From: a virus
Taxonomy: Duplodnaviria; Heunggongvirae; Uroviricota; Caudoviricetes
Strand: one strand, 5' to 3'
IMG/VR virus record: IMGVR_UViG_3300029725_000197
DNA: 64,000 nucleotides
A program made the translations under genes and the position numbers. This document shows, one piece after another, positions 1 to 64,000 of the stretch; positions within the stretch are counted from its first letter, which is position 1, and the number at the start of each line of letters is the position of its first letter. The notes below the pieces were generated by a model that searched no databases, was not told the DNA's origin, and saw nothing but the letters and a program-made list of their open reading frames with translations.

Positions 1-131
1 GGTCGGTCCTCTGTGACATCCGGGACGAGGTGGATGCTCTGGACACACTCCTGCAAGATACCCGGCTGAACCGCAGACGTATGCAGGGTGCTGTTCGGAT
101 CATCCAGCAGATGATCAACCGGGAATTATAA
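1..131 (+). CDS. 3' fragment of an upstream gene (…IQQMINREL*), hypothetical
   Basis: Open frame running in from the window edge, TAA at 129-131. Confidence 0.3.
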   Translation, partial: SVLCDIRDEVDALDTLLQDTRLNRRRMQGAVRIIQQMINREL

Positions 132-230
132 GCACTTGTAGTTATAAAAACACGGCGTTTTTGTCGGAAGGACACGGACGCATAAATGGACGTATAAATA
201 TGCGCCGCAGAGATAGAGAGGAAAATTGAT

Positions 231-1298
231 ATGAAAACAGGAAGAAATTTGCAGGAAGTCCTGGTCGAACTGAACCGTCAGAATCAGGCAAAGCAGGATT
301 TTATCAGTCCGGCGCAGGGAATGCGCCTCCGGGAAGATGGACACACCTTCGAGATCAATCATCTTACGACCAGCCAGCAGGAAGTGTTCGGTACGACCTC
401 GCTGTTCCATCGTCAGGTGGCATCAGCACTGGGTATCCCGGCCAAATACTATGATCTCATGCAGGCACAGAAGCCGGAACTGCTGGCAGAGAATGTGAAC
501 AGCTGGTTTTCGGACAAGCCCAGTTCTTACATGGTCCGCTCTATGGATTACGGTGCCGGACAGGTGGCTCGTGCGCTGCTGTCGGAACGCTATCGCCGTA
601 TCGACAACATGGAGATTGCCACGGCTGTCCTGCCGCTGTTTGCAGGCAACGACCAGTACGAGGTCATGTCCTGCGAGGTGACGGAGAACCGTCTGTACCT
701 CAAGGTGGTCAATCACCGTCTGGAGATGGAAGTCCGCAAGGGCGACATCGTCCAGGCTGGCGTGATGATCTCCAACTCCGAGGTCGGTCTGGGAGCTGTG
801 TCGATTCAGCCGCTGGTATACCGTCTGGTCTGCACCAACGGCATGGTGGTCAATGACATGGGCGAACGCCGTCATCATGTGGGCCGGCAGGCAAAAGCAG
901 TGGAGGACAGCTTTGCCCTGTATTCGGATGAGACGATGGAAGCAGAGGACAAGGCATTCCTGCTGAAACTCCGCGATACCACGATGGCTGCCATTGATGA
1001 GGCTCGCTTTTTCCAGGTGGTCGGCCGCCTGCAGGAATCTATGGCAGTGCCGATCACCGGCAGGGTACAGGATGTGGTGCAGCTGACTGCCCAGAGCTAT
1101 GGCATCAATGCCGAGGAACAGGAAGGTATCCTCAAGTACCTCATTGAAGGCGGAGACCTTTCTCTGTACGGTCTGTCTAATGCGGTGACCCGTGCATCGC
1201 AGGATGTTGTTTCCTATGACCGTGCTACCACACTGGAGGGCATCGGCTGGCAGGTTGCCACGATGGAGCCGCAGCAGTGGAAGCAGATCAATCAGTGA
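231..1298 (+). CDS. DUF932-family phage/plasmid protein
   Basis: 355 aa. RBS 'gagagagg' upstream. Size and sequence look like the DUF932/TIGR03299 proteins of phage replication regions (from memory). Confidence 0.55.
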   Translation: MKTGRNLQEVLVELNRQNQAKQDFISPAQGMRLREDGHTFEINHLTTSQQEVFGTTSLFHRQVASALGIPAKYYDLMQAQKPELLAENVNSWFSDKPSSYMVRSMDYGAGQVARALLSERYRRIDNMEIATAVLPLFAGNDQYEVMSCEVTENRLYLKVVNHRLEMEVRKGDIVQAGVMISNSEVGLGAVSIQPLVYRLVCTNGMVVNDMGERRHHVGRQAKAVEDSFALYSDETMEAEDKAFLLKLRDTTMAAIDEARFFQVVGRLQESMAVPITGRVQDVVQLTAQSYGINAEEQEGILKYLIEGGDLSLYGLSNAVTRASQDVVSYDRATTLEGIGWQVATMEPQQWKQINQ

Positions 1299-1307
1299 GG
1301 TGACGGT

Positions 1308-1544
1308 ATGGAAGATGTCATTCACTGGATCACCGAACACAAAGAGGAAGGATCTCTGAACAGGAAAGTCAGCCACAGCCACCCGGACCCGACCGCCAAT
1401 GAAGCCATCGGCAATGTGGTTCGGGAAGAGCGTAGGAAGAAGCACCAGAAAAGGAGACGCCCGAAAAGGGAATGCCAGGAAAAGAAACGTCCACGCATCG
1501 GTGTCTGGCGGGCAGAGGAGGCGAAGCCGGATGAGGGAGAATGA
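1308..1544 (+). CDS. small basic hypothetical protein (R/K-rich C-terminus)
   Basis: 78-aa ORF starting 10 nt after the DUF932 stop, RBS 'gaggtga'. Overlaps the VRR-NUC start by 14 nt. Confidence 0.3.
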   Translation: MEDVIHWITEHKEEGSLNRKVSHSHPDPTANEAIGNVVREERRKKHQKRRRPKRECQEKKRPRIGVWRAEEAKPDEGE

Positions 1545-1950
1545 AGTCGAAAAGCAGTTTGTGGAAGCAGTCAGGGCCGCCGGTGGGCAGGCCCTTAAAT
1601 TCACCAGTCAGAGTATGAACGGTGTGCCGGATCGACTGGTTTTGCTGCTTGGCGGCAAGTGTGCTTTTGTGGAACTGAAAGCTCCCGGCAAGCAGATGCG
1701 TATCCTTCAGAGAAAACGCAGACAGCAGCTGGAGGCACTGGGTTTCCCGGTATTCTGCGTAGACCGCCCGGAACAGATCCAGACTGCTATCCATGCGTTG
1801 CTTCGCTGGAAACCGGGTGAGCCTATCCCGCAGGGAATCGGTGCGAATATCCCGGAGATGCCGGAAGTTACGCTACCACAAGGAAATACACAAAGCAAGG
1901 AGCCGGAAACACGGGCACAGGATGCCGGGGAGGAGGTGATGCCCAAATGA
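1531..1950 (+). CDS. VRR-NUC domain nuclease
   Basis: 'GVPDRLVLLLGGKCAFVELKAPGK' matches the VRR-NUC core (hxxD…ExK). RBS GAGGAGG 9 nt before ATG 1531. Typically paired with phage SNF2 helicases. Confidence 0.75.
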   Translation: MRENEVEKQFVEAVRAAGGQALKFTSQSMNGVPDRLVLLLGGKCAFVELKAPGKQMRILQRKRRQQLEALGFPVFCVDRPEQIQTAIHALLRWKPGEPIPQGIGANIPEMPEVTLPQGNTQSKEPETRAQDAGEEVMPK

Positions 1951-3329
1951 AGTTCATTCCACATGATTATCAGAGTTACTGTACGGAGTATATCAAAACA
2001 CACCCGGTCGCAGCTCTTTTTCTGGATATGGGCTTGGGTTAAGGAAAGACCGTTATCACATTGACAGCCATCAAAGACCTTATGCTGGAGACCTTCGAGG
2101 TCAGCAAGGTCCTGATCATTGCGCCGCTGCGTGTGGCCCGTGATACATGGCCGGCAGAGATCGAAAAGTGGGATCATCTGCAAGGCCTGGATATTTCTGT
2201 CATCGTAGGTGATACAAAGACCCGCATTGCAGCACTCCACCATCCGGCGATGATCTATGTCATCAACCGTGAAAATATCAAATGGCTGGTGGAGTATTAT
2301 GAGAAAAACGGAATGCGCTGGGATTTTGGCATGGTCGTGATCGATGAGCTGTCATCGTTCAAGAACTACCAGTCCCAGCGTTTTAAATTCCTGCGGAAAG
2401 TCCGCCCGTATGTGAAACGATGGGTCGGATTGACCGGCACCCCTTCTTCCAATGGTCTCATGGATCTTTGGGCGGAGATCGGGATTCTGGATGGCGGGGA
2501 GCGGCTTGGCAAATTCATCGGCCGGTACCGGGAAGCTTATTTCAAGGCCTCTTCCATGAATCCTTCCACGGGTGTTGTGTTCCAATACAAGCCCAGAGAA
2601 GGAGCAGAGGAGCTGATCTACCAGAGGATCTCGGATATCACGATTTCCATGAAAGCACTGGATTACCTTCATATGCCAGACTGTATTCCAAGTCGGTACG
2701 AGGTGGAGATGAGCGCACCGGAGCGAGAACTCTACGATATGCTTCGGAAGGACCTGTTGATCCCGCTGAAAGATGGTGACATAGATGCTGCCAATGCCGC
2801 ATCACTGACAGGGAAGCTGTTGCAGATGAGCAATGGTGCTGTCTATGACGAGAACGGCAAAGCACGAGTCATCCATGACCACAAGCTGGAAGCTCTCGAA
2901 GACCTGATCGAAGCGGCCAATGGACAGCCAGTGCTAGTGGCCTACTGGTTCAAGCATGACCGCCAGCGCATCATGGAGCATCTGGCAAAGCAGAGGATTC
3001 CGGTACGGGATATCAAGAGCAGCACCGACATCAGGGACTGGAATGCCGGGAACATCCCGGTTGCCCTGATTCATCCGGCATCGGCCGGACACGGTTTGAA
3101 CATCCAGCAAGGCGGACACATCCTGATCTGGTTTGGATTGACATGGAGCCTGGAATTGTATCAGCAGACCAATGCCAGACTCTGGCGGCAGGGGCAGACG
3201 GATGTGGTCACCATCCACCATATCATCACCAAGGACACGGTGGACGAGGATGTCATGGCGGCTTTGGAGCAGAAGGACATGACACAGGAAAAACTGATCT
3301 CAGCGGTCAAGGCACAGCTGGGGAGATAG
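1947..3329 (+). pseudogene. SNF2-family helicase with an in-frame TAA at 2040-2042 inside the Walker A motif (DMGLG*GKT)
   Basis: ATG 1947 overlaps the VRR-NUC stop (ATGA). The frame reads MKFIPHDYQSY…LDMGLG-TAA-GKTVITL… then 422 aa of clean SNF2 helicase (Walker A, DEAH-like 'VVIDELS', HELICc). The N-terminal 31 aa and the rest share one frame, separated only by the stop. Confidence 0.6.
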
Positions 3330-3337
3330 GAGAGAAT

Positions 3338-4069
3338 ATGAAAAAGTATCTGTTTTTGAATGCAGAGGACCGCCGTCCGGCAGAGGAGAGCGATTATCGT
3401 TATAAAAAGTCCAAGCCGGTAACGGCAATGAAAGCCAAGAGAGACGAAGAGGGATTCTTCATCCCCTGGGCAATGTTTCGGCCGATTGGCGAAAAGGGAC
3501 TTCTTTGTGAGCTCTTTGGTGCGAATCCGATCCGCAGGGCAGCAGACCTGCGGATGAACCGGGATCTTCTCATGAAGGAAGCCTATGAGCATGAAGTGGA
3601 ACTTCTGATGTGCCATATCCGGGCAAGTGAGCTCTGGATGCAGCAGGAATTCTGTAAGGAAGAACAGGCTATGGAACTGTATCAGAAATCCAAGATCCAG
3701 AATATGCCCAAGCTCACCCCGGATGGGAAACGAAAGATCCTGTTGGATGCAGTCACATGGAAATATGACTGTGTCCAGCAGTACAAAAAGATCTGTTTTC
3801 AGTTTGCAGAGGCAGTCATTGCAAGGGAAAAGAGCCAGAATCTGGAGAATACGAACCGGGAGCACTTTATCGAGCAGTTTATCAAGAAAGCAAATGAACT
3901 GCCGGAAGCAAACCGCCGTTTGCTGGATCTTTTGTATGAAACGGCATGGCACACAATCTATGTTTTTAAATACGGTATTGCTCCAGAGAAGGTGCCGGCT
4001 CCCTGGTATGACAAGATGGGAGGCGTTGAAAATGAGCAGAGTAAGAAATGCTGCAATTGCTGTCAGTGA
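3338..4069 (+). CDS. hypothetical phage protein
   Basis: RBS 'ggagataggagag' before ATG 3338. 243 aa, no recognised domain. Confidence 0.5.
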   Translation: MKKYLFLNAEDRRPAEESDYRYKKSKPVTAMKAKRDEEGFFIPWAMFRPIGEKGLLCELFGANPIRRAADLRMNRDLLMKEAYEHEVELLMCHIRASELWMQQEFCKEEQAMELYQKSKIQNMPKLTPDGKRKILLDAVTWKYDCVQQYKKICFQFAEAVIAREKSQNLENTNREHFIEQFIKKANELPEANRRLLDLLYETAWHTIYVFKYGIAPEKVPAPWYDKMGGVENEQSKKCCNCCQ

Positions 4070-4340
4070 AAATATGGCCTGCTATGAGAACCTGGCAAAC
4101 GCCATCATCCTGCAGGCGGTCAAGGATTATAAGCGGGTACTTCACCGGCTGGATGTCAATCCAAAGAACCGGGATGCAATGCACGAGAAAGAAAGATTGG
4201 AACGATTCTTTCACTCTCCGTGGTATGAGACGCTTACGGATCTGGATGCAGACCGCCTGATCGAAGGGGTGCAGGAGCGGGTGCTTCAGGAAGCAGCCAA
4301 GCGGCGAAAGAAGAAAGCCACCGGGAAAGCGTCCGGATAA
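4032..4340 (+). CDS. hypothetical phage protein
   Basis: RBS GGGAGG before ATG 4032. 102 aa, overlaps the upstream gene by 38 nt. Confidence 0.45.
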   Translation: MSRVRNAAIAVSENMACYENLANAIILQAVKDYKRVLHRLDVNPKNRDAMHEKERLERFFHSPWYETLTDLDADRLIEGVQERVLQEAAKRRKKKATGKASG

Positions 4341-4375
4341 AAATCAATCGGATCGGTCAGAAAGGAGGACGAACT

Positions 4376-4924
4376 ATGGCTGAGGAAAAGAATGTGGCAA
4401 CTGTCACAAAGCCTGAACAGGTGGATTGTCTGGAGCTGGTCAAAAAACTGGCCGATTCCTATCGCTGTTTGATCCGCAGGCGGGAACTGCTCCGACAGCA
4501 GTATGAAGAATCGAAGTCATGGTTTTACACGAAAGAAGAGATCATCTATAAACTGTCACAGGGCGCACATGAGGAATCCGAACGGGTGCAGACAAGCGGA
4601 CTGTCGAACCCGGTGGAACGCACGGTCCTTAATTGCGATAAGGTGCTGGCATCCATGAACCGGGAAGTGCAGACACAGCGCACGGAGCAGTTTCTGGAGC
4701 CTTACTATGAGGTTTGTGAGCAGATCGAACTCTTTGAGATCGGGCTTCGCAGTCTGCGCGGCCAGACCCGGCTTGTGGCGGAGCAGTTGTTTGTGGATGG
4801 GAAGAAGCAGTCGGAGATTACGGGGGCGGAAGGAAAATTGCTGACCCGGAGAACGGTAGTCCGAGAGAAAGAAAATGCCCTTATTGGAATGGCCGACACA
4901 ATTGGCCGCTATCAGAGGAGGTGA
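4376..4924 (+). CDS. ArpU/RinA-like (sigma-70 region-4-like HTH) phage transcriptional regulator
   Basis: RBS AGGAGG before ATG 4376. C-terminal 'LRSLRGQTRLVAEQLFVDGKKQSEITGAEGKLLTRRTVVREKENAL' resembles the ArpU / sigma r4 HTH of phage late-gene activators. Confidence 0.45.
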   Translation: MAEEKNVATVTKPEQVDCLELVKKLADSYRCLIRRRELLRQQYEESKSWFYTKEEIIYKLSQGAHEESERVQTSGLSNPVERTVLNCDKVLASMNREVQTQRTEQFLEPYYEVCEQIELFEIGLRSLRGQTRLVAEQLFVDGKKQSEITGAEGKLLTRRTVVREKENALIGMADTIGRYQRR

Positions 4925-4932
4925 TACGGAAT

Positions 4933-5379
4933 ATGAAACAGGAAACAGCAGAGGACATGCTGGATTTTGCAAAAGAAGTCTGCCAGAAATACAGCAGGGT
5001 AAAAACGCTGGCGGAGGAAACACAAGTGCAGTGGAGGCGGGATCTTGAAATGGCTGCGGATTCTAAATATCCGGGTGAAAAGGAAATGTATGACCGGCAG
5101 GCAGAAGAAAGCCTTGCAAGGTATACAGCTCTAAGAGAGTGGCTTAAGCTGGCTGATGCAGCGGCGTTTCGGATCAGAGACAGTAAGGCACAGGTCGTTG
5201 TGAGACAGCACTGTCTGGACCGGATTCCTCTGAAAGCAGTCGAATTTGAGAATGGGAAGCACATGGGAAAAACAGCCGTCTTTTATCATAAAAAAATCGG
5301 GCTGCAGCAGTTTTCAGAAGAGCTTCTCTCCAGCAAGGAGCAGATGCGGCAGCTGGAAAAAAAGTTCTGCAAAAACTGA
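4933..5379 (+). CDS. hypothetical phage protein
   Basis: RBS AGAGGAGG 8 nt before ATG 4933. 148 aa. Confidence 0.45.
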   Translation: MKQETAEDMLDFAKEVCQKYSRVKTLAEETQVQWRRDLEMAADSKYPGEKEMYDRQAEESLARYTALREWLKLADAAAFRIRDSKAQVVVRQHCLDRIPLKAVEFENGKHMGKTAVFYHKKIGLQQFSEELLSSKEQMRQLEKKFCKN

Positions 5380-5415
5380 ACTTTACGAACGGAAACGAAC
5401 CGTTTTTGAACTTTT

Positions 5416-5452
5416 CCTTCTTAACTGTACATCGGTTTTTTGCTATACTTTA
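5416..5452 (+). promoter_or_regulatory. sigma70-type promoter with extended -10 (TGcTATACT)
   Basis: 'TTAACT…17 nt…TGCTATACT' upstream of the MazF-like gene. Confidence 0.35.
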
Positions 5453-5478
5453 AACTAGGAAAATAGGAAAACAAAGGC

Positions 5479-5525
5479 ATAAAGATACTGGAAAGCATCC
5501 GGTGTTTTTATGCCTTTTTACATTT
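5479..5525 (+). terminator. hairpin plus T-run (GGCATAAA…TTTATGCC TTTTTACATTT)
   Basis: 8-bp stem with a long loop followed by a T-rich tract. It closes the upstream operon before the MazF-like gene. Confidence 0.35.
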
Positions 5526-5589
5526 GCGGCCGCTATGAGGATTCCATCTTCAGCGGTCTTTTTGCTATCAAACTGGAGGTGAGATCCCA

Positions 5590-6153
5590 ATGGGGAGAAA
5601 GAAAAAGAATGCCCGGTCAGCAGCACATGGACGAAAGATCCACGTTAATAAATACATCAATCAGCGAGGAAAGACCAAGAAAAGGGCCGTAGCCTCCTGT
5701 CAGCCGGCACCTAATAGAGTGCTGCTTCAGGAGATGCCGCTTACCAGATGGCCGGTACCAAAGATACCGAAGCAGTATGAGATCTGGTTTGCAGAACTGG
5801 GGAATCATTATGGCACTTCGGTGCAGAGCGGAAACCGCCCGGTTCTGGTTATCAGCAACGATATGGCAAACCGCAATTCTCCGATCATCACGGTAATCCC
5901 GATGAGTTCCAAGCTGAAGAAGCTGGAGCTGCCGGTACACATTCTGGTCACCGGGAGAGACTGCGAAATGCTCCGGGATGAGGGACTGGAAGAATCCATT
6001 CTGCTGGTGGAGCAGATCACGACCATTGACAAGATGGTCCTGTGTAACCGGCTCTGCCGTGTGACCTCGGCCAAGAAAAAGCAGGAGATCGAAGCTGCTG
6101 TTAAAAAGCAGTTTGCGATGCAGGCTTGCATGGGAAGGGAGGCGCAGGCATGA
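5590..6153 (+). CDS. PemK/MazF-family endoribonuclease-like protein with ~50-aa basic N-terminal extension
   Basis: 'YEIWFAELGNHYGTSVQSGNRPVLVISNDMANRNSPIITVIPMSS' is the PemK/MazF core. RBS GGAGGTG 8 nt before ATG 5590. Its stop overlaps the primase start (ATGA). Confidence 0.65.
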   Translation: MGRKKKNARSAAHGRKIHVNKYINQRGKTKKRAVASCQPAPNRVLLQEMPLTRWPVPKIPKQYEIWFAELGNHYGTSVQSGNRPVLVISNDMANRNSPIITVIPMSSKLKKLELPVHILVTGRDCEMLRDEGLEESILLVEQITTIDKMVLCNRLCRVTSAKKKQEIEAAVKKQFAMQACMGREAQA

Positions 6154-8579
6154 TGGACATCAAGAACATTCCGGGCAAGCTGAAAACGACCTGTAGCTTC
6201 TGTGTCTGGAAGTTTGAAAAGCGCAATGGCCAGAAGACCAAGATGCCATTTAACCCGGCAACGGGGGAACGGGCGAGGATTAATGACCTGCGTACATTCT
6301 CAGATTTCAAGAATACCCTCGTCACTTATGCAATGGGCGGCTATGACGGTATCGGTATTGCTGTTGGCAACGGAATCGGAGCATTTGATATCGACCACTG
6401 TATCCGGGAGGATGGTACGCTGAACGATACGGCGGATACCGTCCTTTCCATCTTTCCTACGGCTTATGTGGAAAAATCTCCGTCCGGCAAAGGACTGCGA
6501 GGTTTCTTTTGTGTGCCGGAAGACTACGTCTATGACAAGACGGTCTACTACATCAACAACCGAAGCAAGGGTCTGGAAGTGTATATGCCCGGTGCGACAA
6601 ACCGCTTCGTCACCGTAACGGGAGATGTTTACCGCACAGGTGAGATCCCAAACGATGAAACGGCAATGACGACACTGCTGGATACGCTGATGAAGCGAAA
6701 CAAGCAGGTGCAGCAGACCCATTTTCAGCACCATTCGTACCTGGATGATGAGGCGGTCATTGCACACGCCAACGAAGCCAGCAACTCGGAAAAGTTCAAA
6801 AAACTCTTTGCCGGTGACTGGGAGGATCTCTACGGCAGCCAGTCGGATGCAGATATGGCACTGCTGTCGATTCTGGCATTCTGGTGCGGCTGTGATGAGG
6901 AGCAGATGGACCGTATCTTCCGTACTTCCGGTCTGATGCGTGACAAGTGGGACAGAAAACAGGCTGGTTCGACTTATGGTGCAATCTCTATCCGTAACAC
7001 GGTCAATACCTGTGCGGCCGTCTATATGCCGGTCAACGCACAGGATATCGTGGATGAGGAGTTTTCCAAGCTGGATGAGGATGACTATGTCGAATTCCAG
7101 CCGGATCTCACCAAGATCACGATCACGCTGGAGGAAATGGCACCGCACACAAATGCCCGGTATGGCAGAAATGAGATCGGCATGGGCAATATGTTTGCGG
7201 ATTATTTCAAGCAGATTGCCCGGTACAACAGTGAACGTAAAGGCTGGTATGTCTATGACGGATCTGTCTGGCGGCCGGACAAAGGCAATCTCAAGGTGTC
7301 GGAACTGGCAAAGCTGCTGGCGGACAAGCTGTATGTGTTTGCCCTGACGATCACCGAAGAGGATGCCAGGAAGCGGTTCATCGACCGTGTCCGAAAACTT
7401 CAGCTGCGTAAGAACCGGGAAACAATGTTAAGAGATGCCATGTCCGTGTACCCGATCTCCATGCAGGCATTCGACAGGAACAAGTATTTCTTCAACTGCA
7501 AAAATGGAACGTTGGATATGAGGACACTAGAATTCAGGGAACATCGGCCGGAGGATTATCTCACAATGGAATCCGGTATTACCTATGACCCGGATGCAGA
7601 CTGTCCACGCTGGCACTCGTTTATCAAGGAGGTCATGTGTGGAGATGCGGATCTGGCAGACTTTCTTCAGCGTTCTTTGGGATACGCCCTGACAGGAGAT
7701 ACCTCGCAGGAGTGTATGTTTATCCTTTACGGTGCCACTTCTCGAAACGGCAAAGGCACTGCAATGGAAACATTCCTGAAGATCATGGGCGACTATGGAA
7801 AGACATCGAATCCGGATATGCTGGCAGCTAAATTCCGTGGCGGGAACACAGGCGGACCTTCGGAAGAAGTGGCTCGTCTGGTCGGCTCCAGATTTGTAAA
7901 TATCTCTGAGCCGGAGAAGAAGATCACATTTAATGCAGCTCTCGTAAAAAGAATGACCGGCAACGATACCATCAACGCCCGATTCCTAAATGAGAACAGC
8001 TTTGATTTTGTGCCCGTGTTCAAGATTTTTATCAATACGAACTACCTGCCTAATGTCAATGATATGACTTTGTTCCAATCCGGCCGACTGAAGATCATCC
8101 CATTTAACCGTCACTTTGAAGAGGGAGAACAGGACCAGGGGCTGAAAGGACAGTTTGCGAAGCCGGAGAACCTGTCAGGTATTTTCAACTGGTGTCTGGA
8201 AGGGTACAAAAAGTTCTGCCAGCGGGGTTTGGAACTTCCGCAGGCTGTCACGAAAGCCACGGAAGATTACAAGGATGATTCTGATCGGATCGGGCAGTTC
8301 ATTGAGGCGTGGCTTGAAAAAGAGGATGGGTCGGAACTTCGGACGGCAGCAGCATACCAGCTGTACACAAAGTGGTGTGAGGAGAACGGGTATTCCTCAG
8401 AGAACCAGAAGAACTTTAAAAATGCTATCGGCGTGCATTTCAAAGTGGTCCGAAAGCGCCCCAAAGGCGGTGGCGGACAGACTACGCTGATCATGGACTG
8501 CAAGTTCAAGGAAGTAGAATCTGGAGCGGAAGACCTGACGGTACAGGACGCATATAAGCCAAAGGACAGTCTTTTGTAA
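6150..8579 (+). CDS. phage primase-helicase (prim-pol N-terminus + D5_N + P4-family SF3 helicase C-terminus)
   Basis: RBS GGGAGG before ATG 6150. Motifs 'GIGIAVGNGIGAFDIDHC' (prim-pol) and Walker A 'GATSRNGKGT' with the P4-primase C-terminal layout. Confidence 0.85.
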   Translation: MMDIKNIPGKLKTTCSFCVWKFEKRNGQKTKMPFNPATGERARINDLRTFSDFKNTLVTYAMGGYDGIGIAVGNGIGAFDIDHCIREDGTLNDTADTVLSIFPTAYVEKSPSGKGLRGFFCVPEDYVYDKTVYYINNRSKGLEVYMPGATNRFVTVTGDVYRTGEIPNDETAMTTLLDTLMKRNKQVQQTHFQHHSYLDDEAVIAHANEASNSEKFKKLFAGDWEDLYGSQSDADMALLSILAFWCGCDEEQMDRIFRTSGLMRDKWDRKQAGSTYGAISIRNTVNTCAAVYMPVNAQDIVDEEFSKLDEDDYVEFQPDLTKITITLEEMAPHTNARYGRNEIGMGNMFADYFKQIARYNSERKGWYVYDGSVWRPDKGNLKVSELAKLLADKLYVFALTITEEDARKRFIDRVRKLQLRKNRETMLRDAMSVYPISMQAFDRNKYFFNCKNGTLDMRTLEFREHRPEDYLTMESGITYDPDADCPRWHSFIKEVMCGDADLADFLQRSLGYALTGDTSQECMFILYGATSRNGKGTAMETFLKIMGDYGKTSNPDMLAAKFRGGNTGGPSEEVARLVGSRFVNISEPEKKITFNAALVKRMTGNDTINARFLNENSFDFVPVFKIFINTNYLPNVNDMTLFQSGRLKIIPFNRHFEEGEQDQGLKGQFAKPENLSGIFNWCLEGYKKFCQRGLELPQAVTKATEDYKDDSDRIGQFIEAWLEKEDGSELRTAAAYQLYTKWCEENGYSSENQKNFKNAIGVHFKVVRKRPKGGGGQTTLIMDCKFKEVESGAEDLTVQDAYKPKDSLL

Positions 8580-8602
8580 CTTTTTTTTCTGATTTTGGGT
8601 GC

Positions 8603-8717
8603 TTTGTAGCATGTAGCTGGTTTGTAGCCGAGATTTCATAACCTTTTTTATTATTACTTTCTTTTATAGCTTTCTTATATAAAATTCAGCTACATGGTTG
8701 CTACATGCTACATGAGT
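8603..8717. repeat. ori-like region: inverted and direct repeats of GTAGCATGTAGC / TTTGTAGC flanking a ~60-bp AT-rich core
   Basis: 8604-8629 TTTGTAGCATGTAGCTGGTTTGTAGCC and its reverse complement at 8688-8717 CAGCTACATGGTTGCTACATGCTACATGAG. Lies directly 3' of the primase gene. Confidence 0.5.
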
Positions 8718-8852
8718 TGAGAAGAAGAAAGGAAAATAAGAGAATGAACGGAAACCATGAACAGAGACAGGGCAGGCAGTCTTTGTGGGAGCCTATTTTT
8801 GGGCAAGGGCAAAGGCGGCCTGCTTTGTGATACATGAAAGAGAGGACAGAAC

Positions 8853-9920
8853 ATGAGTAAGATCATCACTTGTGAACAGGTCAGCAATGGCCATCCCGAT
8901 AAGATCTGTGACCAGATCGCAGATGCCATCGTGACCGACATTCTCCAGCATGACAAGACCGCCCGTGTGGCAATCGAGTGTCTGCTGAAGAAGAACCAGC
9001 TTTTTATTGCCGGCGAAGTCACCACCGACTACCGGCCAAACTACAACCAGATCGTCCACGATGTGTTCAATCGCATCGGTGCCGAAAAGCTGGGGTGGAA
9101 CCTGACCGAGCTTCTTCGCATCGGCATTCTGGTGGACAAACAGTCCCCGGACATTGCGCTGGGTGTGGATAAGGGCGGTGCCGGTGACCAGGGAATCATG
9201 TATGGCTACGCCACCAACGAGACGGCAGAGCAGATGCCGATTCCCTACATGGTCGCTACCAAGTTCCTGCAACTGTTAAAAAACCATCCGTCCAAGATGT
9301 TCCGTGCAGATGCCAAGGCACAGGTCAGCTACGATTACGACACCGGCCGCATCACCACCTTCCTCTGCTCTGTGCAGCACAGCCCGGATGTGGAGGTCAG
9401 CGACTTCCGGCACATCATCGAATCCATGATGGTGCTGGCCGCCTGCGAGTACGGTCTGGACGGCGACTTCACGAAGCTGGTCAATCCGACCGGCCGTTTC
9501 GTGCTGGGCGGCAGCTACGCCGACTGTGGTGTGACTGGCCGAAAGCTGGCGTGCGATACCTACGGCGGTATCGGTCGTATGGGTGGCGGCGCTCTGAGCG
9601 GTAAAGACCCCACCAAGGTAGACCGCTCTGCAGCATACATGGCGAGGAAGATTGCAAAGGACATCGTGCAGGCGGGCTACGCTGACAAGTGCGAAGTCCA
9701 GCTGGCTTACGCCATCGGCGTGTTACAGCCGGTGGGCGTGGCTGTAGAGTGCTTCGGCACGGAGCATCAGTCGCTGGACTTCATCGAAGCCTATGTCCAT
9801 GACAGCTACGACCTGACTCCGCAGGGTATCATCAAGCGGCTGGGACTGCTGGACGTGGACTACAACAAGGTCAGTGCTTACGGTCACTTCGGTAAGGCTG
9901 GTCTTCCGTGGGAGGACTGA
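8853..9920 (+). CDS. metK: S-adenosylmethionine synthetase (MetK homolog), phage-encoded
   Basis: 'GHPDKICDQIADAI' and 'GGAGDQGIMYGYA' are MetK hallmark motifs. 355 aa, shorter than bacterial MetK. Confidence 0.8.
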   Translation: MSKIITCEQVSNGHPDKICDQIADAIVTDILQHDKTARVAIECLLKKNQLFIAGEVTTDYRPNYNQIVHDVFNRIGAEKLGWNLTELLRIGILVDKQSPDIALGVDKGGAGDQGIMYGYATNETAEQMPIPYMVATKFLQLLKNHPSKMFRADAKAQVSYDYDTGRITTFLCSVQHSPDVEVSDFRHIIESMMVLAACEYGLDGDFTKLVNPTGRFVLGGSYADCGVTGRKLACDTYGGIGRMGGGALSGKDPTKVDRSAAYMARKIAKDIVQAGYADKCEVQLAYAIGVLQPVGVAVECFGTEHQSLDFIEAYVHDSYDLTPQGIIKRLGLLDVDYNKVSAYGHFGKAGLPWED

Positions 9921-9923
9921 CCC

Positions 9924-10283
9924 ATGCCATACAGACCAAAGACACCGTGCCATCATCCCGGCTGCCCAGAGCTGGTGGAAGCCGGCCGGCTCTACTGTGA
10001 GAAGCACCTGCCTCTCCATCCAGAGGTGACCCGCCCGGCAGCGAAGCGTGGATACAACAGGCGGTGGCAGAAAGTCAGAAAGTCGTATCTGGAAGCTCAT
10101 CCACTCTGTGTGCAGTGCGCCAAGCAGGGCAAGTACGTCCGGGCAACGGTTGTGGATCACATCATTCCACACCGTGGTGACCAGAAGCTTTTCTGGGATC
10201 AGAACAACTGGCAGCCGCTCTGCAAAAGCTGCCACGATAAGAAGACCCTGAACGAAGACATCAACCCGACCTACACCTACTGA
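9924..10283 (+). CDS. HNH endonuclease
   Basis: CxxC…'VDHIIPHRGD…NWQPLCKSCHDKKT' HNH motif. Confidence 0.85.
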   Translation: MPYRPKTPCHHPGCPELVEAGRLYCEKHLPLHPEVTRPAAKRGYNRRWQKVRKSYLEAHPLCVQCAKQGKYVRATVVDHIIPHRGDQKLFWDQNNWQPLCKSCHDKKTLNEDINPTYTY

Positions 10284-10287
10284 CAGC

Positions 10288-10352
10288 CCCACCGGGGCCG
10301 GGGCCACTTCTCTACGGTGAAGTCACACGGAGACCGGTGGCCCCTTTTCTGT
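10288..10352 (+). terminator. rho-independent terminator (GGGGCCAC…GTGGCCCC TTTTCT)
   Basis: GC-rich inverted repeat followed by a T-run just after the HNH stop. Confidence 0.5.
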
Positions 10353-10683
10353 GAAAAACCGCAAAATTGGTAGGCCGGGGGTCAGAGGAATAACGGCGCA
10401 AAATGAAACAGGAAAATGTACAGGCATCGGAGCTTTCGTTCCGGTGCCATTCTTATTCCCCGAAATGAACCAAAGTGTGTGAAACTTCTCGAAAACAGGG
10501 AGCTTTCGCACATTTTAGCTTGTTCCGGGAGGAGCGAGGGCGAGCGAGAATCGGCCGCCGCAACAACAATTCAACCGGGCGGGACGGGGCCGATTTCCAC
10601 TTCGCCGCTTTTCGTATGAATTATGAGATTTTTCTAAGAAACCGCCGAAGAAACGGCGAAAAATGAGAGTGAGGTGAGGGCAG

Positions 10684-10983
10684 ATGGATGATTACACGGC
10701 TGAGATGATAAGGGACATGGCTTTTTCGTTCTGCCCTCAGTGCGGTACAGCCATTGTGCCGAATCATAAAGGCAGACCGAAAAAGTTCTGCTCACCGGAA
10801 TGCCGGTCAAGGTGGAACAACACCCACCCAAAGCCGGAAAACTGGAGAACAGTGCGGTCAAAGATCTGTCCGGTGTGCGGCAGGGAGTTTTCCTACCGGC
10901 ATCAGTACGGATTGGAACGGAAATATTGCAGCCGTGGTTGTGCAAACCGGGGCAGAAAGAAGGAGGCGAACAGGAGTGAGTAA
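10684..10983 (+). CDS. zinc-ribbon (2x CxxC…CxxC) hypothetical protein
   Basis: RBS 'gaggtgaggg' upstream. 'CPQCG…CSPEC…CPVCG…CSRGC' cysteine pairs. Confidence 0.55.
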   Translation: MDDYTAEMIRDMAFSFCPQCGTAIVPNHKGRPKKFCSPECRSRWNNTHPKPENWRTVRSKICPVCGREFSYRHQYGLERKYCSRGCANRGRKKEANRSE

Positions 10984-11203
10984 GAAAATTATCGGTGTGT
11001 ATCCGATGTTCAACACCGGGGGTATCTGTGTACATGCGATTGACGATGCGGAAGATAAGGTCCTGGCATCTGTGAATGGGGAAAACCCGGAATGGTGCGA
11101 GATGGCTGAACAGCCGCAGGAAGATGGAGATGAAATGGAGTCGGGCTTTTTGTTCGACTCCTTTTTCGTGCCGTTTTCAGGGGTCATTCGCATGGGAATC
11201 TGA
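10976..11203 (+). CDS. hypothetical small acidic protein (GTG start)
   Basis: RBS AAGGAGG 10 nt before GTG 10976. 75 aa, fills the gap to the methyltransferase gene. Confidence 0.3.
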   Translation: MSKKIIGVYPMFNTGGICVHAIDDAEDKVLASVNGENPEWCEMAEQPQEDGDEMESGFLFDSFFVPFSGVIRMGI

Positions 11204-11219
11204 ATTAGGAGGAACCTAC

Positions 11220-12491
11220 ATGAAAGCGACTGCTGAACTGAAGATGCTGCCGGTGTCCGTACTCAAGCCGGCTGCATACAATCCCCGGAAAAAGCTGAAG
11301 CCGGGGGATAAAGAGTACGAGAAAATCAAGAACTCCATTACGGAGTTCGGCTTCGCAGATCCTTTGGTGGTCAATGCCGACATGACGATTATCGGTGGTC
11401 ACCAGAGACTGACAGTAGCGATGGAGCTGGGCTACACCGAAGTGCCTTGCGCGGTGGTGGACATCGACAAGACCAGGGAGAAGGCCCTGAACATCGCACT
11501 CAACAAGATCACGGGTGCATGGGATGATTCCCTGCTGGCTAATCTTTTGAAGGATATTGAGGATTCCAACTTCGATCTTGGAAAGACCGGTTTTGAACCG
11601 CCGGAGATCGAGACGCTGTTCAACAAGGTACACAGCAAAGAAGTCAAGGAAGATGACTTCGATGTGGAATCGGAACTAAAACAGCCGTGCTTTTCCAAAG
11701 AGGGCGACCTCTGGCATCTGGGAAAGCACATCGTTCTGTGTGGTGATTCCACCAAAGCGGAATGCTACGACACCCTGATGGACGGCACCAAGGCAAATCT
11801 GGTACTTTCCGATCCCCCTTATAACGTGGATGTGGAAGAAACGGCTGGCAAGATCCTGAACGACAACATGGGCGATTCGGAATTCTACCAGTTCCTGCTG
11901 GCAGCATTCCAGCTGATGCACGGGCATCTGGCGGATGACGGCTCCATCTATATCTTCCATGCAGATACGGAAGGGCTGAACTTTAGAAAGGCATTCAAGG
12001 ATGCAGGGTTCTACCTGTCCGGGTGCTGTATCTGGAAGAAGAATGCTCTGGTGCTGGGACGCAGTCCTTACCAGTGGCAGCACGAGCCGTGTCTTTACGG
12101 CTGGAAGCAGAAGGGGAAACACCAGTGGTATTCCGACCGGAAGCAGACGACCATCTGGGAGTATGACCGGCCGAAGTCCAACAAGGACCATCCGACCATG
12201 AAGCCCATCGGCCTGATGAGCTATCCGATCCGAAATTCCACCATGACCAACGGCATCGTCCTCGATCCGTTCCTTGGCAGCGGTTCTACCCTGATCGCCT
12301 GCGAAGAAACCGACCGTGTGTGCCGAGGCATCGAGCTGGACCCGAAGTTCGTGGATGTGATCGTGAAGCGTTATATCGAACACAGCGAGGGTCACTACGA
12401 TGATGTGTATGTCATCCGTGACAGTCAGAAGCTGAAGTTCGAGGAAGTGGCGACCTTCGAGCCGGAAAGGGAGGTCGCTGATGGAGAATAA
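11220..12491 (+). CDS. ParB-like nuclease domain fused to N6-adenine/N4-cytosine DNA methyltransferase
   Basis: RBS AGGAGGA before ATG 11220. N-terminal ParB/Srx fold ('ADPLVVNADMTIIGGHQR'), 'SDPPY' motif IV, and C-terminal 'DPFLGSGST' SAM-binding motif. Confidence 0.85.
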   Translation: MKATAELKMLPVSVLKPAAYNPRKKLKPGDKEYEKIKNSITEFGFADPLVVNADMTIIGGHQRLTVAMELGYTEVPCAVVDIDKTREKALNIALNKITGAWDDSLLANLLKDIEDSNFDLGKTGFEPPEIETLFNKVHSKEVKEDDFDVESELKQPCFSKEGDLWHLGKHIVLCGDSTKAECYDTLMDGTKANLVLSDPPYNVDVEETAGKILNDNMGDSEFYQFLLAAFQLMHGHLADDGSIYIFHADTEGLNFRKAFKDAGFYLSGCCIWKKNALVLGRSPYQWQHEPCLYGWKQKGKHQWYSDRKQTTIWEYDRPKSNKDHPTMKPIGLMSYPIRNSTMTNGIVLDPFLGSGSTLIACEETDRVCRGIELDPKFVDVIVKRYIEHSEGHYDDVYVIRDSQKLKFEEVATFEPEREVADGE

Positions 12492-14610
12492 ACAGCTGAC
12501 CCTCGGCAGCCTCTTTGATGGCTCCGGGGGTTTTCCATTGGGCGGGCTTTTGACCGGGCAGATCACTCCGGTGTGGAGCAGTGAGATCGAGCCGTTTGCC
12601 ATCCGAGTCACGACCAAGCGTCTGCCGCAGGTGAAGCATTATGGAGATGTGTCTGCTATCAGCGGTGCAGACCTACCTCCTGTAGACATCATCACTTTTG
12701 GCAGTCCCTGTCAGGATATGTCCATCGCGGGTAAGCGGGACGGTCTGGATGGTTCACGGTCCAGCCTGTTTTACGAAGCAATCCGAATCGTGAAGGAAAT
12801 GAGGTGTAAGACCAATGGAGAAAAACCAAGATTTATCGTGTGGGAGAATGTGCCAGGGGCCTTCTCCTCAAACAAAGGACAGGACTTCAAAGCAGTCCTC
12901 GAAGCCGTCATCGGTGTTAAAGAACCGGCCGCCTCGGTGCCTGCGCCTGAGAAGAAAGGATGGTCCGACGCTGATTACTACGTGGGAGACGGATGGAGCG
13001 TCGCGTATCGAGTTTTTGATGCACAATGGTGGGGCGTTCCCCAAAGAAGAAAACGTATCTATCTTGTCGCAGATTTTGCAGACCAGAGTGCCCCAAAGAT
13101 ATTATTTGAGTCCGAAGGCGTGTCTCGGTATTCTGCGGAGGGCTTCCGTGCGTGGCAAAGAGCTGCCGCCGGTGCTGAAAGCGGCGCTGGAGAGACAGGC
13201 TGCAGTGGAGCAGGAGGACGGCTCTGTCTGAACGATCAGGGCGGAGAGAGGATGGATGTGACGGAGGAGGTGACAGCCACCCTCCGTGCGGAGGCACATC
13301 ATCCGCCGTGTGTTATGGAAGCCGCTGGTTTCTGTACCGAGCATTCCGCAAATGCCAGAAGCATTGGATACGAAGAGGAACGGTCACCGACCCTCCGGGC
13401 TGGTGTCGTGCCGGCCGCCATCGCACTGGAAAATCATCCTGCGGACAGCCGGGTGAAGATTTCCGAGGACGGTAAGGTACAGACACTGACAAGCCGGTGT
13501 GGTACGGGTGGCGGTAATGTCCCGATGGTCATGGACGCTGTTGAAAATTCAGTGGAAAGCCCGGTGAAAGAAGTTGAAAACTCTCCGGCGGTCACATTGA
13601 AGATCCGTTCCGGGTGTGAAGGCGGTGGCAAGGGCGCTATCTGGCAGGAAGAAAAGTCAGCTACCCTCGGCTGCAACAACGACCAGACACTGTTCGTTCC
13701 GAAATGCTACGGTGTCTGCTCTAAAGCCAGCCACTCCATGATGTCCGATAATCCGCATAGCGGCTTCTATGAAGCGGAGACCTCCCGGACACTAGACCGC
13801 AGTGGTGGAGATCCGACCTGCAATCAGGGTGGTATCTGCGTGGTAGAGCCGGTCGCCTTTACCCAGAACCAGAGGGATGAAGTCCGAGATCTTGGAGAAA
13901 AGTCAGCGGCACTTGCAGCAGAGCCGGGGATGAAGCAGCAGACCTTCGTCCTGCAGGGCAACATGATCGGCCGCAAGGATGAGAACGGTCCGAAAGGGGA
14001 TGGCGTCAATGAGGATGTCTGCTTCACCTTGGACGCGACAGACCGCCATGCAGTCTGCGCACCGGAGGATGTGTATGCCATGACCACCGGCTCCTATATG
14101 CAGGTGGCAAAAGAGGTCGCACCGACTCTGATGGCACGGGACTACAAAGACCCGACCACCATCGCACCGGTGCCGCATCTGAACGAGGGTGTCATGGGAA
14201 CGGTGGCAACCGGGGCGCATCCAAGCGGCTTCAACGGGCAGGATGCTTTCAATGACCGTCTGGTCATCGATAACCCGGAAGCGCAGCCGATACCTGTGAC
14301 CTATACCGTCCGCCGCTTGACACCGACCGAGTGTGCTAGACTGCAGGGCTTCCCGGACTGGTGGTGCCGGAACCTTGGAACAGAAGATCCGACCGAAGAA
14401 GAGCTGGCGTTCTGGGCAGATGTGTTTGAAACGCACCGCAAGATCGTGACCCACGCCAAGAAGCCGAAAACGGAGAAACAGATCCGGAAATGGCTGGCTG
14501 ACCCGTATACGGATTCGGCAGAGTACCGTATCTGGGGCAACGGCATATGCCTGGCCAACGCATTTTTTGTTCTGGCAGGCATCGCATGGTGTGCAGGTCT
14601 GGAAGAATAA
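12481..14610 (+). CDS. DNA (cytosine-5)-methyltransferase, unusually large (709 aa; multi-TRD candidate)
   Basis: Motifs FDGSGG (I), GSPCQDMS (IV), ENVPG (VI), QWWGVPQRRKRIY (VIII) and a C-terminal 'RLTPTECARLQGFPDWW…GNG' (IX/X). About 400 aa of variable region lie between VIII and IX. Confidence 0.85.
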   Translation: MENKQLTLGSLFDGSGGFPLGGLLTGQITPVWSSEIEPFAIRVTTKRLPQVKHYGDVSAISGADLPPVDIITFGSPCQDMSIAGKRDGLDGSRSSLFYEAIRIVKEMRCKTNGEKPRFIVWENVPGAFSSNKGQDFKAVLEAVIGVKEPAASVPAPEKKGWSDADYYVGDGWSVAYRVFDAQWWGVPQRRKRIYLVADFADQSAPKILFESEGVSRYSAEGFRAWQRAAAGAESGAGETGCSGAGGRLCLNDQGGERMDVTEEVTATLRAEAHHPPCVMEAAGFCTEHSANARSIGYEEERSPTLRAGVVPAAIALENHPADSRVKISEDGKVQTLTSRCGTGGGNVPMVMDAVENSVESPVKEVENSPAVTLKIRSGCEGGGKGAIWQEEKSATLGCNNDQTLFVPKCYGVCSKASHSMMSDNPHSGFYEAETSRTLDRSGGDPTCNQGGICVVEPVAFTQNQRDEVRDLGEKSAALAAEPGMKQQTFVLQGNMIGRKDENGPKGDGVNEDVCFTLDATDRHAVCAPEDVYAMTTGSYMQVAKEVAPTLMARDYKDPTTIAPVPHLNEGVMGTVATGAHPSGFNGQDAFNDRLVIDNPEAQPIPVTYTVRRLTPTECARLQGFPDWWCRNLGTEDPTEEELAFWADVFETHRKIVTHAKKPKTEKQIRKWLADPYTDSAEYRIWGNGICLANAFFVLAGIAWCAGLEE

Positions 14611-14742
14611 AATGGCCCGCTATATTACTAGGTAGAAAGCGACCTGGTGATATGGTGGGCTTACATATTGGTCCTATTTACACAACAGATTTCGCAGTCC
14701 CTTGTGTAATTAGTCGAACATGAAGAATATCGGGAAATGGCC

Positions 14743-14800
14743 TTGCTATTTGACCGGTTCAGAGTGATATATGTGCTACCGAAAAGAACATCGGGATGCA
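14743..14800 (+). promoter_or_regulatory. promoter cassette copy P8 (TTGCTA-17-…ATAT…accgaaaag leader)
   Basis: Diverged copy of the repeated cassette, upstream of 14835. Confidence 0.4.
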
Positions 14801-14834
14801 CAAAAACAGAAGAAAACGAAAGGGGCAATGAATT

Positions 14835-15911
14835 ATGTTGAAATTTGAATTGAACATAGCCGACCGTAAGACACTTGCAAATCGCATGGAGGAGCTGACG
14901 GGCATCCATCCTTACTACACCAGAGCACCGCTGTATGCTTATGACATCGGCAACTACACCATCGACCGGGACGGTAATCTTCTGGTAGAGCCGGAAAATG
15001 CAGATGCCGAGCTGCTGACGACCCTGCTGAATGAGGGGTTGATCCGCGGCGGCGAGAGCATTGAGAGCACGGATGACCAGCCGGAGGACGCAGAGCCGAC
15101 CGAGAATTTGGCAGATGAGTCTGTGGCCGAAGAGGAGCCGGATGGTGCAACAGAGGATGAGCCAGATGCAGAGGAATCGGAAAGCGAAGAGCAGCCGGAA
15201 GCAGAAGAGCAGCCGGAGGAAGTTCCGCTGGATCTGGAACTTGCTTTTCCCACCAGCCAGCATAACGGCGTGAGCCTTCGCAATCTGGTCAACCTCATCT
15301 ACAGCCGGGGCCGACTCATCAGCAAGGCAACGGGCGGGCACTTTCATGTGGAAACTGACCTGGTCGAAACACTGCGGGATGACAGTTGCACCTACACGGT
15401 GGCAAACTTCATCGAGGCGCTTAAAAGTTACGAAGCACAGTGCGGAACTGCGATGGAAGGTCTGGTGATCACAGAAGAAAAGGTTTCCTCCACAGGATTC
15501 CCGACGGCTTCCGACTATGATCATCTGACGGCTTTCGGTCACCTTGCCATTCTGATGAACCAGCAGGCGATCAGCCAGAAGCGCATCCAGGCAAAGGATG
15601 TCAACGATGAGAATGAGAAGTATGCACTCCGCACATGGCTCCTGCGGCTTGGGATGAACGGTCCGGATTTCAAAGAGACCCGCAAGATCCTCATGGAGAA
15701 TCTTTCCGGCCATGCGGCTTTCCGGACGGATGAGGAAGCACAGAAGTTCCTTGCAAGGGAAAAGGCAAAACGGGATGCCCTGAAAGCCGCGAAACAGGCG
15801 GCACAGAACAGCAATCCTGCCACTGGGGAAACGGCCGCACAGGATGCAGCCCAGCCGACACAGCCCGACTGTGGGGCGAATACGGCGCAGATGCTGGAGG
15901 CGGGAGCGTAA
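14835..15911 (+). CDS. diverged amidoligase (Amidoligase_2/GS-like) paralog with ~70-aa poly-acidic insert
   Basis: Aligns by eye to 16144-17082: 'FELNIADRKTLANRMEELTG'~'VEIEMNNITREKAARKVAEYFG', 'NLVNLIY'~'NLVNIMA', 'GGHFHVE'~'GCGVHIHIG'. Shares the C-terminal motif KYA[LM]R.W[LM]LRLG…AA[FW]R. Large D/E-rich insert at aa 75-135. Confidence 0.55.
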   Translation: MLKFELNIADRKTLANRMEELTGIHPYYTRAPLYAYDIGNYTIDRDGNLLVEPENADAELLTTLLNEGLIRGGESIESTDDQPEDAEPTENLADESVAEEEPDGATEDEPDAEESESEEQPEAEEQPEEVPLDLELAFPTSQHNGVSLRNLVNLIYSRGRLISKATGGHFHVETDLVETLRDDSCTYTVANFIEALKSYEAQCGTAMEGLVITEEKVSSTGFPTASDYDHLTAFGHLAILMNQQAISQKRIQAKDVNDENEKYALRTWLLRLGMNGPDFKETRKILMENLSGHAAFRTDEEAQKFLAREKAKRDALKAAKQAAQNSNPATGETAAQDAAQPTQPDCGANTAQMLEAGA

Positions 15912-16067
15912 GCTCCCAAGCCCCCAATGGGGGCCGGAAAATAAGTGAGACCCTCTTCAATTGTACCGATATTAACTCTGAAAATGTACATTATCAAGCA
16001 GATAAACCGCAGAAATGTACACGATCATTCTGCCTCATATTTGTCGAATATATGTTCTTTTATATCC

Positions 16068-16130
16068 TTGCTATTATCCGCACCTGACGGTAATATGCAC
16101 ATACCGAAAGGGAAAACAAGGAAAAAACAA
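16068..16130 (+). promoter_or_regulatory. promoter cassette copy P7 (TTGCTA-17-TAATAT gcacataccgaaaggg)
   Basis: -35/-10 elements with 17-nt spacing and the conserved leader, upstream of the amidoligase gene. Confidence 0.5.
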
Positions 16131-16143
16131 AGGAGAACATACC

Positions 16144-17082
16144 ATGAACGATAAAACAAGAGAGCAGATTGAAGCCATGAAAAACCAGACCATCGGAGTT
16201 GAGATCGAGATGAACAACATCACCAGAGAAAAAGCGGCAAGAAAGGTTGCCGAGTACTTCGGAACCAGAGCATGGAACGCCGCCAGCGAGTACGGATATT
16301 ACAGCTGGGCTTGCAAGGATGGACAGGGCAGGGTTTGGAAATTCCAGAGGGATGTGAGCATCTACGGACCGGACGCAGAAAAATGCGAACTGGTCACCCC
16401 GATCCTCACCTACGACGACATCGAATCCCTGCAGGAAATCATCCGGCTGCTCCGCAAGGCAGGCGCAAAGAGCAGTCCAAGCCGCGGATGCGGGGTCCAC
16501 ATCCACATCGGCAAAGGCGACCACACCGCAAAGACCATCCGCAACCTTGTGAACATCATGGCGGCACACGAACAGCAGATCGGCAGAGCCATCCGGATCG
16601 ACGCAGGGCGTACCGGACAATATTGCCGGGTAGTCGAGCACCGCTTCCTCGACCGGCTGAACCGCGAGAAGCCGACCACCATGCGCAAGCTGGAAGACAT
16701 CTGGTACGAAGGCAACGGTTCCAGCTGGGAAAACCGGAATGCCCACTACAATTCAAGCCGGTACCATATGCTGAACCTCCATGCCACCTTTACAAAAGGA
16801 ACCATTGAATTCCGCCTTTTCCAATTCGCAGACCCAGCGGACGGAAAGCGTAACGGACTGCATGCCGGTGAGATGAAAGCCTACATCCAGCTTTGCCTCG
16901 CAATGAGCCAGCTTGCCAAGATGGTCAGAACGGCAAGCCCGAAGCCTCAGCAGACCGACAACGACAAATACGCAATGCGGTGCTGGATGCTCCGGCTGGG
17001 ATTCATTGGTGAGGAGTTCGCAACGGCAAGGGAAATCCTTCTGCGGAATATGGAGGGCAACGCAGCATGGCGCAACAAATAA
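16144..17082 (+). CDS. putative amidoligase (carboxylate-amine ligase, Pfam Amidoligase_2-like)
   Basis: 'IGVEIEMN', 'GCGVHIHIG' and 'GTIEFRLFQ' motifs typical of the phage amidoligase family. 312 aa. Confidence 0.65.
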   Translation: MNDKTREQIEAMKNQTIGVEIEMNNITREKAARKVAEYFGTRAWNAASEYGYYSWACKDGQGRVWKFQRDVSIYGPDAEKCELVTPILTYDDIESLQEIIRLLRKAGAKSSPSRGCGVHIHIGKGDHTAKTIRNLVNIMAAHEQQIGRAIRIDAGRTGQYCRVVEHRFLDRLNREKPTTMRKLEDIWYEGNGSSWENRNAHYNSSRYHMLNLHATFTKGTIEFRLFQFADPADGKRNGLHAGEMKAYIQLCLAMSQLAKMVRTASPKPQQTDNDKYAMRCWMLRLGFIGEEFATAREILLRNMEGNAAWRNK

Positions 17083-17150
17083 GCGCCAGCTGTACGGGCA
17101 CCTTTTGGGCGGGCAACCGCCCTTGAGGTGGTAGAAGGAGGTGCAGGTTT

Positions 17151-17387
17151 ATGAAAAGCACGTTAAAAAATGAAAGCACACCGGGCGGCAGGACCTTTAA
17201 GGTGACCATCACCGAGACCTACCAGAGAACGGTGACCATTTATGAATCCGAAATGAAAGAGCCGACCGTGCAGGAAGCCCAGCGAGTGGCAGAGGACTGG
17301 TGGCAGGACAGCCAGATTGAGCTTGGGACAGATGATTTCCAGGGCGTGGAATTCACTGGCAGGGAGGACGGTGAGGCGGATGTTTGA
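17151..17387 (+). CDS. small acidic hypothetical protein
   Basis: RBS GAAGGAGGTG before ATG 17151. 78 aa, between the amidoligase and GGCT genes. Confidence 0.5.
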   Translation: MKSTLKNESTPGGRTFKVTITETYQRTVTIYESEMKEPTVQEAQRVAEDWWQDSQIELGTDDFQGVEFTGREDGEADV

Positions 17388-17901
17388 ATTGATCAGCCGA
17401 AGCCCATCCAGATATTATCTTGCCTACGGAAGCAACCTCGACATGGAGCGGATGGGAAAGAGATGCCCCTATGCTGTGGTGGTCGGCACGACCGAGATCA
17501 AGGGCTACCGGCTTCTGTTCAAAAAGAGCAAGACCGGCTGCTATGCCACCATTGAGCAGGACGCCAATGAAAGCGTACCGGCAGTGGTCTGGAAGCTCTC
17601 GGAATATGATGAGCTCCTGCTGGACCGGTACGAGGGCTGCCCAAGATACTACTACAAGAAACAGTTTCAGCTTCCGGTCTGGAACCTGAACGGGAACCGC
17701 ATGAAAAAGGCAAAGCCCTGCATCGCTTATGTGATGCACGAGGACCGGCGGCTTGGCTGCCCGGATGCCGAGTATTTTGAACTGCTGCGCGGCGGATACA
17801 GCGACTGGGAATTTCCGCTGGACACACTGAAGCGTGGACTGGCAGCTAGTATCGGAAGGGCGGAAGCCATCCGGTATCTGAAGAAGCAGCAGATGATGTA
17901 A
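17380..17901 (+). CDS. gamma-glutamyl cyclotransferase-like (AIG2/GGCT fold) protein 1
   Basis: 'YYLAYGSNL' N-terminal motif and 'VVW…YEG.P..Y' pattern. ATG 17380 overlaps the upstream stop. Confidence 0.65.
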   Translation: MFELISRSPSRYYLAYGSNLDMERMGKRCPYAVVVGTTEIKGYRLLFKKSKTGCYATIEQDANESVPAVVWKLSEYDELLLDRYEGCPRYYYKKQFQLPVWNLNGNRMKKAKPCIAYVMHEDRRLGCPDAEYFELLRGGYSDWEFPLDTLKRGLAASIGRAEAIRYLKKQQMM

Positions 17902-18031
17902 GAGTACACGATCAAAAGCAAAAAACATTGTGCAGTATATGATGCTCATCGGCCTTGATAAATCAGGGCAGAAGAGTGATATATACCATACCGCCAGACA
18001 AGAGCGGAGAAAACCGAAGGGAGAGATTCAA

Positions 18032-18511
18032 ATGAAGAACAAGAAATATTACATCGCCTACGGCAGCAACCTGTCGGTGGAGCAGATGGCATACCGGTGT
18101 CCGGATGCAAAAATTGCAGGGCAGGCGGTGCTGGCAGGCTGGGAGCTTTTGTTCCGGGGCTGCGCCACCATCGCACCGAACCCGAAGAAGAACACGCCGG
18201 TTCTGGTGTGGGAGATTTCGGAAAGGGACGAAGGAAACCTCGACCTCTATGAGGGCTACCCGAATTACTACCGCAAGGAAGACCTGAACATCGAACTGCT
18301 CCGGGAAGGGGCAGAACCGGAGATGGTGACCGCAATGGTATATATCATGGAGAACGACTTCGGACGCCGCGCACCGAGCCGGTATTACTACAAAGTTCTG
18401 CATGACGGCTATAAGGCATTCCGCTTCCCGATGCACATCCTCGAAGGTGCGCTGAAGGAATGCATGGATAAGGATGCCGCCCAGCGGATGATCGAGGAGG
18501 TGCAGGCATGA
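18032..18511 (+). CDS. gamma-glutamyl cyclotransferase-like (AIG2/GGCT fold) protein 2
   Basis: 'YYIAYGSNL…LVWEISE…LDLYEGYPNYY' is paralogous to 17380-17901. Confidence 0.65.
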   Translation: MKNKKYYIAYGSNLSVEQMAYRCPDAKIAGQAVLAGWELLFRGCATIAPNPKKNTPVLVWEISERDEGNLDLYEGYPNYYRKEDLNIELLREGAEPEMVTAMVYIMENDFGRRAPSRYYYKVLHDGYKAFRFPMHILEGALKECMDKDAAQRMIEEVQA

Positions 18512-18975
18512 ATTTCGCAGATCAGAAAATGGTCAGGAAGTTGAGAAAAGAGTTCCCGGTCGGATGCCGGATCGTCCTCGATGAGATGGATGACAAGCAG
18601 GCACCGCCCATCGGAACGCAGGGAACCTGCAACGGGGTCGATGATGCCGGAAACATCTTGGTGAGCTGGGACACCGGAAGCCATCTGAACGTTGCCTACG
18701 GCGCGGACAGTTGCCACCGTGTGGCTTCGGAAGCCGAGGTCAAGGTGTCGCTCGACCGCCTTGGTAAAACGCGACAGACCGGCCCACGTTGCCCCAGGTG
18801 CGGAGCAAAGCCTGACTGTTACGACCATCAGCAGCAGGCACTCAGCCGAAGGGCGGACATCCAGATCTGCAACCGCTGCGGAACGGAGGAAGCATTAGAG
18901 GACATTGCATGGGGCGGACAGCAGAAGATGCATCTTGCAGACTGGGCAATCGTGAAAGGAGGCTGGGTCGAATGA
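18508..18975 (+). CDS. DUF4314-like domain + C-terminal zinc-ribbon protein
   Basis: 'VGCRIVLDEMDDKQAPPIGTQGTCNGVDDAGNILVSWDTGSHL' resembles DUF4314 (from memory). C-terminal CPRCG…CNRCG. Confidence 0.4.
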   Translation: MNFADQKMVRKLRKEFPVGCRIVLDEMDDKQAPPIGTQGTCNGVDDAGNILVSWDTGSHLNVAYGADSCHRVASEAEVKVSLDRLGKTRQTGPRCPRCGAKPDCYDHQQQALSRRADIQICNRCGTEEALEDIAWGGQQKMHLADWAIVKGGWVE

Positions 18976-19343
18976 AGGTTCTTCTGATCAAACCGATGGA
19001 GCATCCGCAGGTGGTGGACATTGAAAACTCCCTGAAAGAGTTCTACCGCATCCTCGACTGCGACTGCATCACAGCCACCTACCCGTGGGAAGAACGCGCC
19101 GTCCTGGTCACCGATGACAACGGGCTGTTCACCGAGAAGTCATTCAGCAGATACGTTCCGGAGCTGGAGCAGCCCATCAAGGGAAACTTCTTCATCTGCG
19201 GATTGGGCGAGGAAGATTTCGCAGAGCTGCCCCAGGACCTCATCCAGAAATTCAGGGAACGCTTCTGGGTGCCGGAGGCATTCGTCAGCATGTTCGGGCA
19301 GATGGCAGTCATCCAGATGGATGACGGAACGAAGCCGGAATAA
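18972..19343 (+). CDS. DUF3846-like protein
   Basis: 'MKVLLIKPMEHPQVVDIENSLKEFYRIL…NFFICGLGEEDFAEL' fits the DUF3846 pattern (from memory). Start overlaps the upstream stop. Confidence 0.45.
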   Translation: MKVLLIKPMEHPQVVDIENSLKEFYRILDCDCITATYPWEERAVLVTDDNGLFTEKSFSRYVPELEQPIKGNFFICGLGEEDFAELPQDLIQKFRERFWVPEAFVSMFGQMAVIQMDDGTKPE

Positions 19344-19414
19344 GATACCACAATCAGAAAAATACCCTCTCGGCCAGAAAAGACCGGGAGGGCTTGGTTT
19401 AACAGGAGGAGCCT

Positions 19415-19606
19415 ATGGGACACAGGAAGATGCCGGCTTATGGCGAGAGGGAACACGGCGGCAGATACATTCTGGATGAATACGAATGGTCGAGAAATCA
19501 CGGCAAGGCGGTGACCATCCGCAGATGGAAAAGAGACCTGAAAAAGAAAGCCAGGGCGCATAACCGCAGGGTGATGCATCAGGCAATGCAGGGCGAAGCC
19601 GATTAG
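19415..19606 (+). CDS. small basic hypothetical protein
   Basis: RBS AGGAGGAG before ATG 19415. 63 aa. Confidence 0.4.
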   Translation: MGHRKMPAYGEREHGGRYILDEYEWSRNHGKAVTIRRWKRDLKKKARAHNRRVMHQAMQGEAD

Positions 19607-19805
19607 ACGGAAAATGGGGGCCTCAAAAGAATGAGAACCCCCTTCCAGTTTACTGTATATTACCTCTGGAAAGCAACGATAGCAAGAAGAACCGCCGCCA
19701 TAATGTACACAAACATCTGGCAGCGGTTTTGTGTATCATACCAAATCAAAACGGGGGATACGAGGCAGAACCCCAGCTTCTGCTGGGGGAGCCTTTTGGG
19801 ATTCC

Positions 19806-20057
19806 TTAGAAGAAATCCCTCATGCTCATGCCGACCTCGTTCAGTCGTTCTTCCATGCTGTGGTAGTGCCAATCTTCTTCCTCTTCTTCGTCCTCTTCCT
19901 CAAGCTCTTCTGGGAAGGGGTCGTGCCGCCATCCGGCTTTCTGGTATTCTTCTTCCCGGATGTCGTTGCGGTCGTAAATGTCCAGCTCGTATTCTTCTTC
20001 AAGCTCTGCGATGCGGTTTTCGATTGCGGTTTCAACTTCTGTAATGGTCTTTTTCAT
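19806..20057 (-). CDS. small acidic protein (E-rich) on the minus strand
   Basis: On the reverse strand, RBS GGAGG before ATG (20057). 'EELEEEDEEEEEDWHYH'. Driven by the divergent cassette copy P9. Confidence 0.5.
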   Translation of the reverse strand: MKKTITEVETAIENRIAELEEEYELDIYDRNDIREEEYQKAGWRHDPFPEELEEEDEEEEEDWHYHSMEERLNEVGMSMRDFF

Positions 20058-20099
20058 GGTTTTTGTCCTCCGTTTTTGGTTTGGTTTTCTTTGCTTTCG

Positions 20100-20136
20100 T
20101 TGTGTGTATAATGCCGCAGAAACACATATATAGCAA
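20100..20136 (-). promoter_or_regulatory. promoter cassette copy P9 (minus strand; TTGCTA-17-CATTAT)
   Basis: Reverse-complement cassette, divergent from P1. Confidence 0.4.
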
Positions 20137-20206
20137 GTCAATCAGGGGTTATATATGTACCAAACATGAGGGGCAAAGAACGTTGATAATATGACGTTTT
20201 ATGGCC

Positions 20207-20255
20207 TTGCTATCACAGGGCGGTGACGGTAATATACAGCTACAAAAAGCAAAGG
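20207..20255 (+). promoter_or_regulatory. promoter cassette copy P1 (TTGCTA-17-TAATAT acagctac)
   Basis: 'ggccTTGCTAtcacagggcggtgacggTAATATacag'. Confidence 0.5.
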
Positions 20256-20266
20256 AGGACAGCAAA

Positions 20267-20443
20267 ATGGCTGATTGGAGAACATGGAAAAAAGGGAGAA
20301 AGACAACATGGCACTGGAACGAATTCGATGGAAGCGGAAGCCGGGAAGGAATCATCACCGAGGTTCATGAAGACCATGCGATTATGGAAGCAGACGGCAT
20401 GCACCTTTGGATCGACGATGACACGGCAGAGATGTTCAGCTAA
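20267..20443 (+). CDS. small acidic hypothetical protein (58 aa)
   Basis: RBS AAGGAGG before ATG 20267. Confidence 0.45.
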   Translation: MADWRTWKKGRKTTWHWNEFDGSGSREGIITEVHEDHAIMEADGMHLWIDDDTAEMFS

Positions 20444-20523
20444 GAAAACGGGGAGGGAAACCTCCCCGGATAAACACATAAATCCTCCAGATCAGGGGGC
20501 AGATGATCGTGTACTTTAGCCGC

Positions 20524-20575
20524 TTGATAGTATCCGGCAGTGACGGTAATATACAGCTACCAAAACGAAAGGGGC
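20524..20575 (+). promoter_or_regulatory. promoter cassette copy P2 (TTGATA-17-TAATAT)
   Basis: 'gccgcTTGATAgtatccggcagtgacggTAATATacagctaccaaaacgaaaggggcaaag'. Confidence 0.55.
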
Positions 20576-20582
20576 AAAGAAC

Positions 20583-20789
20583 ATGGAACGCTACACTTAT
20601 GAGATCACCTTTACACGGCTGGATGGACAGCAGGATGAAATCCAGCAGCACACCAGCGAGGAGCTGGCAAGAGAATGCTTCCGGCTTTTCGATGAGCCGG
20701 ACAGCGCAGAGATGTACAGCAAAATTGAACTTAGCCGCCATGACTGGGAGACAGGCATGGATGAGATTCTGGAAACGATGACATTTTGA
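20583..20789 (+). CDS. small acidic hypothetical protein (68 aa)
   Basis: ATG directly after the conserved leader. Confidence 0.45.
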   Translation: MERYTYEITFTRLDGQQDEIQQHTSEELARECFRLFDEPDSAEMYSKIELSRHDWETGMDEILETMTF

Positions 20790-20804
20790 GAGGAGAACAA
20801 AAAC

Positions 20805-21065
20805 ATGACCTACACAAAAATCAACCTTTATCTTGCAAACGGAATTCCAGAGGCACTCAGCAACCTCTGGTACGGAAGCGACAGTGCGGTGGTCGAGATC
20901 AGGGATGCCGTTGAGGATGCGAAGAACGGCAAGGACCTTCTGAACCGTATCCAGAAGATGAAGCTCCTTCGGAAATTCACCCTCGACAGGGAGAACGACA
21001 AGCGCATCCGCTTCAAGGGAACGGACTGCTGGGGCAACGTAAGCTACCTCGAAATCATCCGCTAA
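20805..21065 (+). CDS. hypothetical protein (86 aa)
   Basis: RBS GAGGAG before ATG 20805. Co-transcribed with 20583. Confidence 0.45.
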   Translation: MTYTKINLYLANGIPEALSNLWYGSDSAVVEIRDAVEDAKNGKDLLNRIQKMKLLRKFTLDRENDKRIRFKGTDCWGNVSYLEIIR

Positions 21066-21084
21066 AGGCAAGACCGACAGGCGC

Positions 21085-21116
21085 AAGGGGCTGGAAATGA
21101 CCAGCCTTTTGCTCGT
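21085..21116 (+). terminator. terminator (GGCTGG aaatga CCAGCC TTTTGCTCG)
   Basis: Perfect 6-bp stem plus T-run. Confidence 0.5.
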
Positions 21117-21193
21117 GTCTGTCTTCCGAAAGCTGGCATGAAAAGCACATAAATATGACAATTACAGGATTGAATGATCGTGTAGTTTAGCCG

Positions 21194-21245
21194 CTTGATA
21201 GTGTTTCGAGGTGACGGTAATATACAGTCACCGAAAGGGGAAAAC
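21194..21245 (+). promoter_or_regulatory. promoter cassette copy P3 (TTGATA-17-TAATAT inside GGTGAC…GTCACC palindrome)
   Basis: 'gccgcTTGATAgtgtttcgagGTGACggTAATATacaGTCACCgaaagggg'. Confidence 0.6.
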
Positions 21246-21267
21246 AACAAAAACGGAGGATACGACA

Positions 21268-21738
21268 ATGACGAAGAACGAAGACCGCATCAATAAACTT
21301 TTCAAGGAACTGGTACCGGATACGGGCAAGGCAGACAGCCTCGCAGGGGAGCTGGTAAGGGCAATGAGCCGCATCGGATACTGCTTTTACAACGACGGCG
21401 ACCAGCTGGGCATCGGCTACGGCAGGGAAACCTGCAACCCTGCAGGGCGGTTCCTTGGAGCCAAGGGCAACGACAAAATCGCAAAGCTGACTGCAGATGC
21501 CTGGGCAGTCTACAGTGAGGAAGCCTACGAAAAGGTTCTGGACATCCTTTGCGGAGCGGTTGCCGACTATGTTGAGCAGAACCCAGACCTTAGAAACCAG
21601 CCGACCGAAGATATGTGGGACTTCAAGGATGAGGAAGAAGACCAGGATGACAGCTGGGATGAAGAGGAAGATGACTGGGGCGAAGAGGAAGATGACTGGG
21701 GCGAAGAGGAAGATTACGAGGACGAAGAAGACTACTAA
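21268..21738 (+). CDS. hypothetical protein with poly-acidic D/E-W repeat tail (…DEEEDQDDSWDEEEDDWGEEEDDWGEEEDYEDEEDY)
   Basis: RBS 'aaacggagga' before ATG 21268. 157 aa. Confidence 0.55.
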   Translation: MTKNEDRINKLFKELVPDTGKADSLAGELVRAMSRIGYCFYNDGDQLGIGYGRETCNPAGRFLGAKGNDKIAKLTADAWAVYSEEAYEKVLDILCGAVADYVEQNPDLRNQPTEDMWDFKDEEEDQDDSWDEEEDDWGEEEDDWGEEEDYEDEEDY

Positions 21739-21751
21739 GCCAGAGAAACAC

Positions 21752-21786
21752 ATGGGGCTTGCCGGTAACGGCAGCCCTTTTCTTCT
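21752..21786 (+). terminator. terminator (GGGCTTGCCG gtaa CGGCAGCCC TTTTCTTCT)
   Basis: Stem-loop plus T-run. Confidence 0.45.
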
Positions 21787-21835
21787 GCTGTAATACGCAC
21801 AGTTCCGGGCGGCTATCTTTGTGTAGTATAGCCGC

Positions 21836-21890
21836 TTGATAGTGTGTGACATAGACGGTAATATGCACATACCGAAACGGAAAACCAAGA
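21836..21890 (+). promoter_or_regulatory. promoter cassette copy P4 (TTGATA-17-TAATAT gcacataccgaaacgg)
   Basis: Conserved -35, spacing, -10 and leader. Confidence 0.55.
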
Positions 21891-21908
21891 AAAACGGAGG
21901 AAACCACC

Positions 21909-22100
21909 ATGAAGAAGAACATCACCAAGGAAGAGGGAAAAGCCCTGCTGGAGATCGCCAAGCGCCTGATGGTAGCGGTAGACAGCCGGGGAGATCTCGA
22001 AGCCCGCGACAATGACAGCGAAGATTTCATTGAGGTTCCGGTCTGGGGCATCCAGAAAGCAATGGAGGAAGCCTACCTGCTGGGACGGATGAACAGATAA
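21909..22100 (+). CDS. small acidic hypothetical protein (63 aa)
   Basis: RBS 'aacggagga' before ATG 21909. Confidence 0.45.
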   Translation: MKKNITKEEGKALLEIAKRLMVAVDSRGDLEARDNDSEDFIEVPVWGIQKAMEEAYLLGRMNR

Positions 22101-22229
22101 ACCGACAGCCCCCCGACACAGCCCCACACAGGGGCTTGTGCCACGGGTGGCAAAACGATCCGAATGAAGCGACAACGCCCCACACAGGGGAAGATGTGGC
22201 GGCGTGGATGCCCCAGGAAGGAAAAGCAC

Positions 22230-22445
22230 ATGGAAGAACGGATGATGGATACCATCGTGGAAATCTACAACCATATGGATGACAGCGATAAGGATGCCTT
22301 CACACTGGAGGATGCCGAGGATATGGTGGAAGACCAGATCAGGATGGACAAGGAAGCTGGACGGGAACCGCTGGCATATGACCCGCAGTTCTTCTACGAT
22401 ACCATTGTAGACCTCATGGAGCAGGATGCCGAAGATGCAGAGTAA
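22230..22445 (+). CDS. small acidic hypothetical protein (71 aa)
   Basis: RBS 'aggaaggaaaag' before ATG 22230. No cassette of its own. Confidence 0.4.
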   Translation: MEERMMDTIVEIYNHMDDSDKDAFTLEDAEDMVEDQIRMDKEAGREPLAYDPQFFYDTIVDLMEQDAEDAE

Positions 22446-22494
22446 TGTACATTCTGCCCGGTATTCTGGGAAGATGATCGTGTAGTATAGCCGC

Positions 22495-22560
22495 TTGATA
22501 GTGTGCCGAAGTGACGGTAATATACAGTCACCGAAAGGGGCAAAGCCCAAGGAAAACAAA
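22495..22560 (+). promoter_or_regulatory. promoter cassette copy P5 (TTGATA-17-TAATAT, GTGAC…GTCAC palindrome)
   Basis: 'gccgcTTGATAgtgtgccgaaGTGACggTAATATacaGTCACcgaaaggggcaaag'. Confidence 0.6.
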
Positions 22561-22579
22561 ACACACGGAGGATACGAAC

Positions 22580-22864
22580 ATGAAAAAGAATTTGATCGAC
22601 TTTCCAGAAAACAACATCAGCATTGAGAGTTTCTACGACCGGCTCAGACCTTGCTACGACAGCATCATGCAGTTCGGTGACCGGGTTTTGGTTGCCCAGA
22701 TGAACTGGAACGGCATGCTGGAGGGAGCGGTATACGGATTTGTGGAAGACCCAGAGGAAGGCTGGTCACCGATTGAGTGCCGACTGGAGCTTCTGAAGAT
22801 TTCCGATGAGACCTACACGGATGCCGGTCACGCGATCGAGTGGTGCATCAAGAACGCACACTGA
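22580..22864 (+). CDS. hypothetical protein (94 aa)
   Basis: RBS 'cacggagga' before ATG 22580. Confidence 0.45.
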   Translation: MKKNLIDFPENNISIESFYDRLRPCYDSIMQFGDRVLVAQMNWNGMLEGAVYGFVEDPEEGWSPIECRLELLKISDETYTDAGHAIEWCIKNAH

Positions 22865-22869
22865 AAAAG

Positions 22870-22906
22870 GGCAGAGCTCCTTCGGGGGCTTTTGCTCGTA
22901 GTGGCG
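22870..22906 (+). terminator. terminator (AGCTCC ttcg GGGGCT TTTGCTCG), UUCG loop
   Basis: Stem-loop plus T-run. Same TTTTGCTCG tail as the hairpin at 21085. Confidence 0.5.
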
Positions 22907-22976
22907 GATTCTTCCAGTGTGGAAATACACATAAATCCGACAAAAAGAGGTGTGTATGATCGTGCAGCATAGCCGC

Positions 22977-23045
22977 TTGCTATGTCCGGGCAGTGACGGT
23001 AATATACAGTCACAACGAAGGGAAAAGCCCTACGGAAAACAAAAC
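22977..23045 (+). promoter_or_regulatory. promoter cassette copy P6 (TTGCTA-17-TAATAT, GTGAC…GTCAC)
   Basis: 'gccgcTTGCTAtgtccgggcaGTGACggTAATATacaGTCACaacgaagggaaaag'. Confidence 0.55.
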
Positions 23046-23063
23046 ACACGGAGGATACAGACC

Positions 23064-23441
23064 ATGACGAACAAAGCAAAAACCTACCTTAAGAACATTC
23101 AGGAAGCCGACACCGAGAAGAAGCTGATCGGCATCGAGATCGCCTTCAAGCAGGACATGGCCCTCAGCTGCAACGACCTCGGAAGCCTTTGCAGGGCGGC
23201 AGAGGACAGGCGGTACAGCCTGCGGAACAACGAGGAGACGCTGAAGCTGAAGCAGATCCTTTTCTTCCGGACGAAAGCGGAGATGGATGCCTACCACGAT
23301 ATGAGCCGCAAGCCGGAAGACTGGACGGCAGAGGAGATCGAGCAGCAGAGAAGCCGCTTCTGCAGCGTCTGGCAGGTCATCGAGGAAGCGGAGCTGGTCG
23401 ATGAATACGAGGCTTGGAAGGAAGCCAACCCCAACGCCTAA
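23064..23441 (+). CDS. hypothetical protein (125 aa)
   Basis: RBS 'cacggagga' before ATG 23064. Confidence 0.45.
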   Translation: MTNKAKTYLKNIQEADTEKKLIGIEIAFKQDMALSCNDLGSLCRAAEDRRYSLRNNEETLKLKQILFFRTKAEMDAYHDMSRKPEDWTAEEIEQQRSRFCSVWQVIEEAELVDEYEAWKEANPNA

Positions 23442-23632
23442 CAGCACCCGAAAGGTACACGCCCCGAAAAGGGGCTGTGCCTCGTATCCGATGTGTTTTA
23501 TATAAAGTTGCCGAAATGGGAAACTATTTGTTAGTTATACAGAAAAGTTTCCTGCTTAGGAAAATGCTATTACAAGGACTTCTTTGGAGGTCCTTTTTCT
23601 TTACCCATTTTTGCAGAAAGGAGGAGATGCCA

Positions 23633-24112
23633 ATGGCTACCAGAGGCAGAAAACCAAAGCCGACCGCCATGAAGGAACTGGAAGGTAATCCGGGCAAGCA
23701 TCCGCTGAACACCAGCGAACCGAAGCCCAATAAGAAAGCACCGGCCTGTCCGAAGTGGCTGGAGCCGGAAGCAAAGAAAGAGTGGCGTAGACTTGCCAAA
23801 CAGATGGAAGCCATCGGCATCCTGACCGAAGTGGACATGGCGGCCTTTGCCGGTTACTGTCAGGCGTATGCCCGATGGAAGGAGGCAGAGGAGTTCATCA
23901 CCCAGCATGGCACTATCGTCAAGACCCCGTCCGGGTACTGGCAGCAGGTGCCGCAGGTGTCCATCGCCCAGACCTATCTGAAGATCATGAACAAGTTTGC
24001 AGAGCAGTTCGGTCTGACCCCGTCCTCCCGAAGCCGGATCATTGCTTCGGACGGCGGTCCTGCGGATGCAGCTGATGAGATGGAGAATCTGCTGGGAGGA
24101 GGTGGAAGCTGA
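23633..24112 (+). CDS. terS: terminase small subunit (P27 family)
   Basis: 'GRKPKPTAMKELEGNPGKHPLN…EFGLTPSSRSRI' is the P27-family signature. RBS AAAGGAGGA upstream. Confidence 0.8.
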   Translation: MATRGRKPKPTAMKELEGNPGKHPLNTSEPKPNKKAPACPKWLEPEAKKEWRRLAKQMEAIGILTEVDMAAFAGYCQAYARWKEAEEFITQHGTIVKTPSGYWQQVPQVSIAQTYLKIMNKFAEQFGLTPSSRSRIIASDGGPADAADEMENLLGGGGS

Positions 24113-25737
24113 TGGCAGAGTGCAGACCCAAAAACTATCCGAAACTGAAGGACTACAAACCCAGCCGGTTCATGCTTCCGACCTGCCATTACGATGCCGC
24201 CAAAGCAGACCGGGCAGTGACTTTTATCGAAAACCTGCGTCATACCAAAGGCAAGTGGGCGGGCAAGCGGTTCTGGCTGCTTCCTTGGCAGGAGCAGATC
24301 ATCCGGGATGTGTTCGGCATCGTGGATGAAAAGGGAAACCGACAGTTTCGCACGGCTTATGTCGAAATAGGTAAGAAGAACGGCAAGTCCGAACTTGCCG
24401 CTGCGGTGGCCTTGTATCTGCTTTTTGCCGATAATGAGCCATCTGCCGAAGTCTATGGTGCGGCGGCTGACCGCCAGCAGGCGTCCATTGTTTTTGATGT
24501 TGCCCACCAGATGGTGCAGATGACCCCGGCACTTTTGAAACGGTGCAAGATCATGGCAGCCACCAAGCGCATCGTGAACTACGGGAACGCAGGATTTTAT
24601 CAGGTTCTGTCTGCCGAAGTTGGTACGAAGCACGGTCTGAACGTGTCAGGTCTGGTGCTGGATGAGGTTCATGCCCAGCCAAACCGAAAACTCTACGATG
24701 TCCTTACCAAAGGTTCCGGTGATGCCCGTGAACAGCCGTTGTTCTTCCTGATCACCACGGCCGGCACGGACAAGGAGAGCATCTGCTACGAGCTCCACAT
24801 GAAAGCCCTTGACCTGCTGGCTGGACGTAAGATCGACCACACCTTTTATCCTGTGGTCTATGGACTGACAGATGAGGATGACTGGCATGATGAAGCCAAC
24901 TGGTATAAGGCAAATCCCTCATTGGGGCAGACCATTCAGATCCAGCGTGTCCGGGATGCATATCAGGAAGCACTGGATAACCCGGCAGAGGAGAATGTGT
25001 TCAAGCAGCTTCGTCTGAACATGTGGGTGTCCTCGCTGACCCGGTTTATCCCGGAACACATCTATGACCTCGGCAATCAGCCAATCGATATGGAAGCACT
25101 TAAAGGCCGTGACTGTTATGGAGGACTGGACTTGTCCAGCACTGGAGACATCACGGCTTTTGTGCTGATGTTCCCGCCCAGAGTTCCAGAGGAGAAGTAC
25201 ATCATGCTTCCGTTTTTCTGGATACCGGAGGATACGATCCCCCAGCGGGTGCGCAGGGCATCTGTTCCGTATGATGTCTGGTATCAGCAGGGCTACCTGA
25301 TGGCGACAGAAGGCAATGTCATCCACTACGGTTTTATTGAGAAGGTCATCGAGGAACTGGGCAAGACCTATCACATTCTGGAGATTGCCTTTGACCGATG
25401 GGGAGCGGTGCAGATGACCCAGAACCTTGAGGGGATGGGATTTACGGTCGTTCCTTTCGGTCAGGGATTCAAAGATATGAGCCCGCCCACCAAAGAGTTC
25501 TACAAGCTCCTGATGGAAGGACGAATCATCCACGGCGGCAACCCGGTCATGGCATGGATGGCGGGGAATGTAGTCGTGGATACTGATCCGGCTGGCAACA
25601 TCAAGCCGACAAAGGCAAAATCGCCGGAGAAGATCGATGGTATCGTCGCTGCGATCATGGCACTGGATCGCTGCATCCGAAACGAAGGACAGCAGCAGGG
25701 AAGCGTCTATGACGAACGTGACATGATCGTTTTTTGA
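24112..25737 (+). CDS. terL: terminase large subunit
   Basis: 541 aa. ATG overlaps the TerS stop. Terminase_1-like Walker A region ('EIGKKNGKSELAAA') and C-terminal nuclease half. Confidence 0.85.
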   Translation: MAECRPKNYPKLKDYKPSRFMLPTCHYDAAKADRAVTFIENLRHTKGKWAGKRFWLLPWQEQIIRDVFGIVDEKGNRQFRTAYVEIGKKNGKSELAAAVALYLLFADNEPSAEVYGAAADRQQASIVFDVAHQMVQMTPALLKRCKIMAATKRIVNYGNAGFYQVLSAEVGTKHGLNVSGLVLDEVHAQPNRKLYDVLTKGSGDAREQPLFFLITTAGTDKESICYELHMKALDLLAGRKIDHTFYPVVYGLTDEDDWHDEANWYKANPSLGQTIQIQRVRDAYQEALDNPAEENVFKQLRLNMWVSSLTRFIPEHIYDLGNQPIDMEALKGRDCYGGLDLSSTGDITAFVLMFPPRVPEEKYIMLPFFWIPEDTIPQRVRRASVPYDVWYQQGYLMATEGNVIHYGFIEKVIEELGKTYHILEIAFDRWGAVQMTQNLEGMGFTVVPFGQGFKDMSPPTKEFYKLLMEGRIIHGGNPVMAWMAGNVVVDTDPAGNIKPTKAKSPEKIDGIVAAIMALDRCIRNEGQQQGSVYDERDMIVF

Positions 25738-25761
25738 TATGAAGATTTGGAGGAAAATACA

Positions 25762-25977
25762 ATGAAGTATCTGATGAGTGCAGAATGGTGGAAGGCAGCC
25801 GGCATCCGTGCTGCAAAGACAATGTTCCAGACCGGCGCGGCCCTGGTCGTGACACAGATGCCCGGCGGCACGGTGGACTGGATGGCGGTCGGCAGTGCAG
25901 TGATCGTGGCAGGTGTTGCGTCCCTCGGTACCAGCCTTGCCGGTCTGCCGGAACTGGAAAAGGGGGATAAGGCTTAA
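25762..25977 (+). CDS. small membrane protein (one TM)
   Basis: RBS GGAGGA before ATG 25762. Hydrophobic segment 'AVGSAVIVAGVASLGTSLAGL'. Confidence 0.45.
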   Translation: MKYLMSAEWWKAAGIRAAKTMFQTGAALVVTQMPGGTVDWMAVGSAVIVAGVASLGTSLAGLPELEKGDKA

Positions 25978-27386
25978 TGGGATTCTGGGAATGGATGGGG
26001 TTTGAGAATCCAAGGGATTCTCCCAAAACAGAACAGCCAAAAGAAGGTCTGCCGAAGGTCACGGATAACGTCCGCGATTCCGGGCAGACCTTTGTGTTTG
26101 GCCGCTCCAATGCCGGGGAGCAGGTGGATGAGAAAGCAGCCATGCAGATCCCGACTGTGTATGCCTGTGTCCGTCTGCTGGCAGAGTCCATTGCGGCACT
26201 GCCGCTGCATCTGTACCGGATGACAGACGATAACGGCAACAAGGAAAAGGCGAGGGATCATCCGCTGTATAAGATTCTGTATCGCCAGCCCAACCCGGAG
26301 ATGACATCCTTTGTCTTCTGGGAAACACTGATGACCCACCTGCTCCTCTGGGGCAACGCTTACGCACAGATCGTCCGGGATGGCAAGAACACGGTGCTGG
26401 GGCTGTATCCGCTTTTGCCGGAAAATGTCGAAGTCGATCGAGATGAGAGTGGCGAGCTCTACTATATCTACCACGCCTACACGGATGAAGTTCCGGGAGA
26501 GCAGAATAAAGACCTCTACTTTCGCCGGGACGAGATCTTCCATGTGCCGGGGCTTGGGTTTAATGGTCTGATCGGTTTCTCACCGATCGCCATGATGAAG
26601 AACAGCCTCGGTACTTCCATTGCGGTGGATAAGTACGGTTCCTCCTTCTTCAAGAACGGCGCACAGCCCAGTGGTGTGCTGGAGCATCCCGGCGTTGTGA
26701 AAGACCCGAACCGTATCCGGGATAGCTGGGAAGCGGCTTATGGTGGCGCAGCGAACGCCCATCGTGTGGCAGTGCTGGAAGAGGGCATGGCCTACAAACC
26801 GATCTCCCTGCCGCCGGAAGACAGCCAGTTTTTGGAAACGAAGCAGTTTTCCGTGACGGAGATCTGCCGCATCTTCCGTGTGCCTCCGCATCTGGTAGCC
26901 GATCTGTCCAGAGCCACATTCTCCAACATTGAATACCAGTCGCTGAACTTCGTGATGCACTCCCTGACCCCGTGGCTCGTCCGCATCGAGCAGGGCATCA
27001 TCAAGGATCTGCTGCTGGAGGAGGAGCAGGATACCTACTTTCCAAAATTCAATGTGGACGGTCTGCTTCGTGGCGACTACCAGAGCCGGATGAACGGTTA
27101 TGCGACCGGCATCAGCAACGGCTTCCTCTCTCCGAATGATGTGCATCGTCTGGAGAACATGGATCTCATCCCGGCAGAGGAGGGTGGTGACGACTACTAC
27201 CTAAACGGCGGCTATGTGAAGCTGAAAGATGCAGGAGTGGCACAGCAGAATAAAGCTGCCGCAGTCCAGCAGAATCAGCCCAAACAGACACAGCCAGAGG
27301 AACAAGATCCGGAAGAAGAACCTGACAGCGAAAATCGGCTGAGTGAGAGTAAGCCACGAAAGAATGAAAGAAGGAGAACCCGATGA
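25977..27386 (+). CDS. portal protein (HK97 family)
   Basis: 469 aa, typical HK97-portal sequence (…LLLWGNAY…), immediately after the terminase. Confidence 0.85.
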   Translation: MGFWEWMGFENPRDSPKTEQPKEGLPKVTDNVRDSGQTFVFGRSNAGEQVDEKAAMQIPTVYACVRLLAESIAALPLHLYRMTDDNGNKEKARDHPLYKILYRQPNPEMTSFVFWETLMTHLLLWGNAYAQIVRDGKNTVLGLYPLLPENVEVDRDESGELYYIYHAYTDEVPGEQNKDLYFRRDEIFHVPGLGFNGLIGFSPIAMMKNSLGTSIAVDKYGSSFFKNGAQPSGVLEHPGVVKDPNRIRDSWEAAYGGAANAHRVAVLEEGMAYKPISLPPEDSQFLETKQFSVTEICRIFRVPPHLVADLSRATFSNIEYQSLNFVMHSLTPWLVRIEQGIIKDLLLEEEQDTYFPKFNVDGLLRGDYQSRMNGYATGISNGFLSPNDVHRLENMDLIPAEEGGDDYYLNGGYVKLKDAGVAQQNKAAAVQQNQPKQTQPEEQDPEEEPDSENRLSESKPRKNERRRTR

Positions 27387-28282
27387 AGAAATTCTGGAAC
27401 TGGATCAAAAACAGTGACGACACCAGAATCCTCCGGCTGGAAGGTCCCATCGATGAGGAATCATTCTGGGGTGATGAGATCACGCCGCAGATGTTTCGGG
27501 ATGAGCTGGAATCCGGCGAGGGGGATGTGACCGTCTGGATCAACAGTCCGGGCGGAAATGTGTTCGCCGCTGCCGAGATCTATACCATGCTTAGGGACTA
27601 CAAGGGCAGCATCACGGTCAAGATCGATGCAATTGCGGCATCTGCTGCATCTGTTGTGGCAATGGCCGGTGATACTGTTCAGATGAGTCCTGTTGCCATG
27701 CTGATGATCCATGACCCCAGCACGGTTGCGATGGGCAACACCAAGGACATGGAGAAAGCCATTGAGGTGCTGACCGAAGTCAAGGAGAGCATCATCAATG
27801 CCTATGCTGCAAAGAGCGGACTCAGCCACGCTCGTATTGCCAACCTCATGAGCAATGAGACCTGGATGAATGCGAAGAAGGCTGTGGAGCTGGGCTTCGC
27901 AGACGAGATCCTCTTTGCAAAGAAAGAGGAGGAGCCGGACAGTGACCCGGCAGACCCGGAGAATCCGGAAGAAGACCCTGACAGTGAACCGGGCGAGGGC
28001 GAAGAAAAGAAGCCGTTCCAGAAGGATACGGCAGGGCACCTTTTCTCCAGCCGTCAGATGGATCTAATCGTCCTGAACCGTCTGGGTGTGAAGCCGGAAG
28101 ATGTGGGCCAGAAACACACTGAGCCGAAGGAGCCTACTGCTGACCCGAAACAGTCCGCAGAGCCGACCCCTCCGGCAGAACCGTCTGCTAATTCCGGCCC
28201 TGTCCTTGATATGGACGGCAAGACCGAGGATGGCAGTATCCCCTACAATATCCTGATGAAACAGCTTGAGTGCATGAAGTGA
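27383..28282 (+). CDS. ClpP-like prohead (head maturation) protease
   Basis: 'VWINSPGGNVFAAAEIY…SAASVVAMAGD' is the ClpP/S14 serine protease core. Confidence 0.85.
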   Translation: MKKFWNWIKNSDDTRILRLEGPIDEESFWGDEITPQMFRDELESGEGDVTVWINSPGGNVFAAAEIYTMLRDYKGSITVKIDAIAASAASVVAMAGDTVQMSPVAMLMIHDPSTVAMGNTKDMEKAIEVLTEVKESIINAYAAKSGLSHARIANLMSNETWMNAKKAVELGFADEILFAKKEEEPDSDPADPENPEEDPDSEPGEGEEKKPFQKDTAGHLFSSRQMDLIVLNRLGVKPEDVGQKHTEPKEPTADPKQSAEPTPPAEPSANSGPVLDMDGKTEDGSIPYNILMKQLECMK

Positions 28283-28343
28283 CGTGCATTCAGGCTGTTT
28301 TTATATCCAATCAACCATCACAAATTTATGGAGGACAAACACT

Positions 28344-29549
28344 ATGAGTAAGATTCTGGAACTGCGCACCAAGCGCAACACTCTCTGGGAGCAGACCAAG
28401 GACTTTCTGGAGAAGAACCGCGGCGAGAACGGTCTGGTAAAGGCTGAGGCCGTGGAGCAGTACAACAAGATGGCACAGGAGGTCAAGGACCTGGGTGCAG
28501 AGATCGAGCGTCTGGAGCAGCAGGCACAGATCGAGGCACAGCTGTCCGCACCGACTTCCAGTCCTGTCCATGCTGACCCGAAGAACGGTGCCAAGAAGGA
28601 TGTCAAGCCGACCGCCACTGCCGAATATGCTGAGAACTTCTGGAACATGATCCGCAACCGCGGCCATTATGGCGAGGTCCGCAATGCCCTGTCTGTGGGT
28701 GAGGACACCGAGGGCGGCTTTACCGTTCCCGATGAGTTCGAGAAGAAGCTGGTGGAGGCACTGGAGGAGAACAACATCTTCCGTGGTCTGGCAACGGTCA
28801 TCCGCACCAGCTCCGGCACCCGTAAGATCCCTATCGCGGAGGATACCGGTGAGGCAAGCTGGATCGATGAGGGTGAGGAGATCCCGGAGAGCGATACTAC
28901 CTTCGGCCAGACCATGCTGTCTGCATACAAGCTGGGCACTATGATCAAGATCTCCAATGAGTTGCTGAATGATTCTGCTTTCGACCTCGCCACCTATATT
29001 GCCCGCCGTTTCGGTGTGCGTATGGGCAACGCAGAGGAGCGCGCCTTTATCACCGGTGACGGTGTGGGCAAGCCTCTGGGTCTGCTGGCTGAGACCGGCG
29101 GTGCCAAGGTCGGTGTGACCGCTGCCCAGAAGGATGCCGTTATCTTCGATGAGATCTTCAAGCTCTACTATGCACTGAAGGCTCCGTACCGCAAGAAGGC
29201 ACAGTTCCTCTGCAACGAAGCCCTGGTGCTGCAGCTGATGACCATCAAGGACAACAACGGCAACTATATCTGGAAGCCGGGTCTGGAGATCGGCAAGCCG
29301 GATACCCTGCTGAACCGTCCGCTGAAGACTTCCGCCTTCATGCCGGAGATCAAGGGTGGCAGCAAGGTCATGGCCTTTGGCGATTACAGCTACTACTGGG
29401 TGGCTGACCGCCAGAACCGCACCTTCCGCCGTCTGAACGAGCTGTATGCCCGTACTGATCAGGTCGGCTTCCTGACCACCCAGCGTGTGGATGGCAAGCT
29501 GATCCTGCCGGAAGCCGTACAGCTTCTGCAGATGGCACCGCAGGGCTAA
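28344..29549 (+). CDS. major capsid protein (HK97 family)
   Basis: 401 aa. RBS GGAGGA before ATG 28344. N-terminal coiled-coil delta domain then 'GEDTEGGFTVPDEF…' HK97 MCP core. Confidence 0.85.
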   Translation: MSKILELRTKRNTLWEQTKDFLEKNRGENGLVKAEAVEQYNKMAQEVKDLGAEIERLEQQAQIEAQLSAPTSSPVHADPKNGAKKDVKPTATAEYAENFWNMIRNRGHYGEVRNALSVGEDTEGGFTVPDEFEKKLVEALEENNIFRGLATVIRTSSGTRKIPIAEDTGEASWIDEGEEIPESDTTFGQTMLSAYKLGTMIKISNELLNDSAFDLATYIARRFGVRMGNAEERAFITGDGVGKPLGLLAETGGAKVGVTAAQKDAVIFDEIFKLYYALKAPYRKKAQFLCNEALVLQLMTIKDNNGNYIWKPGLEIGKPDTLLNRPLKTSAFMPEIKGGSKVMAFGDYSYYWVADRQNRTFRRLNELYARTDQVGFLTTQRVDGKLILPEAVQLLQMAPQG

Positions 29550-29575
29550 GAAAGCCCGGAAAGGAGGAGCCGGTT

Positions 29576-29914
29576 ATGGCACTGATCCCGCTTTACGAAG
29601 CGAAGACCTATCTCCGCGTGGACAGCAGTGATGAGGATGCTCTGATCGGTATCCTTTTATCTTCTGCGGAGCAGATGTGCAAGGATGTGGGCCGTTTATC
29701 GGAAGACCAGTGGGAGGCAGTCAATGCCGCTGACCGGGATGCGGAGAACGGAGTACAGCCCACAAGGGAACTGGAAGCCCTGCGAAGCACCTGCCGTGTG
29801 GCGATTTTGTATGCACTGGGGTATCTCTATGAGCACAGGGACGAAGCTGACCATCACCAGCTGATGCTGACGCTTCGTTCCATTCTGTTTGCTGTGAGGG
29901 AGGGGGTGTTCTGA
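29576..29914 (+). CDS. head-tail connector (gp6-like) protein
   Basis: 'YEAKTYLRVDSSDEDALIGILLSSAE' matches the Phage_connect_1 N-terminus. Confidence 0.6.
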   Translation: MALIPLYEAKTYLRVDSSDEDALIGILLSSAEQMCKDVGRLSEDQWEAVNAADRDAENGVQPTRELEALRSTCRVAILYALGYLYEHRDEADHHQLMLTLRSILFAVREGVF

Positions 29915-30267
29915 TGATCGAGAAACTGAATGAGCGGATCACAATCGAGAAAAGCACAGTCGTGACCGATAAGGTCGGAAACCATCGGAACACATGGGAG
30001 GATTATTTCACCTGCTTTGCCTACGCTTCGACCTATCAGGCGCAGGAAGAAGAGGGTGAGGTCACAGCCGAACAGAAGAGCGTGGTGTTTATGGTTCGCT
30101 GGTGCAGTGAGACGAGAGGTCTGACTTCCACTGGTTACCGTATCCGCTTCCGGGAGCAGCTCTACAATATCGAATCCGTTGACCCGATGAACTATCAGAA
30201 GAAGATCCTGAAGATTCATTGCAGACTGGAAAGGAGGCAGCCGGATGAGCAGAACCGTCAGCATTGA
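29914..30267 (+). CDS. head-tail joining / head closure protein
   Basis: Position and size (117 aa) fit, with an 'YRIRF…YNIESV' pattern. Confidence 0.55.
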   Translation: MIEKLNERITIEKSTVVTDKVGNHRNTWEDYFTCFAYASTYQAQEEEGEVTAEQKSVVFMVRWCSETRGLTSTGYRIRFREQLYNIESVDPMNYQKKILKIHCRLERRQPDEQNRQH

Positions 30268-30622
30268 TGAGATGGCAGATGCCATCAACGAAGGCTTAAA
30301 AGAATATGCAACGCTTGCTTCCACGCAGGTGAAGAGTGCTGTCCGTAAGTCTGCCAAAACGGTCAAAGACCAGATCTCGGCCAATGCACCGTCCAGAACG
30401 GGCGCATACAAAGGAAGCTGGGTGGCGACCAAACAGTCCGAATCCAGCCAGAGCCTTCAGATGGTGGTGCATTCCAAGAACCGCTACCAGCTGGCACATC
30501 TGCTGGAAAAAGGTCATGCCAAGCGCGGCGGCGGACGGGTGGCAGGAAGACCCCATATCGCTCCGGCAGAGCAGGCCGGCATCGAGCAGCTCCAGTCTCT
30601 CATCGAAAAGGCACTAAAGTAA
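30245..30622 (+). CDS. HK97 gp10-family tail component
   Basis: 'AHLLEKGHAKRGGGRVAGRPHIAPA' gp10 signature. Confidence 0.6.
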   Translation: MSRTVSIDEMADAINEGLKEYATLASTQVKSAVRKSAKTVKDQISANAPSRTGAYKGSWVATKQSESSQSLQMVVHSKNRYQLAHLLEKGHAKRGGGRVAGRPHIAPAEQAGIEQLQSLIEKALK

Positions 30623-30632
30623 GGAGGAACCA

Positions 30633-30950
30633 ATGACCCACGAAGAAGTAAAAGTTCTGGTGGAGGAGATGGGGCTTCCTTATGCGTATGACCATTTCGC
30701 AGAAGGGGAGAGCCCTGATCCACCGTTTATCTGCTTCCTGTATCCGAAAGCCGAGAATTTCGGTGCGGACAACCTTGTGTACCACCATTTCAACCGGCTG
30801 GACATTGAGGTGTACACCGACTACAAAGACCCGGATATGGAAGCAAATATTGAAGAAGTCCTGACCGCACACGAACTCTACTATGAGAAAAGTGAGGTCT
30901 GGATTGAAACCGAGAAGATGTATGAAGTCCTGTATGAGCTGACTGTGTGA
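30633..30950 (+). CDS. tail completion/terminator-like protein
   Basis: Position between the gp10-like protein and the major tail protein. 105 aa. Confidence 0.4.
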   Translation: MTHEEVKVLVEEMGLPYAYDHFAEGESPDPPFICFLYPKAENFGADNLVYHHFNRLDIEVYTDYKDPDMEANIEEVLTAHELYYEKSEVWIETEKMYEVLYELTV

Positions 30951-30984
30951 TGCTTGTGCAGGATATTTTTATGGGAGGAACACT

Positions 30985-31599
30985 ATGTCGAAGCAAAGCA
31001 ATAAGGTCAAATTTGGCCTGAAAAACTGCCATTATGCAAAGGCAACCTTTGACGAAGATGGCAGTGTCACTTACGCAAAGCCGGTCCGCATCCCCGGTGC
31101 AGTCAGTCTTTCTATGGATGCTAATGGCGAGATCGAGCCGTTCTATGCGGACAATATCGCCTACTATGTCGTGAATAACAACTCCGGCTACGAGGGTGAT
31201 CTGGAGATCGCGCTGATCCCGGAGAGCTTCCTCACGGACATCATGCACGAGGAACTGGATGGCAACGGTGTGCTTGCGGAGAACGCCAATGTGGAACTGG
31301 AGCATTTCGCCTTCCTGTTCGAGTTCGATGGCGATCAGCGTCACATCCGTCATGTGCTGTACAACTGTGTGGCAAGCCGTCCGTCCATTGAGGGTGAGAC
31401 CAATGAGGACAGCAAGGAAGTCAAGACGGACACCCTGAACCTGCAGGCAACCCCTCTGGCAAACGGTTATGTCAAGGCAAAGACCGGTACTAACACCACC
31501 GATGATGTCTATAACAAGTGGTACGATGCGGTCTACGAGCCGCAGGCAGAAGCTGTGGACACCGAAGACACCAGCCACACCGAGGAGCCGCAGGGCTAA
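30985..31599 (+). CDS. major tail protein (phi13 family)
   Basis: 'KVKFGLKNCHYAKATFDEDGSVTYAKPVRIPGAVSLS' phi13-MTP N-terminus. Confidence 0.75.
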   Translation: MSKQSNKVKFGLKNCHYAKATFDEDGSVTYAKPVRIPGAVSLSMDANGEIEPFYADNIAYYVVNNNSGYEGDLEIALIPESFLTDIMHEELDGNGVLAENANVELEHFAFLFEFDGDQRHIRHVLYNCVASRPSIEGETNEDSKEVKTDTLNLQATPLANGYVKAKTGTNTTDDVYNKWYDAVYEPQAEAVDTEDTSHTEEPQG

Positions 31600-31614
31600 G
31601 TGACCGACACACAC

Positions 31615-31633
31615 CGCAGGGCTTCGGCTCTGC
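31615..31633 (+). terminator. UUCG-loop hairpin GCAGGGC-TTCG-GCTCTGC (copy 1)
   Basis: Identical 18-nt hairpin repeated at 32504. Followed by T-rich 'ttacattattat'. Confidence 0.45.
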
Positions 31634-31661
31634 TTACATTATTATAAAGAGGTATATGACT

Positions 31662-32489
31662 ATGAAGAAGATTTTTCCTTTGTTCGCAGTGATCATCGTT
31701 CTGGTACTGGCTGTCTGCTCGTTCCACATCATCCCCACCGGTTACACGGGCGTGAAGACCAGCTTCGGCCAGATCCAGGAGACCACCATCCAGAGCGGCA
31801 AGCTCAACTTCTGCATCCCCTTTGTGCAGAGCATTCACAAGGTCAACAACAAGCAGCAGGATAAGCACATCGAAGCACAGGTCTGGGGCGAAGCCTCTGA
31901 CAAGACCCCTGTGTATGCTGCTGATGTCATCGTGACCTATCAGGTGCTTCCTGAGAAGAGTGCATGGCTGTATGCGAATGTGTCCGACATCAAGAATCTG
32001 GTCGGTGACGAGCTGGTGGCATCGGCAATCAAGTCTGCAATGGCTGAACTTGGCCCCAATGAGGTAACCAACCGCACCAAGATCGAGCCTCTGGCACAGC
32101 AGAAGCTGGCAGAGTCCCTTGTGCAGAAAGATGGTGAGGACGTTGTGTTCGTAAACAAGGTCGTCATCAACGACATGAATTTCGAGGATGCCTATAACGA
32201 AGCCATCCAGCAGAAGTCCATTGCACAGCAGAATGCAGATAAGCAGAAGATCGAGAATGAAGCCGCCATTGCCAAAGCAGAAGCGGATAAGCAGGTGGCG
32301 ATCACCAATGCAGAGGCGGAAGCCCAGAAGACCTCCATTGCCGCAGATGCACAGGCAGAGGCAAACCGTAAACTGGCAGAAAGCCTGTCCGATACGCTGA
32401 TCGATTACCAGAAGGTTCAGAAGTGGGATGGAAAGCTGCCCACTGTGAGTGGCGGTAATGCACTGGTCAGCATTGACCCGGCAGAGTAA
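31662..32489 (+). CDS. SPFH/band-7 (prohibitin/HflK-like) membrane protein, moron
   Basis: N-terminal TM 'IFPLFAVIIVLVLAV', then 'IIPTGYTGVKTSFGQIQ…' SPFH core and a C-terminal Ala/Glu-rich coiled coil. RBS AAAGAGG upstream. Confidence 0.75.
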   Translation: MKKIFPLFAVIIVLVLAVCSFHIIPTGYTGVKTSFGQIQETTIQSGKLNFCIPFVQSIHKVNNKQQDKHIEAQVWGEASDKTPVYAADVIVTYQVLPEKSAWLYANVSDIKNLVGDELVASAIKSAMAELGPNEVTNRTKIEPLAQQKLAESLVQKDGEDVVFVNKVVINDMNFEDAYNEAIQQKSIAQQNADKQKIENEAAIAKAEADKQVAITNAEAEAQKTSIAADAQAEANRKLAESLSDTLIDYQKVQKWDGKLPTVSGGNALVSIDPAE

Positions 32490-32503
32490 GAAACACGATA
32501 TAC

Positions 32504-32523
32504 GGCAGGGCTTCGGCTCTGCC
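32504..32523 (+). terminator. UUCG-loop hairpin GGCAGGGC-TTCG-GCTCTGCC (copy 2) + AATTTTACAT
   Basis: Exact repeat of the 31615 hairpin, bracketing the SPFH gene. Confidence 0.45.
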
Positions 32524-32555
32524 AATTTTACATGAAATTTTGGAGGATTACGATT

Positions 32556-32936
32556 ATGGCAGTTACAAAGAAAATCGAGATCGATGGCAAGGAAGTCACC
32601 TTTAAGGCAAGTGCCGCTGTGCCTCGCCTGTACCGTATCAAGTTCGGCCGTGACATCTACAAAGACCTGCGTCAGCTGGAAAAGAGCGTGGGAGAGAATG
32701 ATGAGGACAATTCCAACCTCGACCTGTTCAGTCTGGAAATGTTCGAGGACCTGGCATGGCTGATGGCCCGTCATGCAGACCCGGCAAAGGTGCCGGACAG
32801 CCCGGAGGAGTTCCTGGACCAGTTCAACACCTTCTCCATTTATCAGATCCTGCCCCAGCTGATCGAACTGTGGGGTCTGAATGTGCAGACCGAGGTGGAA
32901 TCCAGAAAAAACCTCGCAAAAGTGAGCGGGAAATGA
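32556..32936 (+). CDS. tail assembly chaperone (gpG-like)
   Basis: RBS GGAGGA before ATG 32556. Standard position before the tape measure gene. Slippery site near the 3' end. Confidence 0.7.
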   Translation: MAVTKKIEIDGKEVTFKASAAVPRLYRIKFGRDIYKDLRQLEKSVGENDEDNSNLDLFSLEMFEDLAWLMARHADPAKVPDSPEEFLDQFNTFSIYQILPQLIELWGLNVQTEVESRKNLAKVSGK

Positions 32937-33097
32937 CCACCCCGCTCTTTCTGCTGCGCTGTGTACAGCTCGGTATCAGCATCGCCGACCTCGATCTGCT
33001 GACCATCGGGTTGGTCAATGATATGTTCACGGAACGGCAGAACGACGACTATCCGTACAAAGAGCTAGCTTCGCAAAGTGATTTTGACAAATTTTGA
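32556..33097 (+). CDS. tail assembly chaperone -1 frameshift product (gpGT-like), shift at A_AAA_AAC 32906-32912
   Basis: Heptamer A AAA AAC in the 0 frame. The -1 frame stays open to 33097 (…KPRKSEREMTTPLFLLRCVQ…SDFDKF*). Confidence 0.6.
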
Positions 33098-33111
33098 CAG
33101 AATAAAACTCG

Positions 33112-33159
33112 ACGAGCGTGCATATATTAAACATGAAATAAGCACGCTCGTTTGATTTT
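33112..33159 (+). terminator. terminator (ACGAGCGTGC…GCACGCTCGT TTGATTTT)
   Basis: Perfect 10-bp inverted repeat with a 20-nt loop plus T-run. It also carries the ATAAGCACG half-sites. Confidence 0.45.
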
Positions 33160-33161
33160 AC

Positions 33162-33205
33162 TTGACTATCGTGCTTATTTCGATTACAATATAAGCACGG
33201 AAGGA
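33162..33205 (+). promoter_or_regulatory. abiE promoter (TTGACT-16-TACAAT) with ATAAGCACG / CGTGCTTAT operator half-sites
   Basis: Near-consensus -35/-10. Half-sites at 33139, 33170 and 33197 overlap the promoter, as expected for AbiEi autoregulation. Confidence 0.55.
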
Positions 33206-33215
33206 TGGTGATTCT

Positions 33216-33800
33216 ATGAATGAGATGACAAGATTAGTTCAAAATCATGATTACCTTACGCCGAGAATTGCGGAAAAATCTGGAATTTCAAAATTTAAGT
33301 TTTACAAATATGTTCGAGAAAACGGATTGGAGCCGGTCAGCCGTGGTGTTTATTCTACGGGAGCGGATTGGGTCGATGAGTTGTATGTGCTTCATAAGAG
33401 ATGTCCGAATGCTGTTTTTTCACATGACGAGGCTTTTTATTATCATGGTCTGACAGACAGAGAACCATTTGTCCACACACTTACCATATACAGCGGTTAC
33501 AATGCGCATCGGCTTACAGCGGATGGAAGTTGTAAAGTATATACGGTAAAACGGGAATTACTGGATGTCGGAAAGATCATTGTGAAAGACAATGATGGGA
33601 ATATGATTCCGATGTATGACCTGGAACGAACGATTTGTGATCTGATGAGAAGTCGGAGCAGTATTGAAGCACAGGATTTCAATTCCGTTCTGAAGACATA
33701 TGTTTCCAGAAGAGACAAGGATCTGAATCGACTTATGGAATATGCAAAGTTGTTTCGGGTTGATAATGTAATCCGAAGATATATGGGGGTATTATTGTAA
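33216..33800 (+). CDS. abiEi: AbiEi antitoxin / transcriptional regulator (type IV TA, abortive infection)
   Basis: 194 aa, AbiEi_4-like N-terminal wHTH. Adjacent to a DUF1814 nucleotidyltransferase. AT-rich (~40 % GC). Confidence 0.7.
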   Translation: MNEMTRLVQNHDYLTPRIAEKSGISKFKFYKYVRENGLEPVSRGVYSTGADWVDELYVLHKRCPNAVFSHDEAFYYHGLTDREPFVHTLTIYSGYNAHRLTADGSCKVYTVKRELLDVGKIIVKDNDGNMIPMYDLERTICDLMRSRSSIEAQDFNSVLKTYVSRRDKDLNRLMEYAKLFRVDNVIRRYMGVLL

Positions 33801-33801
33801 A

Positions 33802-34641
33802 ATGCAGCTGACACCTGAACAGGTTAAGGGAAGAATTAAGAATGTGGCAAAGGAAAACAAGGCAGATGCCAGAACGCTCATGCGAATTTATATGATGGAG
33901 CGTTTCCTTGAGAGAGTTGCCAATTCGCAGTATAAAGATAATTTTATCATCAAAGGCGGAATGCTGGTGACAGCAATGGTTGGCGTAGCATTGCGGTCCA
34001 CGATGGATATCGATACGAGTATTAAAAATCAGAATCTGTCGGCAGAAGATGCCAGACGGATTGTGGATGAAATCAAGGACATCGACCTTGGCGATGGAGT
34101 GAACTTTGAGGTTAAGGAAGTTTCCAATATCATGGATGAAATGGAATATCCGGGTATTCGGTTTACCATGAATGCCGTGATGGGAAAACTCGTTACACCG
34201 ATGAAAATTGATATTTCTACAGGAGATGTTATCACGCCAAGAGCAATCGAGTACAACTATAAATTGCTCTTGGATGACCGTTCCATCAGCCTTTGGTCGT
34301 ATAATTTGGAAACCATTCTGGCAGAAAAACTTCAGACGGTCCTTGCAAGAGGTCTTTTGAATACCCGAATGAGAGACTTCTATGACATCAAGACACTGCT
34401 TTCTATTTACGAGCAGGACATCGATGCTGATGTGCTGAAAAAGGCATTTGAGGCAACCTGTAAGAAAAGAAGCACCGAAAATCTGAAAGAGGAAGCACCC
34501 AAAATTATGGCTGCCGTCAGTGATGACGCACAGTTACATACACTTTGGAAGTCCTACCAGAAGAAATATCCGTATGCTGCTGATATCAGCTATGAGGATA
34601 TTATGGAGAGCACAATGCTCTTATGGAGTAAAATTCAATAA
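33802..34641 (+). CDS. abiEii: AbiEii toxin (nucleotidyltransferase, DUF1814)
   Basis: 279 aa. 'FIIKGGMLVTAM…STMDIDTS' NTase fold motifs. Start is 1 nt after the abiEi stop. Confidence 0.7.
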   Translation: MQLTPEQVKGRIKNVAKENKADARTLMRIYMMERFLERVANSQYKDNFIIKGGMLVTAMVGVALRSTMDIDTSIKNQNLSAEDARRIVDEIKDIDLGDGVNFEVKEVSNIMDEMEYPGIRFTMNAVMGKLVTPMKIDISTGDVITPRAIEYNYKLLLDDRSISLWSYNLETILAEKLQTVLARGLLNTRMRDFYDIKTLLSIYEQDIDADVLKKAFEATCKKRSTENLKEEAPKIMAAVSDDAQLHTLWKSYQKKYPYAADISYEDIMESTMLLWSKIQ

Positions 34642-34753
34642 TCGGTAGCAACCCCGTTGGAGAAATCTGACGGGGTATTTTTATACCCATTTTTAGCCTG
34701 TCTGCCCCGTGCAGATGGGCTTTTTTCATGCCTGCAAGGAGGTGGTTACGCAA

Positions 34754-37700
34754 ATGGCATCCAGAATCCAGGGCATCACCGTTGAGATTGGCGGCGATAC
34801 CACAAAGCTCTCCAAAGCACTGGAAAGTGTAAACAAGTCAATCAAGGGGACGCAGTCCGGACTGAAGGATGTCAACAAACTCCTGAAACTGGACCCCTCC
34901 AATACAGAACTGGCTGTCCAGAAGCAGAAGATGCTTAAGGATGCCATTGAAGCTACCAAGGAAAAGCTGGCAACTCTGAAGACTGCGGCACAGCAGGCGA
35001 ATGAGCAGCTTGCCAATGGTGAGATCACCCAGCAGCAATATGATGCCCTCCAGCGTGAGATCGTGGAGACCGAACAGAATCTGCGATCCTTACAGGACCA
35101 GGCGGCTACTACCAATGCAACTCTTGCCAAAATCGATGAAGCCGGAGAAAAGCTCCAAAACATCGGATCTTCTGTGGAGAATGTCGGTAAGAAGTTCCTG
35201 CCGGTGACTGCCGCTGTAACGGGTCTTGGTACGGCAGCAGTAAAAACCGCAGCCGATTTCGATTCCGAGATGAGTAAGGTATCTGCCATTTCCGGTGCGA
35301 CCGGGGATGACTTTGACCAGCTCCGTGCGAAAGCCCGTGAAATGGGTGCGAAGACCAAGTTCTCTGCATCCGAGGCAGCTTCGGCGATGGAATACATGGC
35401 CATGGCCGGATGGAAGACTTCTGACATGCTGAACGGCATCGAGGGCGTCATGAACCTCGCGGCCGCTTCGGGTGAAGACCTCGCTACGACTTCAGATATT
35501 GTTACCGATGCCCTTACCGCGTTCGGCTTATCCGCTGCGGATTCTGGGCATTTTGCCGATATCCTCGCAGCCGCTTCCTCCAATGCGAACACCAACGTCT
35601 CCATGATGGGCGAGACGTTCAAGTACTGTGCGCCTATTGCCGGTGCGCTGGGGTTCTCGGCAGAGGATACCGCAGAAGCCATCGGACTTATGGCAAACAG
35701 TGGTATCAAGGCTTCACAGGCTGGTACTTCCCTTCGTACCATCATGAATAACCTTTCCGGTGAAGTGACCTTTGTGGGTAAAAACATCGGTGAGGTCACG
35801 ATTGCAACCAGCAATGCAGATGGCAGCATGAGAAGCCTGAACGACATCCTTGCAGACTGCCGTGTGGCATTCTCCGGGCTGTCGGAATCTGAGAAGGCCG
35901 CCAACGCAGAGGCATTGGTCGGCAAGAATGCGATGTCCGGCTTTCTTGCCCTGATGAATTCCAGCCAGTCGGATATCGATAAATTAAGCAGTGCCATTGA
36001 AAACTGCGATGGCGCATCTGAGAGCATGGCAGAGACCATGCAGGACAATTTAAATGGTCAGCTCACCATCCTGAAATCTCAGCTGGAGGAGCTGGCTATT
36101 TCTTTTGGCGATATCCTGATGCCGACCATCCGTAAGATCGTATCTGCCGTGCAGCAGTTCGTGGACAAGCTCAACAGCATGGATGAAAGTACCAGGGAAA
36201 CGATCATCAAGATCGGACTTCTGGCAGCATCCATCGGTCCGCTGCTCATTGTGCTGGGTAAGACCATATCGACCGTCGGCACAGCGATGCGGGGATTCAG
36301 TTCTCTTGCAAAGGGTGTCCGGCTTCTTATCACCCATGTGGGCAGTGCCAGCGGTGTGTTCAGCAAGCTGGGTGTGGTTCTGGGTGGTCTGTCCGGGCCG
36401 GTCGTAGCAGTGGTGGCGGTCATCGGCACACTGGTGGCGGCGTTCATGAACCTCTGGAATACGAACGAGGAGTTCCGTACTGCCATTACCGGTATCTGGA
36501 ACGACATCGTTTCAAAGGTGAAAGGCTTCTGCGATCAGCTGACACAGCGGATCAACGGGCTGGGCTTTGACTTCAAGGATGTCACCGAGGTACTGAAAGC
36601 TGTCTGGGATGGCTTCTGTCAGGTGCTTGCACCGCTGTTTGAGGGAGCTTTCCAGAATATTGCCACCATCCTCGGCGTTGTTCTGGATACGCTACTTGGT
36701 CTGTTCGATGTCTTTTCCAATGTGTTCTCCGGCAACTGGAGCGGCGCATGGGAAGCGGTAAAGGGTATCTTTTCCAGCATCTGGGATGGCGTGAAGTCCA
36801 TTTTCTCCACGACCCTTACTGCTCTGAAGAGTGCGCTGGATGTGTTCCTTGGGCTGTTCGGTACGGACTGGCAGACGGTCTGGGGCAGTATCAAGAGCTT
36901 CTTCGAGACTGTGTGGAGTGGAATCAGCAGCTTCTTTTCAAACACAGTTTCCGCTATCCAAAGTGTAGCAACGACTGTATTTACAGCAGTGTCTGGATTT
37001 TTCACCACCGTCCTTACGAGTATCCAGACGACCTTCAGCACCATCTGGACTGCCATTTCCACAGCAGTTTCTTCTGTGCTGAATACGATCCATACCACGG
37101 TGACAACTGTGTGGACGGCAATCTCGACCGCAATCTCTACGGTCATGAACTCCATCAGTACGACGATTACTTCGGTGTGGAACGGCATCTACAACACCAT
37201 GAAACCTCTGCTGGATGCGTTCAAATATCTGTTTGAGACCATCTGGCAGGCAATCCAGATCCTGATCGGCGCAGCACTGACCGCGATCCAGACGAAGATC
37301 ACTTCCATCTGGAACGCCATCGTCGCTTTTGTGACTCCGATGTTGACCAGATTGCAGACGACTTTCTCTACAGTTTGGTCAGCGATTCAGACAGCCATCT
37401 CCACGGTGCTGACAGCAATCCAGACCGCAGTGACGACGGTATGGAATGCCATTGTATCGTTCTTGACTCCGCTGCTGACTGGCATTCAGACCCGGATGAG
37501 TACGGCATGGAATGCGATCAAGACGGTCATTTCGACTGTCCTTTCTGCGATTCGGTCCACGGTTTCTTCTATCTGGACTGCCATCAGCAGCAAGATCTCC
37601 GGTGTGGTAAATGGCATCAAATCGGTGGTTTCTTCCGGCTGGAATGCCATGAAGTCCACGGTATCGTCCCTCAGTAACAGCATCAAAAGTGCGGCGACCA

Positions 37701-40663
37701 CAGCTTTTAATTCCATGAAATCCGGGATTTCCTCTACGATCTCCGGTATCAAGACCACCATCACGAACGGCTTTAACAGTGCAGTTTCCTTTATCAAGGG
37801 GTTGGCTGGACAGGCATTCTCGTGGGGCTCTGACATGATCGGCAACATTGTGTCCGGTATCCAGTCGAGGATTCAGGATGTGGCAAGTGCTGTATCGGGA
37901 GTGGCAGACCGTATCCGTTCCTTCCTGCACTTCTCTGTGCCGGATGAAGGACCTCTGGCAGATATGGAAAGCTGGATGCCGGACTTCATGCAGGGTCTGG
38001 CAAACGGTATCACGACCAACACCAGCCTTGTGACTGCGGCGGCGGAGAACCTGTCCACCACGCTGTCTACCTCCATCACCAACTCCATGAGGGGTGTGGA
38101 GCAGGCATACAGTAAGAGCTGGGCCGCCATCAGCCAGACGGTGAAAACCGGAACGGCAGGTGTAAGTGCTGCGATGAGATCCGCATGGAGTTCCATTACG
38201 ACCAGTACCACCAGCACATGGAATACCATCAAGTCCAGTATCCAGAACAGCTTCTCGGCGGTGAAATCCAATGTGACCTCTGCGACAGCAGCAGTGAAAA
38301 CGTCCATGACCAGTGCATGGAATGCGGTGAAGTCGCTGACAACGACCAGCTGGAACGGAATTAAAATGGTCATTACCACAGCGTGGAACGGGATTAAATC
38401 CCTTACCACCTCTGCGACCGCTTCTGTAAAAACGTCCATGACCAGCGCATGGAATGCGGTGAAAAACCTGACAAATACCAGCTGGAATGGTATCAAAACA
38501 GTCATCACGACTGCATGGAACAGCATCAAGAGTCTTACAACTTCCTCTGTATCCGCAGTTCGCAGTACGGTCACAAGCGGCTGGAACACACTGAAATCTA
38601 CCACGACCTCTGCCTTCAACAGCATCAAGTCCACGGTGTCTTCGGCAATGTCCAGCCTGCGCAGCACGGCTTCTTCCGGTGTTGCAAGTATCAGGAGCAG
38701 TTTTAACTCGCTCGGTTCGATTGCTTCTTCGGCATACCGCTGGGGTGCAGATATCTGTTCCCAGATGGCGTCAGGTGTCCGGGCAGCAGCCGGTTCCGTG
38801 ATCGCAGCGGCAGAAAATGTCGCAAGCAGGGTCAGAAGTCTGCTGCATTTCTCTGTACCAGATGAAGGACCTCTGTCCGATGCAGATACCTATATGCCGG
38901 ACTTCATGAAGCTGCTGGCGACCGGCATTAAGAAAAATGTCAAGTCGGTGGTGAAAGCCGTGCAGGGACTTGCCGGGTCTATGAGCAACAACCTCACGAC
39001 CCCGGTAGATTCTCTGGGCGACTGGATGGATTCCGTGGTCGGCAGTTTTGCTACCACGATCAAGAAAAGTCAGAGCGGTATCGGTAGTGCTGCAAGGGAT
39101 GTGGGCAGCGGTATCCAGTCCCAGTTGATGTCCGGGCTTTCCGGTCTGAAAACACAGTTCCAGCAGATCTGGACTGACCTGCAGGGTATCACCAAAACCG
39201 CAGTCGGCGGCATGAGCGATGAAGTGAAGCAGGGCTTTGCGGATATGAAGGATTCCGTTGGAGAGCTGAGTTCTCAGACCAGTTCTCTTGGAAATGCGAT
39301 CCGCAGTCTTGGCGATACCTTCAACTCGGATTTCCTAAAGAGCCTGGGCAACGGCATCAGCAAGGTCGGTGACACGGTCAATACGGTCACGGGGCTTGTG
39401 GACAAGCTCGGCTCCATGAAGAACACCATCGGAAATCTCGGAAATACGATGCAGAACCTTGGCAATGTCCTCGGTACAGAGAACGGCGGTGGTCTGTTGT
39501 CCAACATCGGAGATTTCTTGTCGAAGATCGGCAGTGCAGATGGAGGTCAGATCGTGTCGAAGTTTGGCAATCTGATCTCTGGGCTGACCTCTAAAATGGG
39601 CGGTCTGGGAGAGGGAATCTCCGGCATCATCTCGAAGCTGGGAAGCCTTGGCTCCAGCGGTGGGGGAATCCTGTCGAATCTGGGCGGGCTGCTTTCTGGT
39701 GTAGTGTCGAAGATCGGCGGCTTAGGTGGCAGTCTTTCTGGGCTTCTGTCTGGTGTGGGTTCCACATTGGGCGGAATTGCTGGTTTTGCCGGTTCCGCAA
39801 TGGCAGGACTGTTCGGCTCGGTTGGCACGACCGTATCCGGTCTGGCTGCTGGTGCGGGATCGGCTCTGGCTGGTATCGCTTCCTCGGCCGGAGGAGTGCT
39901 TGCTTCGGCAGGTACAGCACTTGCCGGTCTTGCCGGTCCTGCAGGTATCGCAGTGGCAGCAGTTGGTGGCATCGGTCTTGGACTGACGAGCCTCTGGAAA
40001 AACTGCGATGGCTTCCGGGAAGGTGTCACAAATATCTGGAACAAGGTTACGTCGGTATTCTCGAATGGAGTAAACGCCATCAAGAACGGTATTTCTAATG
40101 CGGCTTCTGCTATTGGCAATGTGGCATCGTCCATCTGGGGCGGTATCAAGAACGTGGCTTCTTCGGCAGTCAGCTGGGGCAAGGACATCGTTGGCGGTAT
40201 CGCGGGCGGCATCAAGAAAGGCGTGAGCTGGGTCGGCAATGCGGTCAAGAGTGTGGCAAATGGCATCCGCTCGTTCCTGCACTTCTCTGTGCCGGATGAA
40301 GGGCCGCTGGCAGATGCCGACACCTATATGCCCGACTTCATGAAGCTGCTTTCCGGCGGCATCAAGAAAGGCGAAGGCGGACTGATCAGCCAGATCAGGT
40401 CGATGGCAGCAAAGGTACAGCAGGGTATGGAGGGCATCAGCTCCTTCAGTCTGCCGGAACTGACCTTGCCACATTTCGATGGCTCCGGCTGGAACTTCCC
40501 GCAGGCGGCTCTGGCCGGAGGTGGCACCACCCGGACGACCAACCTTGGCGGTGTGTATATCACAGTCAACGGTTATAATGCCCGGAACGACGATGAACTC
40601 GCACAGACCGTTGCCGATAAGATCAACGGCATGATCCATGAGGATGATTCGGTCTTCAAGTAA
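34754..40663 (+). CDS. tail tape measure protein (1969 aa)
   Basis: RBS AAGGAGGTGG before ATG 34754. TP901-like TMP core ('SKVSAISGATGDDFDQLR…MEYMAMAGW'), long internal tandem repeats (TS.WN.IKS…), and three 'FLHFSVPDEGPL(A/S)D…MPDFM' modules. Confidence 0.85.
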   Translation: MASRIQGITVEIGGDTTKLSKALESVNKSIKGTQSGLKDVNKLLKLDPSNTELAVQKQKMLKDAIEATKEKLATLKTAAQQANEQLANGEITQQQYDALQREIVETEQNLRSLQDQAATTNATLAKIDEAGEKLQNIGSSVENVGKKFLPVTAAVTGLGTAAVKTAADFDSEMSKVSAISGATGDDFDQLRAKAREMGAKTKFSASEAASAMEYMAMAGWKTSDMLNGIEGVMNLAAASGEDLATTSDIVTDALTAFGLSAADSGHFADILAAASSNANTNVSMMGETFKYCAPIAGALGFSAEDTAEAIGLMANSGIKASQAGTSLRTIMNNLSGEVTFVGKNIGEVTIATSNADGSMRSLNDILADCRVAFSGLSESEKAANAEALVGKNAMSGFLALMNSSQSDIDKLSSAIENCDGASESMAETMQDNLNGQLTILKSQLEELAISFGDILMPTIRKIVSAVQQFVDKLNSMDESTRETIIKIGLLAASIGPLLIVLGKTISTVGTAMRGFSSLAKGVRLLITHVGSASGVFSKLGVVLGGLSGPVVAVVAVIGTLVAAFMNLWNTNEEFRTAITGIWNDIVSKVKGFCDQLTQRINGLGFDFKDVTEVLKAVWDGFCQVLAPLFEGAFQNIATILGVVLDTLLGLFDVFSNVFSGNWSGAWEAVKGIFSSIWDGVKSIFSTTLTALKSALDVFLGLFGTDWQTVWGSIKSFFETVWSGISSFFSNTVSAIQSVATTVFTAVSGFFTTVLTSIQTTFSTIWTAISTAVSSVLNTIHTTVTTVWTAISTAISTVMNSISTTITSVWNGIYNTMKPLLDAFKYLFETIWQAIQILIGAALTAIQTKITSIWNAIVAFVTPMLTRLQTTFSTVWSAIQTAISTVLTAIQTAVTTVWNAIVSFLTPLLTGIQTRMSTAWNAIKTVISTVLSAIRSTVSSIWTAISSKISGVVNGIKSVVSSGWNAMKSTVSSLSNSIKSAATTAFNSMKSGISSTISGIKTTITNGFNSAVSFIKGLAGQAFSWGSDMIGNIVSGIQSRIQDVASAVSGVADRIRSFLHFSVPDEGPLADMESWMPDFMQGLANGITTNTSLVTAAAENLSTTLSTSITNSMRGVEQAYSKSWAAISQTVKTGTAGVSAAMRSAWSSITTSTTSTWNTIKSSIQNSFSAVKSNVTSATAAVKTSMTSAWNAVKSLTTTSWNGIKMVITTAWNGIKSLTTSATASVKTSMTSAWNAVKNLTNTSWNGIKTVITTAWNSIKSLTTSSVSAVRSTVTSGWNTLKSTTTSAFNSIKSTVSSAMSSLRSTASSGVASIRSSFNSLGSIASSAYRWGADICSQMASGVRAAAGSVIAAAENVASRVRSLLHFSVPDEGPLSDADTYMPDFMKLLATGIKKNVKSVVKAVQGLAGSMSNNLTTPVDSLGDWMDSVVGSFATTIKKSQSGIGSAARDVGSGIQSQLMSGLSGLKTQFQQIWTDLQGITKTAVGGMSDEVKQGFADMKDSVGELSSQTSSLGNAIRSLGDTFNSDFLKSLGNGISKVGDTVNTVTGLVDKLGSMKNTIGNLGNTMQNLGNVLGTENGGGLLSNIGDFLSKIGSADGGQIVSKFGNLISGLTSKMGGLGEGISGIISKLGSLGSSGGGILSNLGGLLSGVVSKIGGLGGSLSGLLSGVGSTLGGIAGFAGSAMAGLFGSVGTTVSGLAAGAGSALAGIASSAGGVLASAGTALAGLAGPAGIAVAAVGGIGLGLTSLWKNCDGFREGVTNIWNKVTSVFSNGVNAIKNGISNAASAIGNVASSIWGGIKNVASSAVSWGKDIVGGIAGGIKKGVSWVGNAVKSVANGIRSFLHFSVPDEGPLADADTYMPDFMKLLSGGIKKGEGGLISQIRSMAAKVQQGMEGISSFSLPELTLPHFDGSGWNFPQAALAGGGTTRTTNLGGVYITVNGYNARNDDELAQTVADKINGMIHEDDSVFK

Positions 40664-40677
40664 AGGAGGAGATGCGT

Positions 40678-41454
40678 ATGGGCTATAACACCCCAAAGCA
40701 AACAGTATCACAGTTTCAGTTAAAAGACAGATATGCCAGACAGTATCTGTCGTTTGCCGGGAAGTCCAGCAAAGACTTCCTATTATATTTGTCTGGTCCC
40801 GGTGTGTATGATTCCCCGGCTGCGGATGTGGAGAGCACCTCCGTACCCGGCAGGAACGGAGACATCCTCACCGAGAATGCAAAGGCAGGCCGCCGCAGGT
40901 ATCAGAACGTGGATATCAAGTATAAGGCATTTTTCTTCAACGGACTGCCAGCTAAGACAGCAGCAGTCAAGGCATGGCTTCTGTCGCCGGTGGGGTATCA
41001 GAAATTGCAGGATACCTACGACCCGGATTTCTTTCGGATGGCGGTCTGCAAGGATGCCCTTGCTTTTGATGTGACAGCCCAGAAAGCCGCTGAGATGGAG
41101 CTGGCATTTAACTGTAAGCCTCAGCGGTGGAGCGTGGATGGACAGAGGGCGATCCGGCTGGATAGCAGGTCGACCCTAAAGAATCCCTTTGCATTTCCGG
41201 CACAGCCCATCTTCAAGGTTTACGGAGACAGTGGCGGCGAGCTGTATGTGGGGGAAGAGAAGATCACCATCCACAGCATCAAAGATTATGTGCTGCTCAA
41301 CTGTGAGACGCACAACGCTTACAACGCTTCCGGCTTCTGCAATGAGACCATCCTTTCGGATGACTTCCCGGAACTGCCGGAAGGAAAGACACAGATCACA
41401 TGGACAGGCGGTATCACGGCGGTGGAAGTCATTCCCCGTTGGTGGACGCTCTGA
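40678..41454 (+). CDS. distal tail protein (Dit)
   Basis: Position right after the TMP, ~258 aa, siphovirus tail-family pattern. Confidence 0.65.
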   Translation: MGYNTPKQTVSQFQLKDRYARQYLSFAGKSSKDFLLYLSGPGVYDSPAADVESTSVPGRNGDILTENAKAGRRRYQNVDIKYKAFFFNGLPAKTAAVKAWLLSPVGYQKLQDTYDPDFFRMAVCKDALAFDVTAQKAAEMELAFNCKPQRWSVDGQRAIRLDSRSTLKNPFAFPAQPIFKVYGDSGGELYVGEEKITIHSIKDYVLLNCETHNAYNASGFCNETILSDDFPELPEGKTQITWTGGITAVEVIPRWWTL

Positions 41455-41460
41455 GGGGAG

Positions 41461-43383
41461 GTGCAGCCAGTGATCCCATGTTTATATGATTCCAGAGAAA
41501 TGAAATTTGATAATAACGGCATTGGAAAGCTGGCAGATGCACAGTCTTGTACCGTGACTGAAAAACGAAACGGCAGCTATGAGCTGAAGCTCATCTGTCC
41601 GGCAGATGGCATCCACGCTGAGATGCTAGAGGAGGGAAACGTCATCCTTGCCAAACCATCTGATACGATGCAGCCGCAGCCGTTCCGAATCTACAAGATC
41701 ACGACTCCGATCGATGGAAAGCTGGAAGTGCAGGCACGGCATATTTCCTATCAGCTCAACTTTATCACGGTATCGCCTTTTTCAGTGACCGGCTGCGTCG
41801 GGGCAATGCAGGGGCTGAAAAGCCATGCGGCTTCCGACTGTCCGTTCTCAGTTTGGACAGATGTGGCATCCAGTGCGATGTTTACTGTGTCCGTTCCGGC
41901 ATCTTTCCGTAACTGTCTTGGCGGTATGGATGGCTCGGTATTGGATACTTTTGGAGGAGAGTTCGAGTGGGACCGCTACACAGTCAAGTTTCACAGAGCC
42001 AGAGGTGCGGACCACAACGTTCATATCGTCTACGGCAAAAATCTGACGGATTTCAAGATGGAGAAATCCATCGAGAATACCATTACAGGAGTGCATCCGT
42101 ACTGGGTAGACAACGAAACGCAGGCGGTTATGGAACTGCCAGAAAAAGTGGTCATGGTCAGCCGAAAATCTGTGCCGTATCAGAAGATTACGGTGCTGGA
42201 CTGCACCAGTGCCTTTCAGGAAAAGCCATCGGAAGCGGCTTTGCGAGAGTATGCACAGGACTATATTGATACGACCAGCCTGACAGAGCCGGAGGTCGAC
42301 ATTAAAATCGACTTCATTCAGCTTTGGAATACACCCGGATATGAGGATGTTGTACAGGCAGAACAGGTCTCGCTCTGTGATATGGTTCATGTGTATATCT
42401 CGAAGCTGGGTATTGAAGCCAGTTCCAAGGTTACAGAAACCGAATATGACTCGCTTTTGGAACGGTATAACAGCATCACGCTGTCGAATTCTACGGTCAG
42501 CAGCCGAAATTCCTCCCTGACAAGCTCCCTTAACAGTATCCGAAATACAGCAACCGCCGCATACGATACCGCAGTCCGTGTGGAAACAGCAGTGGGAGAG
42601 CAGATGGGCGGCATTTCGGCCTCCATTATCTATGATGGTGCGTTGTTTGCTGCGCTGTTCGGCCTTCATTATAAAAATGAGACGGACAGTAAGGGGAATA
42701 CGACTCGGTACGCATTCAACGCAGCAACTCTGAAACAGTCAACGGTTGCGTGGAAGAATAGCCCGGCCGGATTTTTTGTTTCCACAGATGGCGGGAAGAC
42801 ATGGGGATATGGCTGGGAGTCAGATGATTCCGCAGTCAAAACAGCAATCCTGCTGGAGCAGACACTCAAGGAACTGGACGACCGTTACAAGAAAGCAGCC
42901 GAGCTTTCCGAGGAGTTGCTGGAGGAACTGGATGAGCGGTACAAAACAGCGACCGCTATTTCTGTAGAACTTCAGAAAACGCTCGATCAGCGGTATGAAA
43001 CGGCAAAGAAGCTGTCCAAAGAACTGTATGAGGAACTGGATAGGCGGTACAGCACCCTCACGGAAATCTCAGATGATTTGCAGAAGGAACTGGACGCGAA
43101 GTATCAGCCGTATATCCCTGTGTCCGAAAGTGCGCCGGAAGATCCGGCAGAGGATTCCTTCTGGGTCGATAAGAAGAACCTTCGGTTAAAACTGTGGGAC
43201 GGAGAACAGTGGCAGACGATTGGATATGAACCGGAAGAACCTGATCCAGAGCCAACGGAACCGACCACACCGACCGAGCCTGAAACCCCGGATACCGAAA
43301 AGCCGGGTAGTGAAGATAAGGATACGGAAAACAAAGAGGAAACAGATAATAAGGAGACGAATCAGGAAGGAGGGAGTTCGTAA
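41461..43383 (+). CDS. tail-associated lysin / tail endopeptidase (Tal) with C-terminal coiled-coil repeats and Pro/Thr/Glu-rich tail
   Basis: Prophage_tail-like N-terminus, 640 aa. ~20-aa repeats 'EELDxRYxxAxxLSxEL' (x4-5). The start may be GTG 41461 or 41470. Confidence 0.65.
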   Translation: MQPVIPCLYDSREMKFDNNGIGKLADAQSCTVTEKRNGSYELKLICPADGIHAEMLEEGNVILAKPSDTMQPQPFRIYKITTPIDGKLEVQARHISYQLNFITVSPFSVTGCVGAMQGLKSHAASDCPFSVWTDVASSAMFTVSVPASFRNCLGGMDGSVLDTFGGEFEWDRYTVKFHRARGADHNVHIVYGKNLTDFKMEKSIENTITGVHPYWVDNETQAVMELPEKVVMVSRKSVPYQKITVLDCTSAFQEKPSEAALREYAQDYIDTTSLTEPEVDIKIDFIQLWNTPGYEDVVQAEQVSLCDMVHVYISKLGIEASSKVTETEYDSLLERYNSITLSNSTVSSRNSSLTSSLNSIRNTATAAYDTAVRVETAVGEQMGGISASIIYDGALFAALFGLHYKNETDSKGNTTRYAFNAATLKQSTVAWKNSPAGFFVSTDGGKTWGYGWESDDSAVKTAILLEQTLKELDDRYKKAAELSEELLEELDERYKTATAISVELQKTLDQRYETAKKLSKELYEELDRRYSTLTEISDDLQKELDAKYQPYIPVSESAPEDPAEDSFWVDKKNLRLKLWDGEQWQTIGYEPEEPDPEPTEPTTPTEPETPDTEKPGSEDKDTENKEETDNKETNQEGGSS

Positions 43384-44063
43384 TGGTCACAGGCATTTAT
43401 CAGGAAGTGGAATTGTCGCTGACGGAGAATCTGATCCCGGTGACGGTTCCGGTCAAGCAGTATGACAACAAGGCGAGAAAAGTTCGCTGTGTTTTGTATA
43501 ACAACTCTGTGGAATATACTGTGCCGCAGAATTGTATTGTAGCCTGTTCCGGTACCCGTCCGGACGGTACGATCTTCCACTACACGAGTGAAACTGCGCC
43601 AGACCTTGTATTCGTTGAGAAGGGGGCAGTCCTCTTTACGATCACGACCTTCATGACGGCGCAGGCCGGACGTTTTCCGCTGGATGTTGTTATGCTCAGC
43701 ACAGAAGGTGATGTCCTTGGCTCATTCTCTCTTACGTTAAAGGTGGAGAGGGCGGCCATCAATAACGGCAAGATCGCCACTTACACATTTGCAGCATTCC
43801 TGAAAGCTGTTCGGGATGGCATCCGAAATCTGTTTATAGACAAGGCAGGCTGTTTTGGCTTTGAGTCGGATGACGGTCTGGGACTGAGTGATAGATCGGA
43901 GTCCAGTTCCGTAGAAAAGCTGTGCCGTGAGATCGTGGAAGGATCGATTACGGAGGATGGCTATTTTGCATTTGAAACAAAATGCGACCTTGGGCTGATA
44001 TTCACAACCGATGAAGAAGGACATCTGGTCGTGGAATATGGCGAGGATGATGTGTCAGTGTAA
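43383..44063 (+). CDS. baseplate/upper-baseplate-like structural protein
   Basis: 226 aa between Tal and the fibres. Start is coupled to the Tal stop. Confidence 0.4.
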   Translation: MVTGIYQEVELSLTENLIPVTVPVKQYDNKARKVRCVLYNNSVEYTVPQNCIVACSGTRPDGTIFHYTSETAPDLVFVEKGAVLFTITTFMTAQAGRFPLDVVMLSTEGDVLGSFSLTLKVERAAINNGKIATYTFAAFLKAVRDGIRNLFIDKAGCFGFESDDGLGLSDRSESSSVEKLCREIVEGSITEDGYFAFETKCDLGLIFTTDEEGHLVVEYGEDDVSV

Positions 44064-44083
44064 GGCTGACAGAAAGGGGTAAT

Positions 44084-47000
44084 ATGGCAAAATACACAGG
44101 CCGCCGGATCGTTCCCAAACATGCAGGCGAATGGGACATCCGGAAAGAATATGAAGAGCTGCAGATCGTACTGGATGCAGACAGCGGCAACAGTTTTATC
44201 TCCAATTTTCCAGTGCCGAAAGGAACGGCTCTGAGTGATGAGAAGTATTGGAGCCTGTTCAGCCTGCATAGTGAGCAGATCGCAGAGGCAGAGGAGCATC
44301 TGACCCAGACGGCCGAAGATATCCGCTCAGAGCTTTCGGAAACAGAAAACCGGATCAACAAAAATGTATCCGACACGGAAGGCCGTATCAATGAAAGTCT
44401 CTCCAGCACAGAAAGTAAGGTAAACACCAGCCTGTCCGAGACAGAAAACCGTGTGACTGCGCGTGTGGAGAATGCAAAATCGGATCTGACTGAAAAAGTC
44501 GCTGCGGCAGAGCAGCAGATGAACCAGAACGCCCAGAATGTCGCACAGACAAACAAGGCTCTGAATGCCCGGATGGACCAGATTGCAAAAGGGAGAACCT
44601 CTGACACAGAAGTCCTTGATGCAAGAGTGGATTCGGAGGGGAATACCTTTGACAACCTTGGAGCAGCGATCCGTTCCATCTATCCGAAAGCAAAAGAAGG
44701 GCTGGATGCACTGCAGGAATCCAAGGTGGATGCAAACTATGATGCGACCGGCGAACTGACAGAAGGCATTACAGTCAACACGATCAACGGAGAAACGCAG
44801 AAGTTTGAGCATGTCCAGACGACAGCACTGATCCCGGTAGATACCGCCTGCCAGAAGGTCTACTATACCGGGCAGGTGTTCAACTGGATCGGAGTTGCAG
44901 GCTATGATGCCAATGGTACGTTTGTGGCATCCATTCTGGATTCCAGGGACACAGAACAGCCGCAGGAGTACAAAGAAAAGGAATTGGAGATCCCGGAAGG
45001 GGTATTCCAGATCCGGGCAAGCTCCTATACGAAGGACCTGAGCCTGAAGGTGTGCGGAGAGTCTGTAAAGCTGTGGAATCAGGTTCAGAGGGAGCGACAG
45101 AATCAGAAAAAGATGGCAATCGAGATCGAAGCACTGCGAAGTGCGGATGATGCACTGGCAAAGGAAACGATGACCAGTCTGGATCTGCCCTTTTTATATC
45201 CCGGTGTCAGCAATATCTGGGAAGGCAGCAGCCCGGTACTCCAGACCTACTATGTGCCGCTGACTGTTCTGCAAAGCTCGTTTGTACAGGAAATCCAGTT
45301 CACACTCCGAACCATTGGGGAGACGATCCTGACTGCCATGCTTGAATCGGAAGAAGGCGAGGTGTTCCGCCAGACGGTAGAACTGGTGAAGGGAGACAAC
45401 AAGATTGTCCTGCTCCTGCACCGATTTATAGATGAAGGAGCATACAGACTGCGTGTGCGCAGCACAGACAAGGTGCTCTATTATCCGGTGCGCCCGAATA
45501 CTGGAAAAGAAATCCGCAACGATTTTTTCAGCAATGAACCGTCCGGGAATGTGGAGTATGATTACAAAAACCGCCTGATCGTCTTTATGGGCAAGATCCT
45601 GATTGGTACAGGTAAGGTGGATACGACACTATCCTATTCCGGCATGGCTGCGGATGCCGCCGTTGTAGGACAGGCTTTCAAGGATGAGCGGGAATACACG
45701 GATACCCTGGCATCCGGCAAGCTGGATGCAGTCCATAGCCGGAACCTGCTCGACCCTTCCAGGTATCGTCCGGGATGGTTTGCTTTTGTACACTCGTCCA
45801 TCATTCAGTATCATGCAGACAATCTCCGATATGGTTCCACGGATTATATCCCGGTCAGCGAGAAAGGTCTTGTGACCAAAGGCTCCGGCACGAACGGTGT
45901 AACCAGCCAGGTCGTGTTTGACAAGGCGAAGAAGGTACTCCGTTATGTGGATGCCAATGACCAGTACACCTATCAGGAGGGCGATGCCTATGTGATGTTC
46001 TTCTATATGGCCTCTTCCGGACAGAAGCTCTGCGTTGTTGAGGGAACGGAGTATGTATACGAAGCATACACGGATTATAAGCCGCTGGATGATCTGAAAC
46101 AGGAATTGAACTCCCTGCAGACGGAGACAGATAACCAGAAAAAGCAGCTGACAAATCTGACTGCCCGGCTGGATCAGCTGGTGGCCGTGCCGGAAAAGAA
46201 AGACCTCCGCCTTGTCCCGGCGGCTCCGGTGTATACGGTCTGCAATAACCTTATGACCGCCAGAAATTATCATGTTTCAGTCTGGGTGGACCATCTGATC
46301 GCAGAGACCGGCTGGAAGGATAGAGCGGCTGGTTTTGGTACGGAGATGGAGGAGCGCTTTGACCTGTATTCACCGTTTACCAACACGGCAGTCAACAGCG
46401 GGGAGGATGTTCTGGAACAGACGGTAGAAAAATCGTTTGTGTCAGATGTCTATAAGACGCAGAAACTCAAATTCAAGCACCGCAGCACCTTGGCCAGTAT
46501 GGGAAAGAACCAGTTCCCGAAGATCCTTGTCATCGGTGACAGTGTGACGGATGGGTATCTGGCTGGTGTTGGGAAAACAGATGCGGATCTTCCAATCCAT
46601 TATTGGTCGTGGGTGCGCTACCTGTTTGATCTGGACCGCAAGGACGCGAAAGCGGCAGAAACCGAATACCGCTGTCTGATGGTCGGCATGCCGGGAACAG
46701 TGAATGGCAAGCATTACGGCTCCTCGTCCTCGTTCAAGCTGGATGGAAAGACGGTTGTGAACTATGCGATGGGTAAGGGCGGCTGGAGTGCAGAGGATCT
46801 GAACCTTGCAACTTTTGAGAGCGCATCTAATATTAACCCGTTCTACGATGAAAAGACGAAGGGCTTCTCGCTGAAGGCTTGTCTGGATAAGTACAGGACG
46901 TTGGCGGATAACGGCATGACCCGGCTTATCCCCGGCGAAACCGCAGGCACGGAAGTAAAAGATGCCAACGCTTATGACCTGTGCACGCCGACCCATGTGG

Positions 47001-47482
47001 TGATCAACTTAAACCACAACAGTTCCCTTGCAGAGTACAAAGCCAATATCCCGGATATCGTGAAAACAATCAAGCGTGAGTATCCGGATATTATAGTGAT
47101 CCTCATGTCCATTGATGAGACCGGCACTTACTTCCCGGCAAAATACCCGGAGTACCGGGCTTCTGAGATCACGCTGGGCGGACTTCACAGCAAGAATGTG
47201 AGCATCTACCAGTATTTCTGCGATGAACTGCAGGATGAGGCAAACGGTGTCTATGTATGCAGTGGGCATCTGATCCAGCCTGCCGTGGAGAGTTACCCTA
47301 CACTGGATTATGTGTCTGCGGATTCGGTCGGCAGACAGAGTGGCAGGGTACTGCACATGGCATACGGCCGGGGTCAGTACGGAGGCCCCAACTGGCATCC
47401 GAACAACTACGCACACTGCGCATGGGGCTATCAGCTGTATGCGTTGGTCAAGTATACACTGGCACTACAGGATATGAAGTGA
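44084..47482 (+). CDS. tail fibre / receptor-binding protein 1 with C-terminal SGNH/GDSL hydrolase domain
   Basis: 1132 aa. The N-terminal ~190 aa are paralogous to 47617. C-terminal 'ILVIGDSVTDG' GDSL block. Confidence 0.7.
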   Translation: MAKYTGRRIVPKHAGEWDIRKEYEELQIVLDADSGNSFISNFPVPKGTALSDEKYWSLFSLHSEQIAEAEEHLTQTAEDIRSELSETENRINKNVSDTEGRINESLSSTESKVNTSLSETENRVTARVENAKSDLTEKVAAAEQQMNQNAQNVAQTNKALNARMDQIAKGRTSDTEVLDARVDSEGNTFDNLGAAIRSIYPKAKEGLDALQESKVDANYDATGELTEGITVNTINGETQKFEHVQTTALIPVDTACQKVYYTGQVFNWIGVAGYDANGTFVASILDSRDTEQPQEYKEKELEIPEGVFQIRASSYTKDLSLKVCGESVKLWNQVQRERQNQKKMAIEIEALRSADDALAKETMTSLDLPFLYPGVSNIWEGSSPVLQTYYVPLTVLQSSFVQEIQFTLRTIGETILTAMLESEEGEVFRQTVELVKGDNKIVLLLHRFIDEGAYRLRVRSTDKVLYYPVRPNTGKEIRNDFFSNEPSGNVEYDYKNRLIVFMGKILIGTGKVDTTLSYSGMAADAAVVGQAFKDEREYTDTLASGKLDAVHSRNLLDPSRYRPGWFAFVHSSIIQYHADNLRYGSTDYIPVSEKGLVTKGSGTNGVTSQVVFDKAKKVLRYVDANDQYTYQEGDAYVMFFYMASSGQKLCVVEGTEYVYEAYTDYKPLDDLKQELNSLQTETDNQKKQLTNLTARLDQLVAVPEKKDLRLVPAAPVYTVCNNLMTARNYHVSVWVDHLIAETGWKDRAAGFGTEMEERFDLYSPFTNTAVNSGEDVLEQTVEKSFVSDVYKTQKLKFKHRSTLASMGKNQFPKILVIGDSVTDGYLAGVGKTDADLPIHYWSWVRYLFDLDRKDAKAAETEYRCLMVGMPGTVNGKHYGSSSSFKLDGKTVVNYAMGKGGWSAEDLNLATFESASNINPFYDEKTKGFSLKACLDKYRTLADNGMTRLIPGETAGTEVKDANAYDLCTPTHVVINLNHNSSLAEYKANIPDIVKTIKREYPDIIVILMSIDETGTYFPAKYPEYRASEITLGGLHSKNVSIYQYFCDELQDEANGVYVCSGHLIQPAVESYPTLDYVSADSVGRQSGRVLHMAYGRGQYGGPNWHPNNYAHCAWGYQLYALVKYTLALQDMK

Positions 47483-47544
47483 GGCCGGGAATATCCCGGA
47501 GAAAGGAAAAGCTATGATGAACCGTAATAATTGTCTGAAAATTC

Positions 47545-47554
47545 GGGGGGGGGG
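47545..47554. repeat. homopolymeric G10 tract in the fibre1-fibre2 intergenic region
   Basis: 'attcGGGGGGGGGGtatcgg', 63 nt upstream of ATG 47617. Confidence 0.6.
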
Positions 47555-47616
47555 TATCGGATTATCTGACCTGTGCAGTAATCTGATCTCTTCTGTGCTG
47601 AGGGGAGGTGTGTTCT

Positions 47617-49980
47617 ATGCCTAAGTATGTTGGCAGACGCATCGTCCCGAAGCATGGCGGCATCTGGGACAAGACAAAAGAGTATGAGGAACTGATCATC
47701 GTGCTGTGTCAGGAAACTGGTGTCAGCTATATCTCCAAGCTGCCGGTCCCGGCTGGAACGGAAATCTTTAATGAACACTACTGGGCTGTATGCAGTCAGT
47801 TCAGTGAGCAGATAAGGCTGGCAGAGGATCATCTGACTCAGACAGCAGAGGACGTCCATACGGAACTGACAGAAACAGAAAGCCGCATCAGCAAGAATGT
47901 GTCCGAAACGGAAGAAAGGGTCACCCAGAAACTCACAGATACGGTGCAGAACGTGAATGACAGCCTGAGTGATACGACCACAACGCTGGCGAAGAAGGTG
48001 ACAGATGCACAGAAGCAGCTGGAGGATGGACGGACGGCCATGCAGCAGAGTGCAGCATCGCTGAATTCCAGGATGAACAGCATTGCATCTGGTAAGACTA
48101 CGGACAAAGAGACCCTGGATGCGCGGGTCGATTCGGCAGGAAAGACCTATGACTCGTTTGGTGCGCACCTACGGTCCAGAGCCGACAAGTTCTATGCCAA
48201 CGGTATGCCTTTTTCTTATACAGGAGCAGTCAATCTGAATACCACAGAGCATCAGCTGGAGTTTTCTGGGAACTTTATCTATCTGGGTGCGAAGGGGAAT
48301 AAGCTGCTTACGAAACCAGAGCCGGTTCCGTATAATCCGGATGCTCTTTTGACCTATATCTCCTACGATACAGTGGAAGGGACGTTGGTGACAGCGGACT
48401 GGTCGGATTCTCCAAAAGAGAATGATATCATCGTTTTTGTAGTGGACTGTAAATATCCGGAACGGTCTTATGGCTACTTTCCGTTCAAGGTGGATGGCAG
48501 GATGCCGTTTGGCGACCATACGCTGTCTGGCACGATGCTTCTGGATAAATCGGTGGACGGACAGAAACTCCTGGATGCTACCGTTACAAAGGATAAACTC
48601 GCAGATGCCTGTGTAAGCGTGGCAAAACTTGCACGGGATGCGCTGATGTCACAGAGCCTTGAAGTTCCGTTCCAGCCCTGTGTCTTTTCCAAAGGAAAAT
48701 GGGAGATCGTGGATGAAGGAGCCACCATCCATCATTTTTTGACGGAGTATGAGAGCGGGTATTATGGCGGCGGCATTAAAGTTCCCCGTGCGGAGCGGTT
48801 TGATAAGCTCTATGTCGAGATGGATTACTGCAACGACCAGCTGATGCACTACTATGTGGTTGGTTCAAAGCTGGTAAACCTTGGGTCGATTGCTTCTACA
48901 GATGGAAAACCAAAGAGGATCACGCTTGAAATCCCATCCAAAAAGCTGGAAGATGCCGGGTATAAGGATGACTATATCCAGATCGTGTTCACGAAGAACA
49001 GCACCTACGATATGACCATGTCCAACGTAAAGGCACATTACTTCAATGTGAAGGGCAGCTACTTTGGGGAAGATTACAGCCTCCTTCATGAGCAGGCTGA
49101 CACCAATACAAAGGAGCTTGCTGCCTTGTCGGAAAAGGTCAGTGTAAATGCGGATGCGATCAAAACAGCAGATGCGAATATGCAGAACCTTTCCAAAACG
49201 ATCAGTTCCGTGTCTACGGATATGCAGGTGGTCCTGAAGCAGAAATCGGCATTCACCGGAAAGAAGATCCTGTTTTTGGGAGACAGCATCACGGCACTGA
49301 ACACATCGGAGCGTGGCTGGGTAAGGTACTTCAATGAGATCATCCAGCCGGAGCAGTTTGTGAATCTGTCGGTCTCCAGTGCCAGATGGTGCGATTATGA
49401 GGACAGCGTTTACGATGGAAACCCGGTCTTTTCCGGACCGGACCAGAACCATAACAATGTCATGGGCAATCAGGTAGAAAAACTCATCCGGGGCAAGGAC
49501 AAGACCAATACTCATTATAAGGAAGTGACTGCCTACGCCGACTTTGATATGATCCTGATCGCCTGTGGTACGAATGATGGTGTTCCTTCCGGCGATATGG
49601 AAGGCTCTTTCACTTCGGAGAATGAAATGGTCGCCATCGAAGAGCTGGACCGCAGGGTGTTTGCATCAGCATTCCGGTACAGCATCGAAAAACTGCAGCA
49701 GCTGTACCCGGCGGCGAAGATTTATATCTGTACGCCGATCCAGGGCTATATCACGACCCGGAGTTATGCACAGTCAAAGGAGAAAGGCGATTATCTGAAA
49801 CTTCTTGCCGGCAGGATGTCTCTGGAAATCATTGATACTTTCTGCTGTGGTATCTGTGACATCTACGAGAAAAAGAATGCCAATGGCCGCTACCTGATTG
49901 ACGGTCTGCATCCGAATGCGGCAGGCGCAAAGAAGATCGGAGTGTTCAATGCCAGCGCGGTGATTGCCAGCTATCGATAA
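47617..49980 (+). CDS. tail fibre / receptor-binding protein 2 with C-terminal SGNH/GDSL hydrolase domain
   Basis: RBS GAGGGGAGG before ATG 47617. The N-terminus 'MPKYVGRRIVPKHGGIWDKTKEYEEL' is paralogous to 'MAKYTGRRIVPKHAGEWDIRKEYEEL' of fibre 1. C-terminal 'KKILFLGDSITALN…DGLHPN' SGNH motifs. Confidence 0.7.
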   Translation: MPKYVGRRIVPKHGGIWDKTKEYEELIIVLCQETGVSYISKLPVPAGTEIFNEHYWAVCSQFSEQIRLAEDHLTQTAEDVHTELTETESRISKNVSETEERVTQKLTDTVQNVNDSLSDTTTTLAKKVTDAQKQLEDGRTAMQQSAASLNSRMNSIASGKTTDKETLDARVDSAGKTYDSFGAHLRSRADKFYANGMPFSYTGAVNLNTTEHQLEFSGNFIYLGAKGNKLLTKPEPVPYNPDALLTYISYDTVEGTLVTADWSDSPKENDIIVFVVDCKYPERSYGYFPFKVDGRMPFGDHTLSGTMLLDKSVDGQKLLDATVTKDKLADACVSVAKLARDALMSQSLEVPFQPCVFSKGKWEIVDEGATIHHFLTEYESGYYGGGIKVPRAERFDKLYVEMDYCNDQLMHYYVVGSKLVNLGSIASTDGKPKRITLEIPSKKLEDAGYKDDYIQIVFTKNSTYDMTMSNVKAHYFNVKGSYFGEDYSLLHEQADTNTKELAALSEKVSVNADAIKTADANMQNLSKTISSVSTDMQVVLKQKSAFTGKKILFLGDSITALNTSERGWVRYFNEIIQPEQFVNLSVSSARWCDYEDSVYDGNPVFSGPDQNHNNVMGNQVEKLIRGKDKTNTHYKEVTAYADFDMILIACGTNDGVPSGDMEGSFTSENEMVAIEELDRRVFASAFRYSIEKLQQLYPAAKIYICTPIQGYITTRSYAQSKEKGDYLKLLAGRMSLEIIDTFCCGICDIYEKKNANGRYLIDGLHPNAAGAKKIGVFNASAVIASYR

Positions 49981-50083
49981 TCAAATCCCACGGCTTGTCC
50001 GTGTTTTTATATATAATCCATATCAAAGGGCAGCTTCGGCTGTCTATTTTTATTGCCCGGATACGGGCGGAAAGGACGGAATT

Positions 50084-50506
50084 ATGCAGAATGTGATCGA
50101 CAAGATTGAATGGATGTTCGCAGGCCTGGGTGGTTTCCTGGGCTGGTTCTTCGGCGGTTTTGACGGCTTCCTGTATGCACTTGTAGTGTTTGTGGTCTGT
50201 GATTACTTCACCGGGGTGCTGGCGGCAGCAATCAAGCATGAGCTTTCTTCTGAAGTAGGCTTTAAGGGTATCGCCAAGAAGGTATGTATCTTTGTGCTGG
50301 TTGGTATTGCCAATATCATTGACACACAGATCCTCCAGAATGGAGCTGCCATCCGCACCGCTGTGGTGTTCTTCTATCTGGCAAACGAGGGCCTGAGCTG
50401 TCTTGAGAATGCAGCGGTGATCGGTCTTCCGGTGCCGGAGAAGCTCAAGGAGATGCTGGCACAGCTGAAAGACGAGCGCGATCAGGACAAAATCGACAAG
50501 CAGTAA
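50084..50506 (+). CDS. holin (phage_holin_4_1 / phiLC3 family)
   Basis: 'FDGFLYALVVFVVCDYFTGVLAAAIKHELSS.VGFKGIAKK' holin_4_1 signature, 140 aa. Confidence 0.7.
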   Translation: MQNVIDKIEWMFAGLGGFLGWFFGGFDGFLYALVVFVVCDYFTGVLAAAIKHELSSEVGFKGIAKKVCIFVLVGIANIIDTQILQNGAAIRTAVVFFYLANEGLSCLENAAVIGLPVPEKLKEMLAQLKDERDQDKIDKQ

Positions 50507-50560
50507 TCAACCGGGAGGGGCGATAAGCCTCTCCCACATTTTATTTAGGAGGAACGGACC

Positions 50561-51268
50561 ATGAGTATGAAAGAATATCCCGCAAAGCTGACGACCGGCT
50601 ACTACCGTGTGCGTGAGGACTGGGAGGATGAAGCATCCCAGCTTGGCGCATACCGTCTGCTGGCGAATGCAAAAGCCAAGTGCGATGAGAATCCCGGCAG
50701 CCGTGTATTTGATAATGACGGCAATGTGATCTACCCGGAGGAGGCTGTGCCGGTGACAGGTGCAGAAGAAGCGGAGGAAAAGCCGGTTATGGACGAGCCG
50801 GAAGGGAAAGCACCGGAAGAGGAACCTTCGGAAGAGAAGGACACCCCTGTGACGGATGAGCAGAAAGCGGAACCCGGAAAGGAAGAGTATCCGACTGCAG
50901 AGGAACTCCCGGCAGCGATCGCCTATGGCAAGCTCAAGACTCTTATGAATATCCGGGAAATGCCGGATACCAGTGCAGAGGTTGTGGCTATCTATAAGAA
51001 GAATACGCTGATCGAGATCGTGGAGTTCTGCGCCGGCTGGCTGAAGATCAAATGCCAGGAAGCGGCGAGCGGTCTGGCCTATGTTCTCAACAGTGCGGAT
51101 ACCTATGCCTTTACCGCCAGCAAGATCTACACCGTTGTTCCGGGTGACAACCTCTGGAAGATTGCAGAGAAGGAACTTGGGGATGGAAGCCGTTGTGCCG
51201 ATATCCGCGCACTGAACGGTCTGACTTCCAATGCCATCCGGGTCGGTATGAAGCTGCTGATCCCGTAA
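50561..51268 (+). CDS. cell-wall-binding protein (N-terminal domain shared with the endolysin C-terminus, SH3b-like, C-terminal LysM)
   Basis: 'YTVVPGDNLWKIAEKELGDGSRCADIRALNGL…VGMKLLIP' is LysM. 'GYYRVREDWEDEASQLGAY' is paralogous to 'GWYRVRKSWQNAASQKGAF' at the endolysin C-terminus. Confidence 0.55.
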   Translation: MSMKEYPAKLTTGYYRVREDWEDEASQLGAYRLLANAKAKCDENPGSRVFDNDGNVIYPEEAVPVTGAEEAEEKPVMDEPEGKAPEEEPSEEKDTPVTDEQKAEPGKEEYPTAEELPAAIAYGKLKTLMNIREMPDTSAEVVAIYKKNTLIEIVEFCAGWLKIKCQEAASGLAYVLNSADTYAFTASKIYTVVPGDNLWKIAEKELGDGSRCADIRALNGLTSNAIRVGMKLLIP

Positions 51269-51343
51269 ACGGTGCATTTCGACGCTTTTTTAGGACTTCA
51301 ATTCCCAACAGCATAACTGTATACTAGGGCTGAGGTGATGAAA

Positions 51344-51646
51344 ATGAACGAAGTGCTCATGGCAGAAGATGTGTTAAGACCGTATGGCATCACATTGTAC
51401 TACAAGGGCTGCGAATATCTGAGGGATGCAATCATCCTGCACTGGCATCAGCCGGACCTGATACCAGGTCAGCTCATACAGCTTGTTGCAAATCAAAAAG
51501 GGGCTAAGAAGAGTAGTGTCCTCGGCACCATTTCTACGATCGCAAACGTAGCGTGGAAAGTCAATGGGACAGGCGGCGAAAAACCGATGTCTGCCATGAA
51601 GTTCGTCTGTAGGATGCTAGAAGAAGCGGATGGGATTATAAAATAA
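51344..51646 (+). CDS. Spo0A C-terminal-domain-like DNA-binding protein
   Basis: 'TISTIANVAWKVNGTGGEKPMSAMKFVCRMLEEA' resembles the Spo0A_C recognition region (from memory). Promoter-like TTCAAT-18-TATACT upstream. Confidence 0.35.
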   Translation: MNEVLMAEDVLRPYGITLYYKGCEYLRDAIILHWHQPDLIPGQLIQLVANQKGAKKSSVLGTISTIANVAWKVNGTGGEKPMSAMKFVCRMLEEADGIIK

Positions 51647-51662
51647 CAAAATAACCACAGCA

Positions 51663-51698
51663 CGAGACTCGGAGTGATCCGGGTCTCGATTTTTTTAG
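51663..51698 (+). terminator. terminator (CGAGACTCGG agtgat CCGGGTCTCG ATTTTTTT)
   Basis: 10-bp stem with one G·U plus T7. Confidence 0.6.
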
Positions 51699-51709
51699 GA
51701 GGAATCGAT

Positions 51710-53182
51710 ATGGGATACACCAATAGTCCACTCGTTGTTTACACCAAACTCTCCCCGAACCATTCCGGGCAGAGAACACACAGCATTGACCGCATCACGC
51801 CGCATTGCGTGGTAGGCCAGCTTTCTGCAGAGAGCATTTGCGGATGTTTTACCAGTCCGACCCGTCAGGCCAGCTGCAACTATGGCATTGGCACGGACGG
51901 CCGTGTTTCTCTGTGCGTGGAGGAGAAGAACCGCAGTTGGTGCTCGTCCAGCAATTCCAATGACCAGAGAGCAGTCACCATCGAATGTGCCAGCGACATG
52001 AATGAGCCGTATGCGATGAACAGCGCCGTATATAACTCGCTCGTTAAGCTCTGCATCGATATCTGCAAACGTAACGGCAAGAAGAAGCTCCTGTGGCTGG
52101 GCGACAAGAATAAAACCCTCAACTACGCTCCGGCAGCAGATGAGATGATCCTGACTGTTCATCGCTGGTTTGCCAACAAAAGCTGTCCCGGAAACTGGCT
52201 GTATGCCCGTCTGGGTGATCTGGCCGCAAGGGTGACGGCGGCACTGGGCGGTTCAGCTCCATCCTGCCTGCAGGCATCTTTCCTTAAGAACCTGTCAGAA
52301 GCAGAGGCAGTGGCAAAGATCGGCCCGCTGTTTACAGAAAACCAGAAGCAGTCCGGCATCCTCGCCTGCGTGTCGATGGCGCAGTTTATTCTGGAGTCCG
52401 GCTATGGTAAGTCTGAGCTGGCACAGAATGCAAATAACTGCTTTGGCATGAAGACCTCTCTTTCCGGGAACAGCTGGAGTGGCAGCAGTTGGGATGGCAA
52501 GTCGGTCTATACCAAGAAAACGCAGGAGCAGAATGCCGATGGCAGCTATGTCACGATCACCGTTGATTTCCGAAAGTACGCCTGTGTGGAGGACTCCATT
52601 GCCGACCACGCGGCATATCTGCTTGGTGCGATGAATGGCAGCAGGAAACGTTATGAAGGTCTGGCTGGATGCATGGACTACAAGAAGGCTGTGCAGATCA
52701 TCAAGGACGGCGGATATGCCACCAGCCACACCTATGTGCAGAATCTCTGCAATATCATCGAACGCTGGAACCTGACACAGTATAATGCCGTAGCCCAGAA
52801 CCAGGGAGGTAACATCTCTGGCTGGTATCGTGTGCGTAAGAGCTGGCAGAATGCAGCTTCCCAGAAAGGGGCGTTCCATGATCTGTCCTATGCGAAGCAG
52901 TGCGCGGATGCGAATCCGGGGTATACGGTCTTTGATCCGGTCGGCAAGGCGGTCTATCCTGTGAACCAGACTGCATCTGTGCCGTATGCGGTTCGAGTGT
53001 CCATCAATGACCTCAACATCCGTAAAGGACCAGGCACAAACTACGGCAAGACCGGTTATTACACCGGAAGGGGCGTGTTCACCATCGTGGCAGAATCTGC
53101 TGGTGCTGGTTCTGTGAAAGGCTGGGGCAAGCTGAAATCCGGTGCAGGTTGGATCGCACTTGACTTCGCAGCACGTATCTGA
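51710..53182 (+). CDS. endolysin: N-acetylmuramoyl-L-alanine amidase (Amidase_2) + glucosaminidase domain + SH3-like wall-binding domains
   Basis: RBS AGGAGGA before ATG 51710. 'ITPHCVVGQ…TIECASDMNE' is Amidase_2/PGRP. 'ILACVSMAQFILESGYGKSELAQNANNCFGMK' is the glucosaminidase (FlgJ-like) domain. C-terminal SH3-like repeats. Confidence 0.8.
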   Translation: MGYTNSPLVVYTKLSPNHSGQRTHSIDRITPHCVVGQLSAESICGCFTSPTRQASCNYGIGTDGRVSLCVEEKNRSWCSSSNSNDQRAVTIECASDMNEPYAMNSAVYNSLVKLCIDICKRNGKKKLLWLGDKNKTLNYAPAADEMILTVHRWFANKSCPGNWLYARLGDLAARVTAALGGSAPSCLQASFLKNLSEAEAVAKIGPLFTENQKQSGILACVSMAQFILESGYGKSELAQNANNCFGMKTSLSGNSWSGSSWDGKSVYTKKTQEQNADGSYVTITVDFRKYACVEDSIADHAAYLLGAMNGSRKRYEGLAGCMDYKKAVQIIKDGGYATSHTYVQNLCNIIERWNLTQYNAVAQNQGGNISGWYRVRKSWQNAASQKGAFHDLSYAKQCADANPGYTVFDPVGKAVYPVNQTASVPYAVRVSINDLNIRKGPGTNYGKTGYYTGRGVFTIVAESAGAGSVKGWGKLKSGAGWIALDFAARI

Positions 53183-53190
53183 CCTTCATG

Positions 53191-53217
53191 GGCTTTCCTG
53201 AAAAGGAGAGCCTTTTA
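53191..53217 (+). terminator. terminator (GGCTTTCC tgaaaa GGAGAGCC TTTTAC)
   Basis: Hairpin plus T-run after the endolysin. Confidence 0.45.
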
Positions 53218-53288
53218 CATACAACGCAATCGTCAGTTCTGCCCGATTATATGGGCAGATATTCTACGATTTATAGTTCGGATATCAC

Positions 53289-53335
53289 TTGCTATAAGTG
53301 CCGGATAGAGCAAATATGTCACTACCCGAAGATAG
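53289..53335 (+). promoter_or_regulatory. promoter cassette copy P10 (TTGCTA-17-AAATAT gtcactacccgaag) upstream of recombinase genes
   Basis: Diverged copy. Followed by the perfect 8-bp hairpin TTTTCCTT-tcgg-AAGGAAAA at 53361-53380. Confidence 0.4.
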
Positions 53336-53402
53336 GAAAAGGCGGTGGCATTACCACACGTTTTCCTTTCGGAAGGAAAATCTGACGAAAGGAGAGGACG
53401 AT

Positions 53403-55505
53403 ATGGATTCAAATGCTTTTCTGAATGATCTTATGTCAAAGATGAAGCTGCCGGAAGCAAAAGGAAAGAAAAAGGCAGAACAGAATGAATCGGTGGCGCA
53501 GATTCTTGCCGCCATGCAAAAAGTCAGGGCTGAGAAAAAGAAGCCGCCCGTAACCAGCTATGCACCAGTAAAAGAAATGCTGGTGAATGAGCCAGAGAGT
53601 ATGGAAGAATTCTCCCAGCTCGCATCCGATGTGATGCAGGAATGCCGGCCAGCAATGCCGACGGTGAAAACATCAATTTCAGAGAAGGCTGTTCGGGTTG
53701 CCGCATATATCCGTGTTTCCTCCACCAATCCGGCACAGGAAGATTCGTATGAAATGCAGGAACGCTACTTTATGTCACTCCTGGCAGGAAATGCGGGATG
53801 GACATCTGCCGGCATTTATTCCGATCATGGCATTTCCGCAACAAGCAGGGATGGACGGACAGGATTTAACCGGTTGCTCCGGCACTGCAAGCAGGGGAAG
53901 ATTGACCGTGTGATCTGCAAGTCCATCAGCCGTTTTGCCCGAAACACGCAGGACTTTCTTGTGGCATTGCGGACTTTAAAGGAAAACAATGTCACGATCC
54001 TGTTTGAGCGGGAAGCGATGGATACAGCGGATGCTTACAGCGAGTTCATTCTTACTACGCTGGCCGCCATTGCCCAGGAAGAGAGCCGTTCGATTTCAGC
54101 AAACATTGCATGGAGCAATCAGAAACGGTTTCCGGCCGGAAATGTCTGCAACAAGGATATCTACGGATACGAATTCCGCAAAGGGGAGTATACAGTGAAC
54201 GAGAACGGATACCGATACCGGGCAGTGTTCATCATCCCGGAAGAAGCAGAGATTGTTCGGATGGTGTTCCGGCTTTTTACAAAAGAAGAATTAGGCTTCA
54301 CACAGATCGCCCAGAAGCTGGATGCCCTGCATATCCCGCCGCCGAACAGCGGATGCAGACAGCGGCAAAAGCGGAAACCGACTGTGCTGCCAGCTGGCAC
54401 ACTAAAGGAAGAAGATAAGCGGGGGTGGACGGCAACGGATGTTCGGTACATGATCGCAAACGTTCGTTACTGCGGTTCTGTACTTTGTCAGAAGACCTAC
54501 ACCGATCACAGGAATGGGCATAAACAGAAGGTCAATAAGGGGGAAAAGCCGAAATACCTGATACGAAATCATCATCCGGCTATCATTTCGGAAGAATTGT
54601 GGCAGGAAGCACAGGAAGTCTGGAAGGCATACACGGCAAAGTACAGGGGTATTGAAAAAGGAAGAAACGAAAGAAACTATTCCAAGCTCCTGCTGTGTGG
54701 AAAATGCGGACGGTATTTTCAAGGCCATTCCACAACAAGGACAACCATCTGGCGGTGTGCGACGAAGCTCGCCCAGCAGGGACTGAAGCGCTGCCGAATG
54801 GAACCGATTTATGAAGAGCAGATCCAGACGCTGCTTTGCAAAGCATTTGCCGAAAAATTCAAGCTGGGTGAGGAGATGGATGCAGAAGTTCATGAGGTCA
54901 TGCAGATGATCTCCAAAGCACCCATTGATAATGCGAGAAATCAGGCATTAAAGAACCTGACTGAGAAGCTGAGAGAGATCCATGATTTCGACCATATGGA
55001 GCAGGAAGGGGATTTTCTGAAACGCCAGCTGTCTGCAGTGAACTATAGCATTCGGGATGTCCACCAGCACATTCGGGATATTCAGGCGGAAAAAGAAGCA
55101 TTGAAAGTGCGATGTGAGGTGCTGGGAGAACCGAGAGATAAAGAAGCAGTCACAGAGTTAGAAAACCGACTTCTCAATGAAGAAGAACAGCTGGAGAAGC
55201 TGGAACATGAAGCCCAGCAACAGGCCGAACAGGTTCGGTACATGGAAGATTACTGGAAGAAGCTGGAGCAGACCCATGAAATCCGGGAGAAAACGCTGCA
55301 GTGGTTGGATTCGCTGGCGGGAGGGACGCAGATGTTTCTGGATGAAGCAGTTGGAACGTATGTGAAAGCCTTTGTGCTTTCCGTTACCATTTTTTCACCG
55401 AAACATTTTAGAATCCACTGGTTTGATGACACCTGTACGGAAGTGGAGTGTGACAGCGTATTTGAGGGCTATCAGCAGCCTGGCATGATAAGGAGGAAGT
55501 ATTGA
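53403..55505 (+). CDS. large serine recombinase 1 (integrase candidate)
   Basis: 'VAAYIRVSSTNPAQEDSYEMQ' catalytic Ser region, resolvase N-domain, recombinase domain, and a Zn ribbon (CGKCGRYF…CATK). RBS GGAGAGGA upstream. Confidence 0.85.
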   Translation: MDSNAFLNDLMSKMKLPEAKGKKKAEQNESVAQILAAMQKVRAEKKKPPVTSYAPVKEMLVNEPESMEEFSQLASDVMQECRPAMPTVKTSISEKAVRVAAYIRVSSTNPAQEDSYEMQERYFMSLLAGNAGWTSAGIYSDHGISATSRDGRTGFNRLLRHCKQGKIDRVICKSISRFARNTQDFLVALRTLKENNVTILFEREAMDTADAYSEFILTTLAAIAQEESRSISANIAWSNQKRFPAGNVCNKDIYGYEFRKGEYTVNENGYRYRAVFIIPEEAEIVRMVFRLFTKEELGFTQIAQKLDALHIPPPNSGCRQRQKRKPTVLPAGTLKEEDKRGWTATDVRYMIANVRYCGSVLCQKTYTDHRNGHKQKVNKGEKPKYLIRNHHPAIISEELWQEAQEVWKAYTAKYRGIEKGRNERNYSKLLLCGKCGRYFQGHSTTRTTIWRCATKLAQQGLKRCRMEPIYEEQIQTLLCKAFAEKFKLGEEMDAEVHEVMQMISKAPIDNARNQALKNLTEKLREIHDFDHMEQEGDFLKRQLSAVNYSIRDVHQHIRDIQAEKEALKVRCEVLGEPRDKEAVTELENRLLNEEEQLEKLEHEAQQQAEQVRYMEDYWKKLEQTHEIREKTLQWLDSLAGGTQMFLDEAVGTYVKAFVLSVTIFSPKHFRIHWFDDTCTEVECDSVFEGYQQPGMIRRKY

Positions 55506-57709
55506 TGAACAGACAAATGACACAAGGGACGGTTGCAAACAATGTGCAGGTGATTCCGGCAACGAAGCGGAGAGTGTCTGCCGGCGGTCAGCTGAAAATG
55601 GCAAAGGACATTCGGGTTGCCGCTTACGGCCGTGTTTCAACCGATGAGCTTGCCCAGCAGACTTCGTATGAGGGGCAGAAAAGCTATTACACGAAGCTGA
55701 TCAATGAAAAAGAAGGCTGGACTTTTGCCGGAATGTATGCAGATGAAGCAATCTCTGGCACCAACCGTAACCACCGCACCGAGTTTAATCAGATGATGCA
55801 GGATGCGCTGGACGGGAAGATCGATTACATCATTACAAAGTCCATTTCCCGATTTGCACGAAATACGGTCGATACGCTGAACTGCGTGAGACAGCTTCGG
55901 CAGTGTGACCCGCCAATCGGTGTATACTTCGAAAAGGAGAACATCGACACGCTGGATGCGTCTGGCGAATTGCTCCTGACCATCCTTTCTGCGTTGGCAC
56001 AGGAAGAAAGCAATTCAATTTCCAAGAATATCAGCTGGAGTATTCAAAAGCGGTTTCAGGAAGGGATTGCATTTGGAAATCCACGGTCGGTCTACGGTTA
56101 TACGGACGGTGAGACGAATAAGGACTGGGTCATTGTAGAAGAACAGGCCAAGGTGGTGCGGTTCATCTTCGATGAGTTCCTTCTGGGAAAATCTTCTTAC
56201 AAAATTAGCAATGAACTGAATGAAAAGGGAATCCCTTCATCCAAAGGGACAAAATGGCAGAGCGAAAGTGTGGATTTTATCCTCCGGAATGAAAAATATG
56301 TAGGTGACTGCGAAATGCAGAAAACGGTTACCGTTGATTTTCTGAGCCACAAGACGATTCCGAATAATGGAGAAGCTCCGAAATTCTATGTGACGGACCA
56401 CCATGTCCCGATTATCAATCGCGCGGTATGGATGCGGGCACAGGAAATCTTGGCACACAGAAAGAAAAACCGAACGAAAAAGAAGGATGAAAAGCGGGAA
56501 AAACGAGTGGGCAAGGATGTCTTTGATAACCTGGTATGCGGAAAGTGCGGAGCCCCCTTTTACCGCAGAACCCTGCAGGCAAGAGCAACGCACTTCGAGG
56601 ATGACAGGTGTCTGGATGCCTGCCGCAGTGAGCTGTTGGCACAGGGCAGTTCGCCGGATGATTACTATGAACGATATTATTACACCTACCCCGTTTGGCG
56701 GTGCTCAAGTCTAAAAGATACCTCACCGACCAACGATGGGCCATTTATGGGAAAAGCAGACCCGGATGTTGCCTGGCATCCGATTTATATTGGCGAAGGA
56801 GATGCAAAGTGCCCTTCCCATTTTGTATACGAGACGGCGGTCAAGCAGAGCTTCATGGAAATGTTGTACGCCATCAAGCGCGACCATGAAGAAAACGGGG
56901 AGAACGCATGGATCGATTCGGAATTCCGGATGGTCTACCAGAAGGTACAGGAGCATGTCGCAGAACGGGATTCTTCCAGAAAAACAGAACTGGATGAGCA
57001 GATTCTGCAGTTGGAGGAAAAAATGGCTCAGATGCAGGGCCGGCTGAAAGAAGCAGTAGAACGTGGCCGCCAGAAAGCCAGCCCGGAGATCGATACCTAC
57101 GAAAGACTGGTGGATGACCTGCGGGAGCGTTTGAATGAGAAAATGGACGAACGGCAGCAACTCAGCCAGGAAGAACAGCTTCTTTCGGAGATGAAGCACA
57201 ACTACGACTTTTTCATCCGCTGCCTGGAAGCCCTGCCCGAAATCAACAAGGCTGGCATGAAGCTGAATGTCAATGGTCTGGATACGGATGGAAGCTGCCT
57301 GCGTGACTTTGACGGCAAGGCAAGGAGCAAAATCCTGAGTGACATCCGGCGCGGAAAAAGAAAAATGGGTGCGGACCGGGTGGATCAGGCCCCGGATTTT
57401 CTGGAATTTGAAAAGGGCGTTTACTTCGCATTCATCAAGGAAGGAATCGTTGACGGTGATGTGATCACCTACACGACGAATTTTGGAGTCAAGCTGACCA
57501 GCACCGGCAACAGCCGGACGCTGATGGCTTTCATCGGATTCCGCAGATGCAATCCGAATAAAACGGTCGAGGTGCTGATGGACGGCTGGCAGGTCAACGG
57601 ACTCTGCATTCGGTACCATAGAGAAAAGAGAAAGGAAAAAACGGCATACACGCTGATGATCCGGAAACGGAAAGCACAAGAGCGAGCATTGCTGGAGCAG
57701 GAAGCGTGA
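55505..57709 (+). CDS. large serine recombinase 2
   Basis: 'VAAYGRVSTDELAQQTSYEGQ' catalytic region, Zn ribbon (CGKCGAPF). ATG overlaps the upstream stop (TGATG), RBS AGGAGG. Confidence 0.85.
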   Translation: MNRQMTQGTVANNVQVIPATKRRVSAGGQLKMAKDIRVAAYGRVSTDELAQQTSYEGQKSYYTKLINEKEGWTFAGMYADEAISGTNRNHRTEFNQMMQDALDGKIDYIITKSISRFARNTVDTLNCVRQLRQCDPPIGVYFEKENIDTLDASGELLLTILSALAQEESNSISKNISWSIQKRFQEGIAFGNPRSVYGYTDGETNKDWVIVEEQAKVVRFIFDEFLLGKSSYKISNELNEKGIPSSKGTKWQSESVDFILRNEKYVGDCEMQKTVTVDFLSHKTIPNNGEAPKFYVTDHHVPIINRAVWMRAQEILAHRKKNRTKKKDEKREKRVGKDVFDNLVCGKCGAPFYRRTLQARATHFEDDRCLDACRSELLAQGSSPDDYYERYYYTYPVWRCSSLKDTSPTNDGPFMGKADPDVAWHPIYIGEGDAKCPSHFVYETAVKQSFMEMLYAIKRDHEENGENAWIDSEFRMVYQKVQEHVAERDSSRKTELDEQILQLEEKMAQMQGRLKEAVERGRQKASPEIDTYERLVDDLRERLNEKMDERQQLSQEEQLLSEMKHNYDFFIRCLEALPEINKAGMKLNVNGLDTDGSCLRDFDGKARSKILSDIRRGKRKMGADRVDQAPDFLEFEKGVYFAFIKEGIVDGDVITYTTNFGVKLTSTGNSRTLMAFIGFRRCNPNKTVEVLMDGWQVNGLCIRYHREKRKEKTAYTLMIRKRKAQERALLEQEA

Positions 57710-57857
57710 TTTTGGGAACCCCACTGGATGAGACATTTCGTCTTGTCTGGTGGGGATTTTTTTGTTTTTGGAGGATTTTTCTTCCGAACCCATTGCTATG
57801 TGCAAAATTCTGCTATATGTTGAGAGTATAGAAATACACATAGCAGGAGAGAACGAC

Positions 57858-58256
57858 ATGAAGAGATTAGCATGGCTTTCAGTAGAAGATTATGCAGCGA
57901 CCCAGATGGAGCTGGTGGTCGTGAGTGCAATGAAAGGGTATCTGCGGCGGATGCCGGAGAAAGACGCATTTAAAAAAGTAGAGGCTATCCTTGACCCGAA
58001 GGTAATCCGGTTAGCCGGTGATGATGGCGCACCGATACCGGTACAAAGCAATGTTGACGGAGCAAAGTTCGCGGCGTTCATTGATGCAGCCGTGGCAGAC
58101 AGCATCAGGGAGCTGGAGAAGAGAGAAGATGACCTGTCAAAAGCTGGTGTGACCATGCTAGGAAACGTGGATGGCAAGAGCATGGTGGAACAGATGAGTC
58201 CAGAGTTTTTGGAATTCGTGCTGGATGCATATCGGGGTTTGAAATACACGCAGTGA
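57858..58256 (+). CDS. hypothetical protein (recombinase-associated; RDF candidate)
   Basis: RBS AGCAGGAGAG before ATG 57858. 132 aa. Confidence 0.4.
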   Translation: MKRLAWLSVEDYAATQMELVVVSAMKGYLRRMPEKDAFKKVEAILDPKVIRLAGDDGAPIPVQSNVDGAKFAAFIDAAVADSIRELEKREDDLSKAGVTMLGNVDGKSMVEQMSPEFLEFVLDAYRGLKYTQ

Positions 58257-58291
58257 GGTTGTACATTTTGGGGAGAAAAGGCGGAATTCAA

Positions 58292-58320
58292 GTTGATATT
58301 TTGGCCTGAGTTGAGTATAA
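58292..58320 (+). promoter_or_regulatory. strong sigma70 promoter TTGATA-17-TATAAT
   Basis: Consensus-like hexamers with exact 17-nt spacing. Confidence 0.5.
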
Positions 58321-58326
58321 TATAAA

Positions 58327-58582
58327 TGGATAAGTTCCGTGTGGCGACATGTTAAAGCTGTACTCCGGCTGGTGAGGTTGATTACCTACGCTTTGTGATG
58401 CTCGGCAGGGTATCGAGGCCGACGGCCAGCATAATACACACGATTTTCGGAAAATTATCAGAACGACCTATTGACTTTTAGCATTAAATAGGCTACTGCT
58501 AAGTATAGCAAGTGGTGAGCTTGCAAATAATATTGCTGATCTTACTCCGGTGTCCTACGGGCCCCGGGTTTTTTTATAGGAG
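58327..58582 (+). ncRNA. candidate ~250-nt small RNA (promoter to T7 terminator), unidentified
   Basis: No ORF with an RBS between the promoter and the T-run at 58576-58582. GC-rich structured segments. Confidence 0.3.
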
Positions 58583-58589
58583 AAATACT

Positions 58590-58646
58590 ATGTCAAATGT
58601 TCCAAGAGTGTTTAAGGAAGCACAAGACCAGATTATAATAAAATAA
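58590..58646 (+). CDS. 18-aa small ORF MSNVPRVFKEAQDQIIIK
   Basis: RBS 'taggagaaa' 6 nt before ATG. Followed by a strong terminator. Confidence 0.2.
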   Translation: MSNVPRVFKEAQDQIIIK

Positions 58647-58654
58647 TGTATTTT

Positions 58655-58716
58655 GCCCACTGGCGTACCGTGTAAATCCTACATGGTACGCTGGTGGGCT
58701 TCTTTTTTTGCCTCAT
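58655..58716 (+). terminator. strong terminator (GCCCACTGGCGTACC…GGTACGCTGGTGGGC TTCTTTTTTTG)
   Basis: 15-bp stem (2 G·U) plus T-run. Confidence 0.6.
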
Positions 58717-58809
58717 CCCGCATGAACCACAGACAGCACCCCGGCATGCTCCGAAGTGCAGTTGTGGCTTATGCGGGTTTTTGTGTTATGTGGTCAACGG
58801 GTTACAAAA

Positions 58810-59151
58810 TCATACTCCCAATCCGTATAAAATCGCTTTCAGTTCCTTTACCATTCGGGTAAGAATCTCCTGCTCAAGTGTGTTGCAGTCCAAAAGCAGA
58901 CGGTGAATCTCGGAATCGGCAGTGGAAGCCGAGTGTGTCAGACTGTCTACGAGAAGGTCGTCTGCTGATATGCCGAGAAGGTTGGCGATATCAACCAGTG
59001 CTTCCAGACTGGGACGGCTAGTGGCAGCCTCTATCTGACTAATGTGTTTGCGGGACATATTCAGTTTTTCACAAAACTGTTCCTGTGTAAATCCAGATGC
59101 ATTGCGAAAATTACTGATACGTTTTCCTAATGCAGAATAATCTAATGCCAT
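58810..59151 (-). CDS. XRE-family HTH repressor (cI-like)
   Basis: 'LGKRISNFRNASGFTQEQFCEKLNMSRKHISQIE' HTH_3 on the minus strand. Divergent from the ATPase gene. Confidence 0.8.
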   Translation of the reverse strand: MALDYSALGKRISNFRNASGFTQEQFCEKLNMSRKHISQIEAATSRPSLEALVDIANLLGISADDLLVDSLTHSASTADSEIHRLLLDCNTLEQEILTRMVKELKAILYGLGV

Positions 59152-59287
59152 GTGTGGTCCTCCTTATGTTTACCCGCATAAGGCTGTCACAATTATCCCG
59201 TAGAGAAAAATACATAGCAACTGGTTATAGAAGAGTTTAAGACCGCAAAATCTCACACCCCTATCTGCTGTGTGGTCTTAGGCTATT

Positions 59288-59338
59288 TTGCCACCTATCA
59301 GGTGGCAAAAATGATAATGTGCCACCCAACAGGTGGCA
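59288..59338. promoter_or_regulatory. two operator palindromes TTGCCACCT-atc-AGGTGGCAA and TGCCACC-caac-AGGTGGCA
   Basis: In the divergent intergenic region between the XRE repressor and the AAA ATPase. Confidence 0.55.
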
Positions 59339-59400
59339 GTCAAATCGTCATGCAATCCTTATAATATAAATGTAGAAAAGACTGCACATGGAAAGGAACG

Positions 59401-60381
59401 ATGATGACGAGCAAAGGAGAAAAAGGGATTCTTACATTATATAGTGATGTACAGGCGACTTCTGTTCGTTGGCTGTGGTATCCGTTCATAGCAGTTGGGA
59501 AGATCACATTGCTGCAAGGCGACCCCGGCGATGGTAAGTCCACAATGATGATGAATCTGATAGCAGAGTTATCTAAAGGCGGAAAGCTTCCGGATGGCAA
59601 AGCAGTTGGATTATCGCAGAGGGTCATTTACCAGTGTTCAGAAGATGGTGTGTCAGATACCATCAAGCCCCGGCTGGAAAAGTGTGGGGCAGATTGTGGG
59701 AATGTGGCTTTTATAAATGAAGAAACATACAGTGGCCTGACACTGGATGATGAACGCATCCGGCAGGCTATTATAGAATTTCGGCCGAAATTGGTAGTCA
59801 TCGACCCGATACAGGCTTATCTCGGAAGTGATTCTGACCTTCAGATTGCAGGCAGAGCCAGAAAGCTGATGCAGCGTCTTGGTATGTGGGCATCTGTATA
59901 TGATTGCGCCATTGTGCTGATCGGTCACCTCAATAAAAAAGAGGGAACAAAAGGCCTGTATCGGAGCCTTGGCAGTATTGATGTGGTGGCGGCTGCCCGG
60001 AGTGTCCTGCAGGTGGAGCGAGATCCAAAGAACACAGATGTCCGTATCGTCCGGCAGATAAAAAACAGTCTGGCTCCGTCAGATGGAGAAATCAAATTTT
60101 CGATAACAGCGGAGCAGGGCTTCCAATGGCTGGAATGTGAAATAGCACAGGACCCGGCAGCAGAGCCGGAAACCCCAGTATTTGAATCAAAGTCTGAAAA
60201 AGCAGCCTACCTGATTAAGAAGCTGCTTTCAGAAGATGATATGAGATCCAGAGAAATCTATATGCGGTTGAGCGATGAAGGTATTAGCCGTAGAACAGCA
60301 GAAAACACAAAGAAAGAACTCGGCATCCGAAGTTATCGGAAGTTGCGCCAGTGGTATTGGAGCATAAAACCGGGGGAATGA
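59401..60381 (+). CDS. AAA_25 / RecA-like (RepA/DnaB-C-like) ATPase of a mobile element
   Basis: Walker A 'GDPGDGKST', 'IVLIGHLNK' Walker B region. RBS GAAAGGA upstream. Confidence 0.65.
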   Translation: MMTSKGEKGILTLYSDVQATSVRWLWYPFIAVGKITLLQGDPGDGKSTMMMNLIAELSKGGKLPDGKAVGLSQRVIYQCSEDGVSDTIKPRLEKCGADCGNVAFINEETYSGLTLDDERIRQAIIEFRPKLVVIDPIQAYLGSDSDLQIAGRARKLMQRLGMWASVYDCAIVLIGHLNKKEGTKGLYRSLGSIDVVAAARSVLQVERDPKNTDVRIVRQIKNSLAPSDGEIKFSITAEQGFQWLECEIAQDPAAEPETPVFESKSEKAAYLIKKLLSEDDMRSREIYMRLSDEGISRRTAENTKKELGIRSYRKLRQWYWSIKPGE

Positions 60382-60394
60382 GAGGAACTATAGA

Positions 60395-62269
60395 ATGAGC
60401 AGTGGAACAGAAGCGATAGATCGTAAGCAGAGGATTAGAGACCGATATAGAGGCGTGGATACTTCCGAACTGGAGGTTATCCCGGCCAAAATTGTGGAGG
60501 GGCTTGGAGAAAGCACCTCTATTCGTCGTGTCGCTGCCTATGTACGTGTTTCCACTGACAATGATGAACAGACCTCCTCGTATGAGCTTCAGAAAAATTA
60601 TTATACGGACTACATTAAGGCACAACCCGGCTGGGAGTTTGTTGGCATTTATGATGATGAAGGAATCAGCGGCACTTCGCTGGCACATCGCAAAGGAATG
60701 CAGCAGCTGATCGAGGATTGTAAGGCGGGAAAGATTGACCTGATTCTTACAAAGTCCATCGCCCGTTTTGCCAGAAATATCGTTGATTGCCTTTCTGTTA
60801 TCGAAACGCTGAAGAATCTTGACCCACCCGTAGGGGTGAAATTTGAAGCGGATAATATCTACACCCTGGACAGTAACGGACGCATGATCCTGACGATTCT
60901 TGCATCCGTGGCAGAGGAAGAATCCCATTCCAAATCAATTATCATGAACTGGTCCATTGATCGCCGGTTCAGCCGTGGACTTTTCCTTACGCCGGCGTTG
61001 CTTGGATATGACCAGGATGAGGATGGCAACCTTGTGGTGAATCAGGATGAGGCTCAGACAGTAAAGGTCATTTATTACCTGTACCTGAATGGATTTTCGC
61101 TAAAGGATATTGCGGAACTTCTGACAGATTATGAGCGGAAGACGAAGCTGGGAAACACGGAATGGAATCCGGGCACGATTGCCGGCATCATTGCAAATGA
61201 ACGCCATTGTGGGGATGTGCTGGCGAGAAAGACTTTCACACCAAACTTCCTTACGCACAAGGCAAAGAAGAACAACAATGATCGAACGCAGTACCGTCAG
61301 CGGGACCATCACGAGGCGATTGTTTCCAGAGATGTTTTCAATGCGGCCAATCATCTGCGCGCATCCCGGACGTATAAAAAGAAAAATCATCCGTTGCCAG
61401 TTTTGAGTGTGGTAGATGATGGCATCCTTCGCGGATATGTGCCTTTTGATAAGGATTGGACAGGTTTCTCGGCAGATGAATACCGGGAAGCATCCGAAAG
61501 CGTCATGCGGGAAAAACAGTCCAACACGGTAGAAGTAAGGAATCGTCTGGATCTTACTGGCTATGAAGTAGTCCGGGCACAGTATTTTGCAACCTTGCAG
61601 AATCCGGCGATGACAATTTCAAACGGAAGGCTGCGTTTTAATGCTGCCTGTCTGAAAAAGTTTGATGATGTGGAGTATGTAGAATTGCTTCTGAATTCAG
61701 TTGACAGATGTATTGCCATTCGGCCGTGCGAAAAGAGCAATCCGAATGCAATCCGCTGGGGCAGATTGAAAGAAGGACGCTGGTGTGCAAATACCCTTGG
61801 GTGCCGAGGACTGGCAAAGGCTCTTTTTGACATTATGGAGTGGGACGAAGATTTGAAATACCGCTTCCGTGGGCAGCTTGTGGAGCAGGGAGGCGATAAG
61901 CTGATGCTCTTTGAACTCGATGAGCCGGAGATGATCAAGGTGGAGGAAATCGTCCTGCCACCTAAGGAGGAAGAATCGGAAGGCGAAACAGTTAAAAAGA
62001 CGATTTATATTTTCCCACCAGAATGGGCGGGGACTTTTGGCCAGCCAATTACGAGCGTCGCACAGATTGGTATTTTGCAGCAGGAGCATTATGCCGGCAA
62101 TTGGGATGTACTTCGGCCGGCATCAGAAATTAAGGAAATGAACATTTTTACCGCAGATGGTCTAAATACACTGCTCCATGAAGCGGAAGAAATAATGGAA
62201 GGATGGATTGACATAGATGGAGGAAAACAAAACGTTAATGCCGCCGAAGGAGCAGGCATTGGAGACTGA
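60395..62269 (+). CDS. large serine recombinase 3 (second element)
   Basis: 'VAAYVRVSTDNDEQTSSYELQ' catalytic region. The C-terminal ~130-aa domain is paralogous to ORFs 62217 and 62958. Confidence 0.85.
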   Translation: MSSGTEAIDRKQRIRDRYRGVDTSELEVIPAKIVEGLGESTSIRRVAAYVRVSTDNDEQTSSYELQKNYYTDYIKAQPGWEFVGIYDDEGISGTSLAHRKGMQQLIEDCKAGKIDLILTKSIARFARNIVDCLSVIETLKNLDPPVGVKFEADNIYTLDSNGRMILTILASVAEEESHSKSIIMNWSIDRRFSRGLFLTPALLGYDQDEDGNLVVNQDEAQTVKVIYYLYLNGFSLKDIAELLTDYERKTKLGNTEWNPGTIAGIIANERHCGDVLARKTFTPNFLTHKAKKNNNDRTQYRQRDHHEAIVSRDVFNAANHLRASRTYKKKNHPLPVLSVVDDGILRGYVPFDKDWTGFSADEYREASESVMREKQSNTVEVRNRLDLTGYEVVRAQYFATLQNPAMTISNGRLRFNAACLKKFDDVEYVELLLNSVDRCIAIRPCEKSNPNAIRWGRLKEGRWCANTLGCRGLAKALFDIMEWDEDLKYRFRGQLVEQGGDKLMLFELDEPEMIKVEEIVLPPKEEESEGETVKKTIYIFPPEWAGTFGQPITSVAQIGILQQEHYAGNWDVLRPASEIKEMNIFTADGLNTLLHEAEEIMEGWIDIDGGKQNVNAAEGAGIGD

Positions 62270-62909
62270 AAGAGATGCAAAGGCTGAAGAACTGGAGAGC
62301 ACTTTTTCATATGATGGATATCAAGTGGTGCGAAAAGAACTGTTCGCTCACCTCCGGGACCCGGCAATTGTGATTCGAAAAGACAGCATCACATTTAACA
62401 CAGCCTGCATCAGTGGGCTGGAAGATGTGGTTTATGTACACGTCATGTTCAACAGTGATTTGAAGCGCATCGTTGTACGCGGCTGTGATGAAAATGATAA
62501 GGACGCTTTGCGCTGGTGTATTGCGAAGCCGGACAAGCGGAAGAGCAGAAAAATGTCCTGTAAGCCTTTTTCAGAATTGGTTTATAACGAGATGGGCTGG
62601 GATAGTGACTGCCGCTATAAGATACTGGGGTATCGAATCAACTTTGAAGGAGAGACCTTGTATGTTTTTGACCTTCTCGTGCCAGAAATTTTCCACGAAA
62701 ATCAGAAACGGAAGAAAGGGGAAAGTGCGCCACAATCAGAGGAAACAAAGCCCGTGAATACCAGGAAGGGATTTTACCCAGATGATATTGCGGGTACTTT
62801 TGGCGTGCCTGTAGAAGAACACCTGAAAGAATCAGAAGTGAAGCAAATGGATGGATATGTGTCAATGGGCATCCTGACGGGGACGGCCCCCGGTGCCAGT
62901 GCGGATTAG
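62217..62909 (+). CDS. stand-alone paralog of the recombinase C-terminal domain
   Basis: 'GYQVVRKELFAHLRDPAIVIRKDSITFNTACI…DALRW' ~ 'GYEVVRAQYFATLQNPAMTISNGRLRFNAACL…NAIRW'. Overlaps the recombinase 3' end by 53 nt. Start uncertain. Confidence 0.45.
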   Translation: MEENKTLMPPKEQALETERDAKAEELESTFSYDGYQVVRKELFAHLRDPAIVIRKDSITFNTACISGLEDVVYVHVMFNSDLKRIVVRGCDENDKDALRWCIAKPDKRKSRKMSCKPFSELVYNEMGWDSDCRYKILGYRINFEGETLYVFDLLVPEIFHENQKRKKGESAPQSEETKPVNTRKGFYPDDIAGTFGVPVEEHLKESEVKQMDGYVSMGILTGTAPGASAD

Positions 62910-62957
62910 AAGGATAAAAAGAAACCAAGGGGGAAGTGCGCCCATTTTTAGGAGGAG

Positions 62958-63446
62958 GTGAGTAGATTGCAGGAACAGAAAATATGGCACGCCGGTGTTC
63001 TCGGTATGACATTAAACGTGGATGAAGGACGGATCACCATTTTTCGCAGCACACTTGAAACGCTCGGCTGGCCGTCACACTATCGGTTTTTATACAATCC
63101 CCAGATGAATCAGATCGCCGTGCAGGTATGCAGTGCGGCAGATGCAGGAGCTCATCGAGTGGGAAAACTGAATGAGTTCAGCAGCTGTGAGATCAAGTGC
63201 GTGGCCTTCGTGCGAATGGTTTATAAAAATGCCAAATGGAATAAACGCAGATCTTATCGTATGATTGGAAATCTGTTCCCGGAGCAGAGGTTGGTCAGCT
63301 TTCAAATTCAAGAAGCACTGCCGATTGAAAATGGGAGAGTGCTGGACGGAACAGTAAGCCCCACGTTTGCCCTGTGTCGGGCAGAAGGCTCTCCATCGCA
63401 AAACAATCCCACCCCGGAAGAAAAAGCCGACAGTGGGGAAATGTGA
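62958..63446 (+). CDS. second stand-alone paralog of the same domain
   Basis: 'ITIFRSTLETLGW…QIAVQVCSAAD' shows the same pattern. RBS AGGAGGAGG. Start GTG 62958 or TTG 62967. Confidence 0.4.
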   Translation: MSRLQEQKIWHAGVLGMTLNVDEGRITIFRSTLETLGWPSHYRFLYNPQMNQIAVQVCSAADAGAHRVGKLNEFSSCEIKCVAFVRMVYKNAKWNKRRSYRMIGNLFPEQRLVSFQIQEALPIENGRVLDGTVSPTFALCRAEGSPSQNNPTPEEKADSGEM

Positions 63447-63490
63447 GGGGCGTGTGGCGAAGCAAAGGAAAAGGCTGGATCAGAAAAATA

Positions 63491-63580
63491 GAATATCCGA
63501 AATAAAAGAAGCCCACTTGGTTACCATCCGGCTTGCTTAAAGCGTAGCAGGCAGGAACGGAAACCAGGTGGGCTTTTTTC
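63491..63580 (+). terminator. terminator (AAGCCCACTTGGTT…AACCAGGTGGGCTTTTTT)
   Basis: Long-loop hairpin plus T6. Confidence 0.45.
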
Positions 63581-63766
63581 AACAATCAAATAAGTGAGCT
63601 TTTTGCACCGATATTTAGGTCATCAATTTTCGAGTTGATGGCCTGTTTTTTGCGCCTGAAAACATAGAAACACTATATGCAGTAGTCAATGATTATTTTA
63701 TACCGATATATTGTGTTTTGCCGAAGAGATGCGTAGTAAAGGAAATTTCTATATCCAAACGGTGGA

Positions 63767-64000
63767 TCAGAAACCTACATGAGCGACCTCGTCATACAGC
63801 TTCGGGGGCTTCTTCTCCACTCGCTTGCGCTCGATGCTGCCGACCACCGCACACTGACCATCACAAGCGGCCTGCATGGTATCGGCATCCTGCTCCTGCG
63901 CCATCTGTTCCGATACTGCAACCATGCCCCCACCTGACAGTTCCACTTTATAATAGGGTTCCTTTACAAAGTTCTGGATTTTAGCCTGCCGCTCAGTCAA
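63767..64000 (-). CDS. 3' end of a minus-strand gene continuing past the window (hypothetical)
   Basis: Open frame to the window edge. Convergent with the upstream element. Confidence 0.3.
   Translation of the reverse strand: MTERQAKIQNFVKEPYYKVELSGGGMVAVSEQMAQEQDADTMQAACDGQCAVVGSIERKRVEKKPPKLYDEVAHVGF

Follow-up and report, generated by a model that had tools for sequence, protein, structure and literature searches.

A phage-encoded S-adenosylmethionine synthetase beside two orphan DNA methyltransferases in a Heliusvirales-type phage of gut Clostridia

The viral DNA analyzed here (IMGVR_UViG_3300029725_000197), a stretch of 64,000 nucleotides that we call the window, carries at 8853-14610 a gene for an S-adenosylmethionine (SAM) synthetase, MetK, followed by genes for an HNH endonuclease and two DNA methyltransferases. 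This region is the middle part of the phage genome, between the replication and the packaging genes. Together with its flanks it is laid out as follows:

8580..8852, + strand: intergenic region upstream of metK, 273 nt, AT-rich
8853..9920, + strand: MetK, S-adenosylmethionine synthetase, 355 aa, short phage-type clade, PHROG 1569
9924..10283, + strand: HNH endonuclease, 119 aa, PF01844, phrog_144
10684..10983, + strand: Zn-ribbon protein, 99 aa, phrog_2308 and phrog_1271
10976..11203, + strand: strongly acidic ORF, 75 aa, GTG start after AGGAGG
11220..12491, + strand: ParB_N-fused beta-class N6/N4 amino-methyltransferase (ParB-MTase), 423 aa, phrog_498
12481..14610, + strand: orphan C5-cytosine methyltransferase, 709 aa, PF00145 and TIGR00675
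14835..18511, + strand: downstream block with a 358-aa protein, Amidoligase_2 and two gamma-glutamyl cyclotransferase-like proteins

The four ORFs that a preliminary description had claimed for 8853-14610 all lie where it had put them, on the + strand, and its identification of their products as MetK, HNH, ParB-N6/N4-MTase and C5-MTase is borne out by domain profiles and alignments.

The MetK protein scores well above the cut-offs for the three Pfam domains of the family (PF00438, PF02772 and PF02773; N, M and C domains 91.4, 86.9 and 186.6 bits against 33.1, 29 and 25) and for the NCBIfam equivalog TIGR01034 (394.2 bits against 309.4). Residues 4-354 match E. coli MetK structures (3e-92), and the protein matches phrog_1569 at 2e-134. 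Alignments and a motif scan find the motifs GHPDK, GAGDQG, DAKxQV, GRK and GKDxxKVDRS conserved. In an E. coli numbering that we take from our own mapping, the counterparts of H14, D16, K17, E42, D118 (GAGDQG), K165, F230, D238, R244, K245, K265, K269 and D271 are all identical, and the catalytic and substrate-binding positions are invariant in a further alignment. Loss-of-function substitutions at catalytic residues, which would have spoken against a working enzyme, do not occur in the alignment. Measured against ten relatives, metK has a dN/dS of 0.02-0.11. Judged by these comparisons, the window MetK is intact and catalytically complete, and its gene is under strong purifying selection. The phage protein thus shares the fold family, all catalytic motifs and the equivalog-level score with housekeeping MetK (E. 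coli, PDB 7ll3/1fug; Firmicutes), but it is a smaller version of it. It has 355 aa compared to 380-400 aa in the bacterial enzymes, its gating loop counts 7 residues compared to 18-25 in the Firmicute hosts sampled, four residues are deleted between GAGDQG and DAKxQV, and the C-terminal tail is missing.

A further difference lies in front of the gene. Firmicute metK genes under S-box control have an RF00162 leader, while the window metK has no SAM-I riboswitch; upstream of it Rfam returned no match to a SAM riboswitch, neither at the gathering threshold nor at E<=1. In the positive control RF00162 was found upstream of three of four host metK genes (loci L095, L098 and L102), and it was present in none of three viral loci (phiNJ3, Brigit and L226). 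The 273-nt leader contains GCTACATG repeats and an imperfect inverted repeat of 32 nt (8605-8636 / 8681-8712). Rfam likewise gave no RNA element for the 400 nt that follow the HNH gene. The sole Rfam match, to mir-1010 inside the acidic ORF, is at chance level and was discarded. Promoter and terminator predictions across 5000-19000 were not above shuffled expectation in number. This applies also to a terminator-like hairpin at 10423-10448, between the HNH and the methyltransferase genes; another hairpin, at 11137-11161, falls within coding sequence.

The ORF of the ParB-fused methyltransferase opens at 11076, but the true start codon is an ATG at 11220; it follows an AGGAGG at a distance of 7 nt, and the domain matches set in at the same place. 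Both domains are above their cut-offs (N6_N4_Mtase 98.7 bits, ParB_N 34.9 bits), and the protein matches phrog_498 at 5.5e-186 and the PADLOC family MTase_II at 7e-172. Its SDPPYN and FLGSGST motifs align with those of M.HpyAVI (5hek). The DPPY motif lies N-terminal to the FxGxG SAM motif, as in the beta class, and the ParB domain is at the N-terminus. A link to M.EcoGII and Hia5, adenine methyltransferases without sequence specificity, was considered and dropped, as the three papers on these enzymes make no mention of ParB.

The gene of the C5 methyltransferase overlaps the end of the ParB-MTase gene by 11 nt. The enzyme matches PF00145 (142.5 bits), TIGR00675 and, at 2e-273, the PADLOC orphan methyltransferase oMTase PDLC03715. 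Alignment to M.HhaI places motifs I-VIII in residues 1-199 and motifs IX-X in residues 609-709, with motifs I, IV, VI, VIII, IX and X visible as LFDGSGG, GSPCQ, WENVPG, PQRRKR, RRLTPTECARLQGFP and GNGI. Between motifs VIII and IX lies a variable region of ~410 aa with about 9-10 tandem cassettes that resemble target recognition domains (TRDs). Nine units, each centered on T/A-L, are spaced 23-42 aa apart; in a leave-one-out HMM test five of these score above all 300 shuffles, a sixth is borderline and the other three do not pass. Close relatives of 693-821 aa differ in which cassettes of ~25-42 aa they have, and metagenomic relatives have variable regions of up to ~700 aa. Since its ~410-aa variable region is built of this many TRD-like cassettes, the enzyme is probably a large multispecific methyltransferase with many different targets. 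The cassette-built region, which the preliminary description missed, is a more unusual feature than the pairing with metK.

Multispecific C5 enzymes of Bacillus phages carry 2-4 TRDs, compared to about 9-10 units in the window enzyme. The span from motif VIII to motif IX is 423 aa in the window, 220 aa in SPR and 284 aa in rho11s and H2. The overall plan is the same: M.SPRI, M.Phi3TI/M.SPbeta, M.Rho11sI and M.H2I are also orphan C5 enzymes with a standard core and an enlarged VIII-IX region, made of contiguous ~30-40-aa units that are each centered on a T-L/V dipeptide. These enzymes are known from the work of the Trautner laboratory (cited in PMC8936443). In searches of a four-sequence database the similarity to known TRDs is weak: unit 8 resembles the 'FTVNTIDRHGVA' segment of SPR/SPbeta (40% over 35 aa, E 0.06) and unit 3 the 'SPTLTTMGGGH' segment of H2/SPbeta (45% over 33 aa, E 0.6). 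An HMM of the window units finds the S-P-T-L-T cores alone in the Bacillus enzymes (i-E 0.17-4), which is too weak to assign cassette specificities, and such an assignment was given up. The AlphaFold2 model of the enzyme is unusable (mean pLDDT 29.7, from an alignment of n=10 sequences, 92-98% identical); almost all homologous proteins among the matches listed are >=95% identical. Mapping target motifs cassette by cassette would help to infer host range from the genomes of gut phages, and enzymes of this build could yield programmable multi-site 5mC methyltransferases.

The phage of the window is a Heliusvirales-type temperate phage (siphovirus) of gut Clostridia, a placement based on the large terminase subunit TerL. 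TerL homology is tied to the Heliusvirales marker genes, nine in all (PMC11283538), and the window TerL shows this homology. It is 76.8% identical to TerL of Clostridium phage NatCom_42228, and the NatCom record inspected (an Evtepia phage) carries the taxonomy 'Ca. Heliusvirales'. A prophage of Clostridium fessum encodes a MetK 97% identical to that of the window. Streptococcal Javan and S. suis phages are 76-77% identical in TerL. Across the Heliusvirales and streptococcal relatives MetK is 57-61% and the methyltransferase domain of the ParB-fused enzyme 71-76% identical to that of the window. The gene order is common to phiNJ3 (KT336320), the Javan phages and Heliusvirales: primase/helicase, MetK, HNH, Zn-finger protein, ParB-type adenine methyltransferase and terminase, with the C5 methyltransferase present or absent. 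The window is an expanded gut version of this arrangement. Its C5 methyltransferase has 709 aa, compared to 424-432 aa in the Evtepia phage and in S. cristatus, and amidoligase and GGACT genes form a further addition.

That phages rarely carry metK, as had been claimed, is half right. It holds for phage records at large, where 139 of 50,697 have a MetK match, but in this lineage the gene is standard: among 1032 Heliusvirales genomes de Jonge et al. 2024 (PMC11283538) found dcm in 67% and metK in 58.9%, and suggested an anti-restriction role. Kieft et al. 2021 (bioRxiv 10.1101/2021.01.05.425418) had noted metK together with dcm. Thus, the combination of metK with methyltransferases and its anti-restriction rationale are not new but in print for a common phage lineage, and the finding as first submitted adds little, since it describes once more a feature already published as typical of a phage order that is very common in the human gut. 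In IMG/VR we counted 402 close relatives of the window MetK. A MetK match in an Acinetobacter 'phage' was dropped, as the non-Firmicute record inspected is plainly a bacterial chromosome. H. pylori-type matches were also left out as phage-encoded MetK, because H. pylori prophages often integrate beside the host metK.

The comparison of loci shows how closely MetK and the methyltransferases are linked. In all 55 long loci with a short-type MetK the ParB-MTase is found no more than 10 kb away, in 54 of them a C5 methyltransferase is present too, and many relatives have a third methyltransferase. A methyltransferase lies within 10 kb in three of 55 long genome loci, all three with a phage-type MetK, and in none of the host-type metK loci (<=49% identical). 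In two genome loci with a short-type MetK (L087 and L091) no methyltransferase was detectable by the seeds within 10 kb. Other viral lineages repeat the pairing in different arrangements. Contigs of the L226 type have the order HNH, MetK, ParB-MTase, TerS and TerL, and the MetK and methyltransferase frames overlap by 8 nt. In L222-type contigs the order is reversed, with the ParB-MTase followed 23 nt later by MetK, while in phi1605 a long-type MetK occupies the same slot. In most Brigit-type loci with enough downstream sequence, MetK lies ~3 kb upstream of a DAM-like-phage1::GNAT gene and a ParB-like gene; Brigit gp21 belongs to a different methylase-like family (Pfam). Altogether at least five viral MetK lineages, defined as separate branches of an NJ tree without bootstrap, place the gene 0-3.5 kb from an adenine methyltransferase or methyltransferase-like gene with ParB fused or adjacent. 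Judging from this gene order, it is the ParB-fused methyltransferase that accompanies MetK from lineage to lineage as its conserved partner. Some of these pairings may have been inherited as synteny and not have arisen independently. MetK looks like a booster at most, not a requirement, for the methyltransferases, since NatCom (Heliusvirales) records are few among the MetK matches as against ~20 among the long C5-methyltransferase matches, and since dcm is the more frequent of the two genes in Heliusvirales.

We lean towards the reading, to which we give slightly better than an even chance, that MetK supplies SAM for self-methylation of the phage DNA by the two orphan methyltransferases, with the HNH protein as a packaging bystander. 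This reading, proposed already in the preliminary description as a means of anti-restriction, is the best supported one, owing to the repeated linkage of MetK and methyltransferases in separate lineages, which is an argument by comparison and not a demonstration. Upon induction or infection metK would be transcribed from the phage's own riboswitch-free leader, and its expression would not be subject to the SAM feedback by which metK is held down in many Firmicute hosts. Given its intact motifs, equivalog-level score and strong purifying selection, the enzyme is expected to convert methionine and ATP to SAM. The SAM would then be consumed by the ParB-fused adenine/N4 methyltransferase and by the C5 methyltransferase with its many probable targets. 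Progeny DNA methylated at many motifs would withstand type II restriction when it enters the next host. By a rough count, which is an estimate based on motif site numbers, ~9 short motifs would take several thousand methyl groups per 60-kb genome, in addition to uptake by the host chromosome. Such a demand might be of the order of the whole SAM pool of the cell and would account for a synthetase of the phage's own in the company of the methyltransferases. Our literature search found no experiment linking a phage MetK to phage DNA methylation. The sole study in which a metK of a related prophage was knocked out describes phenotypes in aggregation and biofilm of the host rather than in methylation (PMC8223999).

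These phenotypes suggest a different role, in which MetK is a moron-like gene of lysogenic conversion that is expressed from the prophage, raises SAM in the host along with products of the activated methyl cycle (AI-2, polyamines), and alters aggregation, biofilm and lysogen fitness, so that the proximity of methyltransferases is incidental. In the GBS prophage 12/111phiA deletion and complementation of metK changed flocculation, chain length and glycocalyx, although complementation was partial and confounded by secondary mutations according to the authors (PMC8223999). The 273-nt upstream region with its repeats could carry an independent promoter, but metK is part of the lytic block that runs from replication to packaging, and it is read from the strand of that block. 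Lysogenic conversion also leaves unexplained why several viral MetK lineages lie beside ParB-associated methyltransferases just upstream of the terminase, and why the MetK and methyltransferase frames overlap in one of them. We therefore regard it as rather unlikely. Kieft et al. read metK as an auxiliary metabolic gene of general effect, one that diverts methionine and sulfur metabolism during infection, for instance towards homocysteine, cysteine or sulfide, and is not specific to DNA methylation; de Jonge et al. offer this as an alternative. The Pfam-scanned ORFs of the window, however, include no ahcY, mtnN, luxS, cys or other methionine-cycle or sulfur gene, the sole SAM-using neighbors are the DNA methyltransferases, and the linkage pattern is specific to these, which makes this role improbable in our eyes.

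We give similarly little credit to a counter-defense function, in which MetK would restore SAM after depletion by a competitor or the host, or would perturb BREX or type I/III restriction as had been proposed. SAM levels do matter for BREX and type I restriction, according to the T3 SAMase work, and a MetK with a gating loop and C-terminal tail unlike those of Firmicute enzymes could escape inhibitors of the host MetK. The manipulation of BREX and type I/III systems nevertheless found no support. These systems require SAM, so that extra SAM should help the host, and the strategy known from T3 is to destroy SAM. The T3 SAMase, a SAM lyase, is comparable as a phage function aimed at the SAM pool of the host and connected with restriction and BREX, but it destroys SAM and inhibits MetK to disarm defenses, while the window phage is predicted to make SAM, and the two proteins are unrelated. 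MetK has no match in PADLOC, and no work on such a role of a phage MetK was found in the literature search. The last alternative takes the HNH protein and the methyltransferases as a restriction-modification or addiction module that stabilizes the prophage, with HNH as the nuclease. HNH nucleases act as restriction enzymes in some systems, and a putative restriction-modification system was described near such genes in the GBS prophage (PMC8223999). The 119-aa HNH protein, however, matches the HNH of phage GVE2 (5h0m, 1.4e-13) over its full length, residues 1-110, while its PADLOC matches are marginal (E 3e-5 to 7e-4). GVE2 HNH and HK97 gp74 are endonucleases that we take to work with terminase. 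In all relatives the HNH gene adjoins metK, and in phiNJ3 and the L226-type loci it lies 2.5-4 kb from TerL; in the window it is ~13 kb from TerS (23414). HNH travels with MetK and terminase, not with one particular methyltransferase, and it stays constant among relatives that differ in their methyltransferases (2-3 genes, with changing cassettes). The C5 enzyme family is classed as orphan by PADLOC, and no restriction enzyme that could be the cognate partner of a methyltransferase was detected by PADLOC in the ten proteins scanned. We consider a restriction-modification module very improbable indeed. The likeness to GVE2 HNH and the closeness to terminase genes in relatives suggest that HNH is probably a packaging-associated nuclease rather than a modification enzyme, and most likely it is merely located in the same block; its inclusion in a modification module was not upheld.

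The preferred reading of SAM supply for self-methylation can be extended to a 'methylation burst' unit, a proposal that we make tentatively and that may well turn out to be wrong. In such a unit a riboswitch-free minimal MetK would be genetically, and sometimes translationally, coupled to ParB-associated adenine methyltransferases in several lineages and, in the gut lineage, also to a hyper-multispecific C5 enzyme with 9-10 or more exchangeable cassettes, with SAM supply as the limiting factor. If so, the exchangeable TRD cassettes would set a strain-specific anti-restriction repertoire, SAM supply rather than methyltransferase abundance would limit full protection of the progeny DNA, and the cassette arrays would unite more C5 specificities in a single polypeptide than any other natural enzyme. 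SAM-limited self-methylation, once shown, would connect phage metabolic genes to anti-restriction, a connection that has so far only been suggested.

Two small genes between the HNH and methyltransferase genes had been left off the earlier gene list. The acidic 75-aa ORF has no match in Pfam or PADLOC. The Zn-ribbon protein at 10684-10983 has weak Pfam Zn-ribbon matches below the cut-offs, it is kept between HNH and methyltransferase at 80-98% identity in related loci, and its counterpart in phiNJ3 is annotated as 'zinc-finger protein'. Downstream and outside the region described, the 358-aa protein corresponds to the N-part of phrog_2443, and the block at 14835..18511 to which it belongs is co-conserved in 45-52 of the 55 long related loci.

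The ORF list and Pfam agree with the preliminary description that four genes of the region 8853-14610, namely those for MetK, an HNH protein and two methyltransferases, lie at the coordinates claimed on the + strand, and every domain of the four scores over the curated cut-off. For the ParB_N-fused N6/N4 methyltransferase (ParB-MTase) the identity stands, but the start at 11076 does not. The true start is the ATG at 11220, 7 nt past an AGGAGG, and all profile matches start there. The genes of the region and those directly following are:

8853-9920, + strand: MetK, 355 aa (ORF list and Pfam)
9924-10283, + strand: HNH protein, 119 aa (Pfam; phrog_144)
10684-10983: Zn-ribbon protein, between HNH and ParB-MTase
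10976-11203, + strand: acidic ORF of 75 aa, just upstream of ParB-MTase
11076-12491, + strand: ORF with ParB_N and N6_N4_Mtase domains (Pfam; phrog_498)
12481-14610, + strand: cytosine-C5 methyltransferase (C5-MTase), 709 aa (Pfam; phrog_116/38038)
14835-18511: a 358-aa protein (N-part of phrog_2443), an Amidoligase_2 protein and two gamma-glutamyl-cyclotransferase-like (GGACT) proteins, directly after the methyltransferases
18508-19343: DUF4314 and DUF3846 proteins, after the GGACT genes

MetK is intact. We looked for the loss-of-function substitutions that would have spoken against the proposed SAM supply and found none: GHPDK, the K+-site glutamate, GAGDQG, DAKxQV, TGRFV, DCGxTGRK and GKDPxKVDRS are all retained. 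The protein matches phrog_1569 over its full length (2e-134, PHROGs) and the NCBIfam equivalog TIGR01034 with 394 bits (cut-off 309), and E. coli MetK crystal structures align to residues 4-354 (3e-92). Compared with sampled Firmicute host enzymes, MetK proteins of this phage-type clade (short-type MetK) have a gating loop of 7 instead of 18-25 residues, lack four residues after GAGDQG and are without the C-terminal tail, yet they keep all motifs. The phage metK is under strong purifying selection (dN/dS = 0.02-0.11). No S-box riboswitch was found upstream of the phage metK; with the same tool RF00162 was detected upstream of host metK in 3/4 Firmicute controls and in 0/3 other viral metK loci. 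The missing S-box and the purifying selection are further support for a supply of SAM to self-methylation.

What viral MetK is constantly paired with is not the C5-MTase but an adenine methyltransferase(-like) gene that carries a fused ParB domain or has one next to it. We asked whether the association exceeds inherited synteny, using long loci (>=15 kb) and a neighbourhood of 10 kb. A ParB-MTase lies within this distance in 55/55 long loci with short-type MetK, and a C5 methyltransferase is present in 54 of the 55. No methyltransferase was detectable within 10 kb of any host-type chromosomal metK (<=49% identical), and in long genome loci one was found in 3/55 only, all three with phage-type MetK. 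Two short-type loci fit less well, as no methyltransferase was detectable there with the seeds used. More telling than these counts, the pairing recurs in two distant viral lineages, where MetK and ParB-MTase are direct neighbours in opposite orders. Contigs of the first lineage (L226 type) encode a MetK of 371 aa that is 43-45% identical to that of the window, their TerL is just 43% identical, and their gene order is HNH, MetK, ParB-MTase, small terminase, large terminase, with an overlap of 8 nt between the MetK and ParB-MTase reading frames (L226 10004-12434). Contigs of the second (L222 type; L222 3207-5647) have ParB-MTase and then MetK, with 23 nt between them. In the Erysipelothrix phage phi1605 a long-type MetK occupies the same slot. 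Faecalibacterium phage Brigit and most of the related loci that extend far enough downstream carry another methylase-like gene about 3 kb downstream of MetK, a fusion of PF22555 (DAM-like-phage1) with PF22559 (GNAT-like); a ParB-like gene and the terminase come next. A neighbor-joining tree, built without bootstrap and thus indicative only, places these viral MetKs on separate branches amid bacterial sequences. Since these viral MetK lineages are linked to ParB-associated methyltransferases, it is this adenine methyltransferase(-like) gene that we regard as the constant partner. This recurrent pairing across viral lineages is worth carrying forward, as is the cassette-built C5-MTase described below.

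Brigit gp21 (12009-14335 in the Brigit locus), annotated as hypothetical, is a PF22555-PF22559 fusion; it lies about 2 kb downstream of the Brigit MetK and is followed by a ParB-N protein. The gp21 product may modify adenine in a way that goes beyond plain methylation.

The C5-MTase is unusual in having a variable region of about 410 aa, between the end of motif VIII (near residue 199) and the start of motif IX (609). The corresponding region of M.HhaI has about 98 aa; counted from motif VIII to IX, M.SPRI has 220 aa and both M.Rho11sI and M.H2I have 284 aa. Nine units spaced 23-42 aa apart, each with a T/A-L dipeptide centre, can be recognized in this region; in a leave-one-out HMM test five of them beat 300/300 shuffles, one was borderline and three failed. 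Close relatives of the enzyme (693-821 aa, otherwise 74-99% identical) differ in that whole cassettes of about 25-42 aa, all with an x-T/A/P-L/V core of their own, are cleanly present or absent. When the variable region alone served as query in an exhaustive search, 3747 representatives (50% clustering) were returned; 1612 had E<=1e-10, and many matched in 2-8 separate stretches. Among the metagenomic relatives, proteins that appear complete are up to 968 aa long and have variable regions of up to about 700 aa. The family already has its own PADLOC profile, an "orphan methyltransferase" model of 719 positions. Judged from its sequence, the C5-MTase is probably a large multispecific enzyme of exchangeable target-recognition domain (TRD) cassettes, and would be an enlarged variant of the known multispecific kind. 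Residues ~200-608 read as an array of about 9-10 TRD-like cassettes, and their gain or loss can be seen among near-identical phages, in the related loci L005, L014, L033, L050, L051, L064, L070 and L072. Two units are similar to TRD segments of the classical multispecific enzymes from Bacillus phages, both with weak E-values: unit 8 to "FTVNTIDRHGVA" in SPR and SPbeta (40% identity across 35 aa), and unit 3 to "SPTLTTMGGGH" in H2 and SPbeta (45% across 33 aa). In many close relatives a stand-alone third N6_N4 methyltransferase of 259-269 aa is encoded between ParB-MTase and C5-MTase (e.g. L006 14106-14885; L050 3922-4731); it is absent from the window, and the methyltransferase cluster is thus a variable island.

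Could such an enzyme load strain the SAM supply? The 64-kb window contains, for instance, 148 GGCC, 524 CCGG, 107 GCGC, 409 GCNGC and 291 AGCT sites. By a rough estimate, to modify one genome copy at about nine such specificities would take several thousand methyl groups, and 50-100 genomes in a burst would use up a few hundred thousand molecules of SAM, with the host chromosome as an extra sink. A bacterial cell contains roughly 1e5 SAM molecules in its pool, and on these rough figures a SAM limitation of phage methylation is therefore plausible. Short palindromes are unevenly represented in the window: relative to Markov expectation GGCC (0.51), CGCG (0.41) and ACGT (0.47) are depleted, CCGG (0.98), AGCT (0.98) and TCGA (1.00) are not. 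If self-methylation lifts selection against sites, the undepleted ones may hint at phage-methylated motifs.

The idea that MetK supplies SAM for self-methylation is partly supported by the linkage across viral MetK lineages. However, the metK-methyltransferase set and its interpretation are already known. De Jonge et al. (2024, PMC11283538) reported that in 1032 Heliusvirales genomes the putative auxiliary genes met most often are those for DNA (cytosine-5)-methyltransferase (67%) and for S-adenosylmethionine synthetase (58.9%), and suggested an anti-restriction role. Kieft et al. described viral MetK clades separate from bacterial ones, in which the substrate-binding motifs are conserved and dN/dS is below 1, as well as genomes, S. 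suis phages included, that combine "connected" genes, metK and dcm for example (bioRxiv 10.1101/2021.01.05.425418). The earlier statement that phages rarely carry metK holds across all phages, with matches in 139/50,697 phage records, but fails within this lineage, as the Heliusvirales frequency indicates. The literature that we searched contained no experiment connecting any phage MetK to DNA methylation. NatCom (Heliusvirales) records are few among the MetK matches and about 20 among the long C5-methyltransferase matches; given this and the lower frequency of metK than of dcm in Heliusvirales, MetK looks like a booster at most. A role of MetK in the lysogen is suggested by a related GBS prophage, in which deletion of the "endonuclease-metK" region altered aggregation and biofilm formation (Renard et al. 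2021, PMC8223999).

Two other parts of the proposed module fit less well with self-methylation. The HNH protein had been counted as a member, but it matches the HNH protein of phage GVE2 and its gene lies near the terminase in relatives, and we read it as a putative packaging nuclease outside the modification chemistry. A PADLOC scan of ten proteins found no restriction enzyme. Manipulation of BREX or type I/III systems is without support; those systems use SAM, and the known phage counter-measure against SAM-using defences is SAM removal.

All long ORFs of the window are on the + strand, and it also encodes a SNF2 helicase, a D5-type primase, a P27-family small terminase, a large terminase and a 1984-aa ORF. 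This large terminase shares 76-77% identity with its counterparts in streptococcal Javan prophages, S. suis phages (phiNJ3, phiSC070807) and Clostridium phage NatCom_42228; the NatCom record inspected is classified as Candidatus Heliusvirales. A MetK 97% identical to that of the window occurs in a Clostridium fessum SNUG30386 prophage, and IMG/VR holds 402 close relatives of the window's MetK. Annotated relatives share the order primase/helicase, MetK, HNH, zinc-finger protein, ParB-type adenine methyltransferase, terminase. IMG/VR loci keep the whole block of MetK, HNH, Zn-ribbon, ParB-MTase, C5-MTase, 358-aa protein, amidoligase and GGACT genes, and its 14835-18511 part is co-conserved in 45-52 of 55 related loci.

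Some further features deserve mention. The 273-nt gap between primase and metK (8580-8852) matches no known RNA family; in it, an imperfect inverted repeat of 32 nt and several copies of GCTACATG surround an AT-rich spacer, and the gap could be an operator, promoter, origin or primase terminator. The acidic 75-aa ORF is D/E-rich with the C-terminal end ...ESGFLFDSFFVPFSGVIRMGI and matches no family; to call it a possible DNA-mimic or anti-restriction candidate is pure speculation. A PemK/MazF-like toxin domain with a basic N-terminal extension of about 60 aa (5590-6153) overlaps the start of the D5-type primase; no antitoxin was recognised for this gene. Evtepia phage NatCom_11697 likewise has an annotated MazF-like gene. 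H. pylori prophages often integrate beside the host metK. A MetK match in an Acinetobacter phage proved to be host DNA. Public phage records with annotation errors are PV036427.1, KT336320.1 and CAKLQH020000039.1: the MetK of Evtepia phage NatCom_11697 is mislabelled "peptidase", the HNH protein of phiNJ3 is mislabelled "holin", and contig 39 of "Acinetobacter phage MD-2021a" is ordinary bacterial chromosomal DNA.

Follow-up and report, generated by a model that had tools for sequence, protein, structure and literature searches.

Phage and prophage gene neighbourhoods that combine an amidoligase of the Amidoligase_2 family with a gamma-glutamyl cyclotransferase (AIG2/GGCT) were reportedly predicted by Iyer, Abhiman, Burroughs and Aravind in 2009. 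Such neighbourhoods recur in genome annotations: a table for Tn6164 from 2012 gives, in the same order as here, a methylase, a 'virulence-related protein' (the type termed here A), an amidoligase, an AIG2/GGCT protein and a terminase (PMC3485107); 'Amidoligase x2 + GGCT' is listed for prophages of C. clostridioforme LM41 (PMC11318856); the two genes are annotated as neighbours in Arthrobacter cluster AL phages (PMC5513430); and one early-gene cluster of LUZ24-like phages holds COOH-NH2_lig, Amidoligase_2, GAT-II, ATP-grasp and AIG2/GGCT genes (PMC3890496). The pairing is real, very common and annotated in print since at least 2012, so that the block analysed here, which a preliminary description had proposed as a candidate undescribed system, is a real finding but not one that is new in kind. 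The same description held that no function has been defined experimentally, and this agrees with the searchable literature, in which neither such a function nor an experiment on the pairing was found.

The window (the whole stretch of 64,000 nucleotides analysed; IMG/VR record IMGVR_UViG_3300029725_000197) is a gut-bacterial prophage, temperate and Ca. Heliusvirales-like, from Lachnospiraceae, with Clostridium fessum closest. In phages of this type the block forms a conserved accessory region, preceded by methylase genes and followed by packaging genes; its placement, with DNA methylases upstream and the terminase downstream, is the same in dozens of relatives. Its features are as follows:

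14743..14787, + strand: degenerate promoter cassette upstream of A (TTGCTA, 17 nt, GATATA, then a CTACCGAAAAG leader), from alignment with seven exact cassettes
14835..15911, + strand: A, predicted catalytically dead amidoligase paralog, 358 aa, of a family often annotated 'virulence-related protein'; profile homology to B
16068..16096, + strand: exact cassette TTGCTA-N12-GACGGTAATAT, 48 nt upstream of B; pattern search and alignment
16144..17082, + strand: B, Amidoligase_2 (GS/GCL-fold ATP-dependent carboxylate-amine ligase), 312 aa; PF12224, phrog_2443
17151..17387, + strand: DpnD/PcfM-like small acidic protein, 78 aa; PF14207 3.8e-7, 30.4 bits (cut-off 25); syntenic in relatives
17380..17901, + strand: GGCT-1, gamma-glutamyl cyclotransferase fold, 173 aa from the ATG at 17380; PF06094 3.4e-9, phrog_2520 1.3e-36
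18032..18511, + strand: GGCT-2, paralog of GGCT-1, 159 aa; PF06094 5.4e-12, PF13772 1.2e-6
18508..18975, + strand: DUF4314 protein with a C-terminal Cys-rich (CxxC ... CxxC) region; PF14192 2.7e-27
18972..19343, + strand: DUF3846 protein, 123 aa; PF12957 3e-23
19365..19392, + strand: stem-loop with a 9-bp stem, then CUUGGUUUAAC; possible terminator of the B-to-DUF3846 unit; RNA fold

The gene positions of the preliminary description, all on the + strand, and the phage-borne context were confirmed, as were, by Pfam profile scan, its family calls (Amidoligase_2, two GGCT/AIG2, DUF4314 and DUF3846). The 78-aa ORF, which had been placed between the two GGCT genes, exists but lies between B and GGCT-1. 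Genes for DNA modification surround the block: a SAM synthetase, a ParB-N6/N4 methylase and a 709-aa C5 methylase upstream and Nmad4, a 'nucleotide modification associated' gene, 3.2 kb downstream.

The assignment of B to the Amidoligase_2 ligases is well founded: it matches positions 1-244 of the 245 of PF12224 (E 3.1e-55; 188 bits against a cut-off of 22) and phrog_2443 'amidoligase enzyme' (1e-104), and its catalytic set is complete (E20, E22, E82, H119, H121, R206, N211, E222 and R224), these nine residues being invariant over 20 homologues whose identity falls as low as 22%. Judged by these residues, B is a complete enzyme of the glutamine-synthetase/glutamate-cysteine-ligase fold. It is basic (net charge +11) and has in common with A a C-terminal extension that is absent from Bacillus, Geobacillus and Arthrobacter amidoligases.

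A had been described as a diverged paralog of B carrying an acidic insert, and both points stand. Scans of Pfam, NCBIfam and PADLOC gave no match to A; residues 2-309 match the same phrog_2443 region as B does (4.7e-37), BLASTP aligns A with B over a C-terminal stretch of 67 aa (39% identity, E 2e-13), and profile-profile alignment of the two families (hhalign) gives a probability of 99.7% and an E of 3.7e-27 over 242 columns. The protein consists of an N-lobe (1-71), an acidic insert (72-131; 28 D/E, no K/R, net -28) that is disordered in the AF2 model and variable within the family, a reduced GS-like core (its fold likewise from the AF2 model), the helical extension found also in B and an Ala/Lys/Glu-rich tail. 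Across 126 representatives of the A family, K/R/T stand at the positions of B's E20/E22, S/A and P at those of H119/H121 and T/S/D at those of E222/R224, and the equivalents of R206/N211 are deleted. Because the A family has lost all of the catalytic positions, A is predicted to be a pseudo-ligase, catalytically dead, rather than a second ligase; of the two explanations offered earlier for the duplication, two substrates or 'one active enzyme plus a regulator', it is the latter that fits. The 'HTxxSLRNLVN' helix is retained in A. The string 'GGHFHVE' in A was considered as the counterpart of B's GCGVHIHIG and rejected, since the profile alignment places the 'LAFP' strand of A there. No statement that A is a catalytically dead paralog was found in the accessible papers.

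GGCT-1 and GGCT-2 are 35% identical and both match phrog_2520. AYGSNL and LDxYEG are conserved in GGCT-1, and alignment of GGCT-2 with human GGCT (2pn7; E 3.5e-5) places YGSNL on YGSNL and E74 on the catalytic E98; with the YGSNL motif and the catalytic Glu intact, both look active. The small DpnD/PcfM protein ends in ...GEADV, and the ATG of GGCT-1 at 17380 overlaps its stop by 8 nt. Start/stop overlaps occur at 17380/17387, at 18508/18511 (DUF4314 with GGCT-2) and at 18972/18975 (DUF3846 with DUF4314); these overlaps, the single cassette before B and the stem-loop after 19343 make the layout operon-like. The cassette TTGMTA-N12-GACGGTAATAT occurs in seven exact + strand copies, against 0.12 expected by chance (pattern search), and the copy at 16068 is likely the start of a B-to-DUF3846 transcription unit, whose genes would be co-transcribed. 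Each amidoligase had been said to have its own cassette: the copy of B is exact, and that of A is recognisable but degenerate and was missed by a pattern search allowing three mismatches. The stem-loop is stable, with a folding energy of -20.3 kcal/mol (z -2.87), and was not called by a consensus terminator scan.

The B-to-DUF3846 unit is tentatively read, at a little short of an even chance, as a phage-borne short circuit of the gamma-glutamyl cycle, with A as a binding pseudo-ligase. The functional core would be the unit running from the cassette at 16068, that is, B followed by two intact cyclotransferases: B would phosphorylate the gamma-carboxylate of free L-glutamate and join it to an amine, X; the cyclotransferases would then split the resulting small amide, gamma-Glu-X, into X and 5-oxoproline. 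A, for its part, would act by binding, as an adaptor, decoy or regulator, and could work without B. The fold neighbours and the partner enzyme suggest that the acyl donor is glutamate and that X is small. The reaction of GGCT-fold enzymes is a cyclisation in which the alpha-amino group of the gamma-glutamyl residue must be free, a requirement that speaks for a small gamma-Glu-X, first made and later cleaved, and against a protein tag like Pup. With genes for forming and for breaking the same bond in a single operon, the result would be a futile cycle unless timing keeps ligase and lyase apart or some further step intervenes, and no such step is visible. In infection, the unit might mark or protect a small host amine for a time by gamma-glutamylation, or it might drain glutamate and ATP into 5-oxoproline. 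Counting against a small amide, the basic charge and C-terminal extension of B hint at a macromolecular partner rather than a metabolite. The DNA-modification genes around the block also weigh against the short circuit, as do the phages, named below, in which B has no detected GGCT neighbour.

Gene order in relatives bears on whether these genes form a system at all. They may instead be independent accessory genes (B, the GGCTs, A, DUF4314 and DUF3846) gathered in one permissive hotspot, in which case the GGCTs would have host gamma-glutamyl compounds as substrates and B an unrelated one. This is unlikely, even though the region is a mosaic in which lineages differ in their possession of A, DUF4314, PcfM, DUF3846 and the second GGCT, gene order changes (for example, MTase-B-GGCT-...-A in relative L087) and many single-gene cassettes with promoters of their own share the hotspot. 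A is indeed independent of B, occurring without it in Streptococcus Javan phages, Erysipelothrix phi1605, C. botulinum phage CWou-2020b and several Heliusvirales genomes; short DUF4314 genes adjoin A or B in distant relatives; and the second GGCT copy is confined to some lineages. The earlier treatment of the four genes as one system is therefore not upheld as an obligate association: many phages have A without B or GGCT, and others have B and GGCT without A. What remains constant is B with an adjoining cyclotransferase, A and the second cyclotransferase being optional. Of the 18 B clusters that could be assessed (formed at ~90% identity), 15 have a GGCT gene no more than 2.5 kb downstream of B; the gene adjoins B in Geobacillus phage GR1 and lies ~1.1 kb downstream in Bacillus phage 035JT001, and none was detected beside B in Faecalibacterium phage Taranis or a Christensenellales phage. 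The two genes thus adjoin from Lachnospiraceae phages to a Geobacillus phage, and adjoining Arthrobacter phage genes bear the same annotations (PMC5513430). Because this adjacency is kept where B identity has fallen to 22-26%, as in the Geobacillus and Arthrobacter phages, chance co-location is not an easy explanation.

Protein tagging, in which B would put glutamate or a peptide on host or phage lysines and the GGCTs would erase it, as PafA and Dop do for Pup, is improbable. A basic B with its extra C-terminal extension could dock a macromolecule, and GGACT-type enzymes do cleave epsilon-(gamma-glutamyl)-lysine; their substrate, however, is the free isodipeptide and not proteins. Moreover, GGCT/GGACT chemistry needs a free alpha-amine on the glutamyl residue, so that only single-glutamate adducts could be erased. 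The analogy drawn earlier with the Pup ligase/depupylase pair is therefore chemically weak, the alpha-amine of the C-terminal Glu of such a tag being locked in a peptide bond. Nor is membership in pupylation supported otherwise: there is no Pup-like small protein in the block, where the 78-aa ORF is DpnD/PcfM, and the eraser has a GGCT fold rather than the GS fold of Dop.

The chances of envelope modification are slim as well. B would here amidate or extend a peptidoglycan or teichoic-acid precursor while the GGCTs trim gamma-glutamyl stems, altering receptors (superinfection exclusion) or preparing lysis. Gamma-glutamyl bonds are plentiful in Gram-positive walls and peptidoglycan stem peptides contain gamma-linked D-Glu, but known GGCTs are specific for L-gamma-glutamyl groups. 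The cassette promoter could permit expression from the prophage, and the LM41 paper cites Iyer et al. 2009 for a similar prediction on the phiEco32 amidoligase (PMC11318856). Against this, the translations and domain scans reveal no signal peptide, membrane segment or wall-binding domain, and the block contains no Mur-ligase, amidase or transglycosylase partner.

A role for B in the phage's DNA-modification arsenal, attaching a group of amino-acid type to a base or nucleotide, is very improbable: the block does follow the SAM synthetase and methylase genes and precede Nmad4, and in viral contigs amidoligase/amidotransferase genes are found together with those for thymidine hypermodification (PMC8989533), but Pfam detects no 5-hmdU kinase, aGPT-Pplase, dUMP hydroxymethylase, TET/JBP or glycosyltransferase in the tested replication-region and cassette ORFs, the conserved partner is a gamma-glutamyl lyase without a known role on DNA, and Nmad4 has its own promoter and is unlinked to B in distant relatives.

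The proposed short circuit differs from the gamma-glutamyl cycle itself (gamma-glutamylcysteine synthetase/YbdK and human GGCT, C7orf24) in lacking glutathione synthetase and gamma-glutamyl transpeptidase; identity to the solved enzymes is 9-15%, and the C-terminal extension of B is absent from those of the cycle. A likeness in logic is found in butirosin biosynthesis, where an ATP-dependent ligase (BtrJ) protects an amine temporarily with a gamma-glutamyl group, which a GGCT-fold enzyme (BtrG) later removes as 5-oxoproline. BtrJ, however, is an ATP-grasp ligase, not GS-like as is B, and carrier-protein and acyl-transfer steps, of which none is visible here, separate the two reactions. The early cluster of the LUZ24-like Pseudomonas phages also unites Amidoligase_2 with AIG2/GGCT (PMC3890496), but these genes are not adjacent there, and in that proteobacterial cluster they are joined by a class II glutamine amidotransferase, an ATP-grasp enzyme and another ligase family, with no A-type pseudo-ligase. 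Closest are the neighbourhoods of Tn6164 module B, LM41 phi13alpha/epsilon, Arthrobacter AL and Geobacillus GR1, which have the same two families in adjacent genes on the same strand. In the Firmicutes prophages the pair lies, as here, between a ParB-type methylase and the terminase; Tn6164 has an A-type 'virulence-related protein' upstream, and the LM41 prophages have two amidoligase calls. Relative to these neighbourhoods, the present lineage has a tandem duplicate GGCT, with PcfM, DUF4314 and DUF3846 added to the unit.

Seven closely packed genes, all on the + strand, occupy 14.7-19.4 kb of the window:

14835-15911, +: A, the diverged amidoligase paralog with an acidic insert; 358 aa, matching phrog_2443 'amidoligase enzyme' over residues 2-309 (4.7e-37)
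16144-17082, +: B, the amidoligase; PF12224 Amidoligase_2 (E 3.1e-55) and phrog_2443 (1e-104)
17151-17387, +: PcfM, a 78-aa DpnD/PcfM protein; PF14207 (3.8e-7)
17380-17901, +: GGCT-1, of the gamma-glutamyl cyclotransferase (GGCT, AIG2/GGACT) fold; PF06094 (3.4e-9) and phrog_2520
18032-18511, +: GGCT-2, of the same fold; PF06094 (5.4e-12) and PF13772 (1.2e-6)
18508-18975, +: DUF4314 protein; domain match 2.7e-27, C-terminal half Cys-rich
18972-19343, +: DUF3846 protein; domain match 3e-23

The Pfam and PHROG matches bear out the motifs, coordinates and family assignments of the preliminary description, which had placed the 78-aa ORF wrongly between the two GGCT genes; it lies between B and the first of them. 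NCBIfam and PADLOC scans gave no match for any of the seven proteins.

B is a complete Amidoligase_2 protein and, judged from its residues, a predicted ATP-dependent ligase. It matches PF12224 with 188.1 bits (cut-off 22) over profile positions 1-244 of 245, and in an alignment of 20 homologues, reaching down to 22-26% identity in Bacillus, Geobacillus and Arthrobacter phages, residues G18, E20, E22, W65, D70, S72, E82, V84, P86, G117, H119, H121, C161, R206, N211, T220, E222, R224 and A258 are invariant. The catalytic set of the fold (E20, E22, E82, H119, H121, R206, N211, E222 and R224) is thus intact, and we take these invariant residues to be the ExE / E / HxH / R..N / ExR set of the glutamine-synthetase-like fold, with ExE on strand 1. 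An AF2 model (pLDDT 76, pTM 0.81, from a shallow alignment) has a predicted three-dimensional fold like that of glutamine synthetase and GCL (GS/GCL). Searched against solved structures, the B sequence gave no match at E 10, and a likeness of the B-family profile to AcrIF9 (E 0.075) was non-significant and was taken as noise. Two IMG/VR relatives have an interrupted B gene, L077 by about 3.4 kb (1289-2041 / 5431-5742) and L080 by about 3.9 kb (6935-7735 / 11666-11878), and a third, L059, has an extended, over-long tblastn match to B at 7001-8299; these three loci suggest mobile insertions in the amidoligase gene, such as an intron, a homing endonuclease gene or an IS element.

Both cyclotransferases likewise appear intact. 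GGCT-1 and GGCT-2, which are 35% identical to each other, score 37.7 and 46.8 bits against PF06094 (cut-off 22.8) and 1e-36 and 2e-41 against phrog_2520. Across 108 sequences the motifs AYGSNL and LDxYEG.P..Y.K are near-invariant, residues A9-Y10-G11-S12-N13-L14 and L70-D71-x-Y73-E74-G75 being kept in at least 100 of the 108 and in both window copies. Human gamma-glutamyl cyclotransferase (2pn7) aligns with GGCT-2 at E 3.5e-5; the substrate-binding YGSNL motifs of the two coincide, and E74 of GGCT-2 meets the catalytic E98, a number that follows our own count of the human sequence.

The case of A is different in kind. The preliminary description took it for a diverged paralog of B, and so it proves, by a homology that is visible solely through phrog_2443 and hhalign: A has no Pfam match at E 0.01, its fragments have none at E 10, a Pfam scan of the C-terminal module shared with B returned nothing usable, and profile-profile comparison of the two families gives 99.7% (E 3.7e-27). 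An active-site check of both paralogs found the full set in B (20 homologues) and found it not kept in the A family (126 representatives). Mapped from profile to profile, E20 and E22 of B correspond in the A family to K/R/T and K/E/R; the HxH strand 'VHIHI' corresponds to '[IVF]-[SA]-[FL]-P'; the segment of about 65 residues that carries R206 and N211 is deleted; and 'GTIEFRLFQ' corresponds to 'dkItFtGFP', in which E222 and R224 are gone, ExR being replaced by T/S/D. Conservation across the 126 representatives and a 50-sequence alignment falls instead on R11, K12, G23, Y28, P32, L64, P139, H143, N150, L151, F170, G209, F219, L237 and the C-terminal stretch N260-F296, none of which is a catalytic position. 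Hence A is a predicted pseudoenzyme, and belongs to a family of its own: among 1.84 billion representative proteins, 2,323 clusters match at E<1e-3, and 221 do so at E<1e-30. A further large protein search with an A-family profile was saturated with near-identical sequences and added little diversity. Pairing of 'KATGGHFHVE' in A with 'RGCGVHIHIG' in B, by BLASTP or by eye, is contradicted by the profile-profile alignment, in which A 'LAFP...HNGVSLRNLVN' falls on B 'VHIHI...HTAKTIRNLVN'; the 'GGHFHVE' of A is a false HxH lookalike, because H169 and H171 are unconserved in the family and align elsewhere.

A and B have in common a helix, 'HTxxSLRNLVN', and a C-terminal extension of about 50 residues, NEKYAxRxWLxRLGxxGxE[FY]KxxRxxLxxxLxGxxAFR, which is not part of PF12224 and has no counterpart in the amidoligases of the Bacillus, Geobacillus and Arthrobacter phages. 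Mean pLDDT is 85.8 in the AF2 model of A, with ten-residue block means of 93-98 in folded regions and residues 72-131 disordered; its matches in BFVD are weak. The acidic insert sits in the loop ahead of the former HxH strand and, in the window copy, contains 28 D/E and no K/R (net -28). Across the family this linker runs from 6 to 188 residues (median 62) and is on average 34% acidic, a figure that is biased because the 121 representatives were chosen by similarity to an acidic query. A most likely works by binding, in phages that also have B as that protein's regulator or adaptor and in others as an independent effector; one may speculate that a conserved surface rich in Arg/Lys, together with the acidic tether, would fit a decoy or an autoinhibited binder. 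Two explanations had been offered for the duplication, two substrates or an active enzyme plus a regulator, and the second is the better, the catalytic set being whole in B and lost in A.

The repeated promoter cassette, TTGMTA-N12-GACGGTAATAT, occurs in seven exact + strand copies, against 0.12 expected by chance. Each amidoligase had been said to have its own copy; this holds for B, which has an exact one at 16068-16096, 48 nt upstream, while the copy upstream of A (14743-14787) is degenerate, if recognisable. B to DUF3846 would form a single transcription unit, with A transcribed apart, because gene junctions overlap (17380/17387, 18508/18511 and 18972/18975), the next cassette downstream of B occurs only at 20207, and a stable stem-loop lies 3' of DUF3846 (19365-19392, -20.3 kcal/mol, z -2.87 by RNA folding). 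A terminator between A and B is unsupported, since the hairpin at 15920-15934 is no more stable than shuffled sequences (z -1.19).

The remaining six exact cassettes (20207, 20524, 21195, 21836, 22495 and 22977, all +, within 20207-23009) each head one or two small, mostly acidic ORFs just ahead of the terminase genes. Five of the six sit in a longer unit of about 89 nt (20468-20556 and copies), which adds 'GTGTAGTATAGCCGCTTGATAG' upstream and a purine-rich leader, likewise conserved; a phage regulator may have its operator in the conserved upstream part. One ORF of this region, at 21268-21738 (+), encodes a 156-aa protein without a Pfam match; the protein's C-terminal end is an acidic repeat punctuated by tryptophans (DSWDEEEDDWGEEEDDWGEEEDYEDEEDY), which a 21-nt tandem repeat at 21644-21727 specifies. 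The region's sole convincing minus-strand gene, at 19806-20057 (-), codes for a highly acidic 83-aa protein (EELEEEDEEEEEDW) and is placed after the B-to-DUF3846 unit, ahead of the first cassette downstream; a minus-strand cassette-like site with three mismatches is found at 19657-19685.

Which of these genes belong together was assessed by phmmer and jackhmmer searches with the window proteins across 79 IMG/VR loci and GenBank phages. The order ParB-MTase / C5-MTase / A / B / PcfM / GGCT / GGCT / DUF4314 / DUF3846 is found in most loci in which B is at least 85% identical to the window copy, and is only loosely kept where B is about 72-74% identical. When B was clustered at about 90% identity, giving 20 clusters of which 18 were assessable, 15 of the 18 had a GGCT gene at most 2.5 kb downstream of B, as two copies in four clusters and one copy in eleven; an annotated GGCT gene also adjoins B in Geobacillus phage GR1 and lies about 1.1 kb downstream of it in Bacillus phage 035JT001. 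A is directly upstream of B in about ten clusters, elsewhere in L086 and L087, and missing from several B clusters (L063-L066, L068 and L075). Conversely, A occurs without B or GGCT in the same slot, from ParB-methylase to terminase, in Streptococcus phage Javan630, C. botulinum phage CWou-2020b and Erysipelothrix phi1605, and in some ten Heliusvirales genomes, in which the gene goes by the label 'virulence-related protein'. Therefore B with a single GGCT makes up the robust unit, set in a mosaic hotspot from which its neighbours A, the second GGCT, PcfM, DUF4314 and DUF3846 can be separated. In most distant relatives a short DUF4314 gene (70-107 aa) adjoins A and/or B, the loci being L082 (Streptococcus phage Javan630, 3470-4448), L001, L002, L071, L072 and L063-L066, and the arrangements A-DUF4314 without B, A-DUF4314-B-GGCT and DUF4314-B-GGCT; this gene may be tied to the block no less closely than GGCT is.

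The window itself is a temperate tailed phage. A helicase, primase, SAM synthetase, HNH protein, ParB_N-N6/N4 methylase and 709-aa C5 methylase precede the block, and the array of small cassette-driven genes, TerS/TerL, portal, major head protein and large serine recombinases follow it. Its nearest annotated relatives are the genomes named 'NatCom_' and 'IMGVR' that were deposited as Ca. Heliusvirales: compared with the TerL of NatCom_11578 and NatCom_991, that of the window scores 749-776 bits, and ParB-MTase, C5-MTase, A, B and GGCT are syntenic with the deposited genomes. By TerL and gene order the window would thus fit Ca. Heliusvirales, of which the nine-marker definition is fuller (PMC11283538); the order comprises gut prophages reported as widespread in the human gut, and the block genes are not discussed there (PMC11283538). 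The nearest copy of A in a bacterial genome is that of Clostridium fessum SNUG30386 (96% identity), followed at 70-77% by copies in Blautia faecis, Wujia chipingensis, Faecalibacterium intestinale and Lawsonibacter. B is nearly missing from plasmids (seven records, none mobilisable), so that the block was rightly called phage-borne and the conjugative-element reading, prompted by PcfM, DUF4314 and DUF3846, is rejected; the window has terminase, portal, capsid and serine recombinase genes. The 90%-identity cluster that holds near-identical relatives of B counts 3,767 member sequences, and a single A cluster counts 1,700, the block being very common in human-gut metagenomes and having a fixed place in Ca. 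Heliusvirales-type genomes.

Several other genes of the window were noted. A small ORF with a nucleotide modification associated domain 4 (Nmad4; PF18756, 3e-20) lies at 22580-22864 (+), 3.2 kb beyond the block, and is preceded by a cassette promoter of its own; nothing relevant to Nmad4 was found among the literature matches listed. Together with SAM synthetase and two methylases it suggests heavy investment by the phage in DNA modification. In the C5 cytosine methylase (12481-14610, +; 709 aa) a long insert splits the methylase profile into three stretches, and its relatives span 428-823 aa, so the insert is variable. A PemK/MazF-type toxin domain (5590-6153, +; PF02452, 1.7e-20), for which no antitoxin was identified, lies in the replication module, flanked by small ORFs and by the gene for the primase. 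The 1,984-aa ORF at 34709-40663 is by position a candidate tape-measure gene. Large serine recombinase genes (phrog_95 'integrase') lie at 53298-55505 and 60395-62269 (+); a 735-aa ORF at 55502-57709 (+) abuts the first and equals it in length, and an ATPase or DnaB-like gene (59401-60381) lies between this ORF and the second.

The preliminary description put the cluster forward as a candidate undescribed system, a label that published annotations do not support. The amidoligase-Aig2 neighbourhood in Firmicutes was reportedly noted already by Iyer et al. 2009 and in the Pfam entry, and the arrangement has since been tabulated repeatedly. Tn6164 of C. difficile, in 2012, was listed with a SAM synthetase, an N4/N6 methylase, a 'hypothetical/virulence-related protein', a putative amidoligase, an AIG2/GGCT-like protein and a terminase (PMC3485107); C. 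clostridioforme LM41 prophages have 'amidoligase' ORFs 35 and 37 with GGCT ORF 39, and likewise ORFs 206, 208 and 210 (PMC11318856); Arthrobacter cluster AL phages have AIG2-like gene 97 and amidoligase gene 98 (PMC5513430); LUZ24-like phages have Amidoligase_2, GAT-II, ATP-grasp and AIG2 in a single early-gene cluster (PMC3890496); and in a Planctomycetes phage genes of the amidoligase/GGCT type were labelled nitrogen-metabolism AMGs (PMC10945688). All five reports cite or echo Iyer et al. 2009. The block is, in other words, a correctly annotated instance of a known, computationally predicted module and not a new kind of system. The searchable 'amidoligase' literature, recent or earlier, reports no substrate or phenotype for a PF12224 protein; the Klebsiella 'amidoligase' CfmP is an ATP-grasp enzyme and irrelevant here. 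Two points were not found stated in the literature: that the upstream 'amidoligase' or 'virulence-related protein' belongs to an independently distributed, putatively dead paralog family, and that the GGCT duplication is lineage-specific.

The chemistry of the two folds constrains what the B-GGCT pair might do. Ligases of the GS/GCL fold phosphorylate a carboxylate and transfer it to an amine and, to our knowledge, all characterised relatives act on the gamma-carboxyl(amide) of glutamate. In enzymes of the GGCT fold the glutamyl's own free alpha-amino group attacks the gamma-glutamyl amide, releasing 5-oxoproline and the amine; therefore the cleaved adduct is a single glutamate with a free alpha-amine. 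This leaves, as substrate class, gamma-Glu-X, a single glutamate joined through its gamma-carboxylate to an amine X, which would be small or, at the most, the side chain of a lysine. B would join free glutamate to X and the GGCTs would turn the product over to 5-oxoproline and X, a reading to which we give slightly less than an even chance. The gamma-glutamyl group might then serve as a transient mark or protecting group, as in butirosin biosynthesis, where BtrJ/BtrG handle a transient gamma-glutamyl protecting group; or glutamate and ATP might be drained into 5-oxoproline, a futile cycle known from glutathione-synthetase deficiency. One weakness of the gamma-Glu-X reading is that a ligase and a lyase for one bond make a futile cycle, and the step that would separate them is not visible. 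Another is that the basic charge of B and the docking-like extension that it has in common with A hint at a macromolecular partner.

Other readings fare worse. That the genes are unrelated morons gathered in one hotspot would suit the separable genes around the pair, and would suit poorly the recurrence of GGCT downstream of B; it is improbable. Protein tagging is a shade less probable again. Modification of the envelope is about as doubtful as tagging. Nucleic-acid modification, for all the DNA-modification genes of this phage, is very unlikely.

Phages of Firmicutes, of Actinobacteria and of Proteobacteria repeatedly carry ligase and cyclotransferase as a pair. It is a long shot that in the phages of these three phyla the pair is a conserved device for host takeover or counter-defence. 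Driven by ATP, it would gamma-glutamylate a specific host amine (a metabolite of signalling or defence, a polyamine, a protein lysine or an N-terminus), and the cyclotransferase would drive the turnover; A-family proteins would form a new class of pseudo-ligases acting, through the acidic insert and the docking surface present in both A and B, as decoys or inhibitors of a host defence or DNA-binding protein. The substrate of B, once found, would give a function to a large phage gene family now called 'auxiliary metabolic' by default. Experiments are narrowed by two constraints, that A is a predicted pseudoenzyme able to act alone and that the adduct would be one glutamate with a free alpha-amine; these make a module very abundant in the gut virome directly testable.

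The preliminary description had likened the ligase and its cleaving partner to the Pup ligase and depupylase, a comparison that fails at several points. A Pup-type tag is excluded because the alpha-amine of its C-terminal Glu sits in a peptide bond and the GGCT reaction needs that amine free. No ORF for a Pup-like tag (small, disordered, with C-terminal GGQ/GGE) occurs in 14.7-19.6 kb, where the only small ORFs are DpnD/PcfM, which ends GEADV, and a 63-aa basic ORF. Nor is there a deconjugase of the Dop type: the partners of B have the GGCT fold, and the sole GS-like paralog, A, is without catalytic residues. The Pup system combines a small tag ending in GGQ/GGE with the GS-fold Dop, and the block has neither.

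Follow-up and report, generated by a model that had tools for sequence, protein, structure and literature searches.

T4-like myoviruses carry regulatory cassettes termed PeSL, for promoter-early stem-loop (Arbiol et al. 2010, PMC2839356; Comeau et al. 2014, PMC4122927). They are composites of about 100 bp that combine a strong promoter of the sigma-70 type with a conserved upstream region, a Shine-Dalgarno motif and an adjacent stem-loop (PMC2839356, PMC4122927), and many copies of them occur in a hyperplastic region, immediately 5′ of small ORFans. Related phages differ by indels, replacements and re-orderings that are associated with the cassettes, with crossovers spread over the stretch between the upstream region and the ribosome-binding site. 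Of the known systems, PeSL is the closest to the cassettes described here, which have all of these properties, the promoter being a predicted one. The two nevertheless differ in host context, since the cassettes here belong to a siphovirus-like temperate prophage with an integrase, from Gram-positive gut Clostridia, whereas PeSL belongs to lytic T4-type myoviruses of Gram-negatives, and there is no sequence homology between them. The stem-loop, which in PeSL lies inside or overlaps the hexamers, is here a separate terminator upstream of the promoter. Unlike PeSL, one copy here precedes, and would drive, the integrase operon, and its relatives occur in non-phage recombinase modules.

A second parallel is offered by morons, which have reportedly been described in lambdoid and HK97-like phages. 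They are discussed in PMC2839356. Like morons, the units here consist of an accessory gene with its own promoter and terminator, which sits between core modules and is present in some relatives but not in others. Classical morons, however, are not known to share a flanking sequence, while here every unit bears the same cassette, providing a homology-based route for exchange.

Individual parts of the cassette also have precedents. The alpha subunit of RNA polymerase docks on UP elements at about -42 and -52, and both these elements and extended -10 (TRTGn) promoters are reportedly found in Bacillota. STAB-SD is said to act as a 5′ mRNA stabilizer of Bacillus cryIIIA. The stoperators of cluster A mycobacteriophages (e.g. 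L5) are 13-bp repressor sites, not promoters.

A repeated cassette in the prophage

The window, a stretch of 64 000 nucleotides, carries a real repeat. When as many as two mismatches are allowed, TTGMTA-N15-GGTAATAT matches 12 times, against 0.31 expected from shuffles, and all 12 matches are confined to 14.6–23.0 kb or position 53289. The ten sites listed by a sequence-only reading were all recovered. Seven strong plus-strand copies (-35 at 16068, 20207, 20524, 21195, 21836, 22495 and 22977) give E values of 1e-15 to 1e-22 with a family profile built from relatives. A second, broader profile, made with the window sequences left out, identifies the listed copies at 53289 (E 3.8e-5) and 20131(-) (E 2e-4 at 20136(-)) as diverged family members. 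With this profile the copy at 14743 gives an E of only 0.38, and its membership is marginal, the main support coming from conserved orthologues and intermediate forms in other phages. Three further copies are at 19685(-) (E 7e-7), 15997(-) (E 4e-6) and 17955(+) (E 0.25). In all, the prophage holds about 13 copies of a putative module of terminator, strong promoter and ribosome-binding leader, positioned before accessory genes and before the integrase genes. The copies and their cargo are as follows.

14743–14771, plus strand: P1, diverged 'class B' copy, TTGCTA-17-GATATA, AGAGT box
14835–15911: P1 cargo, 358-aa amidoligase-associated gene (PHROG match)
15969–15997, minus strand: orphan copy, TTGATA-17-TAATAT, long-spacing upstream box
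16040–16146, plus strand: P2 cassette, -35 16068–16073, -10 16091–16096, leader, ATG 16144 (E 1e-17)
16144–19606: P2 operon, Amidoligase_2, DpnD/PcfM, GGACT, GGACT, DUF4314, DUF3846 and a 63-aa ORF
17955–17983, plus strand: internal class-B copy, TTGATA-17-GATATA, AGAGT box
19657–19685, minus strand: orphan copy, TTGCTA-17-TAATAT
20108–20136, minus strand: P3m, TTGCTA-17-CATTAT, 'acacacaac' leader
20057–19809, minus strand: P3m cargo, acidic 83-aa gene
20181–20269, plus strand: P4 cassette, -35 20207, -10 20230–20235, with a 58-aa ORF at 20267–20443 (E 1.6e-15)
20449–20585, plus strand: P5 with stem-loop 20449–20468, -35 20524, -10 20547–20552 (E 2.8e-22)
20583–21065: P5 cargo, 68-aa and 86-aa ORFs
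21086–21270, plus strand: P6 with terminator 21086–21109, -35 21195, -10 21218–21223, perfect inverted repeat 21211–21231
21268–21738: P6 cargo, 156-aa acidic protein
21754–21911, plus strand: P7 with terminator ~21754–21784, -35 21836, -10 21859–21864, without inverted repeat
21909–22100 and 22230–22445: P7 cargo, DUF6900 gene and 71-aa ORF
22468–22582, plus strand: P8 cassette, -35 22495, -10 22518–22523, perfect inverted repeat 22511–22531
22580–22864: P8 cargo, Nmad4 gene
22868–23066, plus strand: P9 with terminator ~22868–22896, -35 22977, -10 23000–23005, perfect inverted repeat 22993–23013
23064–23441: P9 cargo, 125-aa ORF
53190–53405, plus strand: P10 with terminator 53190–53216, class B, TTGCTA-17-AAATAT, -35 53289
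53403–57709: P10 cargo, two tandem large serine recombinases (leader 85 nt)

The exact 17-nt spacer noted earlier holds in every copy. TAATAT as the -10 element is right for the seven strong copies, 15997(-) and 19685(-), but not for the remaining four, which have GATATA (14743 and 17955), CATTAT (20136(-)) or AAATAT (53289). Identity above 85% over 75 bp is limited to one pair (21195 versus 22495, 88%), other pairs reaching 48–77%. The copies lie 23–64 nt 5′ of the start codons of ORFs that have a Shine-Dalgarno site, in agreement with the promoter/leader reading, although what they would drive is transcription units (about 10, with about 19 genes) and not every gene, as had been proposed.

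P1 orthologues with intact hexamers are present in many relatives, and the internal copy at 17955, 5′ of the second GGACT gene (ATG 18032), is kept in more than 15. The two minus-strand orphans have no cargo, a point against the expression-module reading: 15997(-) stands back-to-back with P2, the two -35 elements being 71 bp apart, and points toward a hairpin (15920–15934) and the 3′ end of the gene at 14835–15911, while 19685(-) is convergent with the amidoligase operon and runs directly into a hairpin at 19616–19642 (-17.3 kcal/mol, z -2.55). P3m, whose leader is similar to a variant in locus L024, and P4 form a divergent pair (71 bp). The 125-aa ORF behind P9 has its own terminator (23574–23595), followed by terS (23633).

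Predicted promoter anatomy

An alignment of 230 unique family copies shows next to no variation in the -35, the -10, the 17-nt distance between them, A34/C35 (predicted +1/+2) or A40, while the spacer interior is free to vary. The conserved A at the predicted +1 lies seven bases 3′ of the -10. When the 5 nt preceding the -10 were left unspecified in the scan, GACGG accounted for 66% of copies, TATGG for 17%, AGAGT for 8%, CATGG for 4% and TGCGG for 2%; because these boxes are mixed, the G at -14 (254/257 copies) is the sole universal position there. Among profile-retrieved copies, a set that favours the seed pattern, GACGG occurs in 228–230 of 230. TATGG corresponds to the classical TRTGn extended -10, so that some members are canonical TATGg-TAATAT promoters, but unlike in TRTG promoters the commonest box here is GACGG, whose conservation seems to go far beyond what sigma-A contact alone would account for. 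With TTGMTA, 17 nt, TAATAT and the G at -14, each copy looks like a sigma-A-type promoter of the host.

An upstream box, (ATGATC)GTGTA(C/G)-WTTA, is found in 120 of 226 copies, against 6 after shuffling, at either of two spacings that differ by one helical turn (4–6 nt, n=40; 14–17 nt, n=49). Relative to the predicted start, its A/T part comes to lie near -42 or -52, which is consistent with an UP-like role, but the box, with its GTGTAC core and GCCGC linker, is unlike UP elements in not being A/T-rich overall, and the GTGTAC part could equally be a transcription factor binding site.

Leaders and stem-loops

An ORF of at least 35 aa, preceded by a Shine-Dalgarno site and starting 23–64 nt after the -10, follows 398 of 412 copies. 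The leaders are purine-rich and predicted to be unstructured, and Rfam has no match for them. They open with GAAAGGGG, which resembles a Shine-Dalgarno site, and often a second ribosome-binding site, ACGGAGGA, comes between it and the ATG; the long P8 leader has two Shine-Dalgarno motifs. As in STAB-SD, GAAAGGGG is ~6–13 nt away from the predicted 5′ end, and initiation in long-leader copies does not use it. In the short-leader P5 and P1, unlike STAB-SD, it is the actual ribosome-binding site, 8 nt from the ATG, so the tandem arrangement may be a mere by-product of the cargo's own site. Most copies have a stem-loop just upstream, which would end the preceding unit; in the window, stem-loops or terminators lie 5′ of P5, P6, P7, P9 and P10.

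Inverted repeat and search for a regulator

The perfect GTGAC-N11-GTCAC repeat reported earlier is present in exactly three window copies (21211, 22511 and 22993). It had been interpreted as the operator of a dimeric repressor, and a single dedicated phage regulator acting on this repeat, or on the GACGG or GTGTAC boxes, could switch the island and the recombinases together. Strong conservation outside the hexamers (GACGG, T-18, A-22, T-8/A-7), the helical phase of the upstream box, kept as for activator sites, the centring of the perfect 5–6-bp repeat on the -10 and its recurrence with a different interior in the distant genome L250 all speak for such control, and operator sites repeated many times have a precedent in mycobacteriophage L5, whose stoperators are asymmetric. 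Like stoperators, the cassettes are many copies of a short, oriented, conserved intergenic motif throughout the early region, but the motif here varies within one genome and no cognate repressor was found in the window.

The repeat is not a family feature, however. Five or six of the six arm positions are complementary in only ~27% of 257 unique copies, and the left arm stays the same across all forms of the right arm (GTC, CAT, GCT or GAT), so the arms do not covary. The same cargo bears repeat and non-repeat versions in different phages, and the mixture of pre -10 boxes within single genomes (GACGG, TATGG, CATGG, AGAGT) argues against one shared operator there. Elsewhere in the window the repeat is absent except for one 1-mismatch site inside a methylase gene, and none lies near any HTH gene. 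Pfam, PHROG and NCBIfam scans of the island and early genes gave no candidate regulator; the XRE gene (58810–59151, minus strand) lies beyond the recombinases, adjoins a separate AAA_25 and recombinase module, and no cassette motif lies in its vicinity. Since the hexamers are near consensus, no activator would be needed either. Control by a dedicated regulator is thus unlikely, and a promoter read by the host polymerase, probably constitutively or early, is preferred.

Distribution and link to recombinases

The family is deeply conserved in gut and rumen Clostridia, with more than 700 profile matches in ~275 fetched loci; carriers are isolates and MAGs of Lachnospiraceae and Oscillospiraceae as well as a Ca. 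Heliusvirales phage. As had been suspected for the recombinase operon, a diverged member (53289) precedes the serine-recombinase operon; at least 16 other loci have the same core 5′ of serine recombinases, and the family fronts such genes in unrelated elements too.

One recombinase-linked module (L248) has sigma-70/ECF-like and HTH_38/zinc-ribbon proteins directly upstream, and the zinc-ribbon protein has a homologue in the window (10684–10983) and in many related phage loci. These observations would suit a promoter read by an element-encoded sigma or sigma-like factor in place of host sigma-A. Yet TTGMTA-17-TAATAT (TATAAT in some relatives) is of the classical housekeeping type and unlike ECF sites, no sigma domain was detected among the window ORFs scanned, and the sigma-like protein of L248 has no homologue in the window, which together make such a factor quite improbable.

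Cargo turnover at the cassettes

Comparison of related phages bore out the suggestion that the copies are exchange points for cargo. Fifty-five cargo families were found downstream of the cassette, in more than a dozen array orders that include re-orderings (L024, L051, L079 and L081). Identical -35 plus spacer 17-mers precede unlike cargo (e.g. TTGATAGTATCCGGCAG before E68, T125 and Y86), and upstream boxes and start-site regions are also common to different cargo classes. In L064, homology to the window extends through P7 and its leader as far as the ATG; the cargo that follows has been replaced, and homology returns at the next stop/terminator. Two results speak against exchange through cassette homology. 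A clean deletion of E68 (L065, L050 and L054) used 2–3 nt of microhomology between two ribosome-binding regions and not cassette-cassette homology, and a crude test among close relatives gave no sign of within-genome homogenization (paralogue identity 0.53 within versus 0.53 between genomes).

The direct-orientation clustering of copies, the three large serine recombinases encoded in the window and the linkage of the core motif to recombinase genes in many elements could also be expected of functionless residue from a recent tandem duplication, or of recombinase target (att-like or attC-like) sites that are not promoters. This is the least probable of the readings considered: hexamers, 17-nt spacing, +1 A and ribosome-binding sites are fixed while neighbouring positions drift, even across lineages with unalignable cargo and flanks; the copies are correctly oriented and spaced before ORFs; and crossovers are scattered along the cassette, some of them at microhomology in ribosome-binding sites, and not at one fixed crossover dinucleotide, with no conserved imperfect palindrome of att size.

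Proposed role of the cassettes

Overall, the copies are probably self-contained, insulated modules read by a host sigma-A-type polymerase, which double as homology patches for cargo, every unit being bordered by ~100 bp of similar sequence. The preceding unit would be ended by the stem-loop, after which the upstream box would be placed for alpha-subunit docking; the housekeeping polymerase would engage TTGMTA-17-TAATAT with its extended -10-like G at -14 and start at the conserved A. From such insulation it would follow that the small accessory genes and operons of the island, which lies between the methylase and packaging modules, are each transcribed without phage regulators, in the manner of morons, and that the integrase genes are likewise transcribed independently through a diverged copy. 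At the cassette patches, related phages have lost, exchanged and re-arranged cargo, as is described for PeSL.

Cassette copies in the window

The window is a prophage-like element with its genes on the plus strand, and the cassettes, repeated modules of predicted promoter and leader, in most copies with a stem-loop or terminator upstream, lie among the following genes.

Gene modules of the window
Plus strand: DUF932, SNF2 helicase, MazF-like toxin and D5/NrS-1 primase-helicase (6126-8579)
Plus strand: SAM synthetase, HNH endonuclease, ParB-N6 methylase and C5 methylase (12481-14610)
Plus strand, 14.8-23.4 kb: accessory island
Plus strand: P27-type TerS (23633), TerL, structural module with a 1984-aa tape measure, and LysM lysin
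Plus strand, 53403-57709: two tandem large serine recombinases

The first part of the island encodes an amidoligase-associated protein, followed by an operon of Amidoligase_2, DpnD/PcfM, two GGACT proteins, DUF4314 and DUF3846; the rest consists of small ORFs, including DUF6900, Nmad4 and an acidic 156-aa protein, most of them without any family. The 358-aa protein encoded at 14835-15911 ends in ~60 residues (…KYALRTWLLRLGMNGPDFKETRKILMENLSGHAAFRT…) that are similar to the C-terminus of the adjacent Amidoligase_2 protein (16144-17082; …KYAMRCWMLRLGFIGEEFATAREILLRNMEGNAAWRN…), and the two seem to have a common domain outside the Pfam model. A 21-nt tandem repeat at 21644-21727 gives the 156-aa protein its acidic tail of DDWGEEE repeats; this protein could be DNA-mimic-like. 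Elsewhere in the window, a 400-nt non-coding stretch 3′ of the HNH gene (10283-10684) may be a cos region, and 10684-10983 encodes a double zinc-ribbon protein whose homologues accompany phage islands and recombinase modules alike.

A loose pattern, TTGMTA-N15-GGTAATAT with up to two mismatches, has 12 matches in the window against 0.31 expected, all of them inside the island or at 53289, and a repeat finder returned families of five to seven copies, 33-100 nt long, some of which measure 89-100 nt. Together with seven plus-strand copies recovered at E values of 1e-15 to 1e-22 by a profile built from relatives, these counts establish that the repeat is real. A broader non-redundant profile, from which the window was excluded, added the copies at 19685 (minus), 15997 (minus), 53289 (plus) and 20136 (minus) at E values of 7e-7 to 2e-4, and those at 17955 and 14743 (both plus) marginally, at 0.25-0.38. 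The latter two carry an AGAG(T/G/C) box before the -10 instead of GACGG; they have conserved orthologues, and intermediate forms connect both to the main class. All ten copies of the sequence-only reading (P1 to P10 along the window) are counted here, but three more had been missed, so that pattern and profile searches bring the total to 13. Twelve of these fall in the 14.7-23.0 kb stretch that separates the methylase from the terminase module. The identity of more than 85 % over ~75 bp attributed to the best copies holds for the best pair (88 % over 75 nt), while other pairs reach 48-77 %.

Two divergent back-to-back promoter pairs, at 15969-16096 and 20108-20235, have identical geometry, the first bases of their -35 hexamers lying 71 bp apart. 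The minus-strand copies at 15969-15997 and 19657-19685 are orphans without cargo, with intact hexamers, and are kept in relatives; they point into hairpins, antisense to the 3′ ends of amidoligase-associated genes, and may be relics, yield antisense RNA or serve as insulators.

Predicted promoter anatomy across the family

Pattern scans retrieved at least 200 stretches from viral contigs and 103 from genomes; a profile search of these gave at least 706 copies, spread over about 275 loci. Alignment of 230 unique copies shows both hexamers (-35 and -10), their 17-nt spacing and several leader positions to be near invariant, with a spacer interior that is free to vary; an A seven nucleotides 3′ of the -10, the expected +1, is present in 227 of the 230, and the next C is also near invariant. 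In the window, the seven strong copies and those at 15997 (minus) and 19685 (minus) have TTGMTA-17-TAATAT, which agrees in hexamers and spacing with sigma-A/sigma-70 promoters (a -35 near TTGACA and a -10 near TATAAT, with A second and T sixth, 17 ± 1 nt apart), and four weak copies have a poorer -10 (GATATA twice, CATTAT and AAATAT). When the five bases before the -10 were left unspecified in the scan, they read GACGG in 66 % of copies, TATGG in 17 %, AGAGT in 8 %, CATGG in 4 % and TGCGG in 2 %, with the G at -14 as the only universal base of this box; TATGG is a textbook TRTGn extended -10.

An ORF with a Shine-Dalgarno site begins 23-64 nt after the -10 in 398 of 412 copies. The leaders are purine-rich and unstructured, and their motif GAAAGGGG is the ribosome-binding site itself in P5 and P1, while in long leaders it is followed by a second one, ACGGAGGA. 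Stem-loops or terminators stand upstream of P5, P6, P7, P9 and P10, but are missing or weak at P2 and P4, which belong to the divergent pairs. Sequence and comparative evidence thus support the description of these repeats as promoter cassettes, and we infer from it that they act as promoters.

Other functions were considered and rejected. For an RNA element in the leader, Rfam gave no match across 14-24 kb with E values up to 1, and leader folding was no better than that of shuffles, save for a small GGGC-loop-GCCC hairpin in long leaders. As for coding potential, a frame that starts at an ATG in the upstream box runs through some copies but meets in-frame stops in others. The sequence fits neither an ECF-type nor a sporulation-sigma promoter.

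The proposed operator and regulator

The cassettes had also been taken to form a regulon, in which one regulator would act through a GTGAC-N11-GTCAC operator for a dimeric repressor, centred on the -10. Strong conservation outside the hexamers speaks for this, and the left end of the prophage, where a regulator might be encoded, lies beyond the window. The inverted repeat, however, is perfect at only three of the 13 cassettes, with no other perfect instance in the window, and five or six of the six arm positions are complementary in 70 of 257 unique family copies. Its left arm is fixed whatever the type of right arm, and the right arm is variable (GCACATACC in 30 %, ACAGTCAC(A/C) in 29 % and ACAGCTAC(C/A) in 17 %). 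One and the same cargo has different right-arm types in different phages; the pre -10 box, moreover, is heterogeneous inside single genomes. No regulator with a matching site was found in the window. The XRE protein put forward as candidate repressor is encoded by the sole XRE gene (58810-59151, minus strand), which has no motif nearby and lies beyond the recombinases, outside the phage proper, beside a separate AAA_25 and recombinase module. Because the right arm is variable, the boxes are mixed and a regulator with a matching site was not found, the operator and single-regulator idea is not supported by the sequence evidence. Beyond the phage recombinases, at 58810-62269, the XRE-type HTH gene (minus strand), an AAA_25 ATPase gene and the third of the large serine recombinases have the look of an integrated element of their own that abuts on the prophage.

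Upstream boxes

An upstream box, (ATGATC)GTGTA(C/G)WTTA, is located 5′ of the -35 at either of two spacings, 4-6 nt or 14-17 nt, one helical turn apart; relative to the predicted start, its A/T part then falls near -42 or near -52. UP elements are A/T-rich alpha-CTD sites near -42 and/or -52 that stimulate transcription, and Estrem and colleagues reportedly assigned in 1999 a proximal and a distal subsite to about -42 and -52. The aligned copies have conserved A/T positions at -56 to -52 and -44 to -41; the box fits an UP element by position and one-turn phasing only, because it is not A/T-rich overall. Control through GATC and Dam was discarded: GATC is common in the box, yet missing from many variants.

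A second conserved box, CACATAAAT, is present between terminator and promoter at 20475-20484, 21146-21155 and 22927-22936 (P5, P6 and P9), about 40-50 nt upstream of the -35, where distant lineages carry TACACAAT or GTACAAC.

Link to large serine recombinases

The copy noted before the recombinases, P10 at 53289 (plus strand), is supported as a diverged member of the family, and at least 16 loci that are otherwise unrelated have the cassette core (C-TTGMTA-N12-GACGG-TAATAT) directly 5′ of a large serine recombinase gene.

Loci with the core before a large serine recombinase gene
L248, 3837-5466
L009, L095, L203, L213, L214, L216, L224, L230, L245
L256, L267, L270, L276, L284, L294, L302
Window, 53230-53405

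In at least 14 recombinase-linked loci, the core lies within the final codons (…DLIxxxxDGNM*) of a short SHOCT_2/HTH ORF, which is preceded by an HTH_38/zinc-ribbon protein homologous to that at window 10684-10983; in L248 it comes after both the HTH_38/zinc-ribbon protein and a sigma-70-like protein. Scored against the profile of the phage 'long-spacing' upstream boxes, the 45 nt 5′ of the -35 beat all 2000 shuffles in eight of 16 recombinase loci, from which we conclude that the island cassettes and the recombinase promoter are of common ancestry. P10 itself shows this arrangement in non-coding form, the corresponding frame being interrupted by stop codons.

Hosts and distribution

The closest relatives of the island come from isolates of gut Clostridia.

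Island relatives, among the matches listed
Clostridium fessum SNUG30386: 96.8 % identity, the closest
Faecalibacterium intestinale CLA-AA-H281: 95.2 % identity
Blautia faecis DFI.3.66: about 95 % identity

Compared over window 14600-24000 with the loci L293, L291/L208 and L259, the island is 95-97 % identical in isolate genomes of Lachnospiraceae (C. fessum, B. faecis) and Oscillospirales (F. intestinale), and such identity across two orders implies either that transfer was very recent or that the host range is very broad. More distant variants occur in Lawsonibacter, Wujia, Eubacterium, Acetatifactor and Ruminococcus and in MAGs from rumen, chicken, rabbit and termite, and one copy is found in Ruminococcus phage NatCom_3870, classified in Ca. 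Heliusvirales. Single matches in non-Clostridia were discarded as chance, since the genome scan pattern has 17 specified bases and roughly 100 chance matches are expected in 596 Gb. PLSDB gave no match, and a plasmid or conjugative origin was rejected; no earlier account of these cassettes was found in the Heliusvirales paper or in keyword searches of the literature.

Cargo and exchange at the cassettes

At least 55 families of cargo lie downstream of the cassettes, in arrays that vary between related loci in the presence, absence and order of their units, as in L024 (cargo classes, in order, Acid150, F8, W58, F9, F11) and L079 (F19, D6900, F23, F9, Acid150). Promoter sub-segments are mosaic: an identical 17-mer, TTGATAGTATCCGGCAG, precedes the cargo classes E68 (17 instances), T125 (11) and Y86 (2); one of the two alleles of the T125 promoter has the -35 and spacer of E68 within otherwise T125-type flanks; and in L002, E68 is preceded by a three-way chimera. 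In locus L064, homology to the window extends through P7 and its leader up to the start codon and returns at the stop and terminator of the next-but-one unit; the cargo enclosed by these two points is different. Array variants, mosaic promoters and this replacement between leader and terminator all uphold the proposed turnover of genes at cassettes. The sequence-only observation was largely right; of its interpretations, promoter cassettes and cargo turnover are supported by sequence and comparative evidence, and the operator with its single regulator is not supported. Two results sit badly with the simple picture: a clean deletion of E68 went by way of 2-3 nt of microhomology between two ribosome-binding regions, and close relatives gave no homogenisation signal within genomes.

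In distant lineages, cassette 'flavours' are particular to the lineage and common to all copies of a genome. Homogenisation is not claimed, because a crude ungapped test within genomes of close relatives gave no signal of it; our claim is limited to patchy exchange and lineage-specific flavours in distant lineages, short of concerted evolution. PADLOC gave no matches for the cargo, PDB had no relatives of the acidic 156-aa and the 125-aa proteins, and the extra cargo families match DUFs only.

Comparison with known systems

Integron cassettes are promoterless and bounded by imperfect-palindrome attC sites, with a tyrosine integrase and adjoining attI and Pc; this model was rejected, as each unit here has its own predicted promoter, attC-like palindromes are lacking and the recombinases are of the serine type. 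The units fit the definition of morons in having their own predicted promoter and terminator between core genes and in being variably present in relatives, but add a common flanking cassette.

Among described systems, the PeSL cassette of T4-like phages comes closest. It joins a strong sigma-70-like promoter to a stem-loop over ~100 bp of conserved sequence, recurs 5′ of ORFans within hyperplastic regions, and mediates both indels and mini-circles (PMC2839356, PMC4122927). Likewise, the present cassettes are repeated composites of 89-100 nt, in which a predicted strong sigma-70-like promoter adjoins a stem-loop, and crowd a plastic region 5′ of small ORFs that mostly have no family or only a DUF. 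They also appear to bound indels and replacements between relatives, the E68 deletion apart, and exist in chimeric copies, as the array, mosaic and L064 cases illustrate. Unlike PeSLs, however, they have neither an origin in T4-like lytic myoviruses nor homology to T4 early promoters, the window being an integrase-bearing prophage of Clostridia whose TerS is P27-type and whose tape measure is long; the cassette is therefore an analogue of PeSLs rather than a member. It differs further in having no homology to PeSLs, in host and phage type, in its terminator, which is a separate upstream element, and in its link to integrase operons.

A tentative joint reading, which we consider possible but rather doubtful, is that the cassette would be a portable expression-and-exchange module of mobile elements of gut Clostridia. 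It would have originated as the promoter of large-serine-recombinase operons, overlapping the 3′ end of the SHOCT_2/HTH gene, of which the island 'upstream box' would be a non-coding fossil. Later amplification in phage accessory islands would have made it a PeSL-like gene-capture platform, working by cassette-to-cassette recombination, possibly through mini-circles, and carrying small genes, possibly for anti-defence, from phage to phage across two bacterial orders.

If the promoter activity is true, PeSL-type 'regulatory cassette shuffling', so far described only in lytic T4-like phages of Gram-negatives, would reach temperate phages of the dominant human-gut Clostridia and provide a concrete mechanism for accessory-gene turnover in a very widespread phage group. 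On the same condition, a compact natural promoter-leader unit, near unchanged in Lachnospiraceae and Faecalibacterium isolates, would be an attractive expression part where genetic tools are few. Subject to that condition too, the cassettes would flag at least 55 small, mostly unknown cargo families as candidates for functions in host take-over or anti-defence.
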